IMG/VR virus record: IMGVR_UViG_3300004151_000006 | Span: 222,689 to 286,688 of that record | Strand: one strand, 5' to 3' | DNA: 64,000 bases | Shown: positions 1 through 64,000 of the stretch, one piece after another | How the letters are laid out: the number at the start of each line of letters is the position of its first letter | How positions within the stretch are numbered: the stretch's first letter is position 1 | Notes under the pieces: generated by a model | Told to the model about the DNA's origin: nothing | Database searches by the model: none | What the model saw: only the letters and a program-made list of their open reading frames with translations | Program-made: the position numbers and the translations under genes

Positions 1-363
1 CCTGGTACTGAAAAAGAATTGTTTCAGATGATGAAAGAAGAAGTATTGAAACATATTAAAAAGGGTAATCGTATCTTGTCTGGTGGAAAATATCAAATTT
101 GGGGTGTAGCCACTAAGAGTTTTAAAATGTATAATCTCAATTTAAATGTCCCCAGTGGGATTGTTCCAATTGATCATAGTGTTAATCTTATTCCTAAGAA
201 AGATGATATCTTGAAATTGAATCAACATGTTGGTGACATTATACGGAATAATGTATTCAGTAGCAATGATGAAGATTTTCAATCAGACCTCGATACTTTG
301 AAAGTGATCATTGATAATCACCAAAAAGATGCTAAATTTATGATAGGTCTGTCGGAAGAATAA
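1..363 (+). CDS. Hypothetical protein, 5'-partial
   Basis: Frame is open from base 1 to TAA at 361-363; no recognisable motif. Confidence 0.7.
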   Translation, partial: PGTEKELFQMMKEEVLKHIKKGNRILSGGKYQIWGVATKSFKMYNLNLNVPSGIVPIDHSVNLIPKKDDILKLNQHVGDIIRNNVFSSNDEDFQSDLDTLKVIIDNHQKDAKFMIGLSEE

Positions 364-367
364 ATCT

Positions 368-1099
368 ATGATATTAACAAATCTTACAAAAAATCCATGT
401 ATTCAATGTGATCATTGGAAACGTACGAAATATAATAAAGGTATTAGTATATCAGAATTTGGATCATGTGCTTCAAATAGAGTGATCAATCTTACTAAAG
501 ATGCGGATATAAAAGATATTTTTGCTCCAGGATCATTGCAGTATATCGGTATCTCTTCAGATAACGATTGTGAAGTATTGCTTCGTACTCATGCATGGTT
601 TGGTTGTAGTAATTATGGGCTTATCAATGGTGATGAAAATAGAAATATGATTAATTGTGTTACTAGATACCCGAGACTGTTTGAAGATAGCATCATTAAA
701 CGTGAATTGTTAAATGGTGTGATGTATAAGTATCTTTATGCTGAAAAGAATAGAGCTGTAGTAAATTTTCAAGATAATGTGGTCATTGAATTTCATGTCC
801 TGAAAGAAGATTGTGGTCCAAAAGAATATGAATTATTTTTAAAGATGCTTGATGAATGGAAACAAGCCACACATATCTTTACACCAGAAGAATTGAATAA
901 TGAAGAAAATATAGAACAAGAAAAAAATAGACCATACAACACCATGGGTTTATCGTATTTTATTAAACATATTGCAGAACCCAAATATGCCTTAGATATA
1001 TATGATCTTAAACTTACAGAATACTATCTAGAAAGTAAGTACAATCAGCAACTCCTTTTTGTACGGCTTGAAGGTATCTTTGGTGGATGCAATTCGTGA
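368..1099 (+). CDS. Hypothetical protein with N-terminal Cys cluster (possible Zn binding)
   Basis: 243 aa; CxxC..C..C pattern (CIQCDHW, FGSC, FGCS). Confidence 0.7.
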   Translation: MILTNLTKNPCIQCDHWKRTKYNKGISISEFGSCASNRVINLTKDADIKDIFAPGSLQYIGISSDNDCEVLLRTHAWFGCSNYGLINGDENRNMINCVTRYPRLFEDSIIKRELLNGVMYKYLYAEKNRAVVNFQDNVVIEFHVLKEDCGPKEYELFLKMLDEWKQATHIFTPEELNNEENIEQEKNRPYNTMGLSYFIKHIAEPKYALDIYDLKLTEYYLESKYNQQLLFVRLEGIFGGCNS

Positions 1100-1103
1100 T
1101 AGG

Positions 1104-1129
1104 TGGGTGTACCCCATGGGGTACACCCA
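1104..1129. terminator. Intergenic perfect palindrome
   Basis: TGGGTGTACCCCA|TGGGGTACACCCA just after a stop codon; no U-tract. Confidence 0.55.
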
Positions 1130-1140
1130 TCATCATGTTA

Positions 1141-1160
1141 AATATATATTACTTTTATGA
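1141..1160 (+). promoter_or_regulatory. Putative early phage promoter
   Basis: TATATATTA-CTTTTA-TGA matches the recurring motif. Confidence 0.65.
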
Positions 1161-1196
1161 ATCAGTAATTTATTTCAACTCTATGGAGGAAAGACT

Positions 1197-1574
1197 ATGG
1201 TTAATCAAGAAGAGAATGTGTTGAGTCCGGATGAACAATATAGAAAAGATATTATCACCTTTGTTAAATTATTATGTGATCAGAAAAAATTACTTACTTT
1301 TAATTTTACATATACCCTTGGTGTGGATGATTCTAATGTAAATGAAATTTTAGAATTTGTTTCTAAGGTACCAGATTCACTTAAAGAAATGTTTCAGATT
1401 GATATCTTAGAAGAAAATTGTCACAAAAGAAAAAAAGATGATGTGGATATTCATACAGGACAATGGTGCATGGCCAATATGGAGACACTTTTTAACTATG
1501 TGAGTAAGTGTCAACAGGAAATGAATGATACAATTATTGCTATGTTAGAAACTATTGCTGTGGAACATAGGTGA
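1197..1574 (+). CDS. Hypothetical protein
   Basis: 125 aa; GGAGG SD. Confidence 0.75.
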   Translation: MVNQEENVLSPDEQYRKDIITFVKLLCDQKKLLTFNFTYTLGVDDSNVNEILEFVSKVPDSLKEMFQIDILEENCHKRKKDDVDIHTGQWCMANMETLFNYVSKCQQEMNDTIIAMLETIAVEHR

Positions 1575-1609
1575 TCTAAACTTAAAGTTGTTCATTAAAG
1601 GAGAACCCC

Positions 1610-1999
1610 ATGGCAGAACAACTTATCGTTCGATTGACTGGTATCATTGACGATAGTGCAGTGGTGCTGGACTTTACTATTGAAGATCTATTAAAACGTA
1701 TGTGTGAATTTACTGATGATTATATTCTTGAATCAAAAGCTGAGCATGATGATGGTTGGAATATGTTAGCCACTCTTACACTATGCAATGGTTTTAAAAA
1801 GAGACCATTGATGGTACTAAGTCACAGACATATACCAGATCCAATTCCATCTGATCAAGTGGGTGAATATGTTAAAAATTTCTTTATTTATGAACTGCTG
1901 ATGTTTATCCATGATGAATCTGAAGAATCTTTACGTAAAGATGATATATGGTGTATTGTACGATTCCCGCATCATAAGGAGAATCCATATGTCCAATAA
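1610..1999 (+). CDS. Hypothetical protein
   Basis: 129 aa; AAGGAG SD. Confidence 0.75.
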   Translation: MAEQLIVRLTGIIDDSAVVLDFTIEDLLKRMCEFTDDYILESKAEHDDGWNMLATLTLCNGFKKRPLMVLSHRHIPDPIPSDQVGEYVKNFFIYELLMFIHDESEESLRKDDIWCIVRFPHHKENPYVQ

Positions 2000-2534
2000 A
2001 AGACATCTCATGCTTAGAGATAGAGCTGTTGGTAATAGCTTTGCTTTAGTATATTCTGCATCAGTAGATAAACATAAAAGTGATTATGAATTTTATTGTG
2101 CTGCACAAGAAGAATTGGAAATGATGAGAAAGTTTCCGACTGTAGTCACTTGTATGTTTACAACAAAGATAATGAGCTTATGTGAAGAAGCTCCAGATAC
2201 TCCATGGAAAAAATATACTCAAGGTATGCGTGAACACTTTATCATTTATCCCGATGTAAAGACTATTCATGTTTTTGATAATATTGGATATCATAAAGAT
2301 TGGTTTAGTGATATCACAAAATGTATTTATACTTTGAATAAAAATGGCATTGCTTATTATGTTGATTATTTGGATTGTCCAAATTACATTGATGAGTTAC
2401 AAGAACGTTTTCATATTCTAGATAACTATTTTGAATCTTTAGAAGCTAGATGGAGTGATGTGCATGATCCCTGTGACTTGAGTGATAAGTTTGAAGTATC
2501 TGATATTCAACGTATCTTAGGTGAAATAGAATGA
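1989..2534 (+). CDS. Hypothetical protein
   Basis: Start moved to ATG 1989 behind AAGGAG. Confidence 0.7.
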   Translation: MSNKRHLMLRDRAVGNSFALVYSASVDKHKSDYEFYCAAQEELEMMRKFPTVVTCMFTTKIMSLCEEAPDTPWKKYTQGMREHFIIYPDVKTIHVFDNIGYHKDWFSDITKCIYTLNKNGIAYYVDYLDCPNYIDELQERFHILDNYFESLEARWSDVHDPCDLSDKFEVSDIQRILGEIE

Positions 2535-2995
2535 ATAATAATGATACACATAGTGAAATGGTTCCAGCATATTGGGATAATTTATATGATACACTCTTTA
2601 GACCTAAGATATTAGAAGTCTATCATGATTGTTGTGAAGAACTTGAATTGGAGATCTTTCCAAGTGAAATATGCAAAAAGTTAAATGATACCATGAAATT
2701 ATTAGAATATACTGCAGTACTTGGGATTGCTACATATCTAGATAGAATGGATAAACAAATAAAATATACTAAAGATATTAATTTCATCATGCCTGGTTGG
2801 TTATCATTTATTGGTGCTACAAATAAAGAAGATTATCCATCAAATACATATATCCTTTCAATAAATATTGTGAGTAAAGATATGCTAGAACATATATTTG
2901 TAACTGTGAGTATGGAATTTTATAAAGGTAGATCTGATGGTATGATGGAATTAGTCACCACACTTTATGAAGTTGTACCAGAATACGTCCAATAG
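2531..2995 (+). CDS. Hypothetical protein
   Basis: 154 aa; ATGA overlap with upstream gene. Confidence 0.7.
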   Translation: MNNNDTHSEMVPAYWDNLYDTLFRPKILEVYHDCCEELELEIFPSEICKKLNDTMKLLEYTAVLGIATYLDRMDKQIKYTKDINFIMPGWLSFIGATNKEDYPSNTYILSINIVSKDMLEHIFVTVSMEFYKGRSDGMMELVTTLYEVVPEYVQ

Positions 2996-3016
2996 AATTT
3001 AAAAGTTAATATCAAT

Positions 3017-3217
3017 ATGTCCAATTCAACAGCAAGTCAAATTAATTTATCTGGAGTGAATACTGATTTTGATGGAGATGAAATACTTTACATTAAAATA
3101 CAAAAACCACGTAAATGGTTATCTGGTAAAGAAAATAAACGTATCCATAATAAAATTACTAAACGTGGTCGTCCATTTAATATTAAAAATATAAATAGAT
3201 TTCCAAAGTTAAATTAA
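3017..3217 (+). CDS. Small protein carrying an RNAP beta-prime catalytic-loop-like motif (NTDFDGD) and a basic tail
   Basis: 66 aa; LSGVNTDFDGDEI; fills the gap before a hairpin; no clear SD. Confidence 0.55.
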   Translation: MSNSTASQINLSGVNTDFDGDEILYIKIQKPRKWLSGKENKRIHNKITKRGRPFNIKNINRFPKLN

Positions 3218-3225
3218 TGGATAGG

Positions 3226-3254
3226 AGGAGGACCACCATAATGGTGGTCCTCCT
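3226..3254. terminator. Intergenic hairpin
   Basis: AGGAGGACCACCAT-A-ATGGTGGTCCTCCT. Confidence 0.55.
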
Positions 3255-3300
3255 ATCTACTTTATATTTTTTAATAAAAGTACGACATTCATTACGCTAT

Positions 3301-3362
3301 AAATATATATCATCTATGCGAAGACACATAGATGATGATGTCTCGGGGACTCGACATGATCA
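3301..3362 (+). repeat. Promoter-overlapping double inverted-repeat element, copy 1 of 3
   Basis: TATATATCA-TCTATG-CGA; ATCATCTATG/CATAGATGAT and ATGTC/GACAT stems; homologous to 27288-27350 and 61226-61300. Confidence 0.75.
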
Positions 3363-3462
3363 TTTGTGTGAATCAAATCGAATATCATCACATGGTGTGA
3401 TGAATACGATGGGTCATATAACCCAAATACTTTTAGTCTTAAACTTTCTCAGGAGTATACTC

Positions 3463-5607
3463 ATGGCTAAGATCATCTTTCTTATCATGGTGTCAATGTT
3501 GTTAGCAGATCATAGCTTTGGTCAGACCAAAAACAATGATCTCCCCACAGTGGAAGAAGTACAGGATAATATCCAAAGATCTGGTAAGCAGTGGACAGCT
3601 AAACGCAATAGATTCATGGATATGAGTCAGGCTGAGATCGATGCCACACATGGAGCAGATGATTGGTCTACTCTCTCCAGAGATATGGATCTCAAAGGTT
3701 TAGAGGGTTCTCCATATGACAAAGATGTCACTGGTGTCCTCACTGATAATCCCCTTCCATCAGCACATGATTGGAGGAATCATAATGGAAAAGATTATAC
3801 TACTCCAACCAAATATCAATCCAGCTGTGGTGCATGTGTCACATTTGCAACAGTTGCTATATGGGAAACACTCCTTAAGATTCAGTACTTGGATGAAAGA
3901 CCTTCATTCAATCCGGATCTCAGTGAACAGTTTATAGTTTCATGTCCATTACCGAAATCTTGTTTTGGAGTCAATCCAACTTTTACAATACCGGATATGG
4001 TACAAAACGGTACTTATTCGGAGACATACATCCCATACATTGCAAAGCCAGTACCTTGCAGTGAAGTGACAAGCGGTGTTGATCTTACAAAGATTGGGCA
4101 TTATCGTGTTATGAATTATGAACATGTGGTTGTGTATGAACCCGGTGGAGATGATGTGAGTATTGACATGTTAAAACGTATGTTGGTGGAGATTGGACCA
4201 TTTTTCACAGTGATGATGCAATACGATGATTTCTATCTTTATGCGGGTGGAGTATATTCCACAACACCAACTGCGAGTTATCGTGGGCTTCATGCCGTCT
4301 GTGTGATTGGGTATGATGATGCTGAACAATGTTTCATTGTGAAAAATTCATGGGGAGATTGGTGGGGAATAAATGGTTATTTTAAGATAGCCTATTCAGA
4401 AGCTACAAAATTATCCCGTACTACATTTGGCTTAGATACATGGGCATTTTCTGGTGCTGTCATTGATCGTGAAGAACCAGAGCAAGAGATACCCCCAATA
4501 GCCAAAGTCATAAACTTTCCCACAGGTACAATATATGCACATGATCGGGTGTACAATGTAACTTCTGAACCAGCAACTGCAGTATCATTTGCTTTTCGTA
4601 CTGATGGTGGTACCTGGAGTGAACAGATACCCATTTTAGGATCTTTGTGGATCTATGATCCCACTGATGGTCCACATACACTTGAAGTGATTACATGTAG
4701 TGTATCTGGTGCTTGTCAATCTAAAAATGATCCCACTACATATCATTGGATCAATGATACTACACCTCCAGAATTTATCAATATCACCAATCCACCAGCT
4801 GCTATCACTGATGTCACATCTTACGTATTCAATGTCACTGCGAGTGCAGATACTGTAAAATATATGTGGGCATCTGATTTAATAAGTGGCTGGTCTGCTA
4901 TGCTACCAATATCAAATGCAACTATCACTTTAAATGATGTCCCCGATGGTAAACATTATATTATTCTGGTAGCCAGTGATGTAATCGATAATTACAGTGA
5001 GCACACTCGGGTGGAATGGACGGTATCGAGTAAAATCACAGCATTGTTAAGTGATCTCCCAAATATCAAAACTACAGATACTTCAACACGGATCACGGTA
5101 TCTTCTAATTCATCAAAATACATTGGATATCGATATCGTCTTGATGGTAGTATGTGGTCTGCAACTGCAGATAAAGATACAAAGATACAGTTATCTGGGT
5201 TATCAACAGGTGTACATACTCTTGAAGTAATTGCAGTGGGGAGTGACGGTAGTATTCAAGATGAAACTGCTACTTCAATGTATGCTTGGATAATTGAAGA
5301 AGCCGCTGCAGCTGTAGCAGTATTGCAAAATCCACCTGATTCAGTATCTACCGCATCGAAATATCAACTGTATGTTGGTGGGGAAAATACCGTGGCATAT
5401 AAATATTCTATCGATGGTCAACCTTTATCACAGGAGTATGATATCAACACACCTATCAATTTGACACTTTCATCGGGCCTGCACATACTCCGGTTGTCAG
5501 GAAAGAATAATGCTGGTGTATGGCAAGAAAGTTATACCACTAACAGTTGGACAGTCAAACGGTCTACTGTAAACCTTGGTGCAGTCTATCAGCTATTATT
5601 GAATTAA
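3463..5607 (+). CDS. Secreted papain-like (C1A) cysteine protease with C-terminal beta-sandwich repeats
   Basis: AGGAG SD at 3451; signal peptide MAKIIFLIMVSMLL; QSSCGAC, GLHAVCVIGY and KNSWG motifs; repeated YxYxxDG...GxHTLEV modules. Confidence 0.9.
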   Translation: MAKIIFLIMVSMLLADHSFGQTKNNDLPTVEEVQDNIQRSGKQWTAKRNRFMDMSQAEIDATHGADDWSTLSRDMDLKGLEGSPYDKDVTGVLTDNPLPSAHDWRNHNGKDYTTPTKYQSSCGACVTFATVAIWETLLKIQYLDERPSFNPDLSEQFIVSCPLPKSCFGVNPTFTIPDMVQNGTYSETYIPYIAKPVPCSEVTSGVDLTKIGHYRVMNYEHVVVYEPGGDDVSIDMLKRMLVEIGPFFTVMMQYDDFYLYAGGVYSTTPTASYRGLHAVCVIGYDDAEQCFIVKNSWGDWWGINGYFKIAYSEATKLSRTTFGLDTWAFSGAVIDREEPEQEIPPIAKVINFPTGTIYAHDRVYNVTSEPATAVSFAFRTDGGTWSEQIPILGSLWIYDPTDGPHTLEVITCSVSGACQSKNDPTTYHWINDTTPPEFINITNPPAAITDVTSYVFNVTASADTVKYMWASDLISGWSAMLPISNATITLNDVPDGKHYIILVASDVIDNYSEHTRVEWTVSSKITALLSDLPNIKTTDTSTRITVSSNSSKYIGYRYRLDGSMWSATADKDTKIQLSGLSTGVHTLEVIAVGSDGSIQDETATSMYAWIIEEAAAAVAVLQNPPDSVSTASKYQLYVGGENTVAYKYSIDGQPLSQEYDINTPINLTLSSGLHILRLSGKNNAGVWQESYTTNSWTVKRSTVNLGAVYQLLLN

Positions 5608-5617
5608 TCTATGATGA

Positions 5618-5643
5618 CATGGGGGACCATTCGGTCCCCCATG
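5618..5643. terminator. Intergenic hairpin
   Basis: CATGGGGGACC-ATTC-GGTCCCCCATG. Confidence 0.55.
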
Positions 5644-5671
5644 CCCTTACAAATGCTACTCATTTTTTTAT

Positions 5672-5692
5672 AAATATATATCATAAAATTGA
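5672..5692 (+). promoter_or_regulatory. Putative early promoter
   Basis: TATATATCA-TAAAAT-TGA. Confidence 0.65.
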
Positions 5693-5739
5693 ATGTGGAT
5701 TAAAATCTGATTAACACTTTAACAATGAGGTAAAATGTT

Positions 5740-5964
5740 TTGGCTGGAAATTTATGTTCATTAATTGCTGTGACTGGTAAAGGCCGTGGTCCCCGTCAAC
5801 CTGAAGTCAGGCCCGACACTGGACGTGAAGCTGTCATCTCCTTACATCAGCGTAAGGGGATGGTTACCTGCAAAGTGTGTAAGACACGATTTCCTCGATT
5901 TAAGATGAAGCATGGGTTATGCCCATTCTGTCATCACGACCGGAAACAGAAGATTGAGGATTGA
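5740..5964 (+). CDS. Small Zn-ribbon protein
   Basis: CKVC...CPFC; lies between a promoter and a hairpin; start uncertain. Confidence 0.55.
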   Translation: MAGNLCSLIAVTGKGRGPRQPEVRPDTGREAVISLHQRKGMVTCKVCKTRFPRFKMKHGLCPFCHHDRKQKIED

Positions 5965-5969
5965 TTTTA

Positions 5970-5994
5970 GGGACCTGGGCAATGCCCAGGTCCC
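5970..5994. terminator. Intergenic hairpin
   Basis: GGGACCTGGGC-AAT-GCCCAGGTCCC. Confidence 0.55.
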
Positions 5995-6052
5995 GTATCA
6001 AATATAGTAGATATCTTTTTATTAACAATGATTATGCTGATCATCTTTTTTC

Positions 6053-6073
6053 AAATATATATAATCAAAGTGA
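6053..6073 (+). promoter_or_regulatory. Putative early promoter
   Basis: TATATATAA-TCAAAG-TGA. Confidence 0.55.
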
Positions 6074-6127
6074 AGTCAATAGGATATCCCACTGACTAAT
6101 CGTCTTAACATCCGAAAGGAGAGCATC

Positions 6128-6328
6128 ATGGCTACTACCTTTACGGGACTCCTTGATCGTGAACCGATCGTCGGGGTCCTCCCCGAATTTTGGTGGCACG
6201 ATGAGACCCGTCCTGGTTTTACCCTGGTGCTCGACCAGGATGTCCAGGACCAAATCAATACTGGAAACTGTGACTGGACAGCTATGGCTGACAGTCTTGG
6301 TGCCCAGGCTATAGGGGCTGCCGCATGA
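6128..6328 (+). CDS. Hypothetical small protein
   Basis: AAGGAG SD; GC-richer codons. Confidence 0.7.
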   Translation: MATTFTGLLDREPIVGVLPEFWWHDETRPGFTLVLDQDVQDQINTGNCDWTAMADSLGAQAIGAAA

Positions 6329-6636
6329 ACACCTCCATTATCCCAATGAGGAGACCGCTCTCTTCTCCTCCCATGCAACTGAAAGAAGCTGCCAAATCCA
6401 GCATGAATCGACTCATGCTGGCTGAGATGACTTGTCGAAAGGCGGGTCATCGGATCCGGGTCCTACGAATAGCTTATCGCATGACCCGTGAGGACATGGC
6501 CCAGCGGGTGGGTCTTACCCCCAGTCAGATTGAGGAACTGGAAAGCTGCAAGGGGAATACTTGCAGAAATCTCCTCAAACAAGTGGCTTCCTTCTTCAAA
6601 GTGCCGGTCGACGAGCTGGCACTTGACTGTCAGTAG
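6325..6636 (+). CDS. XRE-family HTH regulator
   Basis: GHRIRVLRIAYRMTREDMAQRVGLTPSQIEELE...VASFFKVPVDEL. Confidence 0.85.
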   Translation: MNTSIIPMRRPLSSPPMQLKEAAKSSMNRLMLAEMTCRKAGHRIRVLRIAYRMTREDMAQRVGLTPSQIEELESCKGNTCRNLLKQVASFFKVPVDELALDCQ

Positions 6637-6641
6637 GGTCA

Positions 6642-6677
6642 ATGGGATGGGTACCCCATTTGGGGTACCCATCCCAT
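6642..6677. terminator. Intergenic hairpin
   Basis: 17-bp stem with 2-nt loop. Confidence 0.55.
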
Positions 6678-6701
6678 GTCACATGGTACTCATATTTTTT
6701 G

Positions 6702-6722
6702 ATATATACATTATAGTTCTGA
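6702..6722 (+). promoter_or_regulatory. Putative early promoter
   Basis: TATACATTA-TAGTTC-TGA. Confidence 0.55.
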
Positions 6723-6751
6723 TATCAATACAAAATTCCACGGAGGAACAC

Positions 6752-7084
6752 ATGCTTAGTGAAGAACAAAAACTCCCCATCTTCAACTATGGAAAGATCG
6801 TGGTATGGCGAGTATCATACTTCCGAAAGGATGATACTACGCTTCATGATAACCTTTTTACCAACCATGATTTCAGTCTGCAGTTTCTTGGTGGGGGTTG
6901 GCCACTCACTGAAAATGAAGAATTCCAGTTTATTCAAGAACTTCTCGGCACCAAACGGTGGTATCCTCAAATCAAATCTTATATCGAAATGGTCCGGATC
7001 CAAAAGATCCAACTCGACTTCGGTCGGGATGAAAATGTCAGATTCAAGGAAACCGTCACCATCATCGGCAACTGGACCCATTGA
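6752..7084 (+). CDS. Hypothetical protein
   Basis: Start moved to ATG 6752 behind GGAGG. Confidence 0.7.
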   Translation: MLSEEQKLPIFNYGKIVVWRVSYFRKDDTTLHDNLFTNHDFSLQFLGGGWPLTENEEFQFIQELLGTKRWYPQIKSYIEMVRIQKIQLDFGRDENVRFKETVTIIGNWTH

Positions 7085-7096
7085 TCGCATGCTAGT

Positions 7097-7122
7097 GGAG
7101 CAGCCCCATGTGGGGCTGCTCC
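7097..7122. terminator. Intergenic hairpin
   Basis: GGAGCAGCCCCA-TG-TGGGGCTGCTCC. Confidence 0.55.
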
Positions 7123-7208
7123 CATCAAACATGTATCTCTACCTTTTTTTATTGGTATTTTGGTGCGATTCTATAGATCACATACATCCTCTCTAAGGAG
7201 ATTTATAT

Positions 7209-10200
7209 ATGTTGACTATGCAGGACTTTTTCTTTGAATGTGATGATATTGAAACAAATATCATCTCCAATGAAATGTTTAACTATCCAAGATTTAAACT
7301 TAATTATCATAACTGGAAGTATTCCTTCTTGACTAATAATTTTTTTGACATTGGTACAATGCAATTGCCATGGGATGCTACGTATCATACTGCAGATAAT
7401 TGGTTTGGTGGCGTACAACAGGACTATCCAAATATAGTCAATGATCCTTTTATCTCTAACGAAATGTATTATAAATGGATCTATCATCAAACTATATTTC
7501 AATTAAATGGTCCTATTCAATATGATACTAAATACAACTATTTGACTAGTGGGTTGTCTACTATCTTAAATGCATTTCGATCACAATATAAAGCACAGTT
7601 TCGATATCTTCAAAAATTAGAAGACACTCCAAGAAAGAAAGAATCTCTCACTATCATTAATTACAATCCTTTATTTAGATGTTACACATTTGGTGCATTG
7701 CAATATTTTAAGAAAGTAAATTTGATATTATCTACTATGTTTAATACAGTAGCTCACATGATTGATATGTATCCAGATAAACATCAATATATCTTGATCC
7801 CATGGAATAATGAAATCTATACTCAAGATCAATTTACACGTACAAAGAAAAAGATCGATATCTCTTCATTGAGAAATCCCAATAGTTTTCATTTTATTTT
7901 TATGGTCTATTTGATGAATTTCATTGATCCTAATACTGATCTTGGACTCTTTAATCAATATCCAGAAAAGTACTGGAAAGAAACTAATTTAGTATTTCGA
8001 AATGGTAATAAAGCCACTATCTTTAATTTAGAAGATCTCAAGACTCTTAATGATAAAAATAGAGCCTATCTCAAGGTAGTATCGCATCTCAATATCTTAT
8101 CTACCATAGGGAGCAGTACTATAGTACTGGATACCTCTGAAGTAGATGGTATCTCTGGACCAACAGATCGTATCCCAGTGATCACTGAGACTAAATGTAC
8201 TATCTCATTACCTGATATCACTACAGTACCTTTAGATAAGACTAATCCTGAAGTCACTGATAAATCAGAGAGTGTCTCTAAAGATCCAGTACCTATCGTA
8301 GATACTACACAGAGTATCATGCCTAGCAGTATCATTGGTACAACCAAATCAGTGATCCAAAAGACTTTTATCCCTATGGTAAAATCCACAGTATCTATTA
8401 TGCCTAAAGTGATCTCTAAATCAGATACACCAAATCAAATATTAGAAGACACTAAACCTGTGATGAGAAATCTCATTCCACAATTAGCTTCTAATATCAC
8501 CCAGATAGAATCAGAGACTGATCCCAATGTAATCAAACAGCGTAGTAAAGAATATTTAGAAGACATTGATGCACAAGCTGTAACATATATTGATAATAGA
8601 GAAGATCTCACCCCAAAACAAAAAGAAAGACTCAAGACTGTAGCAAAGAAATATAAACAAGTCACTATTGGTGAAGAGACTCTTCAAGATATCATCCTTA
8701 AAAACAATGATGTACTCATTGATGAAGATCCACCACAGTCTGTGATAGATACTTTACCTGATAAGACTATGGCTAAATCAAAAGCATTTCATTTTGATAA
8801 AGCTTATATCCATAAAACTATGAAAAAAGACTTAGCCAGCATTGCTGTAAACTTTAATAAACTTGGTATGTTTTTGACAGATATTAAGACTTCACAGACT
8901 ATTAATGAATTGACACAATCTGAAGAATACACTTTTAAGTTTGAAGATGTCCAAGGTAAATCACATACTGTCAAATTCAGCGTGCCTATCATTGATAGTA
9001 ATGGATATTGTTATATCAACGGTGTCAAAAAGTATTTGAAGAAACAAATGATCAATATCCCAATTTGTAAGATAGGTGAGAATAAGGTTTCTATGGTCTC
9101 CAATCAGAATAAAGTATTGATCTTGCGTAATGAAACTAAAGCTCATAGTTTTGATACACAGATAGATAAAATAGTAGAACTTGGAAAATCAGTACTTAAT
9201 ATAATCTATGGTACACTGGATCTCAATCTTTCTTTAGCTTATGAATATGTCTCCATTGCACAAAAATATAATACCATTACTATTAAATCACAAGATGGTA
9301 AATCACATACTTTATGTTTTGATTATTATAATAGATTTAAAGATATTGCTGATGTAGCACTACATTCTAAATTAGATGCATTGGAGAAACAATATGGTAC
9401 ACTCTTTGGTAAAGATGGTCATACTGGATATTATTTTATTGATACTAATAACTTAGTCAGTTTGATTACATTGGATAGAAAAGATATCACACCTTCAGAT
9501 GTGGTATCTATTGTAGATATCTTTAAGACTACATATCCTAAAGAGTTAGCTAGTAAGATAGGTTTCATCACAGAATGGATAGATATTAACTTAGTCTCTA
9601 AACCTTTACCTGTTGGATTTATCTTAGCATACCGATATGGTCTAGTCAACATGATGGATCACCTTGGGGTGAAATATAAGCTCTTAGCTAAACGTGGTAA
9701 TAGTGTGTTAGAAGAGAGTGAATTCTCAGGTGAGAATGTTATTTCTGCTACTGAGTCTTTTGATACTTTGACTATGGATAAAGTGATCAATATTGATACT
9801 CGTAGGAAATGGAAGATCGATGATGTCAAACATCTTGAACTTTTAGAAAAGTACAATATATCTAAAACTGAATGTATCATCAGTGGTAGTGCTGCTATGA
9901 TAGCACATCGATATCCGAACTGTATCAACAATGATCTTGATATTGTGGTGACTGATAGAGTATATGCTAAACTTAAAAAGGATACTACAAATTTTTCAGT
10001 ACATAAAGCACGTGATGGTATTGGTACTGATATAAAATTGGTCAGCAAAGATGAGAAACTTGAGATCACTAAATATTTCCATGCTTTATCTGAAGAATAT
10101 ACTTTTGATGTGGTGAAAAAAGAAAGTGTGAATGTCATTGATGAATATATGTTCACTGATTTGGATTTCTTATTTAAAATGTATACCAAACTCAATAGAC

Positions 10201-11174
10201 CTAAAGATCAAGATAAGATCAAATGGTTGACGGAACATCAAGGTAAGACAGTAGCTGCCAATGAATCCCTGATATCACATGTGACTGATAAAATCATCTA
10301 TATTGAAGATGAAGCACATCATTTGGTGAATGCTAATGAAGCACTCACTGTAGATAAGTACACTTACACCCCTGGGGATATAGTCATCAAATTCAAAGAT
10401 TGTAATTTAGTCTTCAATAGGTATCCCATGTATCAATCTTTGATCATGTGTGGGCTCGATCATTTCAATACCCAAGCATATACCTTTGATGAATTTAATA
10501 TGAAAGATGTATATTACTCACTCATGGAAGATAGGGGTATCAAATCTAACTACCTTAAAGCTGTTAATAGTTTCTTTGATCTCTTTATGGACCCTATCAC
10601 CAAAGATGTACTTCAGCAGATGGGTGAACCAACTAATGTACAAGATCTCCTGATCAGAGCCAGTGTATTACTTACTACCAAAGATCATAAAGAGGCTTCA
10701 TCTATAGCCAACCACCGTATCCGTAGCTATGAACAATTCAATGCTATCATCTATAATGAAATGGCTAGAGCCTATGCAGCCTATCAAGTGGGTAGAGGTA
10801 AAGGTAATACTTTCAGTGTGAATCCCAATGCTGTATTCCAACGTATCATCCAGAACCCATCATTCACTATCGTAGAAGATATCAATCCTATCCAGGAATT
10901 AAAAGAAAGAGCTGGATTTACTTTTGCTGGTGTGGGTGGTCGTACATCTGAATCTTTTGTAGTGGATGATAGACGGTATCCTGAAGATGGTATTGGTATC
11001 ATCTCTGAATCTACAGTCGATAATGCTAAGGTCTCCATGAATGCTTATCTCACTGTTGATCCAACTATAGCTAATACTCGTGGTATCATTGATATTGAAG
11101 CTTTAAATAAATTAAGTTCTAGTAATGTACTCAGTGTCACTGCACTTAATGCACCATGTGCAATGCATGATGAT
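7209..11174 (+). CDS. Phage multisubunit RNA polymerase beta subunit (phiKZ gp178-like, virion RNAP), exon 1; contains nucleotidyltransferase insert
   Basis: DINPIQELKE..TFAGVGGR, GIISESTVDNAKV and PCAMHDD (beta HDDANR region); joins exon 2 to give about 1704 aa. Confidence 0.88.
9810..10229 (+). other. In-frame Pol-beta-superfamily nucleotidyltransferase domain inside RNAP beta
   Basis: ISGSAAM, DLDIVV, LEI and RPKD..KIKWL; homologous to 31179-31586. Confidence 0.85.
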
Positions 11175-11554
11175 GGAGATGTTGAATACACAGAAGATTC
11201 AGCATTATCTCTCTGTCCCACCAAATAGTGATATTTGGATGGTATCTCCCCTAATTGCTGGGATACCCTTAGAGCCATTCTACCTAAGCGGAGTGTGAAA
11301 ACACACACGTGTCGAAAGACAGGTTGGAAAAGTGAATGGATTGGGTAATCAGCAGCGAAGTCCCTAAAGACACTATGTCCATGGGATGTGTTCAACGACT
11401 GACCGCTTATCACGGTGTACACACTGAGTGGTGTGGAAATGGGGAGCACCCCAAGTGGGTGAAGGTATAGTCTCATCTGCATTGAAAGATGCAGCAGTAC
11501 AGTATATTTATACTGTACGGGATTGTAGGTAACGCTACAGTCCGAAGACACATG
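11175..11554 (+). ncRNA. Group I self-splicing intron (IA2-like), no ORF
   Basis: P AATTGCTGGGA (11253), Q AATCAGCAG (11347), R GTTCAACGACTGA (11390), S AAGGTATAGTC (11462); P3 CTCCCC/GGGGAG; exon ends in U and intron in G; splicing restores HDD-SKRISF in frame. Confidence 0.92.
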
Positions 11555-12703
11555 AGCAAACGCATAAGTTTTATATCTACCCAGATGAGTCATGTGGTGG
11601 CTACTAAAGACCTTGATCTTTGTAGAGTCCGTACTGGATATGAAAATATGATAGGACAACAATGTAGTAGTACATATGTTGGTATAGCAAAACAAGATGG
11701 TGTAATCACACAAGTAGATAGAGCTAATAATATCCTTAGAGTGGATTATAAAGATGGAACAGCTGATGTGTATAGTTTTGGTGAACAATACACCAATATC
11801 TCTGGTATGTATATTACACAACATCTCATTTGTGTCGTAGACCAGGGTGATAAAGTAAAGAAAGGTGATATACTCTGTTTCAATGATCAATATTTTAAAA
11901 TGGATAAATATACTAAACAATTAAATGCTGGACATGGTGTGTTAGCTAAAGTGGTACTTATGGAGACCGATAATACACTTGAAGACAGTAATGCTATCAC
12001 TAAACAGTTTGGTAAAAGACTTACCATCACACCCACACATACTCGAGATATTGTATTGACTAAAAATAGTGTGATACATCAATATCTTACAATAGGTACA
12101 CATGTAAAGAATACTGATACTATATTGGTGTTTGAAGATGAAGATCTTGGCGATATGGGATCACTCACTGGTGGGGATATCTCAACTTTAGAGATGTTAA
12201 AGACACTTAATAAAAATATGCCTAAAGCTAAACATAGTGGTGAAATAGTCAAGATAGAGGCTTTTTATGCCTGTCCTATATCTGAGATGGGTGAATCTGT
12301 AGCTAAACTTGTCACTGAATGTAATAAATCTAAATTAACTAAATATAAGTTCTCTCGTGGTACCAATATGGAATATGATTATATTCCGCCCACAGTACTT
12401 CCTGAAAGGACTAAATATAAAGGTAATGAATTTGATAAGGATACGGTAGTCATTCAGTTTTATATCAAAGAGGATATAGCACATGGTGTTGGTGATAAAG
12501 CTGTACTTGGAAATCAATTAAAAAGTACCTCTAATGAAGTATTAGAAGAACCTATTCTTTCTGAATCTGGTATAGAGATAGATGTCGTATTTGGTACTGC
12601 TAGTGTAGCAAATCGTGTTGTACTTGGATGCTTTTTATCTGGTAGTGCATCTAGAGTATTGGAAGAATTACAATATCAAGCTGTAGATATGTATTTTAAT
12701 TAA
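11555..12703 (+). CDS. RNA polymerase beta subunit, exon 2
   Basis: SKRISFISTQMSH, VKKGDIL, EDS, GDKAVLGNQLKS and IDVVF..SVANR motifs. Confidence 0.88.
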   Translation, partial: SKRISFISTQMSHVVATKDLDLCRVRTGYENMIGQQCSSTYVGIAKQDGVITQVDRANNILRVDYKDGTADVYSFGEQYTNISGMYITQHLICVVDQGDKVKKGDILCFNDQYFKMDKYTKQLNAGHGVLAKVVLMETDNTLEDSNAITKQFGKRLTITPTHTRDIVLTKNSVIHQYLTIGTHVKNTDTILVFEDEDLGDMGSLTGGDISTLEMLKTLNKNMPKAKHSGEIVKIEAFYACPISEMGESVAKLVTECNKSKLTKYKFSRGTNMEYDYIPPTVLPERTKYKGNEFDKDTVVIQFYIKEDIAHGVGDKAVLGNQLKSTSNEVLEEPILSESGIEIDVVFGTASVANRVVLGCFLSGSASRVLEELQYQAVDMYFN

Positions 12704-12713
12704 CTACTGATAG

Positions 12714-12749
12714 AGATGGATGTAGGGGCATATGCCCCTACATCCATCT
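12714..12749. terminator. Perfect 36-bp palindrome
   Basis: AGATGGATGTAGGGGCAT|ATGCCCCTACATCCATCT. Confidence 0.6.
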
Positions 12750-12755
12750 GCATTG

Positions 12756-12777
12756 AATATATATATTATTCACATGA
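12756..12777 (+). promoter_or_regulatory. Putative early promoter
   Basis: TATATATTA-TTCACA-TGA. Confidence 0.65.
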
Positions 12778-12835
12778 TACAATGTATTTATTTTTAAGGA
12801 TCACTATCAATGATTTGAAATGGAGGTAAATCCAT

Positions 12836-13672
12836 ATGGGTAATGATTCAACAAATCATACAAAATTGATTCATAGTATATTAAATAATTTAGAAGATAC
12901 TGCCTATGGTCAGAAAAGAGAAATGATGCATGAGTTATATAACACCGATATCTATTGCCCATCAATTACTCCAATGAAAATACCATCATGTAAATCAGGA
13001 GTATTATCTATAATGAAAACATTTCCACTAGATATGAATCTTGGTAAAACTCTATATTTCAATGAATTGGAGATACGTAAATATGAAGCTTTTGATAGTG
13101 ATGTAAAGATACCAGAATCTATCACTGTAGGAAGCATTGCTTTATATTTATCTGAGAGTAAACAATGTAGTGTTATGGAACTTTACAGTACAATGGATCC
13201 TTATCAGAAATATAAATTAGCTATAGTGTTTAAAGATAATATGTTCATTGAACCATTGAAGATCTTTTTATTTCAAAAGTTATACAGTTATATGGGAGGG
13301 AGTCCATTATATCAGGATATACACAGTGTGTTTGGTAATGACAGTATCAATCTACGTGCGGATCCACGACATATATATGTAAAATGTAATAAAGATACAA
13401 TAAAACCACATGAGGTAACTAAATATATTTATTATGATAAATCAAATACATCATCAGAAACATTGAGTGGACGTTGGGATGATACATCCAGAGTAGAGTA
13501 TTTAAATTATAAACATGAATTGTATAAAGATGATACCTGCATACTACTTGAGATCTTACATATTGAAGATATAACTATATTGCATAAACATATGCATACA
13601 TCTAGACAATACACAAAGTTAGATAGCTGGTTAGGTGTAAATCTCAATATACGGAGTATCTATGGGATATAG
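12836..13672 (+). CDS. Hypothetical protein (paralog of next gene)
   Basis: GGAGGT SD; shares EIRKYE..IP and C-terminal WxGVxLxxxxIxGI with 13662-14675. Confidence 0.8.
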   Translation: MGNDSTNHTKLIHSILNNLEDTAYGQKREMMHELYNTDIYCPSITPMKIPSCKSGVLSIMKTFPLDMNLGKTLYFNELEIRKYEAFDSDVKIPESITVGSIALYLSESKQCSVMELYSTMDPYQKYKLAIVFKDNMFIEPLKIFLFQKLYSYMGGSPLYQDIHSVFGNDSINLRADPRHIYVKCNKDTIKPHEVTKYIYYDKSNTSSETLSGRWDDTSRVEYLNYKHELYKDDTCILLEILHIEDITILHKHMHTSRQYTKLDSWLGVNLNIRSIYGI

Positions 13673-14675
13673 TGGATGTGAGTTATTAAAACCCATATCA
13701 AGTACAAATCAAGATTTGATATATCGACCATATTTAATAAAAATACAAGATATAAACAAAGAAATAAAAGAGATAGAAGAAATATTAGAATGTAATAGAA
13801 GAATATATTACGATCGGTGTAATGATGGTTTTGATAATAAAAGTCTTGTAGAAAATATTGATTTATTAGTTAAAAAATTAGAAAAGAAAAGAATTGAATG
13901 GTGTGAATATGACAAGAAAATCAAGGAGGTAAAATTAATGAGTGTGACAAATCACATGAAAGATGAGATCGCATATCCATTTGGTATTAATATCAACAAT
14001 GCTATTCTCATAGATCCCATTGAAATCAGGAAATATGAATGCTTAGATACATGGTTGGCTATCCCAGATCAATTTGAAATCAAATGTATTGGTATGTATA
14101 GTACTAAAAATGGAAATAGTCGTGTTGTTGAATTGTATAATGGTACAGATATACTTAACAGTGAATACAAGATGAGTATTTTGACTACAGATGCAAAAGC
14201 TAATGCTATTAGAGAAATTATATTCTTTGAAAGAGCAGAGATCGGTAATGTGGTTACAGATATTGAACAATATCGTACATTACGAAAGATGTGTGGTGAT
14301 GGATATATCACTTTAAATTGGGAAAATGATGAAGTGCCAATGGAACGTATTTATACTCGTATATTGGATAATCAAGATCTGAGTAAATCATCAGAAAAGA
14401 CCATCTCTAATCATAAACTATTTTACAATAAAGTCATTGATCCAAAGAATAATAAAGAATATGCACATGAATGGAGTTTCCAATGTCCGATTGATAGTGT
14501 ACCATATATCACAATGTTGTATGAAGATAAAGATACTCAAGTTGGTGAATTGGTAGAATTTGATTGTTTCAATTATAGAGAAGGATATCGCGGTAGCGAT
14601 TTTAATGCAAGGCATGTAATTATTTGGGTGGGGGTAAAACTTAGTTTGACAAATATTAAAGGTATCTATGTTTAA
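13662..14675 (+). CDS. Hypothetical protein, coiled-coil N-terminus plus paralogous domain
   Basis: 337 aa; second in-frame start with AGGAGGT SD at 13938. Confidence 0.75.
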   Translation: MGYSGCELLKPISSTNQDLIYRPYLIKIQDINKEIKEIEEILECNRRIYYDRCNDGFDNKSLVENIDLLVKKLEKKRIEWCEYDKKIKEVKLMSVTNHMKDEIAYPFGININNAILIDPIEIRKYECLDTWLAIPDQFEIKCIGMYSTKNGNSRVVELYNGTDILNSEYKMSILTTDAKANAIREIIFFERAEIGNVVTDIEQYRTLRKMCGDGYITLNWENDEVPMERIYTRILDNQDLSKSSEKTISNHKLFYNKVIDPKNNKEYAHEWSFQCPIDSVPYITMLYEDKDTQVGELVEFDCFNYREGYRGSDFNARHVIIWVGVKLSLTNIKGIYV

Positions 14676-14681
14676 GGAGGG

Positions 14682-15662
14682 ATGATGAAAAAATATAGTT
14701 GGATAACTTTATTTATTTTATCAATAAGTCTCATTGCTAATATCACTTATGCTAAAGGTAGTAGTAGTAGTAGTAGTAGTTCTAGTGGAAGATCATCGTC
14801 ATCATTTTCTTCTAGTAGTAAATCTAGCAGTAGCTTCAGTAGTAGTAGTAAACCAAGTACACCCTCATATACTTCATCATCTAGTAAACCCACTGGTATT
14901 ACATCATCTAATTCAAGTAATACACCTAGCAGTACTATACCCAAGACACCAATAATTTATAGTAATACAACCAAGTCAACCACCATCTCTAGTGGTAGTA
15001 ATAATACAATCAAACCAAATAATCCACCTAAACTCAATTATATTCAGAATGCAAATACACCCACTAAAAAGACTGAAGATGTGAAAAGTTATCGTACGGA
15101 GAAAGCTCGATATACTTTTAATACTTCAACTCCTCCAGTGACTACAAGATCAACTATCCCAACGAGTAATCGTAGCTGGTCTAGTTATGATGAATACAAA
15201 TCTAATCAACGTAGGTATTATACTGAGCACAATTGGAATCCTCCTGTTTATATTTACAACACCTATCCTTCATTTGGTGGATTCTCTAATCCATGGTTAT
15301 TTTTCATGTTAGGTAATATGTCATCGAATTTCTTTTATCATAGACAAGATGATCCTGGTGTAAAGACATTCTTAGCTGAAGCAGAAAGATTATCTACTGA
15401 TAATAAAGAATTAAAAGATCAATTAGCTAAAGTAAAAGCTGATATGGAAAAATTGAAACAAGATGGTACTACTATAGAAAAAGAATATTTTCCCAAAGAT
15501 CAGGATCCTGATATAGCCACTGAATTGGAAATCGATGATGATGATGAAAGTAGTGATTTTGGTACTATCTTAGTATCTATCTTAATCATCGGTATGTTTA
15601 TTTGGATAGGTGTTGTAGCTATACGTATTTTACGTAGACATAAACAAAAGAGAGATTGGTAA
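14682..15662 (+). CDS. Secreted/membrane-anchored Ser/Thr-rich protein
   Basis: Signal peptide, poly-Ser (AGT repeats), coiled coil, C-terminal TM followed by basic tail. Confidence 0.8.
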   Translation: MMKKYSWITLFILSISLIANITYAKGSSSSSSSSSGRSSSSFSSSSKSSSSFSSSSKPSTPSYTSSSSKPTGITSSNSSNTPSSTIPKTPIIYSNTTKSTTISSGSNNTIKPNNPPKLNYIQNANTPTKKTEDVKSYRTEKARYTFNTSTPPVTTRSTIPTSNRSWSSYDEYKSNQRRYYTEHNWNPPVYIYNTYPSFGGFSNPWLFFMLGNMSSNFFYHRQDDPGVKTFLAEAERLSTDNKELKDQLAKVKADMEKLKQDGTTIEKEYFPKDQDPDIATELEIDDDDESSDFGTILVSILIIGMFIWIGVVAIRILRRHKQKRDW

Positions 15663-15787
15663 TGTATGAATGGATCGACCATTTATTGTTTGATAATCCA
15701 AGGCTTACTATCTATACATTACTTGGTATAATTGTTGGGATGATTATAAGTCTTATATACACTGTAATTCGCAGTAGATTCGAATAA
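15662..15787 (+). CDS. 41-aa single-TM peptide (not in ORF track)
   Basis: MYEWIDHLLFDNPRLTIYTLLGIIVGMIISLIYTVIRSRFE; TAATG coupling to upstream gene. Confidence 0.55.
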   Translation: MYEWIDHLLFDNPRLTIYTLLGIIVGMIISLIYTVIRSRFE

Positions 15788-15807
15788 ATCCTAAATACGG
15801 AGGTAGC

Positions 15808-16692
15808 ATGTTTTCACCAATTGCGGTTTTTGCAAGTATGATAGTGTTACTTGTTATAAGTCTTGGTGTGGGATGGCTTGTTAATGACATTACACAACCC
15901 TCTAACAGAAGGAGAAAGACCATGGGCCTGTTCGGAAAGCTGTTTGGCGTCAAAGTCGATCGCATCAAGGATGCCATCCTCAAGAGTGATGTCCTTGGTA
16001 ACCCCAATGACATTTCTGAAGCACAGCTGCGGGAATACCAGGAAAAGTGGGAAGAAATCACCACTCGTCTTGGCACTGCCACTCAGCGTCTGGCCAAAGA
16101 ACAGCGGGATGTGACTGAGCTTGAAGAAGCTATTCGCATCCACGTCATCGGTGCCAAGAAGATGCAGGAAAAGCGCGATGCTGCCGGCACCGAAGAAGAA
16201 AAGAATCGATTCCAGGTCAAGATCGACCAGATGGTCGGCGACATCAAGTCCATGCAGGCCAAAATGGACATCGAAAAGGCTGAAGCCACTACTGCTTCCA
16301 GCCATGTCAATCTGTTGCAGGAAGCGGCAGATAAATGCATGGAACGCATCAAGTCCCATCGCAAGGCTATCCAGGATGCCAAAGATAACCTTGAGTCTGC
16401 CAAGCTCAAGCGTGACATGGCCAAGGATCGTGAAGAAGATGCCAAGCTGGTCTCTGGCCTGGTAGATCCCAATGCCATCGGCATCAACAGTGCCCTGGAT
16501 GCCATCAACAAAGTGGCCCAGGATCTGGAACAAGAAGCTACCATCGCCAACCAGCGGGCTGACATGCTCCAGTCTGATGTGGCCAAGGATTCTCCGGATG
16601 CTGACATCCGTCAGGTCTTGGAAGAAGCCAAGAGCACCACTCCCAAGGGTACTCCTGAGTCCACTGACGACTTCTTGTCCAAGTTCAAATAG
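15808..16692 (+). CDS. pspA: PspA/IM30 (ESCRT-III-like) family protein; second start at 15922
   Basis: MGLFGKLFG amphipathic helix followed by long coiled coil; SDs before both 15808 and 15922; GC-rich codons. Confidence 0.72.
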   Translation: MFSPIAVFASMIVLLVISLGVGWLVNDITQPSNRRRKTMGLFGKLFGVKVDRIKDAILKSDVLGNPNDISEAQLREYQEKWEEITTRLGTATQRLAKEQRDVTELEEAIRIHVIGAKKMQEKRDAAGTEEEKNRFQVKIDQMVGDIKSMQAKMDIEKAEATTASSHVNLLQEAADKCMERIKSHRKAIQDAKDNLESAKLKRDMAKDREEDAKLVSGLVDPNAIGINSALDAINKVAQDLEQEATIANQRADMLQSDVAKDSPDADIRQVLEEAKSTTPKGTPESTDDFLSKFK

Positions 16693-16702
16693 CACATGCT
16701 AA

Positions 16703-16736
16703 GGATAGGGTGCACCCACATGGGTGCACTCTATCC
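16703..16736. terminator. Intergenic hairpin
   Basis: GGATAGGGTGCACCCA-CA-TGGGTGCACTCTATCC. Confidence 0.55.
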
Positions 16737-16760
16737 ACCTTGTTATCCATTTATTTTTTA

Positions 16761-16780
16761 AATATATATTATTTATTTGG
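16761..16780 (+). promoter_or_regulatory. Putative early promoter
   Basis: TATATATTA-TTTATT-TGG. Confidence 0.55.
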
Positions 16781-16813
16781 TGTTTATGTTAAAATCTATA
16801 AGGAGGATGTCAT

Positions 16814-17632
16814 ATGGCCAAACATTATAGGGCAGCATTGGTCCGTGGTGATATGGAACTTACCAGCAATCAAATCAAACAAAATAAAGCTCTTGTCAAA
16901 ATGTTTAATATGATGCGTGAAGAAGAATTCTATATGAATTTAGTGAACATATTATTTATGTATGCTACACAAAAGAAAGAATTAGAAGTCTTACCTGAAG
17001 ATATTGTATATATCACCATGGATGGAGATATCAAATTTAAGATGATATTGACTCAAGAAAACATTGATGTATTTAAACAAGCTGTTGTGAGAAGTGTCAT
17101 AGATGGTGAACACACCGTAGTGGAATCACACAGTATTTCAGATGTATTTTTAATGACTAAAAAGAACTTTGAAAAGTTTCATTATCGGGATACTCCGGGA
17201 AAGATCTTCGTGTTAGTCAGTGGTTTCAGCAAAGCAAATGCTCTTAAAATCCTGGAGCAATATGATAGCATGTTGGATAAATCCGACTGGGAGGATATTA
17301 CTCATGAAAAATATACAGAATTAAAATCGGGTATTGAAGCTATAGCTGAAGAGTATTTTTACAATAATGGTGTCCCCTACAACGATGACTCTATAGAACT
17401 CATGCTTGCAGTATCTATCATTTTGGATTCATTTACCATAATTGATTATGATTATTTAAATTGGTATAAATCCATTGGTAAAAAAGATGCTATGAATTTT
17501 CTTGAATTGTTGGAGGATGTCATTGAAGAAGACAAGTTGAACTATTATCAAGATCTTGATACATTGAAAGAAAAGATCAAAGTACTCAAAGAAGAGTTGT
17601 TGGCACATTACACCCCTAAACGTGTAAAATAA
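16814..17632 (+). CDS. Hypothetical protein
   Basis: 272 aa; AGGAGG SD. Confidence 0.8.
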   Translation: MAKHYRAALVRGDMELTSNQIKQNKALVKMFNMMREEEFYMNLVNILFMYATQKKELEVLPEDIVYITMDGDIKFKMILTQENIDVFKQAVVRSVIDGEHTVVESHSISDVFLMTKKNFEKFHYRDTPGKIFVLVSGFSKANALKILEQYDSMLDKSDWEDITHEKYTELKSGIEAIAEEYFYNNGVPYNDDSIELMLAVSIILDSFTIIDYDYLNWYKSIGKKDAMNFLELLEDVIEEDKLNYYQDLDTLKEKIKVLKEELLAHYTPKRVK

Positions 17633-17644
17633 AGGAGAGACTAT

Positions 17645-17911
17645 ATGTCCATTATTCTGGAATTGATACGGGCGCACCCATTTCTTACATATCTAAACAT
17701 AGGGATCTTAATTATTGCGTTTTCAATTTTGATCAGGTCTAATATCACCAAAACCAACATATTGAAAAAAATAAATGATCATATCTGCGATCGCATAATT
17801 TATGAAAATGTCAGTCCGATCTCCGTAGGGATTTCACTTTTCGTGTGTTTTCTTATTTGGCCACTGTTCATATTCTTATTGTTTTTCCATTTTACACCCA
17901 AAACCAAATAG
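17645..17911 (+). CDS. Small two-TM membrane protein
   Basis: Two hydrophobic segments; AAGGAG SD. Confidence 0.7.
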   Translation: MSIILELIRAHPFLTYLNIGILIIAFSILIRSNITKTNILKKINDHICDRIIYENVSPISVGISLFVCFLIWPLFIFLLFFHFTPKTK

Positions 17912-17927
17912 TAGGGGAATTTTTCAT

Positions 17928-18566
17928 ATGCTTCGTATTTGTATGCAGGATCTGGCTGATTTCGTCAATCAAGATTCTCCTGGACAGATCAAACATCTGG
18001 AAGACTTTATGTCTTATAATCTGGATGTTTTTCAAACCTTTAATAATATTGTGCGAAGTGGAAGGGTCAAACTTTCTACGGAAATCGGCAACCGCCCTTA
18101 CAATGAAATGACGGAGCAATTTACTGTGTTTTGGTGGATGCGTCATAGTAATGTTGAAACCACTTTGCTCATCTTACAATGGTTGAGTCAGAGTAATAAA
18201 TTCATTCATCGTGAGCAGGTGTTGGACATTTGTACCAAGGTATGTATCACCATTCTCAATCATTCCATTGATTATTATACCACCGAGAGGTATCTCGGAT
18301 TTGCTTTTCGTGTGGAACAATATTTGACCAATCCCATCAAAGATGCATCGGAGTTTGATGATATTGGAAAAGATATTGTAAGGGATTATTGTGATGCACA
18401 CTTGATCCTAAACCATATAACAGCTGAAGATAATGTGGCATGGTTTTGTTTAAAACGTATGCCTTGGGCAGCATACACTTTCTATCGAGATGATACTACC
18501 ACCAAGACATTTCCAATTGAGCTTCGATCAAAGATTGAAAAGCTTTTGGAGTATGAGCTTGGCTAA
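17928..18566 (+). CDS. Hypothetical protein
   Basis: 212-aa ORF within the operon. Confidence 0.7.
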   Translation: MLRICMQDLADFVNQDSPGQIKHLEDFMSYNLDVFQTFNNIVRSGRVKLSTEIGNRPYNEMTEQFTVFWWMRHSNVETTLLILQWLSQSNKFIHREQVLDICTKVCITILNHSIDYYTTERYLGFAFRVEQYLTNPIKDASEFDDIGKDIVRDYCDAHLILNHITAEDNVAWFCLKRMPWAAYTFYRDDTTTKTFPIELRSKIEKLLEYELG

Positions 18567-18594
18567 TGTATAAACACATCTAAACCCTTCTAAC

Positions 18595-18620
18595 TGGAGT
18601 GGGGAATATTCCCCACTCCA
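18595..18620. terminator. Perfect palindrome
   Basis: TGGAGTGGGGAAT|ATTCCCCACTCCA. Confidence 0.5.
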
Positions 18621-18632
18621 CCTGAGGTAATC

Positions 18633-19340
18633 ATGTATATCCAAATCACTGATCGTTGTAATATGTCATGTGTACATTGTGGTCATAATTGTACTACTGT
18701 TGGTAATGACATGGATGTTAAAACTTTTGCACAGTCCTGTAAATTGGCAGTTAAATTTCACTATGATATTTGTATTGGTGGAGGAGAACCAACACTCCAT
18801 AAAGATTTTGAAAGATTTCTTGAAATCAGCTTGGATCATTCTGATAATGTCAATTTGGTGACTAATGGAACCAACACCAAAATGTCCTTATTTTTAGCAG
18901 AATTGGCTGCTGACGGTATTATTCATTGCACACTATCTCTTGATAAATATCATGATCGTTCTATGGTTAGCCAAGATGTGATCAATGCATTTCAAAAGGA
19001 CACTACCAACAAAAAAGATCATCGACATATACAGGATGTCTCTGAACCAGGACACCGGCTAGTATATGCTGGACGAACAATACTCTCCAAAACAAAAGGT
19101 CTCATTGATCAGGAAATCAGAGATGATTGTTTTGGTCCTGGATTCCATGTGAAACCAGATGGTCGTTTATATCACTGTGCTTGTCAAATGGTCTCATACA
19201 ACACAGTGTTCAACCCCACTTTTCATCGAAACATTTATCGCACACGGTATACCTGTTCTGAACGGGATCCATGGCGCAAGTATTTGCGTATGACCAATGA
19301 TGATGAAGATTGGGAAAAGATGGTTTGGAGGGGATATTAA
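18633..19340 (+). CDS. Radical SAM protein with twitch/SPASM-like C-terminus
   Basis: CNMSCVHC, GGGEPTL, VTNG, SLD; C-terminal C...DGRLYHC. Confidence 0.9.
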   Translation: MYIQITDRCNMSCVHCGHNCTTVGNDMDVKTFAQSCKLAVKFHYDICIGGGEPTLHKDFERFLEISLDHSDNVNLVTNGTNTKMSLFLAELAADGIIHCTLSLDKYHDRSMVSQDVINAFQKDTTNKKDHRHIQDVSEPGHRLVYAGRTILSKTKGLIDQEIRDDCFGPGFHVKPDGRLYHCACQMVSYNTVFNPTFHRNIYRTRYTCSERDPWRKYLRMTNDDEDWEKMVWRGY

Positions 19341-19388
19341 ATTCAATGGATTTAATCAAATACTTTGATTTAACCTTTTAACATGTGA

Positions 19389-19432
19389 CACATAGCACAG
19401 ATGGTAGCACATGCTACCATCTGTGCTATGTG
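19389..19432. terminator. 21-bp-stem hairpin
   Basis: CACATAGCACAGATGGTAGCA-CA-TGCTACCATCTGTGCTATGTG. Confidence 0.55.
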
Positions 19433-19453
19433 ACTATTATAAGGAGTATTTTT

Positions 19454-20272
19454 ATGGGATGTATACCAAGACATAAGGATCCAAGAGTCAGTATCTTTAA
19501 ACAGTATATGAATTTTAATTCCATTAGTACAAACATTATTATTGCACGTGGTACTCCTAACTATGTCAGTATTTATCATAATCAACAAAACACTGCATTG
19601 AAGTTTGTATTTAAATCAGAATATAGTGAAGGTGATGCTTCTATCACTAAGAACAATAATGGTGCAGCATTGCGTATCAATTCAGCACATATTGGAAAAT
19701 ATATTGATTTAGTTAAACAGATACCCATCTATCAAAGCTTGAGTGATCCATATGTTTGGTATTTACCTATTGATCATAAATCAGATACAGTAAAGCCATA
19801 TCACATTGTTGACAATGACACTTGGATTCAAGATCCTGTGATCATTCGAAATACAAAAGATGTATCTATATTCACTATTACTTATTGCCCACAAACTACA
19901 ACGTGTATGAATGCAATATTCAGTACTTCAGTTTCACAATTAGATAAATATCCTAAGTTTTTCATGAGTAAATCTATTTACTTTGATTATGATACTACCA
20001 TTAATAAGGTAGCCATTAAATTTAATCATCCATTTAAATATGGACATAATTTATACAATACAATGTATGGTAATAATGCATGTATTGATATTGAGCATAT
20101 CAATATGATATATGGGTATTATGGTAAAGATCTGATAGATAAAACTGTGAAAAAATCACATTCACATTATTTTAAGATAGGATATCATCCCACTGATGAT
20201 GGAGTATATGTGATAGAGGATATCTATACCACACAAAGTTGTATGGTCAATGCTAATGAATGTGAAAAATAA
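19454..20272 (+). CDS. Hypothetical protein (paralog of next gene)
   Basis: Start behind AAGGAG; YVxxY...KFVFxSE shared with 20288. Confidence 0.7.
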   Translation: MGCIPRHKDPRVSIFKQYMNFNSISTNIIIARGTPNYVSIYHNQQNTALKFVFKSEYSEGDASITKNNNGAALRINSAHIGKYIDLVKQIPIYQSLSDPYVWYLPIDHKSDTVKPYHIVDNDTWIQDPVIIRNTKDVSIFTITYCPQTTTCMNAIFSTSVSQLDKYPKFFMSKSIYFDYDTTINKVAIKFNHPFKYGHNLYNTMYGNNACIDIEHINMIYGYYGKDLIDKTVKKSHSHYFKIGYHPTDDGVYVIEDIYTTQSCMVNANECEK

Positions 20273-20287
20273 GGAGTCTGTATCTCT

Positions 20288-21001
20288 ATGGGTAAAGAAA
20301 GGTTGGATCATCCAACGATAGCATTCTGTAGTGGTCAACTCATCTTCAATCAACAGGTAGTCAAACTTCAACCTGACATGCAATATGTGAAGGTATATTA
20401 TCATCCTAAATTTAATATATTCAAATTTGTATTTACATCTGAGGATGAAATTGAAATCAATAGTCTCAAACTCTCTACACAATGCAGTAATTATTCATGT
20501 TCCTCATGTAGCGTAATATCACATATCTTTAATAAGTTTGGTAAAATGGATCTCACTAAATATTCACTCATCTATCGTAAACATAGAGATGCATTTTATC
20601 TCTTGTTGGACAATATCAATATCAGTACTGAGATAATTGATTCTTTTATTCCAATGGAAATACGTGATGAATTTAAACCATATACATTCACGATATACAA
20701 TTATAAATCAAGTCAGCGTGGACATTTTAGTAGATCATTCAAAGATGTATTAATATATGAAGAATATGATACTGTCAATTTTGTAATAGATAATGATGAT
20801 GTCTATTTAGTATTTGATATTGATGGTCCTAAGATATATCCACCTATCAGAGGAAGAGGATATTCATTTTCTTGTACTAATATTTTACCATCTATTTATA
20901 AAACATTTAACAAATCAGATAAATATATGATGCTCCCTCACCCACAGAGAGCACATACTTATCTGATCAAGGAGTACACCCATGGATCCCATCACCCTTA
21001 A
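20288..21001 (+). CDS. Hypothetical protein
   Basis: AAGGAG SD. Confidence 0.75.
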   Translation: MGKERLDHPTIAFCSGQLIFNQQVVKLQPDMQYVKVYYHPKFNIFKFVFTSEDEIEINSLKLSTQCSNYSCSSCSVISHIFNKFGKMDLTKYSLIYRKHRDAFYLLLDNINISTEIIDSFIPMEIRDEFKPYTFTIYNYKSSQRGHFSRSFKDVLIYEEYDTVNFVIDNDDVYLVFDIDGPKIYPPIRGRGYSFSCTNILPSIYKTFNKSDKYMMLPHPQRAHTYLIKEYTHGSHHP

Positions 21002-21488
21002 TAAAACTATCTTGTCCTATACTTCTGGATCCCAGAGTGTAACTGAATTGTATCAGTTTGTTACAAACCTTCTTAAAAGTATCCCCATCACGTATGGTAA
21101 TACATCACGATTGAGTGAAGAAACTATGCATTATCAAGTATTGTCATTGCTTTCTACTGAAGATGCTGAGACATATTTGGGATGTATCATTGAAAACAAT
21201 GGATTTAAGTGGATCAAACATTGGATCGATGAACAATATTTACGTGCAGCTAAAAATCAATTCATCTATCAAGATGTTCATATACGTATTGACACTGATA
21301 ATCATGGTAAATATTTTATCACCCTTGATTATGATCGTATCAAAAGTACTCAACCCTGGTTGGTCTCTCACATCAAGACACTCCCTGATACGGGTATCAT
21401 CACTGTGACTATGTCTATGCAATTGTATGCGAAAGATGTGGATGAAGTCAACATGATCAGTGATACAGAAGATACTCCGGTGACATAG
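20982..21488 (+). CDS. Hypothetical protein (paralog of 22341-22856)
   Basis: ITLNKTI..Y, WI, ITLD and SH...LP..G motifs shared. Confidence 0.75.
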   Translation: MDPITLNKTILSYTSGSQSVTELYQFVTNLLKSIPITYGNTSRLSEETMHYQVLSLLSTEDAETYLGCIIENNGFKWIKHWIDEQYLRAAKNQFIYQDVHIRIDTDNHGKYFITLDYDRIKSTQPWLVSHIKTLPDTGIITVTMSMQLYAKDVDEVNMISDTEDTPVT

Positions 21489-21507
21489 CTCTTTAATCAT
21501 GCATTTC

Positions 21508-21536
21508 TAGGAGTGGGACAATATGTCCCACTCCTA
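21508..21536. terminator. Intergenic hairpin
   Basis: TAGGAGTGGGACA-ATA-TGTCCCACTCCTA. Confidence 0.55.
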
Positions 21537-21597
21537 TGAATATGTTAATTAATATGACATATTTTCTTTTTATAGTCTAGAAAGGAGGATATTAGCC

Positions 21598-22320
21598 ATG
21601 ACCACATCTCTCATAGGTTGTGAAATGTGTGAGTATATTGAATTTAAATATGATCACTGTGATAATGATGATAAGAAAAAACTATTAGCTGATAACATTG
21701 TAAAATGTAATTGTGAAATCAATGTGTTTGATATTGCAGCTAGTCAATGCGGTGTTGGTAGTGTTGATTACACTGATCTGATCTTAGATAATGGATACAT
21801 TGAAGCTATTGTATTCAACCTTAAATATAAAGATGAAGTGATCTCTCTTAAAATGGACATCAGTAAATATGTATATTCCAGATATGGATTACATAAAGAT
21901 ACAACTACAGCTGCCACTAGGGTAGCTAAATTCTGTGGATCATTTAACGTGGCAGAGCTCATTGAAGAGAATCTTGAATATAGGTCGTTGTTATCATCTG
22001 TTCCACCGGATATCTATATTGGTTTAGAATTTAAAAGTTATATTGATTTACAATATGGAAATCTCCACAGTAAAGTGATATCCACATATAGTGATGGATT
22101 TAGTACAATATTTGAATTATTAGATATTGGATACATCCCAAAACTGTGTATCCATAAGGCAAATGATACTCCTACATTACATGTTACAGACATGACCCAT
22201 GTCTCTAAAGTCACTTTAGATGAATATGCTCAAATTGAATATGATGCCAAACATTATAATGTGATCAGTATCAACTGTAGTCAAGATCAATGGACACTCA
22301 CTCTCACTAAATGTAAATAA
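21598..22320 (+). CDS. Hypothetical protein
   Basis: AAGGAGG SD; 240 aa. Confidence 0.75.
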   Translation: MTTSLIGCEMCEYIEFKYDHCDNDDKKKLLADNIVKCNCEINVFDIAASQCGVGSVDYTDLILDNGYIEAIVFNLKYKDEVISLKMDISKYVYSRYGLHKDTTTAATRVAKFCGSFNVAELIEENLEYRSLLSSVPPDIYIGLEFKSYIDLQYGNLHSKVISTYSDGFSTIFELLDIGYIPKLCIHKANDTPTLHVTDMTHVSKVTLDEYAQIEYDAKHYNVISINCSQDQWTLTLTKCK

Positions 22321-22340
22321 ATACAAAAGGAGATAACATC

Positions 22341-22856
22341 ATGAGTATCATCTCATTAGACAAGACCATCAGTGAATATGTGATCACTGATCTTGATCTG
22401 GATACTACGTTGATCATATTGTATAGTCTACTCGATGATCAAGTACAGAATTTACTTTATAATATTTCTATTGATATGGATGAAGATACTAAAGACAGAC
22501 TCAAAAATGATCATGTTAATAAATTGTTGTATATTTGGTATAGGTCTATACATCCTGATGATAGGTTGGCATATATCAAATATTGGATCACCAATCCCTA
22601 TGGTAGTGTAGCTATCATGATGTTGGATACCTTATCTAAACATAGTTCTTATTATAACCATTCATCTTCATATATCGTAGTATCACAATTGAGTCTTCAA
22701 CCAGATCAATATCAAATCACTATCACTCTTGATCATCTTAGGTATGAAGATGCTGTGCAGCTCATCTCTCATCTACCGCCTAAAGGTACAGTGCATGTCA
22801 AACATGATATCCGGGTGAATGCAGCAGCTCTGCCTACTCTTGATGTGACTACATAG
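22341..22856 (+). CDS. Hypothetical protein (paralog of 20982-21488)
   Basis: AAGGAG SD. Confidence 0.75.
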   Translation: MSIISLDKTISEYVITDLDLDTTLIILYSLLDDQVQNLLYNISIDMDEDTKDRLKNDHVNKLLYIWYRSIHPDDRLAYIKYWITNPYGSVAIMMLDTLSKHSSYYNHSSSYIVVSQLSLQPDQYQITITLDHLRYEDAVQLISHLPPKGTVHVKHDIRVNAAALPTLDVTT

Positions 22857-22861
22857 GGAGA

Positions 22862-22888
22862 GGAGTGGTGGCACTATGCCACCACTCC
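22862..22888. terminator. Intergenic hairpin
   Basis: GGAGTGGTGGCA-CTA-TGCCACCACTCC. Confidence 0.55.
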
Positions 22889-23132
22889 ATCCACCCATCA
22901 TGATATATCTCTTTTTTAGAGGAATAATATGTATCTCTATTGATCAATAGTTTATAATGTTTAATCGATACATTATTTATAAGGGGAGAAAAGATTATGA
23001 CTATCATCAAAGATATAATGAAATCTCTTAAAGATAGATTGATAGGATATATACATTTTCTTACTATAAGGATCAAGTTATCTAAAGGAGATACTCATCC
23101 TTCATTATTCAAACATACTAAGGAGAAACAAG

Positions 23133-23540
23133 ATGACTAAAGTCTTTTTAGGTGGTACTACCAATGGATCAGATTGGAGAGAGAAGCTCATACCTGGACT
23201 ATCTATCAATTATTATGATCCGGTAGTACTCCATGATTGGACTAGTACACATAAAGAGAAAGAGATTAAGATGAGAGATGAATGTGATATCCTTTGCTAT
23301 GTCATTACACCTAAAATGACTGGAGTTTACTCTATAGCTGAAGTAGTAGATGATAGTAATAAACATCCACATAAAGTAGTCTTTATGGTACTCACTTTAG
23401 ATGATGGTGAAACCTTTAGTAGTGAACAATCTAATAGTCTACTCAGTGTGGGGACTATGATAGAAGCTAATGGTAGTACTTGGGTACGTAGTGGAAAGAT
23501 ACAAGATCTTTGTGATACTCTCAATTATTTCATGGACTGA
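23133..23540 (+). CDS. Nucleoside 2-deoxyribosyltransferase-like protein
   Basis: KVFLGGT..SDWR, YDP, E...CD and YSIAE motifs. Confidence 0.8.
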   Translation: MTKVFLGGTTNGSDWREKLIPGLSINYYDPVVLHDWTSTHKEKEIKMRDECDILCYVITPKMTGVYSIAEVVDDSNKHPHKVVFMVLTLDDGETFSSEQSNSLLSVGTMIEANGSTWVRSGKIQDLCDTLNYFMD

Positions 23541-23549
23541 TATAATAGG

Positions 23550-23573
23550 GTGGGTGGGCATATGCCCACCCAC
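23550..23573. terminator. Perfect palindrome
   Basis: GTGGGTGGGCAT|ATGCCCACCCAC. Confidence 0.55.
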
Positions 23574-23592
23574 TCCAGTCCAATAGATATTT

Positions 23593-23616
23593 AAATATAT
23601 ATTATATTTAAGATGA
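23593..23616 (+). promoter_or_regulatory. Putative early promoter
   Basis: TATATATTA-N7-TGA. Confidence 0.55.
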
Positions 23617-23647
23617 AACTTTATTGTGTTTCATAGGAGGAATAACA

Positions 23648-24343
23648 ATGAATTCGATGGGTAAGTTGTTAACTACTGAGGATGATCGATCAGAACATAT
23701 CAAAGCAAACATTCATCGTATCATACGGATAATTTGTGAAAAAACTCTTAATGTTATTAATATTAATAAAATTTTAGAAACATATTGGGAAACTTTATAC
23801 CATGAGTATCTTAAATATCTACATTTACAAGAAAATAATCTCGTAAAACTGGATTATTCTAAAACCAATCCACACAATAATCTCAATGGATGCATTTATA
23901 AATTTATTCATGGTGAAATAGAACATGAAATAAAAGAAACTGGTAACATCTGGTGGGTATTGAAACTTACGTTTAATGTACATGAATATTTAGTTACCAC
24001 AGATGATCTCCCACCAAGTACACTTATTTTAAAATTATTACCCAAAGAAATTGAAGAATTTAAGAAAGTATTGACAATAATAGATACTAATCAAAAACCC
24101 TATGAAAAAGAAACTAAAGAACGTTGGGATAATCTCGATAAATCAAGTCAAATTGTGGCGTTGAATAAATTGTCGTGTCATCCCGAATTTAGTGAAATAA
24201 TTTTCTCATACATACAAGAGAGAAAAATGTTACCCACTGGAACAATAGTTACACATATTGATATTAAAATTGACAATTTGGATGAATTCTTTATATCTTT
24301 AGAAAAATATATGCTAATTTATCCTGGAACATCACTTTTGTAA
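23648..24343 (+). CDS. Hypothetical protein
   Basis: Start behind AGGAGG. Confidence 0.75.
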   Translation: MNSMGKLLTTEDDRSEHIKANIHRIIRIICEKTLNVININKILETYWETLYHEYLKYLHLQENNLVKLDYSKTNPHNNLNGCIYKFIHGEIEHEIKETGNIWWVLKLTFNVHEYLVTTDDLPPSTLILKLLPKEIEEFKKVLTIIDTNQKPYEKETKERWDNLDKSSQIVALNKLSCHPEFSEIIFSYIQERKMLPTGTIVTHIDIKIDNLDEFFISLEKYMLIYPGTSLL

Positions 24344-24621
24344 TGGATACTCAACAAGTAAAAGAGTATTGGGAGAATCTCCCCAATTGTGAAAAAATTA
24401 GAGTAATATTACGATTAGAAGAATTTTCAGAATTTGAAGGTATTTCAATTTCATATACATGTACATCATACCCACTACCAGTTGGGCATGATGGAATTAT
24501 AATGTATTCAAAGGTATATTCTGATATAAAAACAGATCCTTTTGATAAGTTTTTAGAAGTATTAACCTGGTGGTTATCAACTAAGGAGGGACAAGTATAT
24601 GAACGAAGCACAAAAATCTAA
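24343..24621 (+). CDS. Hypothetical protein
   Basis: TAATG coupling; resembles the C-terminal part of the preceding protein (KExWxNL...EFxxI). Confidence 0.7.
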   Translation: MDTQQVKEYWENLPNCEKIRVILRLEEFSEFEGISISYTCTSYPLPVGHDGIIMYSKVYSDIKTDPFDKFLEVLTWWLSTKEGQVYERSTKI

Positions 24622-25231
24622 ACTTAAAAATAATATCAAAAATCAATATACTGTTATTAAAAGATTATCAAATCAATTAACTAGAGATAAAAAGGAGTAT
24701 ATACGACTCATTATCAGAGATATTGGTTTCTATATAGGTAGAACCTTTTATTTAAAGAGTAATCCTGAAAAGATATTTCAAATAGAAGAGACACATATGA
24801 ATGATTTGGAATTTAAGACCATCACTTGTAAGAACAATCAAACATATGAAAAAACCATATGGTCCATACCTGAGATACTGAATATGAAAGCTGATATTTA
24901 TTTCATTGATATCACAGGTGGACCACCCATTTCATATAACAAAGATGTGTATGTTTCTAATTGGGAGAAGTACTATAATTTAAATGATTTACAACATATC
25001 ATGTTTATTTTAGATGTACTTTGTCCCATTCTTGAATATGAAAATTATTTGGAATTTATCTTTTATAAAAACAATATGCAAATGCAGCGTATATCAGTCA
25101 GAGATGACACTATCTTAGATGATATCATGTGTGAGATAAATACCACCAATCTCTTGAATCTTCATATCAGTAGACAATATGATTGGGCTGACATTAATAC
25201 GAAATATCAATCTACTAATGGGGATACATAA
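24599..25231 (+). CDS. Hypothetical protein
   Basis: AAGGAGG SD; GFYIGRxF shared with next gene. Confidence 0.75.
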   Translation: MNEAQKSKLKNNIKNQYTVIKRLSNQLTRDKKEYIRLIIRDIGFYIGRTFYLKSNPEKIFQIEETHMNDLEFKTITCKNNQTYEKTIWSIPEILNMKADIYFIDITGGPPISYNKDVYVSNWEKYYNLNDLQHIMFILDVLCPILEYENYLEFIFYKNNMQMQRISVRDDTILDDIMCEINTTNLLNLHISRQYDWADINTKYQSTNGDT

Positions 25232-25794
25232 TGCCTATGCTCATAGATAAAGATATCAATCAATTGAAATCAGAAGCATTGGCATATGACCAAGCTATCA
25301 AATGTTTAGAATCTTATATGGCTAAAGCAAATTTGAATATCTCAATATTGACATGTATGGATAATGGTTTTTATATTGGTAGAGAATTTGGATTTTTAAG
25401 ATATGATAAAGATCAACCAATTATAATTGGTAAAATCATAGATATTGGAATTGATAACACCATGATAATTGAATTTAATATATTAGAAACAACCAATACA
25501 TTCAAATGTCAGCTGATTATAAATACGACTACTTTGTTGCCACAGTATATTCATATTGAAGGTGGGACATTTGGAAAACTTTTATTGATTGAATTGATTT
25601 ACTTTTTAGATATAGATATCCCCAATAAATCAATATTGTTTAAGGATGATCCATATCAAAAGAATCTTAAATTGTATAAAGCATTGGATATCACTGAAAG
25701 GACTAAGCTATATGGGTATGGTGATGACTTCATATTGAATCAAACTCTATCTAAGGATAGTACTACTGAGCTATTGATACAACTATCTGAATAG
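25231..25794 (+). CDS. Hypothetical protein
   Basis: TAATG coupling. Confidence 0.75.
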   Translation: MPMLIDKDINQLKSEALAYDQAIKCLESYMAKANLNISILTCMDNGFYIGREFGFLRYDKDQPIIIGKIIDIGIDNTMIIEFNILETTNTFKCQLIINTTTLLPQYIHIEGGTFGKLLLIELIYFLDIDIPNKSILFKDDPYQKNLKLYKALDITERTKLYGYGDDFILNQTLSKDSTTELLIQLSE

Positions 25795-25804
25795 GAGGAA
25801 TGAC

Positions 25805-26449
25805 ATGACACAATTTAATATCCCTATCTTAAAAGTTCATCTCAATATGTTATCAAATAGAATTGTGGGCATGCTTGAGGAATCAAAACAAATAGAAAAA
25901 GCTATCAGCAGTGATCTTGATTCTATAAAGACAGTATTATCTGAATTTGCTATATTTGTATCTAACACTATATTCATAAGTGATTTACCAGATTTAAAAG
26001 ACACCACCTTTAAAACTGTTGATATGGATGTTGTTGTGGAAAACAATGATATTGTTATTAAATTAAAAGTATTGAGACATACAGTTTTAGAATCTTCCAT
26101 TACATTTAAACTAGATGAATTGACCCACTTTTTGAAACACACTACAGTGGTAGAAGAGAATTGTCATATTGATATCCCAGAAGTTTGGAAAGGTCAATAT
26201 ACGCTACCAACCATTGAAGAATTTAGTAATTATCAAATATGTATATTAAATAAACAAGTTGAAAGGTTGATTACGACATACCATAAAGATAATGTGAAGG
26301 TGTTAGATAGTGATGATGCAACATACATTACTGTATCAGTTAAACCAACAGTGAAAGTCACTAAGATGTTGAAGATCTATATCAGTGGTGCACATGAACA
26401 TGGTTTTATTGTTACACAAAAACCTATTGGAGATATTGATGTCAAATAA
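25805..26449 (+). CDS. Hypothetical protein
   Basis: AGGAGG SD. Confidence 0.75.
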   Translation: MTQFNIPILKVHLNMLSNRIVGMLEESKQIEKAISSDLDSIKTVLSEFAIFVSNTIFISDLPDLKDTTFKTVDMDVVVENNDIVIKLKVLRHTVLESSITFKLDELTHFLKHTTVVEENCHIDIPEVWKGQYTLPTIEEFSNYQICILNKQVERLITTYHKDNVKVLDSDDATYITVSVKPTVKVTKMLKIYISGAHEHGFIVTQKPIGDIDVK

Positions 26450-26918
26450 GAATCTCATTAAAAATGAGGATGGTACATATTCTGTAGTATTGTGGGATTC
26501 GATTAAATCAAATATCAAATATGATCTCGATTCTATCGAGCAATGTATCATAGTACCAACTATTGGATTTAAATCGAGATGTGATGGTCGTATAGCATTT
26601 GGTGAACTGGACCCAATATATACAGAAAATATGGCTGAATACATGGAGATAAAAACAACGAATATTTCACATATGTTTACTGGAGTTGAATGTATCTGGC
26701 CAACAGAAGATAAACGTAGATTAGTGATAGCAGCTAGAGTGTTACCAATGGGTCCACATAAACGTCATTTACAAGACCATATTGATAATAATTGGGAATT
26801 GCAATTTAAGCCTAGATGGTTGGTAAATACAAATATCACACATACTGATGTAATATCTATAATTACTTTTGATTGGTACTACAATGCACCATATACTGTA
26901 TGTAAGGAGACACTATGA
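26439..26918 (+). CDS. Prohead-protease-like (T4 gp21/phiKZ gp175 fold) protein, probably inactive
   Basis: AFGELDP, ISHMF, VLPMGP, FKPR and IITFDW track the family motifs; the expected catalytic Ser is not visible. Confidence 0.6.
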   Translation: MSNKNLIKNEDGTYSVVLWDSIKSNIKYDLDSIEQCIIVPTIGFKSRCDGRIAFGELDPIYTENMAEYMEIKTTNISHMFTGVECIWPTEDKRRLVIAARVLPMGPHKRHLQDHIDNNWELQFKPRWLVNTNITHTDVISIITFDWYYNAPYTVCKETL

Positions 26919-27289
26919 CTATATCATCCGTGACTAAGATTTGTAATGCTTATGAAGCTGGATTTGGTACTGGTATGGAGCTTAAATTTACACATATAAA
27001 TCCATATTTTCTAGATACTGAAGAATCTAAAGCTTGGAGTATTGGACTTAAAGAAGGTGAGAAACGTAGTATGGAGATTGAAAAAAATAAGATCACACTC
27101 TCAGATAGATTTGAAGCTATGGATATAGAAAAACAAATGCTATTTAATGCAAAGTTTACTTCACAAATATTGACAAATGCTACTATTAAAGAAGCATTGA
27201 AGCTATGTGATTTATTGATAGAAAATGTGCCAGATGAACAAGTGATACTCTATAGATCAGCTTTGGGTATTGTGACCAAAATAGACTAA
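26915..27289 (+). CDS. Hypothetical protein
   Basis: AYEAG...NPY...AW..G motif; AAGGAG SD. Confidence 0.7.
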   Translation: MTISSVTKICNAYEAGFGTGMELKFTHINPYFLDTEESKAWSIGLKEGEKRSMEIEKNKITLSDRFEAMDIEKQMLFNAKFTSQILTNATIKEALKLCDLLIENVPDEQVILYRSALGIVTKID

Positions 27290-27350
27290 AATATATATCA
27301 TTTCCTCGAAGACTCAGAAATGATGATGTCTCGAGGACTCGACATGATCA
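27288..27350 (+). repeat. Promoter-overlapping double inverted-repeat element, copy 2
   Basis: TATATATCA-TTTCCT-CGA; ATCATTTC/GAAATGAT; ATGTC-TCGAGGACTC-GACAT. Confidence 0.75.
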
Positions 27351-27367
27351 CCTATTCGGAGGGACAC

Positions 27368-27763
27368 ATGAAAAAAGAACACACAGTCTATTATCAAGTG
27401 TTAGTACTCTTATTGTGGGTAGGTGTTGCATATCTTGGTAAATGGGGATTTATTTCTTATGAACCTGGTATGCGCAATCAGACAGTGTTAAAGTTCACTA
27501 TCACAGATTTCATTATATATACTGCAATATTCTTTATCAACATAAAGATGTATCATTATTTTATTTCAGCAGCAGTATATTGGAATAAACATTTTAATAT
27601 GTTGCTATTTAGTATCATTATACTGGTACCATTTATTTATTTAGGTAAACATACCTATATGCAACTTGCATATGAGGGAATACTCAACATTATTAATGTG
27701 TACATGATAGATACTGTTTTGTGTACTATCTTTCATAAACGATATGAAAAGAGTCTTGCATAG
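27368..27763 (+). CDS. Multi-pass membrane protein
   Basis: About 4 hydrophobic segments; GGAGG SD. Confidence 0.7.
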   Translation: MKKEHTVYYQVLVLLLWVGVAYLGKWGFISYEPGMRNQTVLKFTITDFIIYTAIFFINIKMYHYFISAAVYWNKHFNMLLFSIIILVPFIYLGKHTYMQLAYEGILNIINVYMIDTVLCTIFHKRYEKSLA

Positions 27764-27876
27764 ACGGTGTAAATCATACTGTTTTACATAGTTTTATATC
27801 ACATATGGATCTGATATAGATCCACTACTGACAAAGGTTCTCATTCAACATCCTTTTACCTCAGGAGTACAGACTC

Positions 27877-28134
27877 ATGGCTATCAAAGTCATTGTCGAA
27901 GTCGAAGATGGGGATGTCACTGGCGTCCAGTCCAATGAAGCTATGGACGTCATGGTCTTCAATCGGGATAAGGCTGATCCGACTAGCTCTGACTATGTCG
28001 AGGATGCTCTTGGTGCACCTGCCCAGATGGCAGTGTTTCATGTGGAACCAGTCACAGATGTCGCTGATCTTTATGACACCTATGCGACCAGTCCCGATGC
28101 ACTGATTGATTGTGCATGTGAAAAAGAAGAATAG
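27877..28134 (+). CDS. Small acidic protein
   Basis: AGGAG SD; 85 aa. Confidence 0.75.
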   Translation: MAIKVIVEVEDGDVTGVQSNEAMDVMVFNRDKADPTSSDYVEDALGAPAQMAVFHVEPVTDVADLYDTYATSPDALIDCACEKEE

Positions 28135-28148
28135 TCAATAGTGTAGGA

Positions 28149-28180
28149 GTGGAGTAGGAGATCATGATCTCCTACTCCAC
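28149..28180. terminator. Perfect 32-bp palindrome
   Basis: GTGGAGTAGGAGATCA|TGATCTCCTACTCCAC. Confidence 0.55.
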
Positions 28181-28232
28181 CACTCTATCTTATGCACCTT
28201 TTACTTTTTCTCTACTAGGAGGGATACCATCC

Positions 28233-28880
28233 ATGGATGCTCAGACGACTGCTCCGACTGAAGGTCAGGAGACTCCTAAGACTCCTGATTTCGAACAAGC
28301 ATATGGTGTGATCCAACATCTGGAAACACTCATTGAGATGCTCAAACGTACTCCTGATCTTAAGATCCAGATCAATGATGCATTCAATTTCTTTTATCTT
28401 TGTATGCCCTTTTTCAAAAATGAAGTATTTTATGAAAATGTATTTGAAGAATTTTATCCTAAGGATAATCCCTCGCATGATATCGTGAAGCCCATGTTTG
28501 ATATGATGATGATCAGATACAAAGAGATGTTTGGATTTGAAAAAGTGAATATGTTATCTCCTGAAGACTTTCAAAAACTCTTGTATCAAGGTGCTGTACT
28601 TAAAGAAGAATATGAGATGTTTACTGGACAAAAGCCCATGGATACTCCTCCTCAGATGGATCCTAATATGGAAGCACAATTACGTGAACGTAATATTAAT
28701 TTGAATGATCTGAAGATCGATCCCAGTAAGATGGAGACTATCCATCTGGATCCTTCTCAGATGGAGACGATCCATATTGATCCTAAAGATGTGGGTAATG
28801 TGGAAGATATTATGGGTGATCTCAGTACCGGGTCTACTGTAGTGGATGAAGCTATCAAAGATACATTAAATCAGAAATAA
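28233..28880 (+). CDS. Hypothetical protein with 10-aa repeats
   Basis: AGGAGG SD; DPSKMETIHL/DPSQMETIHI repeats. Confidence 0.75.
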   Translation: MDAQTTAPTEGQETPKTPDFEQAYGVIQHLETLIEMLKRTPDLKIQINDAFNFFYLCMPFFKNEVFYENVFEEFYPKDNPSHDIVKPMFDMMMIRYKEMFGFEKVNMLSPEDFQKLLYQGAVLKEEYEMFTGQKPMDTPPQMDPNMEAQLRERNINLNDLKIDPSKMETIHLDPSQMETIHIDPKDVGNVEDIMGDLSTGSTVVDEAIKDTLNQK

Positions 28881-28903
28881 TAATAGTATAGGAGGAAGAG
28901 ATC

Positions 28904-29032
28904 ATGCGCAAATATACCTTTGGTGGTGGTGGATCTGTCCAGACAATGGGTGGAGCTAGTGGATGTGTTGGTGGAGCTGGTGCTAAAGATCCTGGGGTCA
29001 AACACCCTGTGGAAAAGAGCACTGGTAAATAA
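28904..29032 (+). CDS. 42-aa Gly-rich peptide (not in ORF track)
   Basis: AGGAGG SD; MRKYTFGGGGSVQTMGGASGCVGGAGAKDPGVKHPVEKSTGK; followed by a palindrome. Confidence 0.65.
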   Translation: MRKYTFGGGGSVQTMGGASGCVGGAGAKDPGVKHPVEKSTGK

Positions 29033-29055
29033 ACGTCAAGTGACTGTAGTCATCT

Positions 29056-29091
29056 ACACCTACACCGGGGGATATCCCCCGGTGTAGGTGT
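29056..29091. terminator. Perfect 36-bp palindrome
   Basis: ACACCTACACCGGGGGAT|ATCCCCCGGTGTAGGTGT. Confidence 0.55.
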
Positions 29092-29179
29092 GATATTAAA
29101 TATATATTTTTTCATACGAAATATAAACATATATTATTATCATGTATTGGATAGATCATCACTACAGGAGCATCTCACG

Positions 29180-30610
29180 ATGTTGACTATATCTAAAGAT
29201 CCTAGGGATACCACAGATCCTTCAGAAATAGATCCATTCTACGATAACACCATATCAAATGAACAATATTTCCTTCAAGCTATAATAAATGGAAGATTTA
29301 TATTGGAAGGTGATGATCATATCATCTATGATACTAAACGAAATATACGTACTATTTTTGATTTTAATAAAGTATTACCTGAAGGTGTCAAAAAGTCAAA
29401 TTACCTCAAATATGAAATCAATCTTTATTCACCCATTAAGAAACGTAGAAAGATCTATCTTCATAAGTTTGTATGGATGTACTATACGAGATCATTAGTC
29501 CCAGAGGGACATGCCATCATACACAAGGATGATAATATCTACAATTGTCAATATTCCAATCTCAAGATGCAATACCCGAGGATAGAAGATCCATCTTTCT
29601 TTGATACTACGATATCTGATGTTGACTGGTACTATAGTCAAGTACTCCAAGATCGATTTGAGATGAGAGACGATGGCAATCAAATCTATGATAAAAGACG
29701 AGATAAAGTGACTACTCCTGGAAAACGAATGGGTGAAGAACATGATCCTGATAATACTAAAAAGAAATTTGAATATAACATCGTGGCTACCAATAAAGTT
29801 CTCTATAATAGAAAGATTCAATATCATAGATTGGCTTGGATGATCTATCATAAGCAAGCTATACCAGAAAGTTATGAGATTCACCATATTGATCATAATA
29901 GACAAAATAACAGTAAAGATAACTTACAACTACTTTCTAAGAGTGAACATACGCAGTTGCACCAACAAGATCTTGAATATGTGGATGCCAGAACTGTATT
30001 AAGAAAATACCTACTTTCATTAAAGAGAAAATATTATCTTACTGATCATCAACTATGTTTTACATGTAAGCGTTATCTACCAATAAAAGAATTTGATATA
30101 ATTATTGAAGGGTCATATTGTTGCAATGAATGTATGTCTTTAAAGAAAGCTGGTTTGGAGAATAATATTTATAAGTTTTCAGAAGGTATCTTAGATGATA
30201 CAACGGTGTTAAATATTCGATTTGGATTTCACATAATGAATAAAAAGTTTAGATCCTTACTTTATAAATATCAAGATACTGGCATTACTAAAGAGCAGCT
30301 TAAAGATCTATTGCTTGGAAATACATATACTCATTTACCTAAATTGTTTGGTATCAGAGAATTCCCATATAGGTCAGAACTAAGTATTGATAGATTAGAA
30401 TATTGTCATATACAAAACGCTATGACCTATGGTGGATTTACTTTAGAAGAAATATCAAAGATGTTTGGTAGACCTGAGATGATGGTAGAATATGTATTAT
30501 TAACTGGACAGTATAAAGAAAAATTAGAACTTGAAATGGAGATACAAAGTGTAATCAATAAAATTCGGTATGGTGTATCATCTGAATGTAATATTAATTA
30601 TTTTGCATAG
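29180..30610 (+). CDS. Free-standing HNH homing endonuclease with duplicated HNH module
   Basis: YLHKFVW...IIHKDDNIYNCQYSNL and YHRLAW...IHHIDHNRQNNSKDNL; start behind AGGAG. Confidence 0.85.
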   Translation: MLTISKDPRDTTDPSEIDPFYDNTISNEQYFLQAIINGRFILEGDDHIIYDTKRNIRTIFDFNKVLPEGVKKSNYLKYEINLYSPIKKRRKIYLHKFVWMYYTRSLVPEGHAIIHKDDNIYNCQYSNLKMQYPRIEDPSFFDTTISDVDWYYSQVLQDRFEMRDDGNQIYDKRRDKVTTPGKRMGEEHDPDNTKKKFEYNIVATNKVLYNRKIQYHRLAWMIYHKQAIPESYEIHHIDHNRQNNSKDNLQLLSKSEHTQLHQQDLEYVDARTVLRKYLLSLKRKYYLTDHQLCFTCKRYLPIKEFDIIIEGSYCCNECMSLKKAGLENNIYKFSEGILDDTTVLNIRFGFHIMNKKFRSLLYKYQDTGITKEQLKDLLLGNTYTHLPKLFGIREFPYRSELSIDRLEYCHIQNAMTYGGFTLEEISKMFGRPEMMVEYVLLTGQYKEKLELEMEIQSVINKIRYGVSSECNINYFA

Positions 30611-30622
30611 TTAAATACATAG

Positions 30623-30656
30623 TGGCATCAGACCCACATATGTGGGTCTGATGCCA
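30623..30656. terminator. Perfect 34-bp palindrome between convergent genes
   Basis: TGGCATCAGACCCACAT|ATGTGGGTCTGATGCCA. Confidence 0.65.
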
Positions 30657-30665
30657 TCATAACTA

Positions 30666-32771
30666 TTAGATATAATTTTTTTCGGCAGTATTGGGTTCTC
30701 TACTAAGCATGTGAAATGTATAACCACCAATTTTACAATTCTTTAACCCCGTATTCAAATGTCCAGCACTATTAACTACACTGAATGGTTGTTGATAAAA
30801 GTTTTCCATTTCATGGTTAGCCTCTTCTGATAATGTCACAATAGCTGATAAAACATCACCATCTACGTCAGCATCATACGTAGCGAAAGTACTACTATGC
30901 ACGCACATACTGTCTTGAGATTGACCATTATAAATTGGATATCTTGGTAATATTACTTTGATATCACTGATAGGATGAATGAGTTCTACTGTTCTATTTG
31001 GTTCAGTAGTTTGGATATTGATACGTGTAGGTAAAATACCAAATACATTAAGAATGGGATATCTCGTAGCAGTAGTGTGGTGTGGTGGATCACTGAGATT
31101 GATTTTGACATAAGCAACAATATAAAACATTTCTACATATGTGAGTGGTCTTAGATGCTTTGGATCATATACTCTAGTCTTAAGCCATCTGAGTTTAGGT
31201 TTATCTTTAGGTCTAAGTTCTGGAGATAATGTATATCCAGTCTGTAAAGTAAAGAGACTATCAAACAAATACCCATCAATTTCATCAGCTATCTCTTTGA
31301 CACGTTTGTGTTCTAATTGGGCTACTGGGGAGTAATACATGACTTCCATATGACCAGTGGGATCAATGAGTACTGGAGTATCCTTAGTAGTAGGCTTAGG
31401 CTTGAATCCAAATTCTTTAGCCAGCCTATCAAAAGTCTCTTTAGATATTGTGACATCTAAGTCTTCATTATTACCATCTGGATATCCATGGGCCATGAGT
31501 GCTGCACTCCCAGAGATCACAGCTTCATCTTTAGGAATGTTGTATTGATCCAACAATTCAAGATATTTGATATCTTGGATACCCCAACTAGGTTTATTTT
31601 CTAATGCTTCAGCAAAGTCATTTTTATTTCTTAAAAGATAGATTTGATCACCCATGTCATATACAAGATAAAGATATTGGAATTTACCAGCTTCATCTTT
31701 GATAGCCACTGGGAGATGTCGAATATTCTCATTCCTAAAGAGATTGATGAGTTTGGTGATACCATCACTGGTAGTAAAGAGTACCCTATCTTCATCTTTG
31801 ATAGTGAAGTATTTGAGTTCTAAAGTCTTAGAGTCTATGAGACTATAATTGATAGAAGTGTTATCAAAGATCTGATTGAAAAACATATCTTTGATACCAT
31901 GGATCATGAGTGGTGTAGATCCTTTAGCCACTTGGAATAGTGGTAACATCGTTTCATCTGCTTTGAAATATTTAGGATCCAAAGGAGATTTGACTCTGGA
32001 TAAAGGAGGTGAAGTGATGACATTTCTATTACCTAAAGCTACATTTCTAGCAGCAAACTTTCCTTGAGCAAATCCTTTTTTACCAGTCATGAGATTTTCT
32101 ATATATTCATATATTTGTACAGTGCGCATCTGGATATTAAATCTTAGACTATCAAAGATAGCATTGTCTTCTTCCATCTCTGGCATGGCTTGAGCAAGAC
32201 TCAAGAGTCCAAGATAAAACTTATTGATATCTTCACTTTCTATTTTACCATCTTCATTTCGAACATCTCTGACTCCAGCAGCTATCACGATATATTTATC
32301 TATCATCAAGATATTTCTATATTTATCTAAGATAGAGAGTTTATCTTTACGTTTTAAAGATTCTGTTTCTTTAAATTCTATCTTTGGAAACCATTTTAAA
32401 AAGAAACTATATCCAGTACCTGCAGTAGGATCCATCATCTCAGCTCTCACTAATTCTCTGATATCCTTATCATATTTAGCATAGGTCTTACCAGAGAGGA
32501 TCTCACCATAGAGTCCTTTGAGTGAGACTATAGTCTTATATACCAATGGTTGAAAGATCTGTGTACGGAGATCAATATATCCACGTTGAAAGAGTCTAGT
32601 AGATGATCCCACTTGACCAAAGATGACTTCAGAGAAAAGACCTTCTGGATGGAAGGTCATGGTAGAGGGTTCATAGATTTGATGTGAAGTGATGGGGAGA
32701 CATTGATTTTTTTGGATATAAGACTTTGGATCCAATAATTTGATGTTGATGGGTGGGCGTAACTTTTGCAT
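30666..32771 (-). CDS. Phage RNA polymerase beta-prime catalytic subunit (phiKZ gp180-like, virion RNAP) with nucleotidyltransferase insert
   Basis: HPEGLFSEVIFG, GKKGFAQGKFAARNV..GNRNVI, TRYP and DADVDGD; start behind AAGGAG; adjacent to tape-measure gene. Confidence 0.88.
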   Translation of the reverse strand: MQKLRPPINIKLLDPKSYIQKNQCLPITSHQIYEPSTMTFHPEGLFSEVIFGQVGSSTRLFQRGYIDLRTQIFQPLVYKTIVSLKGLYGEILSGKTYAKYDKDIRELVRAEMMDPTAGTGYSFFLKWFPKIEFKETESLKRKDKLSILDKYRNILMIDKYIVIAAGVRDVRNEDGKIESEDINKFYLGLLSLAQAMPEMEEDNAIFDSLRFNIQMRTVQIYEYIENLMTGKKGFAQGKFAARNVALGNRNVITSPPLSRVKSPLDPKYFKADETMLPLFQVAKGSTPLMIHGIKDMFFNQIFDNTSINYSLIDSKTLELKYFTIKDEDRVLFTTSDGITKLINLFRNENIRHLPVAIKDEAGKFQYLYLVYDMGDQIYLLRNKNDFAEALENKPSWGIQDIKYLELLDQYNIPKDEAVISGSAALMAHGYPDGNNEDLDVTISKETFDRLAKEFGFKPKPTTKDTPVLIDPTGHMEVMYYSPVAQLEHKRVKEIADEIDGYLFDSLFTLQTGYTLSPELRPKDKPKLRWLKTRVYDPKHLRPLTYVEMFYIVAYVKINLSDPPHHTTATRYPILNVFGILPTRINIQTTEPNRTVELIHPISDIKVILPRYPIYNGQSQDSMCVHSSTFATYDADVDGDVLSAIVTLSEEANHEMENFYQQPFSVVNSAGHLNTGLKNCKIGGYTFHMLSREPNTAEKNYI
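31179..31586 (-). other. In-frame nucleotidyltransferase domain inside RNAP beta-prime
   Basis: ISGSAAL, DLDVTI, MEV and RPKD..KLRWL; homologous to 9810-10229. Confidence 0.85.
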
Positions 32772-32895
32772 GTCTACTCCTTTTATTGGATGATGGGATC
32801 TTTCCATCTTATAGCTTTATGGTATACATTGGGATGAAAGAGTCTATCTCTCTTATCCTTATATATAAGACCTTTCAGATAGAGGAGTATCTTAG

Positions 32896-33771
32896 ATGGA
32901 AAAGCCATCTCCTTTTAGTCATGTCAGTGAACGCAGTGTGCAACAATTCCAATCAAAGATCATTGAACAAGAAATTGAACCCATCAAAAATATATACTTC
33001 GATCTTCGATGTTTAAAAGATATCCAATTAGGTGCATTACTTACTTTAGTATATGAGAAACATGATGAAGAAGCTTATAAATATATTTTATCTAGGTTAC
33101 ACATATATAGAACACGTATGTATAATGATACCATGCAATATTTTCCAGATCTCACATATACCGAAGAACAGATTTGTGAGCGTTTAGCTGATCCACTTTA
33201 TACTGATAAGATTTTAGCATTGTCTCCCACTACAGGATGTTACGAAAACTTACATCGTATTTTATATGTAATTAAGCGCAGAAATGATCATTTTGATAGA
33301 CAGTATCCAACACGTATCATCTTTAATGTACATCCATTTAAATTAACTCCAGTGATACAGAATTTCTTTACTCGTGTCATCTATCAAATCTGTCCCCACT
33401 TTAAAGTGGGATTCATTCAAAAACCTCTTAAACAATTACAATTATCCTCACTCATGGAAAACGGTAAGATACAATTTAAGATCTTTTTTATTTGGGATGC
33501 TTGGGATACTTTTTTATCTGATGATAGTCATCTCAAGACTGCATTTACTGAAGATATGCTTTTTTTTAATACACAAATTTATAGTAGTAAGAAATTCCAA
33601 GTACAATTGAATGAAGATCAATTAGAAGAAGGATATCATAATCTTAATATATTAAAAGGTTATTTCAATATTTGTTGTGATTTTGAATATGCTGATTTTG
33701 AAGTATGTTTACACGATCCCAGTGATGATCATGATGATCATCAGCCCATAGAGGAGCAGGCTTGTGGCTAA
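32896..33771 (+). CDS. Hypothetical protein in core block
   Basis: GAGGAG SD; lies between RNAP beta-prime and tape-measure genes. Confidence 0.75.
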   Translation: MEKPSPFSHVSERSVQQFQSKIIEQEIEPIKNIYFDLRCLKDIQLGALLTLVYEKHDEEAYKYILSRLHIYRTRMYNDTMQYFPDLTYTEEQICERLADPLYTDKILALSPTTGCYENLHRILYVIKRRNDHFDRQYPTRIIFNVHPFKLTPVIQNFFTRVIYQICPHFKVGFIQKPLKQLQLSSLMENGKIQFKIFFIWDAWDTFLSDDSHLKTAFTEDMLFFNTQIYSSKKFQVQLNEDQLEEGYHNLNILKGYFNICCDFEYADFEVCLHDPSDDHDDHQPIEEQACG

Positions 33772-36700
33772 GAAAAAAGATCCAATGGATGATTTTGATC
33801 TTGAGAAAGAACTTAAAGGATTAGATTCACTTGATAGAGAAGAAAGTAATCTTGATTTTGATGCAGACTTTCCGGATATAGATAGTGGGAGTGATCGTAA
33901 ACCCATAGAAGAACAAAAGGGTATTGGTGGTAAATTAAAAGATGGCGCATTGCTTTTAGCTGGTGGTGCAGCTGGTGGTATCGTATCAAAGATCAAAGAT
34001 AGTTTTCCTGAGACTGGTAAATTAGTAGATGAAGGACTCAATGTAGCATCTGACTTTAGTCAACTCAAATATGAATATGGTAAAGAAATTGATCCAATCA
34101 TCAATCAAACTAAACTCATTGGTAAACGTATCGCTGGTAAATTAGCTGATGGTGGCATACTCCCAAAATCAATCAATGATAGATTACAGCGTGCACTGGA
34201 GACCGATAGTTACGGTGGAAGTGAAACTAGTCCTGAAGAAGCTAGAAATCTCTCTGTAGATACTTCACTTAAAGAAGTCTTTAAGATACAAAATCTCAAA
34301 GATGATTACAAGATGCGTGAGGATCGTGTCAATAAGTATTTAGATAGAAAAGGTGAATTGGTTAGACATCGTGATGTCACCAATCTCTTAGCAGATATCC
34401 GGTATCAATCTCTTCATACTACTGCATTTTTCACTGGTACATATACTGGATACTTAAAGAAGTCCTTAGAGCTCAAATATAAACATTTATTTGTTGCTCA
34501 AGATACCTTAGAGATCATGCGTTTACATGCTCAAAATACTGAAGCTAAATTAGAAGCTATTAGACACAATACGGCTATCCCAGATATCAATAAAGAATAC
34601 ACTTTGGAGACTATGCGTGCTATAGGTAAATCAAGACTCATCACCAAATTTCAAGATAAAGTGGGTAGCTTTGCTTCAGATATCTTTAAGAATGTAAAAG
34701 ATAACTTCTTAGATCCAATGAAAGATAGTGCAGGTATGATGGGTGACATGTTAGAAGGTATGGAAATGGTAATGGATATGGAAGGTGAAATGGCAGAGAT
34801 GGAAGGTAAAAAGCCTAAAGGTATAGGGCAACATGTTGGTAGTTGGCTAGGTAAAGCTGCAGGCGGTATCTTAGGTAAACAAGCTGCTGGTAACTTATTT
34901 GAAAAACATCTTGCACCATTTAAAGGTAATATAGAAAATAAAGCATCCTCATTTAAAGCACTCAATATGTGGAAACTCAATCACTTTAAGAAGTATGGTG
35001 GTAAAGAAGACACCATGTGGGAAGATGGTGGTATCCCTCATATGTTAGCTGATTCATTTGTACCGGGGATATCTAGTGATCTTGGTGGAAGTGAAAATGA
35101 TTATTTAAAGAATATGAATAAAGCTACACAATTTGACACTGCTACAAGACAATCTATCGTAGAGATCATCCCTGGATTCTTAGGTAAGATTTTACAACAA
35201 GTCACCAATATATCTGAAGGTACTAAAGATAGTGAAGAGATGGTATTTGATGCATATAGTAGAGACTTTGTCAAACAGAGTAGATATCAAGCAGAAATGA
35301 CAGATAGGCTTTTCGGTGATAAAGAACAACGTACTCGTGCTATGTCTGGAGCTATGTCGAGTCTCAAAGTGAATTATTTAGCTAATAAAGGATCTTACGA
35401 AAGAGACACTGCTACAGTCACTTTTGATGAATTGTCTGATCAAATAGGTAAGTTTATTTTCAATATGGGTCAAGTCAAAGAATTTAAAGATGATTGGTAT
35501 TTAGAATTAAAGACTATTATTGAAGATGGTGGTAAATTAAATAATGTATCTCAATTAGTACAATCCTATTTCCGTGGTATCAAAAATCCATTGGCAGTAG
35601 CTAATGTAATCAATGGTAGTATCTATGATAAAGATGGTAATCTTAATACTTTTGCACTCAACCAGTATCAAGCAGCTATGGTGGATTATACTGTTAAATT
35701 CATGGATGAACATAAATCCAGAGTGCACAAAGTAGTTGAAGACCAAGGTAGTACTAGACATCTTAAAAATGTATTCACTGCTAATAAATATGGTGAGATC
35801 ATGGTAGATATTGATAAAGCTAGAGATAGATCTACTAATTTTGATAAAACTATATTGGATCAAGGTGATACCACTAAATATGCACTGGACGAACTCAAAC
35901 GCATGGAAGGTGAGAAGAAGAAAGCTAATAGTCTTATTAAGATCTTATTTGGTGATAGAGAAAAAAGACAGAAGTTTGATAAACATGCTAAGAGTCTATA
36001 TGCTGAACTTAAAGGTTACCTTTATGATAAACTTAAAGCCTGGGGTGTACCTGAAAATTGGTTGATAACACTCTTAGGTAAGAGACCAAATGAACTTACT
36101 CCGTATGATGTGGAGATATTAACAAGATTGCAAGATGAAGAAGGTCTCAACTTTGAAGTATTACTTCGTCAGCATCAGCAAGATCAAAGACCAGATTTTA
36201 AGAGTACTAAAGGTAAATATAAAGATAAAAAAGGTAAAAATGTTGAACGTATCAAAGATATCATGAAATCTCAAGGTGTATCTGAAGATGAAGCTAAGAT
36301 CATACTTAAAGAAGATGATAGACGTAAGAATATGGGTGAATACGGTCCTAAGACTGTTGGGAGTATGGTACGTGCAGGTATAGATACAGTAGGTAAATTG
36401 ACCGATGATATGCGTGATGAGATCTTAAAGACTGATGTCGCTAAGAAAGCTATGGAACAGTGGAATAAAGTAAAAACTGATCTGTTAGAAGAACATGATC
36501 TATTTTTAAAAGAGCATCCTGAATATGAAAGAGAATTACTTAAATTCACTGAAGATGGTAAAAAGACTAAGCAAGCTATCAATAGATTTATGCATGACAT
36601 TATTAAACGTGATGGATTGGATAAGGCACAACAAGCTGTCAAAGATAAAGTCACTAAAGTAAAGGAAGATTATACTAAACAAAAAGCTGATGGTGCTACC

Positions 36701-39700
36701 ACCACTGAAGCTATCAAAAGTACTACAGATAAACAAATCAAAAAAGCTAAAGAAACTGCTAAAGTAATGGGAAAGAAAGCTAAAGTAGCATGGGATGGTA
36801 GTAATGTGGGTAAAATGGTAGATGAACGATATGGTAAACTCTCTAAAGCCACTAAAGAATATTTAGAAGAGAACCCTGAACTTAAATCCCAAGTAGAAGA
36901 ATATATCAAAGATACTAAAGCTGGAGTGAAACAGACTCAGAAATATGCTAACGATTTAGTGAGAGAATCTAAGAAAGTAGTCACTGATATTGTTTCTCCT
37001 CAAGCTCGAGATATGGATGAGATGATGAGTGGTGATGCACCTGAATCTACATTATCTCGAATCAAGACTGCTGGTAAGGCTAAGTTTGATAGTTTAGTAG
37101 ATAAAGGACGTCAGTTTATTAGTGATACAAGTGATGATGTAAAAGCTAATGTAGATCAAGTTAAAGAGACTGAAATTTATAAAGATATTACTTCACCCTT
37201 TCCGACCAGTTTTGAACAGATGGATAAAAATACAGGGGCATTGGGTATACATGTAGATAGTTTAATTAATCACATTGATGGGATGACAGAGACAGTTAAA
37301 CAGAACACTAAAGCTATATTAGGTGATACCTTAGAAAGTGATGATACTGCTGATCTTACGGATACTCCTACTAAAGGTGGTTGGTTTAAACATGCTAAAA
37401 AAGCAGTACATGGATTTATGCATGAAGATGAAGGTTCATTAGATATTGAAAGACTCCTTTCACTCTTTGGTAAAAAGATAGGTACTCCCCCTGTAAAAGA
37501 GACTTCTCAAGTAGATCCTAAGATACATGATAAAACAAATCTTATTTCTATGGATACATCAAATAAAAAAGCCATGATGGATTTTATTCAATCTCTTAAA
37601 GATCAAGGTATCTTATCTAGTGATACATCTGGTAGTAGTATCAAGAAAAAGAAATCTAAAGAAGATGAAACCACTGAAGTGACATCTACCCGTATGGAAG
37701 ATATTTTGTATGAACAGTTAATGGAACTTAGAGAGATCACTCTCAATACTGCAGAATCAGCTTATAATGGAATTTTAGCTGCAGCTATTTCTTCTGGTGA
37801 CATGAGTGTATTAGACAAGATCATCAAACGTCCTGGGGTATTACGTAGAGCTATCCGTGGTATTGGCTCAGCTGGTACAGATATAAAAGAGATGGCTAAA
37901 TCAGGTATCATCACTGCCAAATCGAAGACAAGTAAAATACGTAGGAGTATCAAGTCTGTAGGTAGTGTAATGGGTAAAGTAGCATTAGCTCCATATACTG
38001 TGCCAACCACTATAGCTAAATCTGCAGTATTTAATTTCTTTGATGTGTTTAGATCTGATGATTTAGAAAACCCTCTCATTACAAAAGCTCAATTTAAGAG
38101 TGATGAGAATAAAAAACAGTTTGGTGATGTATATGGTGTGGTAGATGAAGATGGTGTGCCTATCAAATCAGTCTATGATATCAAAGGTCCAGTCTATCTC
38201 CGTAGTAAAAAGCCTAAAGCTAAATGGGAAGAACTCATCAGTGAAAATGATATTGAAACTGGTATCACAGATAAGAAAGGTAGACCTGTCAATAGGTTCT
38301 TAGCTAAGTTGGGTAGAGGACTGCGTAAAGGTATCAGTAAAGCAAAATCTGGAAGTATGTGGGGTGCAAAGAAATTAGCTGGTTTAGCTGGTGATGGAGC
38401 TGTAGGTATATTTCATGGTGCTATTGGAGCTATTACTGGTAGTTTGGATATTGTTAAAGCTATTTTCAATCCATTCCCTGATGTCTTTGTGGTTGGACAA
38501 GATCTTAAAGGTAAGCCCACAGCGTGTGGTAAAGATATTGATAATTATGGATATTTCTTAAAGAAAGGTAAAAAGATCAAAGTACTATCGTGCTATGATA
38601 TTGATCAGCCAGTTATTGATGGTCGTACTGGTGAACACATGATTTCTCCAGATGATGTGATCAGAGGTCTCATCACTAGAAAAGGTGAACCTTTAAATAA
38701 GCTATCTACTAAATTTGGTAGAGGTATGGCTAAGTCTCTGACTTTTATGAAAGATATGATGTTTGGTACATTGGGTGTATTGGGTGGTGGTATTGGTATG
38801 GTGTGGGATGTTGGATCTACATTGATCAAAAAAGCTTTTAAAAAATCTGATCCCTATCAGGATGTATATACCAAAGGATTTGTAAGACCAGATAAAGTAT
38901 TAGTCTATGGCAAAGATATTGAAGATAGAAAGATAGTCTTTGCTTCTAATAGTGAATTAGTACGTTCATGTTACGACATCACTGAACCAGTGATGAAATG
39001 GGATGAAGGTGCAGAAGATCATAAGCGTATCCTGATCAATGATAAAGATATCAAAAATGGTTTAGTCAACATTGATGGTAAATCTCTCAGTAAGTGGAAT
39101 AGTCGGTCTATAGCTGGTAAACTGATTCATGGTGGATTGGGTGCAGCAGGTATGGCTGCTCGTGGAGTATTAAAGACTGCTACATTGGCTGCTAAAGGTA
39201 CCTGGGCTGCACTCAAGGGTGGAGCAAAGGCATTAAAGAAAGGTACTGAATTTGCTATGTTTGGTAGTGAAATGATAGACAATCTTAGATCATCTATGGT
39301 CAACCTCTTTGGTAATAAAAAACGTATCAATAGAAAAGATTTAAAAGAGATGGTCAGTGATAAATTAGATTCTATCTATGAATTATTAGATAAACGGTTA
39401 GGTAGGAAGATTAAAGGTGATACTGATGATAATGGATATGTGGAAGGAAGTTATCAGGATAAAGCTCGAGATAAAAAAGAAAAGAGTAATACTAAAGATA
39501 TCCACAAAGAAAGACAAAGTATTGGGAGTAAATTAGCTGGGATAGCTACAGGTGCAGCTGGTGGGAAAGATAAAGAAGGTGGTAGCTTTTTAAAAGATGC
39601 TGCGAGTGAAGCAGTGGGTGAAGTGGGTGGTAATTTACTCACCAAATATGGTGGAAAAATAATCAAGAGCTTGCCTGGTATGGGAAAAATAGCTGGATAT

Positions 39701-48133: not shown

Positions 48134-49666
48134 ATGAGTAATCTTCGTATGGTTGATCTCTCCGGAGTGGGAGTCTTTTTGGATAATGAAAATTATGTTG
48201 CTATCCCCAAACAGTTTAAGGATAATAATAGTCTTTCCATGGTATCACAGAAAATGACTGAATATGTTATCTCTAAATATGAACAAAATCCAGGTACTCC
48301 TTTGACTGCTGAGCAGATCCTTAAATACCTCAGTGACTATCAGAAAGAAGAATCAGGTATCCCTTATTTTGCTATGTTGGAAGGATATGCTAATGATTGC
48401 TCTCGTGGATTTAAAGAGACTCAGTCTACGTTAAAAACCACTGTGTTTAATACAGTAAAAGAATTATCTACTCAGATCCATGAGTCAATGCAGAAGCATC
48501 TGCAGACTATGGGTGTGGCTGCTATCTTGGAACAAGATGAAGTACTCAATGAAGATGGTGATTTTGAAGAATGGGATTGGGATGAAACCATGGGTGATAC
48601 TTCTACATTGTTGGATACTCTTTTCATTGATACCAATGTGACTCAGTTAGGTAAAATGGATATCTATCTGTGTAAACCCATGATGAATCATCTGAAGATG
48701 GATGTCTCTGAGACTGTGTCTTTTCCAGATGAGACTAAGATCAACATGATCAAACGTATCGTAGAGCTGACTAGTAAAGATAGTGATGCTGTAGCTGCTA
48801 CTTTAGCTATCATCACTGATCGTCCTAAATATCATCATTTTATGTTTTCTAATTTTAAAGATACTGAACAATTGACTCCATTTGCCACATGTGAGAAATT
48901 TAAAAATACTCTGATGATTCATCATGCTATTTTAGAAGATATTGAAGGTATGGATCTTGATATTGAAGAAGATAGTGGTGCTGAACTCAAAGCTCGTGTG
49001 AAGCAATTACTTTTAGCTTGTGATATCATGCGGTATTACTTGATGTGTAGACGTCAGTATTTCTCTAATAGTCTTCTTTTAAATATTAAAGTCATCAATA
49101 AAGATCAGAAAGAAGCTTTTCTTAAAGATCACACTATATCTGATCTCAATAAGTATGTCAAGGTATCACATGTGATGAAGAAGATCCCTATGTATTATAA
49201 TGGTGTATCTATTGATACAGTGGCTAAATCTAAAGATAGATGTGCTGGTGAATATTTAGTATATCAAGAAGATATCAAATTAAACAAACATGTGTATAAG
49301 AATAAAGCCTTAACTTTGGCTGTAAGTGATGTGATCAGATCTTATCTTTCACAAGTGGATGCTACTTTAATACCAAGACAATATAACAACAAACAACAGT
49401 ATATTGAACAGATGGTGCTTACAGCTAAACATATGTTAGTAGAACTTCATAATGTAGATGGTAATGTAGAAGATTTCTTATATAGATTCATGATGATGAC
49501 TCAGTACAACAATACTTCAATAGCTAATATGTATAAAGCATATCAGATGGAATCTGTAGCAGCTACTGAAAGTATGCAAGATGGTGTGATGGATCCCACT
49601 CAAGTGGAAGCTAAAGTGTGTAGTAAGTTTGTGACTAATTTCTTTAAATCTAATTTCATGAAATAA
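48134..49666 (+). CDS. Hypothetical protein, possibly virion structural
   Basis: AAGGAG SD; C-terminal AATE|S. Confidence 0.7.
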   Translation: MSNLRMVDLSGVGVFLDNENYVAIPKQFKDNNSLSMVSQKMTEYVISKYEQNPGTPLTAEQILKYLSDYQKEESGIPYFAMLEGYANDCSRGFKETQSTLKTTVFNTVKELSTQIHESMQKHLQTMGVAAILEQDEVLNEDGDFEEWDWDETMGDTSTLLDTLFIDTNVTQLGKMDIYLCKPMMNHLKMDVSETVSFPDETKINMIKRIVELTSKDSDAVAATLAIITDRPKYHHFMFSNFKDTEQLTPFATCEKFKNTLMIHHAILEDIEGMDLDIEEDSGAELKARVKQLLLACDIMRYYLMCRRQYFSNSLLLNIKVINKDQKEAFLKDHTISDLNKYVKVSHVMKKIPMYYNGVSIDTVAKSKDRCAGEYLVYQEDIKLNKHVYKNKALTLAVSDVIRSYLSQVDATLIPRQYNNKQQYIEQMVLTAKHMLVELHNVDGNVEDFLYRFMMMTQYNNTSIANMYKAYQMESVAATESMQDGVMDPTQVEAKVCSKFVTNFFKSNFMK

Positions 49667-49672
49667 GTACTG

Positions 49673-49712
49673 AGTGTAGATAGTAGCCCCAATTGGGGCT
49701 ACTATCTACACT
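49673..49712. terminator. Perfect 40-bp palindrome
   Basis: AGTGTAGATAGTAGCCCCAA|TTGGGGCTACTATCTACACT. Confidence 0.55.
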
Positions 49713-49808
49713 ACATTATATCTTCATCTATGATATATAGTAAAAGCATCGTATAGTCCTAAAAGGCACTGATTTAAACTTTATCACATCCGTGAAGGAG
49801 TGTGTGAC

Positions 49809-51200
49809 ATGGCGTCATATATCCACTTGACTGGATTTATGGAAGACACTATCTTCCATAAAGATCTCAGATTAATTATCAACAATAATAATGATCAAGG
49901 TATTGGTTATCTTAATTCTATCTTAGTGGATTATTTTGTATCTATTGGAGAACTCAAAGATACTCGTATATCTAGACTCAGTGTCATCAATAGTGGTGCT
50001 CCAGCTACTGGTAAATGTACTTTATTTTTTGATAATAAAGTTATTGAAGATCCTAATTTCTGGACTACTGCTATCACCAATGAACAAATCAACACTATCT
50101 TCAATATCTCAGAGTTTTGTTATTTGAATCAGAATCAAGATATTGCTTATATTGAACACATGCTCACTACCGATAGTGTCTTTACTAATCTTTATGTACC
50201 TGAATCTGTAGCTATCTCTACAGTCACCAATCCCATTACAATCTCTGATCCATTCAACACCAGTATTCGTATCCCCAATTGGGTAGAATTTCAAATCTAT
50301 TTGACTCCAGATAAAGAAAAGATCTTAAAAGTAAAGTTATGGTTATCTAGTAATGATTTTAGTAAAAACTATCCTTATACCACTATCACTAAAGTCATTC
50401 CACCCTGTCCTCCTGAGACATTGTTTAACACTGTAAAAGGTATGTCTCAGATGGAAACTATGATTGAATCTTCAAAGTTTACATTCATTCAAATGCATCA
50501 AGATCTAGTAGCTAATGATCAAGCTGGAGCTATTTCATTTAATACTAAATACTATCTTGGAGTTAATATAGAATATACTATCGCATTTGCAGTACTCTAT
50601 AAAGGTGCTAAGCAACCTACTACTATGGCCTGTAGGGCAGCTATCAAAGAATATCTTTTGAGTACTGGACTCACCACATTGGATAATCTAGAGACTCTTT
50701 TCCCTGAACTCTTTGTAGATTATCAATTTTATATCATCCCTCTGTGGGATCATAAGAAAGAATTGGAAGATCGTACTGTTTATCCTTCTATCTCACCAAC
50801 GTATGCTTATATCAAAGAAGTAATTGATCGTATCTATCCCAATCTCAATGAAGATTATATGGACACACGTATTCAGATCATCCTTAATGCAGAATCTGAT
50901 ATCTTCTCTTTAGTAGTACCTAATGTATTAAATCCGGATTTAGTATCATTATTGGATCTTCATCCCATATTTACCCGTAGGGCTGCTGGTGAAACTGCTT
51001 ATAACTATATGACAGTTAAGACTAAACAGTTGGCTGATAAATTAGCAAGAGTCTTTGCCGTATTTAATGCAGATGTGGCTACTAATGAATTTGCTTCTTA
51101 TATTGAAGATGAAAGAGAGTATCTTACTTTTACTGTAGGTAATACTGAACTTCAGGTTTTATCGCCCACTGGATATCATTATGTGCCGGAGGTGTCATGA
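49809..51200 (+). CDS. Putative virion structural protein (phiKZ-like)
   Basis: P.WVEF..VKLWLS..F...YP and FPELF...FYIIPLWD pattern; in structural operon. Confidence 0.6.
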   Translation: MASYIHLTGFMEDTIFHKDLRLIINNNNDQGIGYLNSILVDYFVSIGELKDTRISRLSVINSGAPATGKCTLFFDNKVIEDPNFWTTAITNEQINTIFNISEFCYLNQNQDIAYIEHMLTTDSVFTNLYVPESVAISTVTNPITISDPFNTSIRIPNWVEFQIYLTPDKEKILKVKLWLSSNDFSKNYPYTTITKVIPPCPPETLFNTVKGMSQMETMIESSKFTFIQMHQDLVANDQAGAISFNTKYYLGVNIEYTIAFAVLYKGAKQPTTMACRAAIKEYLLSTGLTTLDNLETLFPELFVDYQFYIIPLWDHKKELEDRTVYPSISPTYAYIKEVIDRIYPNLNEDYMDTRIQIILNAESDIFSLVVPNVLNPDLVSLLDLHPIFTRRAAGETAYNYMTVKTKQLADKLARVFAVFNADVATNEFASYIEDEREYLTFTVGNTELQVLSPTGYHYVPEVS

Positions 51201-51829
51201 TCCCTACAGTAGGTATCACATATAAATTTTCTTTTGCTCCAGGATACACTGCATTGGATGGGATCTATCATGTAGGACAAATACTCACCTTTCAAGAAAT
51301 GATCCAAAGTGAGAATTCTTTGATCAATGGTTTTTATATGTTAGTGGATAAAACATCCACAGATTACAACAATGATTTAGCTTATGTGAGAGAAAGTAAG
51401 ATAGTCAAACTCATGAATCCAGATACGCTCTCAGACAGTAGTGCTATCTATGCACCACTTTATTATTTATCTATGGTACCTGATCCTAATGTTAAAAAGT
51501 ATTTTCATTTATCTATTGGATTTGATCTTGGTATCTATGATGACCCAGAACAACTTTCATTCATATCAACTAATCTAGCCCAACAGTTTCAAGCTACTTT
51601 AGGTATAATCAATGCTTCTCCTGAAATCTTTGAATTGGAATCTACTTGGATGACTACCGATACTTATATCACACAATATAAAGATATTAGACAAGCCAAT
51701 ATCAAAGAAATACTGAACTATTTCAGTGAAAATAAAAGATTGGAATTAGAGATAGCTAGTCTCAGATCTAAACTTAAAGCTTATGAAGAGATCATAGTGG
51801 ATCATATCCCACCATCTAACGGAGGTTAA
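51197..51829 (+). CDS. Putative virion structural protein
   Basis: ATGA overlap; C-terminal coiled coil. Confidence 0.6.
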   Translation: MIPTVGITYKFSFAPGYTALDGIYHVGQILTFQEMIQSENSLINGFYMLVDKTSTDYNNDLAYVRESKIVKLMNPDTLSDSSAIYAPLYYLSMVPDPNVKKYFHLSIGFDLGIYDDPEQLSFISTNLAQQFQATLGIINASPEIFELESTWMTTDTYITQYKDIRQANIKEILNYFSENKRLELEIASLRSKLKAYEEIIVDHIPPSNGG

Positions 51830-51837
51830 TTTACACT

Positions 51838-53751
51838 ATGAGTTATTTGAACCCAGATCTGGCAGGAGATTCTCCTCTCCATAAAGTAGAAAATGATGTA
51901 AGAGAGATCTTTAAGACCCCTCAAGTCTTTGACTTTGGTACTACTGTATTTGGTGAATCTATTGTATTGAAAATGGTTGATACAACGAGTGCCAGTGCAC
52001 CGACTACACTTGTGTTGGGTAGGGATTATCAAGTATTAGAAAGTGATATTGATTATGATCAGATGGCTAAGATGAAAGTATATGATCCGACTTTTGGAAA
52101 GATCCTTTGTCGTAGTGTCACCATCTATTCAAACAATACACTCAATTATTTAGTCAATGCTACATATCAGAGATTGTATCCAAATCAAATCCGTACAGCA
52201 TATTACAATGGTGAACCTCTCAATTTTACTCCTGAACTCTTGACAGCTATCTTGCAGCATCTGCAACATCTTGAATTACGCACTTCTAAAGTGGATGATA
52301 AAACTGGTGTCACGGAACATGATGCTCGTATCTATGAAATTGATATCCACATGGAAAATCCTTTAAATAAAGTAGAAAATGAAGCACATGAAATGAATGC
52401 TTCTGAAGGGAAGATCTATATCCACCCAGTTGGTGGTGCATTCTATGGTGAATCCTTAGTGATCAAACATCCTGCTACAAATTCTACACTCATTGAAAAT
52501 CAAGATTATAAGATCTTTAGTTTAGATCTCCATAAAACTATGCTCACCTCTAGGAAGAAACCAGTCTATAACTTCATTATTATGCTTATCCCATTAAATG
52601 GTGATGTGACTATTGATTATCATGCCTTTGGTGGTGATCCCACTGTAGAGAATATTCGTGATCTTAAGATTCAATTTCAAAATATTGTAGCCTATCTCAA
52701 TGAAGCAGCTTTTATCACCGATAGTACTTTAGGTAGGACAAAAGTCATCACGAGTCTCACTGCTCGCATAGCTGAATTGGAGGAAGACATGCGTAGATTG
52801 TTACTGGAAGGAAAACCCAATTATGGAGATGCTACCAGTGGCCAGGTAGTACTGAAAAAGCTCCATGCGAGTGGTGATAATAATCTTCATTGGTGGAATA
52901 TAGCAAAACTCTATAAAGTCAGTGGTGCTAATGATATCATTAATGCTGATCGTATGCGACTCAGATTAGAGACAAAGTATACTAAATTTATGATGGATGT
53001 GATCATCTCTGTCAATTTAAATAATCCAAGTGGTAATCGTTTTGATGTAGTGATAGAGTCAGATATCTATCCTAAAGGGTACATCCCTCTGGAAGATTAT
53101 TCTGGTGTAGACACACTCATTAGACCCCAGTTTAGGGCTATCTGGAATGCCAATAGTACACAACAGTCAGGTATCATCATTCAGTTTGGTATGGAGCTCA
53201 AATCAGTCTCTACTGAGACATTGGTCATCGTAGACAATAGTGGTACTGAGAGTTGTTTTATCATTGATCTTGAAGTGGATGATATATTGTTACCCAATGA
53301 TGATATCGTACAATTACCTAATCCTAATCATGTATGGGATATGTCTAATGAAAACAGTAAATGGGAATCTACCTTAGCTCCTTTCACTGAAGGTCATTTA
53401 GTGTGGGCTGGTGTCAAGCCTCTTAATAGACCTGATGGTGAGTTTAAACACTTCATGCTCACAGATCATTTCTTGGATAACAATACTGATTATACTCGTA
53501 TCAAGAAAGTGAGATTAGAACTCTGTGAAGTAGGTACTGCATATCAATTCCCCATTGATATTGATTTTATCCCAGGTAAAGAAAACTTAGTTGGATTTAA
53601 GACATTTCATTATAATAAACGTCCTGCATATATCAATATGAGGATCTATCGTGATGATCTTGGTGATATCCAGTTTGATTTTAATACTGAAGTAGAAGCT
53701 GGTCTTGAGTCTAACCAATTGGATATTCGTGGCGTAGTCATCTACGTCTAG
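51838..53751 (+). CDS. Putative baseplate/tail structural protein (phiKZ-like)
   Basis: Duplicated D....P..KVEN / FxGES.V...L..DY module. Confidence 0.6.
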   Translation: MSYLNPDLAGDSPLHKVENDVREIFKTPQVFDFGTTVFGESIVLKMVDTTSASAPTTLVLGRDYQVLESDIDYDQMAKMKVYDPTFGKILCRSVTIYSNNTLNYLVNATYQRLYPNQIRTAYYNGEPLNFTPELLTAILQHLQHLELRTSKVDDKTGVTEHDARIYEIDIHMENPLNKVENEAHEMNASEGKIYIHPVGGAFYGESLVIKHPATNSTLIENQDYKIFSLDLHKTMLTSRKKPVYNFIIMLIPLNGDVTIDYHAFGGDPTVENIRDLKIQFQNIVAYLNEAAFITDSTLGRTKVITSLTARIAELEEDMRRLLLEGKPNYGDATSGQVVLKKLHASGDNNLHWWNIAKLYKVSGANDIINADRMRLRLETKYTKFMMDVIISVNLNNPSGNRFDVVIESDIYPKGYIPLEDYSGVDTLIRPQFRAIWNANSTQQSGIIIQFGMELKSVSTETLVIVDNSGTESCFIIDLEVDDILLPNDDIVQLPNPNHVWDMSNENSKWESTLAPFTEGHLVWAGVKPLNRPDGEFKHFMLTDHFLDNNTDYTRIKKVRLELCEVGTAYQFPIDIDFIPGKENLVGFKTFHYNKRPAYINMRIYRDDLGDIQFDFNTEVEAGLESNQLDIRGVVIYV

Positions 53752-53763
53752 GAGGATGGTATT

Positions 53764-53976
53764 ATGATCTTAGTCACTACGATGTTACGTGATAATGTAG
53801 AACAAGTCACTGGTATGAGTATCATCCCTAAAGAGCAGGGCCCTAAGGGTAATCTCCCCAATGGGCAGTATACCTTTTCTGATAATGAGATCCCTAAAGA
53901 TTTTTATGTGAACTACCAGCAGTATTATGTAATTGATGGGATGCTCCATGCTGATCCTGGAAAGATGATGATGTAA
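53764..53976 (+). CDS. Small hypothetical protein
   Basis: AGGAGG SD. Confidence 0.7.
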   Translation: MILVTTMLRDNVEQVTGMSIIPKEQGPKGNLPNGQYTFSDNEIPKDFYVNYQQYYVIDGMLHADPGKMMM

Positions 53977-53981
53977 TACTT

Positions 53982-54009
53982 TGGGGTCAGGGAGAAATCC
54001 CTGACCCCA
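53982..54009. terminator. Hairpin with GAAA loop
   Basis: TGGGGTCAGGGA-GAAA-TCCCTGACCCCA. Confidence 0.55.
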
Positions 54010-54029
54010 TATATCTCACCCATTATTTG

Positions 54030-54049
54030 AATATATATTACACACATGA
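54030..54049 (+). promoter_or_regulatory. Putative early promoter
   Basis: TATATATTA-CACACA-TGA. Confidence 0.65.
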
Positions 54050-54087
54050 TACTGTTTAAATAAACCTTTTAACTTTGGGGGAACACC

Positions 54088-54642
54088 ATGACTATTGAAC
54101 TTGGGTCCTATTGCAAAGATATGATCACGGGTATTGAGGGGCATGCTGTTATGCGAGTTAAACATGTCACTGGGTGTGATCGTTATACATTACAACCAAG
54201 AATTATTGGTGAATTGGATGGTAAGACTATACCTGAATCTTTTGATTTTGATGAAAATCGATTGACGGTAGATCCTGAAAAATCAATGGGTGGTTTTGAA
54301 GATTTTGATGGTGATGAACCGGATATTAAATTGGGTATGTATGTTATTGATAATATTACTGGATTTAAAGGTTATGTCATTATGCGGGTTGAGGATCTTG
54401 CTGGAAGGGTACGCTTTGGAATACAAGCCACAGCTAATCTTAAGGAAAATCAGAAAGACAGTCCTCCGTATCACTATACTGATTGGCGTAGACTGGAAGA
54501 TGCAAGTGATGATCAACATCCACATTTGGTGATCCCGGGTATTACTGATACTGTTGAATCTGAAAAAACTGAGTCAAAAGATAAGAAAAAGAAATCTTCG
54601 GGTAAAGGTGCTGATACATTGATGGGGCGTTGCCCGTTATAG
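54088..54642 (+). CDS. Protein with two tandem SH3/KOW-like domains
   Basis: LGxYxxDxITGxxGxxxMRV...RL occurs twice. Confidence 0.7.
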   Translation: MTIELGSYCKDMITGIEGHAVMRVKHVTGCDRYTLQPRIIGELDGKTIPESFDFDENRLTVDPEKSMGGFEDFDGDEPDIKLGMYVIDNITGFKGYVIMRVEDLAGRVRFGIQATANLKENQKDSPPYHYTDWRRLEDASDDQHPHLVIPGITDTVESEKTESKDKKKKSSGKGADTLMGRCPL

Positions 54643-54647
54643 TGATG

Positions 54648-54680
54648 GGTGGGATGTTAGTAACATACTAACATCCCACC
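54648..54680. terminator. Intergenic hairpin
   Basis: 15-bp stem with ACA loop. Confidence 0.55.
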
Positions 54681-54702
54681 ATATTGTTGATCAATTTTTT
54701 TT

Positions 54703-54723
54703 AAATATATATCACTAATGTGA
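54703..54723 (+). promoter_or_regulatory. Putative early promoter
   Basis: TATATATCA-CTAATG-TGA. Confidence 0.65.
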
Positions 54724-54758
54724 ATCCGGATATTAAATCTTAGATAATAATCCAACTT

Positions 54759-55073
54759 TTGGAGGATCATATGTTAAATTTGAATCTTCAGATCTTAGAA
54801 GATCTAACACCAAAGTATCAACACTTGGTATATCACAAATTGAATGCTTCGGAGCGTAAAATCCTAGCTACCATGGCTAGGATAAATACACGTATTCGGG
54901 TACGTAATTTGGTAAGTGTCATGCCAGCACCAAAACCCCAACACAACATATTGAGCATGCAGCTCTATCGTCTCAATAAGACAAAAGGCATCCTCAATAA
55001 TAACAAAGACGGCTATGATTTTAATGACGTGTGGTTGCGTCTTTGGTTTAGGGCTAGGGCTGGGTTGTTTTAA
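54759..55073 (+). CDS. Stand-alone winged-helix protein
   Basis: LNASERKILATMA...LYRL...GIL...YDFND..LRLW; real start probably the ATG about 12 nt downstream. Confidence 0.6.
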   Translation: MEDHMLNLNLQILEDLTPKYQHLVYHKLNASERKILATMARINTRIRVRNLVSVMPAPKPQHNILSMQLYRLNKTKGILNNNKDGYDFNDVWLRLWFRARAGLF

Positions 55074-55097
55074 TAAACCTTTACTACGGGGTACGAC

Positions 55098-55346
55098 ATG
55101 TCCAAATTTGATCAGCTCACCATGGTAGAATTTGCCAAGTATCTTGAACGATACTCTGGTATTGTCACATTTCATGAAGAAGCATTTCATGGTGCTTTTA
55201 CACATGAAATGTTTGGTGTCTTTCTGGCTTTCCCCACTTGGGAAGTGAGTATCTCTGACAGTGGAAGTTTTAGTGCACCCACTCTTAGTCTACTCTTAGA
55301 AGAGATGGATAAGATCCATCCCATCACACACAACCAACGGAAGTAA
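55098..55346 (+). CDS. Hypothetical protein
   Basis: 82 aa within the operon. Confidence 0.65.
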   Translation: MSKFDQLTMVEFAKYLERYSGIVTFHEEAFHGAFTHEMFGVFLAFPTWEVSISDSGSFSAPTLSLLLEEMDKIHPITHNQRK

Positions 55347-55350
55347 TACC

Positions 55351-56073
55351 ATGAAGATATCTCTGAATACCATTGCAGCCAAGCTGCATTTCATTTTGGT
55401 GTATTGGGGTAATGTGATTTATTGTTTACTCCTGTGTTTATTCATGCGGGATTACCCCACAATCATCATCCCTGTGATAGGGATGATGGTCTTTACTAAC
55501 TATAGGAGTTATCTTCTCACCCAGTGTCCTGATCAGGTCATGGGTGATATGGTGCGGATGCTGGGTGTACCAGCTGGTACTGCAATCAATTACAATATTA
55601 TAAATTGGAAATGCATCACCAAGGTCGCAATACTCCCCATTGGGGATACTGTGTTTGCTGGTGTAATCCCTGGATTCGGTGTAGTGTGTACTGCGGCAGT
55701 GGATCGTTTGAGTGTACCACAAGTGGAGGCATTGATGTCCCATGAGGTGTGTCATTTGATTCATAATGACATCCATAATCGTAATTATGTAGCCATGCTA
55801 CTCAATGTGGCGGCTATTGGTGTCGGTATCGTTATGACATACATAGGTGTCGCTTGGGGTTGGGCTATGGTCACTGGGTATATTTTATCATGTTTATATA
55901 TTGGCTACCTCCATCACATGGAATATCGTGCAGATATGGCAACAGTAGAGGATGGTCTTGGTAAGGAGATGATAGATCTCCTGGAACACCATATCCCAGA
56001 TTCAAAGATGGATACTACTCATCCCATGAATGCAAAGCGTATTCGTGCCATTCAAAAGGCAATAACAAATTAA
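55351..56073 (+). CDS. M48 (HtpX-like) membrane zinc metalloprotease
   Basis: TM helices; HEVCH, EYRAD and THP...RI. Confidence 0.9.
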   Translation: MKISLNTIAAKLHFILVYWGNVIYCLLLCLFMRDYPTIIIPVIGMMVFTNYRSYLLTQCPDQVMGDMVRMLGVPAGTAINYNIINWKCITKVAILPIGDTVFAGVIPGFGVVCTAAVDRLSVPQVEALMSHEVCHLIHNDIHNRNYVAMLLNVAAIGVGIVMTYIGVAWGWAMVTGYILSCLYIGYLHHMEYRADMATVEDGLGKEMIDLLEHHIPDSKMDTTHPMNAKRIRAIQKAITN

Positions 56074-56087
56074 CTCAGGGGGTCAAT

Positions 56088-56285
56088 ATGCGGTGGATTA
56101 CAAAGCTTTTAGTTGGTATCATCTTCATGTGCATCACTGCACAGGTCTGTTCAATCTTATATGTCATATTGATGGATAATGTTTCACCATTTCAAACATG
56201 GATAAGTATTGTGTGTCTCAGTGGTATTGCAAATTTGTTAGCAATAGGATGTTCAGATTGGCTCATCAGGATGCATAAAAAATAA
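56088..56285 (+). CDS. Small two-TM protein
   Basis: Hydrophobic 65 aa. Confidence 0.6.
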   Translation: MRWITKLLVGIIFMCITAQVCSILYVILMDNVSPFQTWISIVCLSGIANLLAIGCSDWLIRMHKK

Positions 56286-56296
56286 TCCAGTTGATA

Positions 56297-56337
56297 TAGC
56301 TAGGATGTGTGGGCCCGATGCCAACACATCCTAGCTA
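56297..56337. terminator. Intergenic hairpin
   Basis: TAGCTAGGATGTGT...ACACATCCTAGCTA. Confidence 0.55.
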
Positions 56338-56385
56338 AAAGACTTCTATATTTTTTTATAGTGATTGTTATTCATTATTATTTTA

Positions 56386-56405
56386 ACTATATATTACATA
56401 TGTGA
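56386..56405 (+). promoter_or_regulatory. Putative early promoter
   Basis: TATATATTA-CATATG-TGA. Confidence 0.65.
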
Positions 56406-56442
56406 TATGAAACTATTGATCCATTAAAGGGGGTATTTATTC

Positions 56443-56802
56443 ATGCATCAGCTCACCATCACTGTGCCGGGGTATATTGTAGACAAGATCTCTGAACTCA
56501 TTGGTCTCTTTGGTGGGGAGATCTTAAAAAATGAAATCGTGATCGCAGGCCTCATCTTTAATGCTGAAAATCCCAAATTGGATAATACGACTCTTAAGAA
56601 GTTACGTATCAATCTCAAACTCTCGCAACCGCAAATGGCTGCTAAGCTTGGCATGCCCCCGCAACAGCTCAGTATGTATGAAACTGGGTATCGGGGTATC
56701 ACCGCCAAACGATCAAAAATGATCATCCAAACACTTTCTTCTGAAATGGATCCCAGTGTCGGTGATCAGATGCGCGCTGAACTTGGTATCCAATCACACT
56801 AG
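56443..56802 (+). CDS. XRE-family HTH regulator (HigA-like)
   Basis: LKKLRINLKLSQPQMAAKLGMPPQQLSMYETG. Confidence 0.85.
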   Translation: MHQLTITVPGYIVDKISELIGLFGGEILKNEIVIAGLIFNAENPKLDNTTLKKLRINLKLSQPQMAAKLGMPPQQLSMYETGYRGITAKRSKMIIQTLSSEMDPSVGDQMRAELGIQSH

Positions 56803-56811
56803 ACCTATCAC

Positions 56812-56838
56812 GGGGAGTATCTATGATAGATACTCCCC
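56812..56838. terminator. Intergenic hairpin
   Basis: GGGGAGTATCTA-TGA-TAGATACTCCCC. Confidence 0.5.
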
Positions 56839-56853
56839 TACCAAGGAGCCATT

Positions 56854-57294
56854 ATGCGTAAAGTTTGTACTCAATGTTTGACTATCATCAGACCACATGA
56901 ATTTGAAAGACATCGTGGTACTTGTGGTGGTAAACTCATCACCATTGATGATCAGATTTGTGATATTATCACCAAGATATGGAAAGTTGGTATCCATACA
57001 GAATTTAGTTGTATTGGTCATTTTGAATCCAATGTATTTTCACCCTATATCGTATTTGTTGATTTGGATCCCACGGTAGCAGAAAATATCATGCACATTG
57101 TAAAGCGTATGGCTGATGATACATTTTTAGAATTGAATAAAACTAAAAATAATCAAGATCGTGCTAAATTTGATATCACTCTTTATGCTATTCCACCAAG
57201 TGGGGAAAAACAACAACTCAGTCTAGCAGATAAGATTGATTATCAGACTAGATTTCTTATGGTGTTATATAGTATTTTGGAATATTCTAAATGA
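56854..57294 (+). CDS. Hypothetical protein with Cys motifs
   Basis: CTQC...CGG and GIHTEFSCIGH. Confidence 0.7.
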   Translation: MRKVCTQCLTIIRPHEFERHRGTCGGKLITIDDQICDIITKIWKVGIHTEFSCIGHFESNVFSPYIVFVDLDPTVAENIMHIVKRMADDTFLELNKTKNNQDRAKFDITLYAIPPSGEKQQLSLADKIDYQTRFLMVLYSILEYSK

Positions 57295-57785
57295 GTGTAT
57301 CAGATTTTTTACCTGTCAGTATGACACAAAAGCATCTTGATAGATTAAATTTTAATCTTGTTAGTGAGATTGGTAAAAGTGGTTTAGATTTTGCTGATAT
57401 TTACATACATTTAAATAATGAAATACCACCAAAAGATTTTTACATGTTTGTATATCATTCATACATTTTTGATAGAAAGAAATTAGCTAAAATTAGAAGT
57501 GCTTTTAATAAAGCTATTCAATCTCATCGTTATAAAGCATTTATTTCTCGGATATATGAATATTTAATTGAATATTATAGTTTAGCTGAAATTGCAAAAA
57601 CTATCAATAGTACACAAAAAGAATTGATTAAATTCACTAGAGATCAGACACTTTTAATACCGATTGAAATAATCTGTAAATTGGAAGATTTTTGGAATAC
57701 ACATGGTACACAATCAAGATGTTCTCTTCTTCGACATAAAACACATTCTAAAGAAAGTCACATTAAGGAGGGATCATCATGTTAG
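57291..57785 (+). CDS. Hypothetical protein, possible HTH
   Basis: YSLAEIAKTINSTQKEL. Confidence 0.6.
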   Translation: MSVSDFLPVSMTQKHLDRLNFNLVSEIGKSGLDFADIYIHLNNEIPPKDFYMFVYHSYIFDRKKLAKIRSAFNKAIQSHRYKAFISRIYEYLIEYYSLAEIAKTINSTQKELIKFTRDQTLLIPIEIICKLEDFWNTHGTQSRCSLLRHKTHSKESHIKEGSSC

Positions 57786-58111
57786 ATGAAAAAGATACAT
57801 TGTTTCTTAATTCACTTAGACCCACAATTGCATCTATCATTTGGTATAATCTTTCAGCAACCATTGATGCACATTATTTATTTTCTACATATTCTGCTGG
57901 TGATCAATTGGCTATTTTGTATAACAATGTTGGTAATACGTGTCATGGTTTGTTACGAAATGATAAATTTCCAAAAGATCAAATAGAACATTATGCATGG
58001 TTATTTTTAAATGAAATCATTCGTGAAAAAAATATATCTAAAATAGATAAGATTACCAAACACATCAATAAGCGTGTACATGAATATATTTTAAGGAATG
58101 CTAATGTCTAA
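57779..58111 (+). CDS. Hypothetical protein
   Basis: AAGGAGG SD. Confidence 0.7.
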   Translation: MLDEKDTLFLNSLRPTIASIIWYNLSATIDAHYLFSTYSAGDQLAILYNNVGNTCHGLLRNDKFPKDQIEHYAWLFLNEIIREKNISKIDKITKHINKRVHEYILRNANV

Positions 58112-58197
58112 ATATCAGCCCATGTTAAAGCAGATAAAATTTTAAATATTACTATTAGTAAAAATATAAAATAATGACTGAAAGGAGATAAATCAAG

Positions 58198-64000: not shown

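What the first reader, a model, noticed from the sequence alone, without database searches (positions are those of the whole stretch)
9810..31586. Both RNA polymerase subunits carry a homologous inserted nucleotidyltransferase domain
Seen: the beta gene (9810-10229) and the beta-prime gene (31586-31179), about 21 kb apart on opposite strands, each contain a ~140-aa segment, and the two align by eye end to end. WKIDDVKHLELLEKYNISKTECIISGSAAMIAHRYPNCINNDLDIVV matches WGIQDIKYLELLDQYNIPKDEAVISGSAALMAHGYPDGNNEDLDVTI; LEI matches MEV, IDEYMF matches IDGYLF, and RPKDQDKIKWL matches RPKDKPKLRWL. Established: hGS, DxD and a third acidic residue form the catalytic signature of Pol-beta-superfamily nucleotidyltransferases; I know of no such domain in cellular or phiKZ RNAP subunits. 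Inference: two diverged copies, both keeping the catalytic residues, in two subunits of one enzyme argue for selection. The packaged RNAP may modify nascent RNA, NMPylate host or defence proteins on injection, or carry the enzyme into the capsid; the two domains might also dimerise.
Basis: partly seen in the sequence, partly recalled or inferred. Interest (0 to 1): 0.93.

Follow-up and report, generated by a model that had tools for sequence, protein, structure and literature searches.

The report
Enzyme domain inserted in phage RNA polymerase
An uncultured giant phage has built a small, apparently active nucleotide-transferring enzyme into two subunits of the RNA polymerase that it packs into its particle and injects, a design not seen in any cultured relative and probably a way to deliver that enzyme at the first moment of infection.

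Summary
The phiKZ gp178-like beta gene (aa 862-1010) and the gp180-like beta-prime gene (aa 402-547) each carry a ~145-aa segment. The two segments align at 34% identity, E=3e-20. An AlphaFold model (pLDDT 92.7) matches only Pol-beta-superfamily nucleotidyltransferases, best ANT(2'')-Ia.

All 314 cultured jumbo phages with these subunits lack the insert. In metagenomes it marks a large clade: 92 of 93 beta-prime homologs in one well-supported clade carry it at the same site. The G-S and DxD motifs are intact in 62 of them; a 22-member subclade keeps the domain but has lost them.

The beta copy is a lineage-specific duplicate of the beta-prime copy. Relatives also carry the domain in tandem, at the C-termini of beta-prime and beta, on a third virion-polymerase subunit and inside a giant virion lysin. 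Hundreds of free-standing 125-165-aa phage proteins belong to the same family, which no curated library covers.

Best reading: an active minimal nucleotidyltransferase that rides into the cell on injected virion proteins. The acceptor is unknown; a polynucleotide 3' end is my first guess. The closest concept is the injected "polyvalent proteins" of Iyer et al. 2017. I rate it a new variant of a known kind.

The parts
7209..11174 (+). Exon 1 of the virion RNA polymerase beta gene (phiKZ gp178-like)
   Evidence: phrog_3148 2e-159, matched up to profile position 1050. A PDB profile search hits bacterial RNAP beta. The exon end is inferred from the intron boundary.
9792..10238 (+). NTase domain inserted in beta (aa 862-1010). 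Motif residues: G893-S894, D909, D911, E952, Y992, R997, K999, D1000, K1003.
   Evidence: 34% identity, E=3e-20 to the beta-prime insert. Domain HMM 4e-48. RSF1 beta has about 12 aa here. It lies between segments collinear with E. coli beta 126-154 and 507 onward.
11175..11554 (+). Group I intron interrupting the beta gene (Rfam match 11174-11494; splice sites inferred)
   Evidence: RF00028, 64.5 bits, E=4.5e-14. U at 11174 and G at 11554 would join ..HDD|SKRISF.., which fits the family consensus DDxKR.
11555..12703 (+). Exon 2 of the beta gene
   Evidence: ORF 11489-12703 matches phrog_3148 positions 1051-1420 and RSF1 beta 1085-1460.
30666..32807 (-). Virion RNA polymerase beta-prime N-terminal subunit gene (phiKZ gp180-like)
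   Evidence: phrog_2986 6e-129. tblastn hit PHIKZ180. hhalign to E. coli beta-prime 204-517, including the DFDGD motif. The PDB profile search hits AR9 and bacterial beta-prime.
31167..31604 (-). NTase domain inserted in beta-prime (aa 402-547). Motif residues: G433-S434, D449, D451, E488, Y525, R532, K534, D535, K538.
   Evidence: AF2 model pLDDT 92.7, pTM 0.87. Foldseek PDB top hits are ANT(2'')-Ia, JHP933, Cid1, TUT7, CCA-adding enzymes and PAP. In the full-length model the domain keeps pLDDT around 90-95 with short linkers. The insertion point maps between E. coli beta-prime ~415 and 416.

Best explanation
The two segments are copies of one small (~140 aa) minimal nucleotidyltransferase (NTase) of the Pol-beta superfamily. 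The family otherwise exists as free-standing phage proteins of 125-165 aa. Here the domain has been inserted in frame into surface loops of the virion-packaged RNA polymerase (vRNAP).

Shown:
- The fold.
- The insertion points.
- The beta-prime copy is old and inherited vertically in a large uncultured jumbo-phage clade.
- The beta copy is a later duplicate of it.
- The catalytic residues are under purifying selection in most lineages.

Inferred:
- The vRNAP is packed in the capsid and injected with the DNA, so the fusion puts a ready-made enzyme into the cell, or into the early infection compartment, before any phage gene is expressed.
- The domain binds an NTP through G-S, DxD and Mg2+ and transfers the NMP to a hydroxyl group.
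- My first choice for the acceptor is the 3'-OH end of a polynucleotide: early transcripts, damaged tRNA or RNA, or the ends of the injected genome. That would be template-independent tailing or end repair.

Roughly 0.55 for 'active enzyme delivered by riding on virion proteins', and 0.35-0.4 for the polynucleotide 3'-end acceptor within that.
For: Identity and activity:
- The model has pLDDT 92.7 and every PDB match with probability 0.9 or higher is an NTase.
- Across 80 copies: G 74, S/T 76, D 77, D 79, E/D 66.
- dN of the insert is 0.16 against 0.25 for the core.

Delivery logic:
- The host proteins are orthologs of phiKZ gp180 and gp178, the vRNAP that must be injected (PMC10612078 abstract).
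- The domain occurs at five or more different positions on virion proteins: the beta-prime dock loop, in tandem there (P0001), the beta-prime C-terminus (P0069/78/79/85, P0249, P0259), the beta internal site, the beta C-terminus (P0336), the N-terminus of a third vRNAP subunit annotated as a virion structural protein (P0261), and inside a 3163-aa virion lysin with an SLT domain (P0338).
- All RNAP hits in the listed results belong to vRNAP PHROGs.
- One free-standing homolog directly follows a gp5-like spike gene.
- Sister beta subunits carry other enzyme domains, GNAT and transglutaminase-like.
- Injected multi-enzyme 'polyvalent proteins', including N4-type vRNAP fusions and minimal Pol-beta NTases, are an established pattern (PMC5512222).

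3'-end acceptor:
- A close free-standing-type relative is fused to a LigD 3'-phosphoesterase domain (P0250).
- The RSF1 homolog ORF104 lies directly downstream of a DNA ligase gene.
- The beta-prime site maps to the dock region, which I recall lies beside the RNA exit channel of cellular RNAP.
- Other small NTases (RlaP) add 1-2 nt to damaged RNA 3' ends (PMC12776372).
Against: - No biochemical data exist and the acceptor is a guess.
- The fused domains are acidic (median pI 5.3) and have no recognisable nucleic-acid-binding module.
- The best structural match is a small-molecule-modifying enzyme, ANT(2'')-Ia.
- 31 of 97 inserts at the beta-prime site, including a whole 22-member subclade, have lost G-S or DxD yet keep the domain. 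Catalysis is therefore dispensable in some lineages.
- Contexts of free-standing homologs are mostly nondescript nucleotide-metabolism regions.
- The ligase adjacency is a single lineage.
- The 'vRNAP only' pattern rests on the 150 best of 448 hits. nvRNAP subunits were not surveyed directly.
- If this clade encloses the injected DNA and vRNAP in an early vesicle, as chimalliviruses do, a tethered enzyme could not reach cytoplasmic targets.
- Virion packaging of this particular polymerase is inferred from orthology and from synteny with the giant lysin gene. It has not been observed.
Confidence: 0.45

Rival explanations
1. Injected effector acting on a protein or small molecule. The vRNAP-borne NTase NMPylates a host or defence protein (as MNT antitoxins do to HEPN toxins), or nucleotidylylates a small molecule (as ANT(2'') does to aminoglycosides). 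This would disarm something that acts at the very start of infection.
For: - The top structural match is ANT(2'')-Ia.
- The domains are acidic.
- Position-independent fusion to several virion proteins is what a pure cargo would show.
- Companions on similar carriers are protein-modifying enzymes: GNAT and transglutaminase-like on beta homologs, and NTase+SET+GNAT in P0273.
- Iyer et al. 2017 predict protein NMPylation for minimal NTases of polyvalent proteins.
Against: - No match to any PADLOC defence or antitoxin NTase model, nor to Pfam MNT, AbiEii or ANT families at their thresholds.
- No HEPN partner.
- The domain remains covalently inside a large polymerase, and no protease-site enrichment suggests release.
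- The function-specific associations that were found (LigD phosphoesterase fusion, ligase neighbour) point to polynucleotide ends.
Confidence: 0.27
2. Co-transcriptional RNA enzyme. The position in the beta-prime dock loop is the point. The NTase works on the transcript made by the same polymerase, for example by tailing released early mRNAs, much as poxvirus virions carry a poly(A) polymerase with their RNAP.
For: - The commonest and oldest site maps to the beta-prime dock region, beside the RNA exit channel by my recollection.
- Structural matches include Cid1, TUT7, PAP and an African swine fever virus poly(A) polymerase catalytic subunit.
Against: - The 5' end of the RNA, not the 3'-OH, emerges from the exit channel.
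- The same domain also works at the beta lobe-side site, at the C-termini, on another subunit and in a lysin, so proximity to the exit channel is not required.
- It was not seen on non-virion RNAP paralogs in the listed hits, although those also make mRNA.
Confidence: 0.13
3. Structural lineage-specific insertion. The domain was captured once and now serves as an architectural or packaging module, like the sequence insertions of bacterial RNAP. Catalysis is vestigial.
For: - A 22-member subclade and several scattered lineages keep a full-length domain without G-S or DxD.
- In the full-length model the domain is joined by short, confidently modelled linkers.
- Both sites lie in regions that I recall carry lineage-specific insertions in cellular RNAP.
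Against: - 62 of 92 inserts in the main clade, all 10 beta copies and the free-standing family keep the full catalytic set at 20-40% overall identity.
- The domain was recruited repeatedly and independently to other positions and proteins. A purely structural spacer would not explain that.
Confidence: 0.1
4. Selfish in-frame mobile element (intein-like or homing-associated) with no benefit to the phage.
For: - The same genes do attract selfish elements: a group I intron in beta and an HNH endonuclease gene beside beta-prime.
- Presence and absence are patchy outside the main clade.
Against: - No intein splice motifs at the borders and no nuclease fold.
- Inheritance within the 93-member clade is vertical with a single site.
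- Domain divergence tracks host-protein divergence.
Confidence: 0.03

Closest known systems
Polyvalent proteins of phages and conjugative elements (Iyer, Burroughs, Anand, de Souza, Aravind 2017, PMC5512222), including N4-type virion RNAP fusions
   Same: A virion-delivered protein combines unrelated activities in one polypeptide. The repertoire named there includes minimal Pol-beta NTases, GNATs and peptidases. The logic is to have enzymes present at the earliest phase of infection.
   Different: Here the carrier is the multisubunit, cellular-type vRNAP of jumbo phages. The domain is an internal insertion in conserved-core loops of beta-prime and beta rather than a bead on a string. The NTase family is different: the one in that paper is firmicute, ArdC-linked and NTox45-related. 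No release protease is evident.
ANT(2'')-Ia aminoglycoside nucleotidylyltransferase (PDB 4wqk, 5kqj) and JHP933 (4o8s)
   Same: Best structural matches (probability 0.99-1.0, TM 0.51-0.54). Similar size, and G-S / DxD / third carboxylate in the same order.
   Different: Only 13-17% identity. The Pfam PF10706 model is not matched by the inserts and only sub-threshold by one free-standing relative. The substrate-binding C-terminal part differs. Nothing links the domain to antibiotics.
Free-standing small NTases of cultured phiKZ-like phages (phrog_12854; e.g. RSF1 ORF104, RP12, PhiEaH1, EL and 201phi2-1 proteins in BFVD)
   Same: Same family or fold. phrog_12854 E=2e-8 and 2e-5. RSF1 protein TM 0.66/0.76 and HMM E=3e-15. 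116 free-standing copies keep the DxD.
   Different: Separate genes, all annotated as hypothetical. Their C-terminal motif is K..RxKDxxD rather than Y..RxKDxxK. None has a known function.
Lineage-specific sequence insertions of bacterial RNAP (e.g. E. coli beta SI1, beta-prime SI3)
   Same: In-frame domains in surface loops between conserved regions. By eye the beta insert follows the phage counterpart of E. coli beta 200-224, where I recall SI1 begins.
   Different: From my own knowledge, known bacterial insertions are non-enzymatic beta-rich modules. This one is an enzyme fold with conserved catalytic residues.
RlaP (PF10127) and other RNA 3'-end NTases; poxvirus virion poly(A) polymerase
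   Same: Pol-beta NTases that add nucleotides to RNA 3' ends. RlaP is common in jumbo phages (PMC7824862; PMC12776372). Poxviruses package an NTase together with their RNAP (my own knowledge).
   Different: No PF10127 match. Much smaller, with no RNA-binding domain. Activity on RNA is untested.

Membership tests
Pol-beta superfamily nucleotidyltransferase (fold level) | hG[GS] turn followed by [DE]h[DE]h on the next strand | tested here: met
   Beta I-S-G893-S894 ... D909-L-D911. Beta-prime I-S-G433-S434 ... D449-L-D451. Conserved in 74-79 of 80 copies.
Pol-beta superfamily nucleotidyltransferase (fold level) | Third carboxylate (h[DE]h) on a later beta-strand | tested here: met
   E952 and E488 lie in a predicted strand (aa 487-490). 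E or D in 66 of 80 copies. The column alignment is less certain than for DxD.
Pol-beta superfamily nucleotidyltransferase (fold level) | Alpha/beta NTase core fold | tested here: met
   AF2 pLDDT 92.7. The 30 best PDB matches are all NTases (ANT(2''), JHP933, Cid1, TUT7, CCA-adding, PAP, PolX), probability up to 1.0, TM 0.5.
Pol-beta superfamily nucleotidyltransferase (fold level) | NMP-transfer activity | not testable with these tools
   Needs biochemistry.
ANT(2'')/Aminoglyc_resit (PF10706) | Match to the family profile above its curated cut-off | tested here: not met
   No hit for either insert at E<=1. One free-standing relative scores 14.8 bits against a cut-off of 21.
DUF7277 (PF23942) / DUF6036 (PF19502) | Match above the gathering score | tested here: not met
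   DUF7277: 20.8 and 14.9 bits against a cut-off of 27. DUF6036: at most 21.7 bits against 23.6 for free-standing relatives. Probably related families, not membership.
phrog_12854 (phage protein family, function unknown) | Significant match over most of the 137-position profile | tested here: met
   Beta insert E=1.9e-5, profile positions 12-126. Beta-prime insert E=2.1e-8 but only positions 10-73.
RlaP (PF10127) | Profile match; association with an RNA ligase | tested here: not met
   No PF10127 hit. The only ligase association is a DNA ligase next to RSF1 ORF104.
MNT antitoxin of HEPN-MNT / AbiEii-MenT toxins | Profile match and a partner gene (HEPN toxin, or AbiEi/MenA antitoxin) | tested here: not met
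   No Pfam, PADLOC or NCBIfam match. No such partner beside the genes. The resemblance of the C-terminal K/Y..RxKDxxD/K motif to DUF1814 is from memory only.
Polyvalent (injected multi-domain) proteins | Unrelated activities in one polypeptide | tested here: met
   RNAP subunit plus NTase. Relatives add GNAT and transglutaminase-like domains.
Polyvalent (injected multi-domain) proteins | Packaged in the virion and injected with the DNA | not testable with these tools
   Inferred from orthology to phiKZ gp180/gp178, from 'virion structural protein' annotations of orthologs, and from synteny with the giant lysin gene.
Intein | N-terminal C/S, C-terminal HN followed by C/S/T, Hint fold | tested here: not met
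   The borders read ..NKPS|WGIQ.. and ..RVYDPKHLRP... The fold is an NTase.

The most novel reading that the evidence does not exclude
The multisubunit virion RNA polymerase of a large uncultured jumbo-phage clade is a general chassis for injected enzymes. Its subunits and neighbouring ejection proteins carry interchangeable catalytic modules (this NTase in one to two copies, GNATs, a transglutaminase-like domain). The NTase gives the injected transcription machine a second catalytic activity, either polynucleotide 3'-end tailing or repair, or NMPylation of a host factor, that is needed before any phage gene is expressed.
Probability: 0.35. Interest if true: 0.85.

Novelty: new variant of a known kind. 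Interest (0 to 1): 0.72.

Why it matters
As far as I know, large subunits of cellular-type RNA polymerases carry only non-enzymatic insertions. A conserved catalytic domain built into the beta-prime dock loop and the beta lobe region would be a first.

It points to an unknown activity that jumbo phages need at the instant of genome entry. That stage, with the vRNAP and the early infection vesicle, is under active study but has few known players.

It also defines a family of small phage nucleotidyltransferases that no curated library covers: at least 448 clusters at 50% identity. Free-standing members occur in cultured phiKZ-like phages such as RSF1, so the biochemistry is directly testable in laboratory systems.

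Finally, it extends the 'polyvalent injected protein' idea from single-subunit N4-type polymerases to multisubunit ones.

Tried and rejected
- Nucleotide and protein searches of 50,697 GenBank phage records with the beta region and the beta insert: no match to the insert.
- A word-index homology search with the insert alone found nothing. Only the full HMMER profile search did.
- The search for related loci in IMG/VR returned only the source contig itself.
- phmmer of beta-prime against PDB sequences found nothing. Profiles were needed.
- hhalign could not align the N-terminal half of the phage beta to E. coli beta, apart from a weak match to the 126-154 motif (probability 2%). Placing the beta insert at an SI1-like position therefore rests on collinearity and on a motif read by eye.
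- Release of the domain by the phiKZ-type prohead protease: the [SAG]xE motif is not enriched at the borders (28/68 upstream, 3/68 downstream, expectation about 26%). Rejected.
- Intein or mobile-element reading rejected.
- RlaP, MNT, AbiEii and ANT membership rejected or unsupported.
- Gene neighbourhoods of four free-standing homologs gave no consistent theme. The ligase adjacency of RSF1 ORF104 is confined to one phage group.
- dN/dS proper was not usable because dS is saturated (pS about 0.7). Only dN was compared.
- No third copy exists in the 64-kb window, and no non-virion RNAP subunit lies in it.
- The third fold search was not used. The full-length beta-prime model (pTM 0.59) gives no reliable orientation of the domain on the core.

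Full report
**1. What is in the sequence**

ORF 7209-11228(+) encodes 1339 aa and ORF 30666-32807(-) encodes 713 aa. BLASTP of the two proteins gives a single significant alignment: beta aa 862-1007 against beta-prime aa 402-542, 34% identity over 151 columns, E=3e-20. All other local alignments have E>3. The similarity is therefore real and confined to one ~145-aa module.

PHROG profiles identify the host proteins as jumbo-phage RNAP beta (phrog_3148, 2e-159) and beta-prime N-terminal subunit (phrog_2986, 6e-129). In both proteins the polymerase match falls into two stretches, on either side of the module. Profile searches of the PDB hit bacterial beta and beta-prime and the AR9 beta-prime.

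The window comes from IMG/VR contig IMGVR_UViG_3300004151_000006, 286,688 bp. It is less than 35% identical at protein level to any cultured phage.

**2. Which polymerase**

The phiKZ match of the beta-prime protein is PHIKZ180. Orthologs of the beta protein are annotated 'virion-associated RNA polymerase'. The beta-prime gene is followed by a 291-aa gene and a 3094-aa protein with a VgrG3-like lysozyme domain. The same order is seen in relatives and in Ralstonia phage RSF1, where ORF040 (beta), ORF041 (beta-prime) and ORF042 (giant SLT protein) are adjacent.

These are therefore the gp178/gp180-type subunits of the virion RNA polymerase (vRNAP). According to PMC10612078 (abstract) that enzyme transcribes early genes and must be injected with the DNA. 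Packaging of this particular enzyme is inferred, not shown.

**3. The segments are insertions**

RSF1 beta aligns to window beta on both sides of the module with about 12 residues in its place. The same holds for beta-prime. A 37-sequence alignment shows the beta-prime insert exactly between ..FRN..DF.. and ..D..K[IL]RP[LM]T.EM.Y...

hhalign to E. coli beta-prime places the insertion point between residues ~415 and 416. That is the end of the dock region, just before HPVLLNRAPTLHR. The GKxG, R(N/S)VIT and DFDGD motifs align correctly (probability 77%). Iyer et al. 2021 (PMC7824862) note that vRNAPs have their own alpha+beta insert in the beta-prime double-psi barrel. No paper I found mentions an NTase there.

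For beta, residue 1214 aligns with E. coli 507 (probability 96.5%) and residues 591-619 align weakly with E. coli 126-154. By eye, SKPLPVGFILAYRYGL resembles E. coli RRKLPATIILRALNY (residues 200-214), and the insert begins about 45 residues later. This puts it in the lobe-side region, near where I recall E. coli SI1 begins. The placement is an inference.

The two sites would then lie on different faces of the enzyme. That argues against the two copies pairing within one polymerase, but no 3-D complex could be built here.

**4. Fold**

The beta-prime insert was modelled with a 46-row alignment and gave pLDDT 92.7 and pTM 0.87. Foldseek against the PDB returns only Pol-beta-superfamily nucleotidyltransferases at the top:
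- ANT(2'')-Ia (4wqk, 5kqj; probability 1.0, TM 0.53);
- JHP933;
- then Cid1, TUT7, CCA-adding enzymes, poly(A) polymerases and PolX.

Against predicted viral structures the best matches are small uncharacterised proteins of cultured phiKZ-like phages: RSF1 (125 aa, TM 0.66/0.76), RP12, PhiEaH1, EL, 201phi2-1, Phabio and Noxifer. In the model of the whole beta-prime subunit the domain keeps pLDDT around 90-95 and is joined by short linkers.

Curated libraries do not cover the family:
- Pfam gives only sub-threshold DUF7277, DUF6036 and ANT(2'') hits.
- PADLOC and NCBIfam give nothing.
- phrog_12854, a 137-position profile of unknown function, is matched.

**5. Distribution**

Of the 120 best beta-prime homologs, 76 carry the domain by HMM. 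Of the 120 best beta homologs, 10 do.

A site census of 124 beta-prime proteins gives 75 recognisable inserts, 22 strongly diverged inserts of about 127 aa at the same site, and 27 without an insert. Four of those 27 carry the domain at the C-terminus instead.

On a tree of the beta-prime core with the insert columns removed, one clade of 93 sequences (support 99) has the insert in 92. Of these, 62 have intact G-[ST] and DxD and 30 are degenerate. The sister group of 31 mostly lacks the insert, with a few exceptions. A 22-member subclade is uniformly degenerate, which suggests a single loss of catalysis with retention of the domain.

Across 80 well-aligned copies the conserved positions are G 74, S/T 76, G 75, D 77, D 79, E/D 66, Y 78, R 64, K 65, D 71 and K 69. 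All 10 beta copies keep DxD.

Between the window and its closest relative L002, the insert is 79% identical with dN 0.16. The core is 70% identical with dN 0.25. dS is saturated.

**6. History of the two copies**

In a tree of 227 domain copies, the window's beta copy (with P0122 and P0123) and the beta-prime copies of the same sub-lineage (window, both P0001 copies, P0003, P0004) form one 8-leaf group. The beta insert of this lineage is therefore a duplicate of its own beta-prime insert, not a separate capture.

Other lineages reached two copies by other routes: a tandem pair in P0001, and an internal plus a C-terminal copy in P0249 and P0259. Other beta copies group with other beta-prime or free-standing copies. 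The short alignment resolves few deep branches.

**7. The wider family**

A profile of eight copies was searched against 1.84 billion representative proteins. It finds 448 proteins at E<=1e-3, and most of the listed ones are free-standing proteins of 125-165 aa. Larger carriers are:
- more vRNAP beta-prime and beta subunits, including a C-terminal copy on a full-length beta (P0336);
- a fusion to a third vRNAP subunit whose orthologs are annotated 'virion structural protein' (P0261);
- a 3163-aa virion protein with an N-terminal lytic transglycosylase (P0338).

Other fusions join the domain to a LigD 3'-phosphoesterase (P0250), SET+GNAT (P0273), radical SAM (P0294) and rubrerythrin (P0356).

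Free-standing genes lie in large-phage genomes. One is next to NAD-salvage genes, one directly follows a gp5-like spike gene, and two are in nucleotide-metabolism regions. In RSF1 the homolog is ORF104 (HMM E=3e-15), directly downstream of a DNA ligase gene. That arrangement is shared only with its close relatives.

Some beta homologs carry other enzymes: GNAT domains in P0194 and P0223, and a transglutaminase-like domain in P0236.

**8. Interpretation**

The domain is almost certainly a nucleotidyltransferase that is, or recently was, active in most lineages.

The strongest pattern concerns its carriers, not its position on the polymerase. Three different vRNAP subunits at five or more positions, plus a giant lysin, are all virion proteins. 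This fits the 'polyvalent protein' strategy described by Iyer et al. 2017 (PMC5512222). In that strategy phages and plasmids inject multi-enzyme polypeptides with their DNA. The examples include N4-type vRNAP fusions, and minimal Pol-beta NTases and GNATs are in the repertoire.

I therefore favour a delivered, early-acting enzyme. For the acceptor, the only function-specific clues are the LigD phosphoesterase fusion and the ligase neighbour. Both point to polynucleotide 3' ends, and tethering to an RNA-making enzyme fits that. The acidic charge of the domain and the ANT(2'') match keep a protein or small-molecule acceptor nearly as likely. The dead subclade shows that the domain has also acquired, or always had, a structural value.

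No excision by the prohead protease is indicated. Nothing supports an intein or other selfish element.

**9. Novelty**

Full-text searches found no description of an NTase, or of any enzyme domain, inserted in jumbo-phage vRNAP subunits. None of the 314 cultured jumbo phages that match these subunits has it. The delivery concept has a clear precedent, so I rate this a new variant of a known kind, with high interest because it is testable.

**10. Limits**

- There is no biochemistry, no 3-D placement and no virion proteomics.
- The beta and beta-prime homolog sets are not paired by genome.
- Only the best 120-150 hits of each search were inspected.
- Non-virion polymerase subunits were not surveyed directly.

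Noticed in passing
window 11174-11554 (+): A group I intron (Rfam RF00028, 64.5 bits) splits the vRNAP beta gene right after the invariant HDD motif. The likely splice is U11174 | ... G11554, which joins HDD to SKRISF. The intron has no ORF. Introns with homing endonucleases in the gp178 gene of phiKZ-like phages are known to mediate phage-phage competition (PMC11620839).
   Followed up: partly
window 29177-30610 (+): A free-standing ORF with two HNH_3 endonuclease domains (Pfam E=6.5e-20) lies directly beside the beta-prime gene. The closest relative, L002, has no such gene at this place, so it is probably a homing-type endonuclease.
   Followed up: partly
window 33764-43048 (+): A 3094-aa protein with a VgrG3-like C-terminal lysozyme domain (aa 2400-2559) and long low-complexity stretches. 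It is syntenic with the giant virion lysin next to gp180 in phiKZ-type phages (RSF1 ORF042). This copy carries no NTase domain.
   Followed up: partly
L008:6001-15492 (protein P0338): A 3163-aa virion protein with an N-terminal lytic transglycosylase carries the same NTase domain at aa 1560-1686 (profile E=1.4e-7), in a phage structural gene block.
   Followed up: partly
L002:10001-12607 (P0001); proteins P0249, P0259: The closest relative has two NTase domains in tandem at the beta-prime site (aa 404-562 and 559-704). P0249 and P0259 have one internal and one C-terminal copy. Two copies per polymerase have thus arisen by at least three routes.
   Followed up: partly
proteins P0060, P0088, P0097-P0107, P0111, P0112, P0119, P0103, P0080 and neighbours: A 22-member subclade of beta-prime subunits keeps a ~127-aa insert at the same site, but G-S and DxD are replaced (e.g. 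..ITEQTVFNVLSNATNTESITS..). The domain is retained although catalytically dead.
   Followed up: partly
proteins P0194, P0223, P0236 (vRNAP beta homologs): Other enzyme domains sit on vRNAP beta subunits: GNAT at aa 338-427 of P0194, two GNATs near the C-terminus of P0223, and a transglutaminase-like domain in P0236.
   Followed up: partly
L016:1278-1655 (-) = RSF1 ORF104; L011:6001-6432: The free-standing homolog in cultured Ralstonia phage RSF1 lies directly downstream of the DNA ligase gene (ORF105). In a metagenomic phage, a homolog starts within the last codons of a gp5-like tail-spike gene.
   Followed up: partly
window ~8100-8500 (+), beta aa ~300-430: The N-terminal part of beta holds a long stretch rich in S, T, P, V and I that looks disordered and is not conserved in relatives.
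   Followed up: no
window 7209-12703 and 30666-32807: The beta and beta-prime genes are 21 kb apart on opposite strands here, whereas they are adjacent in RSF1 (ORF040/041).
   Followed up: no

What the first reader, a model, noticed from the sequence alone, without database searches (positions are those of the whole stretch)
14682..16692. Phage membrane module: Ser-rich anchored protein, TM peptide and dual-start PspA/ESCRT-III
Seen: the PspA-like gene has two in-frame starts with good SDs. 15808 (GGAGGT) adds a hydrophobic TM segment, and 15922 (AAGGAG) gives the classical amphipathic N-terminus. Codon usage switches from AT-rich to GC-rich near 15922, suggesting a host-derived gene fused to a phage TM peptide. 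Upstream are a secreted Ser/Thr-rich protein with a C-terminal anchor and a 41-aa TM peptide. Established: PspA/Vipp1 polymers remodel membranes, and phiKZ-like phages form a membrane-bound early infection vesicle. Inference: a phage-controlled membrane remodelling or repair system with anchored and soluble isoforms.
Basis: partly seen in the sequence, partly recalled or inferred. Interest (0 to 1): 0.6.

Follow-up and report, generated by a model that had tools for sequence, protein, structure and literature searches.

The report
Phage PspA-like membrane operon, nested isoforms
A distant phiKZ-like jumbo phage carries an early-type operon with a divergent PspA/ESCRT-III-like membrane protein, probably made in a membrane-anchored and a soluble form, next to a conserved membrane-anchored partner that also accompanies it in bacteria.

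Summary
The 294-codon ORF at 15808-16692 has two in-frame starts with SD sequences, a hydrophobic 38-codon extension, and a jump in GC3 from 0.32 to 0.62 at the internal ATG. The core misses Pfam PspA_IM30. It belongs to a ~250-aa bacterial family that matches canonical PspA by profile-profile comparison (prob 95.7%, E 1e-8; reversed control 6%). Its model has the a0/hairpin/a4/a5 layout, and Vipp1/PspA are the top fold hits.

The TM extension, the internal Met and a GGAG 5-7 nt upstream recur in two other contigs. The family otherwise starts at the internal Met. The Ser-rich anchored protein is a conserved neighbour, both in these elements and in bacteria, where DUF2491 (YjfK-like) also sits alongside. 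The 41-aa peptide is not conserved.

The GC-rich codon usage is not a host-transfer signature: it matches the phage's own major capsid and tail-tube genes (r = 0.81), so it more likely marks high expression. Two strong hairpins and AR9-type early-promoter motifs frame a five-gene operon (12760-16736).

Verdict: a new variant of a known kind, since phage-encoded PspA was reported in 2026. Two isoforms and a membrane-maintenance role are inferred, not shown.

The parts
12714..12749 (+). Perfect 16-bp hairpin, the likely terminator of the preceding RNA polymerase gene. It marks the upstream boundary of the operon.
   Evidence: Fold dG -32.9 kcal/mol, z -7.4. L002 has an unrelated-sequence hairpin at the homologous place (L002:1-28).
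12760..12776 (+). Early-promoter-like motif TATATATTAT-N5-TG. By analogy with AR9, the predicted transcription start is the G at 12776.
   Evidence: The motif occurs 28 times in the genome, always on the + strand. The AR9 virion-RNAP early consensus is AAATATATATTAT-(6N)-G (PMC5312081). The same motif sits at L002:43-59 and L151:34-50, ahead of the homologous operons.
12836..13672 (+). 278-aa protein of unknown function, paralogue of the next gene and first gene of the operon.
   Evidence: BLASTP against the 337-aa neighbour gives E 6e-13. No Pfam or PHROG hit.
13662..14675 (+). 337-aa protein of unknown function, second paralogue.
   Evidence: Homologue in L002 (P0006, E 2e-18). The AF2 model is unusable (pLDDT 35).
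14685..15662 (+). Bitopic membrane protein: signal peptide, Ser/Thr-rich low-complexity region, conserved aromatic-rich domain, coiled coil, acidic stretch, C-terminal TM helix and a basic tail. An alternative ATG lies at 14682.
   Evidence: 47% identical to L002 P0005. Homologues lie next to the PspA-like gene in L142, L015 and L017. Hydropathy. No known family.
15662..15787 (+). 41-aa ORF with one TM segment. Its ATG overlaps the upstream stop (TAATG). It is not conserved in relatives, so its status is uncertain.
   Evidence: Absent in L002, L142 and L151.
15799..15803 (+). SD (GGAGG) of the long isoform, 4 nt before ATG 15808.
15808..15921 (+). 38-codon N-terminal extension: one TM helix followed by NRRRK (positive-inside, so the PspA-like domain would be cytoplasmic). 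GC3 is 0.32.
   Evidence: The extension is TM-like in P0004 at only about 24% identity. It is absent from 150 other family representatives except P0010.
15808..16692 (+). Long isoform ORF: 294 aa, TM-anchored PspA-like protein.
15909..15914 (+). Internal SD (AAGGAG), 7 nt before ATG 15922.
   Evidence: A GGAG sits at 5-7 nt before the homologous Met in L002 and L142 although the encoded residues differ. The background rate is 1.5-3.9%.
15922..16692 (+). Short isoform: the ancestral-type core of 256 aa, a divergent PspA/IM30-superfamily protein. GC3 is 0.62, matching the codon usage of the capsid and tail-tube genes.
16703..16736 (+). Perfect 15-bp hairpin, the terminator-like end of the operon.
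   Evidence: dG -29.8, z -5.6. L002 has a different-sequence 15-bp hairpin at the same place.
16763..16779 (+). The next early-promoter motif. With the three A at 16760-16762 it matches the AR9 consensus AAATATATATTAT-N6-G exactly. It starts the following transcription unit.

Best explanation
The finding lies in a five-gene transcription unit of a distant phiKZ-like jumbo phage (window 12760-16736). Strong hairpins flank the unit and an AR9-type virion-RNA-polymerase (early) promoter motif heads it.

Its last two conserved genes form an envelope module that also exists in bacteria:
1. A bitopic inner-membrane protein. Its Ser/Thr-rich and coiled-coil parts face the periplasm.
2. A divergent member of the PspA/IM30/Vipp1 (bacterial ESCRT-III) superfamily.

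In the phage lineage the PspA-like gene gained a 38-codon N-terminal transmembrane extension and kept its ancestral start codon and ribosome-binding site. One gene therefore probably gives two nested proteins:
- A minor long form, tethered to the cytoplasmic face of the inner membrane.
- A major soluble short form that starts with the amphipathic helix a0.

The inferred mechanism is that the tethered form serves as a built-in membrane anchor or nucleator, the job LiaI does for LiaH and PspB/C do for PspA. The abundant short form polymerises onto it. The result would stabilise, repair or reshape the host cytoplasmic membrane from early in a long infection.

Shown here: the ORFs and signals, their conservation, remote homology to PspA, the gene neighbourhood, and the codon-usage class.

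Inferred: early timing, production of both isoforms, polymerisation, and the membrane-protective role.
For: Phage identity:
- Split multisubunit RNAP genes, a PhiKZ-type major capsid and a 286.7-kb record.

PspA homology:
- The HMM search found 212 relatives of about 250 aa.
- Their profile's best PDB hits are Vipp1/PspA, in register from the DP motif to the C-terminal LAALK (E 0.0037).
- hhalign against 33 canonical PF04012 proteins gives prob 95.7%, E 1e-8 over 230 columns. The reversed control gives 6.3%, E 6e-3.
- The AF2 model (pLDDT 79) has a0, the a1/a2-3 hairpin, a4 and a5.
- The Foldseek top 9 are all Vipp1/PspA.
- The top Atlas shape hit is a PF04012 cluster, TM 0.56.
- The language-model look-alikes are named PspA/IM30.

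Isoforms:
- Both starts have an SD.
- The extension stays open and TM-like in P0004 and P0010 despite about 24% identity.
- GGAG lies 5-7 nt before the internal Met in all three, over different codons.
- The background rate of such SDs at internal ATGs is 1.5-3.9%.
- The long start is weaker. Its SD spacer is 4 nt here and 11 nt in L002. In L142 there is no SD, only a TAATG overlap.
- GC3 steps from 0.32 to 0.62 at the internal ATG, and from 0.49 to 0.67 in L002.

High expression:
- Core RSCU correlates r = 0.81-0.83 with the capsid and tail-tube set and -0.12 with bulk genes.

Partner:
- Homologues of the anchored protein lie next to the PspA-like gene in L002, L142, L015, L017 and G054.
- DUF2491 is adjacent in 8 bacterial loci. 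This echoes E. coli yjfJ-yjfK.

Operon:
-.
Against: - The protein does not match Pfam PF04012 at all. Only 2 of 65 family members match it weakly.
- Fold matches are weak. Foldseek E is 2e-3 or worse, and in the VIA re-alignment Vipp1 (Z 11.6) is tied with unrelated helical hairpins.
- Self-assembly was not supported or refuted.
- The SD-like string in the window is made of AGA/AGG Arg codons. These also serve the positive-inside rule, so it could be a by-product.
- L142 shows no codon-usage step.
- The closest phage relative (L151) has only the short form and no anchored partner. The long form is therefore dispensable in at least one lineage.
- The promoter motif at 12760 deviates from the AR9 consensus just upstream of the core. 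AR9 vRNAP is reported to be sensitive to single mismatches.
- The host is unknown.
Confidence: 0.55

Rival explanations
1. Only the long, membrane-anchored protein is made. The internal Met and its SD-like string are a vestige of the ancestral start, or a by-product of Arg/Gly codons. The product is simply a TM-tethered PspA-like protein.
For: The long ORF has its own GGAGG. In the window the SD-like motif is encoded by AGA AGG AGA AAG, the basic residues expected after a TM helix. The gene callers called only the 294-aa product.
Against: GGAG is kept at 5-7 nt before the Met in three lineages over different amino acids (NRRRKT, FGGKS, NGVT), although the proteins are only 27-63% identical. 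The long start is poorly placed or lacks an SD in L002 and L142. Codon bias starts at the internal ATG.
Confidence: 0.25
2. The GC-rich core is a recent horizontal transfer from a GC-richer host that has not yet ameliorated, fused to an AT-rich phage TM peptide.
For: There is a sharp GC boundary at the ancestral start. The family is cellular and the bacterial homologues are GC-rich (GC3 0.51-0.75). One other high-GC3 phage gene is a MYG1-type exonuclease, which could be acquired.
Against: The same codon usage characterises the PhiKZ-type major capsid and tail-tube genes (r = 0.81). The anchored partner, linked to the gene in bacteria too, is fully AT-rich (GC3 0.20, r = 0.87 with bulk genes). 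The GC-rich state is shared by L002 at 63% protein identity. The sister phage copy in L151 has GC3 0.19, and the three copies form one clade (SH-aLRT 98).
Confidence: 0.12
3. The protein is a generic abundant coiled-coil or structural protein, for example a virion, scaffold or cytoskeletal component. Its likeness to PspA is convergent helical-hairpin similarity, not shared function.
For: Its codon usage is like that of virion proteins. VIA-align ties Vipp1 with YscO, FliJ, SMC and other hairpins. NCBIfam and Pfam give only coiled-coil noise.
Against: The full-length, in-register profile-profile match has a clean reversed control. The PspA hallmarks are conserved: an MG-F amphipathic start, the DP motif and a C-terminal LAxLK. 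Bacterial members sit beside DUF2491, as E. coli YjfJ does. A promoter motif of the early type heads the operon.
Confidence: 0.08

Closest known systems
PspA / IM30 (Vipp1) / LiaH: the bacterial ESCRT-III superfamily (PF04012; PMC8281802)
   Same: About 250 aa, with an N-terminal amphipathic helix starting MG-hydrophobic-F, a DP motif, a long a1/a2-3 hairpin, a4/a5 and a C-terminal LAxLK. Homology is detectable profile to profile.
   Different: Below the Pfam threshold: no PF04012 hit. The A3-family profile finds nothing in E. coli K-12 at E <= 1, so neither PspA nor YjfJ is close. The phage has no PspB, PspC or DUF2491. An N-terminal TM fusion is not a usual PspA architecture: over 98% of homologues are single-domain (PMC11237479).
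E. coli yjfIJKLMC-type PspA paralogue operon (YjfJ with YjfK/DUF2491)
   Same: Bacterial members of this ~250-aa family lie directly beside a DUF2491 gene in 8 loci. yjfJ likewise lies beside yjfK (PMC11237479).
   Different: The gene order differs: DUF2491 comes first, then the optional anchored protein, then the PspA-like gene. The Ser-rich anchored partner is not part of the described yjf operon. The phage carries no DUF2491.
PspA genes of huge phages (bioRxiv 10.64898/2026.10.24.761521)
   Same: A phage with a large genome encodes a PspA-type protein next to membrane-associated genes. The proposed role is management of host membrane stress.
   Different: The IMG/VR genomes in that study were picked with PF04012 at E <= 1e-5, a threshold this protein does not reach. 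Its huge-phage set came from a structure-based screen, so whether this protein is in it was not checked. The text has no 'isoform', 'internal start', 'phiKZ' or 'Chimalliviridae'. The neighbours it lists (Ca-ATPase, SPFH, ABC transporters, DUF350) differ from the partner seen here.
LiaI-LiaH and PspB/C-PspA membrane-anchor pairs (from my own knowledge, not tested here)
   Same: A small TM element holds a PspA-type polymer at the membrane. Here the anchor would be the N-terminal extension of the long isoform.
   Different: Anchor and effector would come from one gene through nested starts rather than from separate genes. No sequence relation to LiaI, PspB or PspC was found.
Dual-start and nested in-frame phage genes, such as lambda S105/S107 (from my own knowledge)
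   Same: Two in-frame initiation codons give products that differ only at the N-terminus, which changes membrane behaviour.
   Different: Here the difference is a whole TM helix of 38 residues, on a cytoplasmic scaffold protein rather than a holin. Neither product has been observed.

Membership tests
PspA/IM30 (Pfam PF04012) | Match to the family HMM above the gathering score | tested here: not met
   No PF04012 hit at E <= 1 for the protein or at E <= 10 in the six-frame genome search. Only 2 of 65 members of its own family hit it, best E 0.002.
PspA/IM30/ESCRT-III superfamily | Detectable homology to bona fide members over the whole domain | tested here: met
   hhalign of the 65-sequence family against 33 PF04012 proteins gives prob 95.7%, E 1e-8 over 230 columns. 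The reversed control gives prob 6.3%. The profile against PDB puts Vipp1/PspA on top, E 0.0037, in register.
PspA/IM30/ESCRT-III superfamily | Fold: a0 amphipathic helix, a1/a2-3 hairpin, a4, a5 | tested here: met
   The AF2 model (pLDDT 79) has helices 3-26, 28-87, 91-177, 191-217 and 227-236/248-255. The Foldseek top 9 are Vipp1/PspA. The Atlas top hit is a PF04012 cluster, TM 0.56. Caveat: VIA-align does not separate it from other long hairpins.
PspA/IM30/ESCRT-III superfamily | Homo-polymerisation into rings or rods | tested here: inconclusive
   The three-copy complex prediction gave no answer. This needs biochemistry or cryo-EM.
PspA/IM30/ESCRT-III superfamily | Membrane binding or remodelling | not testable with these tools
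   Only the amphipathic a0 (hydrophobic moment 0.94) and the TM extension point that way.
Classical Psp system (pspFABC) | PspB/PspC membrane partners encoded alongside | tested here: not met
   No PF04024 or PF06667 match in the phage genome at E <= 1.
YjfJ-YjfK type operon | DUF2491 gene adjacent to the PspA paralogue | tested here: not met
   Met for bacterial members of the family (8 loci). Not met for the phage: no PF10679 in the genome.
Nested dual-start gene | Two in-frame starts, each with an SD, conserved in relatives | tested here: met
phiKZ-like jumbo phages with multisubunit RNAPs | Split beta/beta' RNAP genes and a PhiKZ-type capsid protein | tested here: met
   phrog_3148, phrog_2986 and others. 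PF25620 PhiKZ_MCP. RNAP is 24-28% identical to phiKZ-like phages. A nuclear-shell protein was not looked for properly: one candidate, L010, had no BLAST match.
AR9/phiKZ-type early (virion RNAP) promoters | AT-rich consensus AAATATATATTAT-(6N)-G ahead of the unit | tested here: met
   The core TATATATTAT-N5-TG at 12760-12776 is one of 28 + strand copies. The 16760-16779 copy matches the consensus exactly. Activity was not tested, and the 12760 copy differs in the bases just before the core.

The most novel reading that the evidence does not exclude
An ESCRT-III-like polymer made by the phage itself acts on a phage-specific membrane structure rather than merely patching the host membrane. It would be transcribed early by the injected virion RNA polymerase and be self-anchoring through a nested TM isoform. 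Together with its periplasm-facing partner it might shape or seal the membrane-bound early infection vesicle of phiKZ-like phages, or drive another membrane remodelling step of the infection cycle.
Probability: 0.07. Interest if true: 0.9.

Novelty: new variant of a known kind. Interest (0 to 1): 0.55.

Why it matters
PspA/Vipp1 proteins are the bacterial branch of the ESCRT-III membrane-remodelling superfamily, and how they are recruited to membranes is an open question. Several points here bear on it.

- This phage gene would encode both the polymer subunit and its own membrane tether, through nested starts. That recruitment logic has not been described for the family and is easy to test.
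- The work defines a sparsely distributed family of about 250 aa that is invisible to Pfam PF04012. It also defines a new conserved partner, the Ser-rich bitopic protein, in both bacteria and phage-like elements. This extends the catalogue of Psp-like envelope systems.
- The phage-PspA survey selected its IMG/VR genomes with PF04012 at E <= 1e-5, a threshold this gene does not reach. Pfam-based searches of that kind therefore undercount phage PspA genes.
- A sharp GC island inside a phage genome can reflect expression-linked codon bias rather than recent transfer.

Tried and rejected
- Direct family scans of the PspA-like protein gave only coiled-coil noise: Pfam, PHROGs, NCBIfam and PDB by sequence.
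- tblastn against 50,697 phage records found no match.
- The viral-contig scan with the two phage cores found nothing.
The scan with P0007 found nothing.
- hhalign against a single E. coli PspA sequence was too weak (E 0.064). A 33-sequence PspA alignment was needed.
- VIA-align re-ranking did not discriminate PspA from other helical hairpins.
- Complex prediction of three copies of the core gave no answer, which is neither for nor against self-assembly.
No read or RNA evidence was obtained, and read laying was not used.
- The word search for the anchored protein found only itself and the L002 copy. The Atlas gave only unnamed clusters.
- The structure prediction of the 337-aa paralogue failed (pLDDT 35), so no fold search was made.
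- The AR9 late-promoter pattern AACA-N6-T[AG] is not enriched in this genome: 326 found against about 280 expected. It was dropped.
- L004, a second sample, is identical in sequence, so no polymorphism test of the extension was possible.
- I considered and rejected the idea that the aromatic-rich middle segment of the anchored protein is a second TM helix. My hand calculation gives a mean hydropathy of about 0.3, and only the signal peptide and the C-terminal helix pass KD 1.6.
Full report
**Context.** The window is the last 64 kb of a 286,688-bp IMG/VR virus record. It encodes split multisubunit RNA-polymerase beta/beta' genes, which are 24-28% identical to those of phiKZ-like jumbo phages. 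Elsewhere the genome carries a PhiKZ-type major capsid protein and a phage tail-tube protein. It is therefore a distant phiKZ-like jumbo phage, about 35% GC. The host is unknown.

**The observation.**
- ORF 14682/14685-15662 has a signal peptide, a long Ser/Thr-rich stretch and a C-terminal TM helix with a basic tail.
- A 41-codon TM ORF follows at 15662-15787. Its ATG overlaps the preceding stop.
- ORF 15808-16692 has GGAGG 4 nt before ATG 15808 and AAGGAG 7 nt before the in-frame ATG 15922.
- Residues 1-30 of the long form are strongly hydrophobic. They are followed by NRRRK, so the rest of the protein would be cytoplasmic.
- The short form starts with an amphipathic MGLFGKLF helix.
- GC rises from about 0.31 to 0.51-0.56 at about 15900 and falls again after 16720. 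GC3 is 0.32 in the extension and 0.62 in the core.

**Is it PspA?**
- Direct scans fail. Pfam, PHROGs and NCBIfam give no PF04012 hit, and PDB sequences give nothing useful.
- The exhaustive HMM search with the two phage cores found 212 proteins at E <= 1e-3. Nearly all are 240-265 aa and align from their first residue to the internal Met of the phage protein.
- A 65-sequence alignment shows a coherent family with an amphipathic N-terminus, a DPETA(S)EA motif, an invariant Gly and a C-terminal S..DRLAALK.
- The profile's best PDB hits are Vipp1/PspA, in register from the DP motif to the C-terminal LAALK (E 0.0037).
- I built an alignment of 33 canonical PF04012 proteins taken from Pseudomonadota genomes. 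hhalign of the two alignments gives probability 95.7%, E 1e-8 over 230 columns. The column-reversed control gives 6.3%, E 6e-3.
- The AlphaFold model (pLDDT 79) has the expected a0, long a1/a2-3 hairpin, a4 and a5.
- The nine best Foldseek matches are all Vipp1/PspA cryo-EM chains covering nearly the full length, with weak E-values.
- The best Atlas shape match is a PF04012 cluster, TM 0.56. A language-model look-up names PspA/IM30 clusters.
- VIA-align cannot tell Vipp1 (Z 11.6) from other long hairpins, so fold evidence alone would not suffice.
- Taken together, this is a remote but real member of the PspA/IM30 (ESCRT-III) superfamily that lies outside the Pfam model.

**Where the family lives.**
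- About 7 of 301 sampled Pseudomonadota genomes carry a full-length member. E. coli K-12 has none at E <= 1.
- In eight bacterial loci the gene lies directly after a DUF2491 (YjfK-like) gene. This recalls E. coli yjfJ-yjfK (PMC11237479).
- The phage has no DUF2491, PspB or PspC.

**The partner protein.** The Ser-rich anchored protein is not a chance neighbour.
- Homologues with the same architecture sit immediately upstream of the PspA-like gene in L002 (47% identity) and in L142.
- The same holds in the bacterial contig L015. There the gene callers split it into a 194-aa gene and an antisense ORF.
- Homologues lie a few genes upstream in L017 and close by in G054.
- The shared architecture is a signal peptide with a conserved A|K/R-G cleavage context, an S/G/T-rich region, an aromatic-rich conserved block, a coiled coil, an acidic stretch and a TM helix.
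- It belongs to no described family.
- The 41-aa peptide is absent from L002, L142 and L151.

**The two starts.**
- Among 150-odd family representatives, only three have a TM segment: the window protein, P0004 (L002, 63% identical in the core) and P0010 (L142, 27% identical, two TM helices).
- In all three the ancestral Met is retained and a GGAG lies 5-7 nt upstream. The encoded residues differ: NRRRKT, FGGKS and NGVT.
- Genome-wide, only 1.5% of internal ATGs have a strong SD, or 3.9% counting any 4-mer.
- The long start is less favoured. Its spacer is 4 nt here and 11 nt in L002. In L142 there is no SD, only a TAATG overlap with the partner's stop.
- The closest phage relative, P0007 in L151, has neither the extension nor the partner.
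- A quick tree places P0002, P0004 and P0007 together (SH-aLRT 98) and P0010 elsewhere. The TM fusion may therefore have arisen twice (careful search unfinished).
- These facts favour a minor tethered form and a major soluble form. No protein or RNA data could be obtained.

**The GC switch.**
- Median GC3 of 283 ORFs is 0.245. The top of the distribution holds the major capsid (0.77), the tail-tube protein and other genes, with the PspA-like ORF tenth.
- The core's synonymous codon usage correlates r = 0.81-0.83 with capsid/tail-tube and -0.12 with bulk genes. The partner gene correlates 0.87 with bulk genes.
- L002 keeps the same step. The L151 copy is AT-rich.
- The switch is thus best read as expression-linked codon bias that begins at the internal start. 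It is not a footprint of recent host transfer.

**Operon and timing.**
- A perfect 16-bp hairpin (12714-12749) is followed by TATATATTAT-N5-TG (12760-16776 region: motif at 12760-12776), then five + strand genes.
- A perfect 15-bp hairpin (16703-16736) closes the unit. It is followed by AAATATATATTAT-N6-G at 16760-16779.
- The motif occurs 28 times in the genome, always on the + strand.
- It equals the experimentally defined early promoter consensus of the AR9 virion RNA polymerase (PMC5312081).
- L002 and L151 have the same hairpin/motif framing with different hairpin sequences.
- Early transcription is therefore predicted, not shown.
- The first two genes are paralogues of unknown function. 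Their model was unusable.

**Comparison with what is known.**
- Phage-encoded PspA was reported in October 2026 for 184 huge phages and 667 IMG/VR genomes.
- The IMG/VR genomes there were selected with PF04012 at E <= 1e-5, a threshold this gene does not reach. That text has no 'isoform', 'internal start', 'phiKZ' or 'Chimalliviridae'.
- PspA homologues are over 98% single-domain (PMC11237479).
- I therefore class this as a new variant of a known kind.

Noticed in passing
window 11174-11494 (+): A group I intron (Rfam RF00028, 64.5 bits, gathering score 50, E 4e-15) interrupts the large RNA-polymerase subunit gene. ORFs 7209-11228 and 11489-12703 match consecutive parts of one PHROG profile (positions up to 1050, then 1051-1420).
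   Followed up: yes
whole genome; in the window at 1143, 12760, 16763, 23596, 54032, 56388: The motif TATATATTA(Y)-N5-TG occurs 28 times and only on the + strand, usually just after a strong hairpin. It equals the AR9 early (virion RNAP) promoter consensus. The genome appears to be punctuated into hairpin/promoter-framed units.
   Followed up: partly
genome G000:C1 138579-140924, 147008-148249, 173414-175288, 89255-90136, 56893-57975; window 6076-7084: Codon usage is bimodal. About 15 genes have GC3 of 0.5-0.77 against a median of 0.245. They include the major capsid, the tail tube, a MYG1-type exonuclease (PF03690) and several unknowns, two of which sit right after early-promoter motifs.
   Followed up: partly
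window 3217-5607 (+): A 796-aa protein with a papain-family cysteine protease domain (PF00112, E 2e-33), in a stretch of raised GC (0.36-0.41).
   Followed up: no
window 33764-43048 (+): A giant 3094-aa ORF. It was not analysed.
   Followed up: no
window 29090-30610 (+) and 30666-32807 (-): An HNH endonuclease gene (PF13392, two copies of the motif) lies next to another RNA-polymerase beta-like subunit gene on the opposite strand.
   Followed up: no
window 62345-63820 (+); 18633-19340 (+): An NAD-dependent DNA ligase (PF01653/PF03120), and a radical-SAM protein two genes downstream of the PspA-like gene. The radical-SAM protein is also present at the same relative place in L002.
   Followed up: no
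L015:7004-7984 (bacterial contig JBBRUD010000020.1): The bacterial homologue of the Ser-rich anchored protein was mis-called in the public annotation as a 194-aa gene plus a 122-aa antisense ORF over its low-complexity region. The full ORF is 326 aa.
   Followed up: yes
L143:6322-7908 (G054): One bacterial ORF of about 528 aa matches both the DUF2491 profile (E 6e-26) and the anchored-protein profile (E 2e-11). This suggests a fusion of the two partners in that genome.
   Followed up: partly
L151:80-1024 and 1874-2405: In the AT-rich relative, the protein upstream of the PspA-like gene has an N-terminal multi-TM region and shares only a short YEAFDS..IP motif with the window's paralogues. Several small TM ORFs follow the PspA-like gene.
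   Followed up: no
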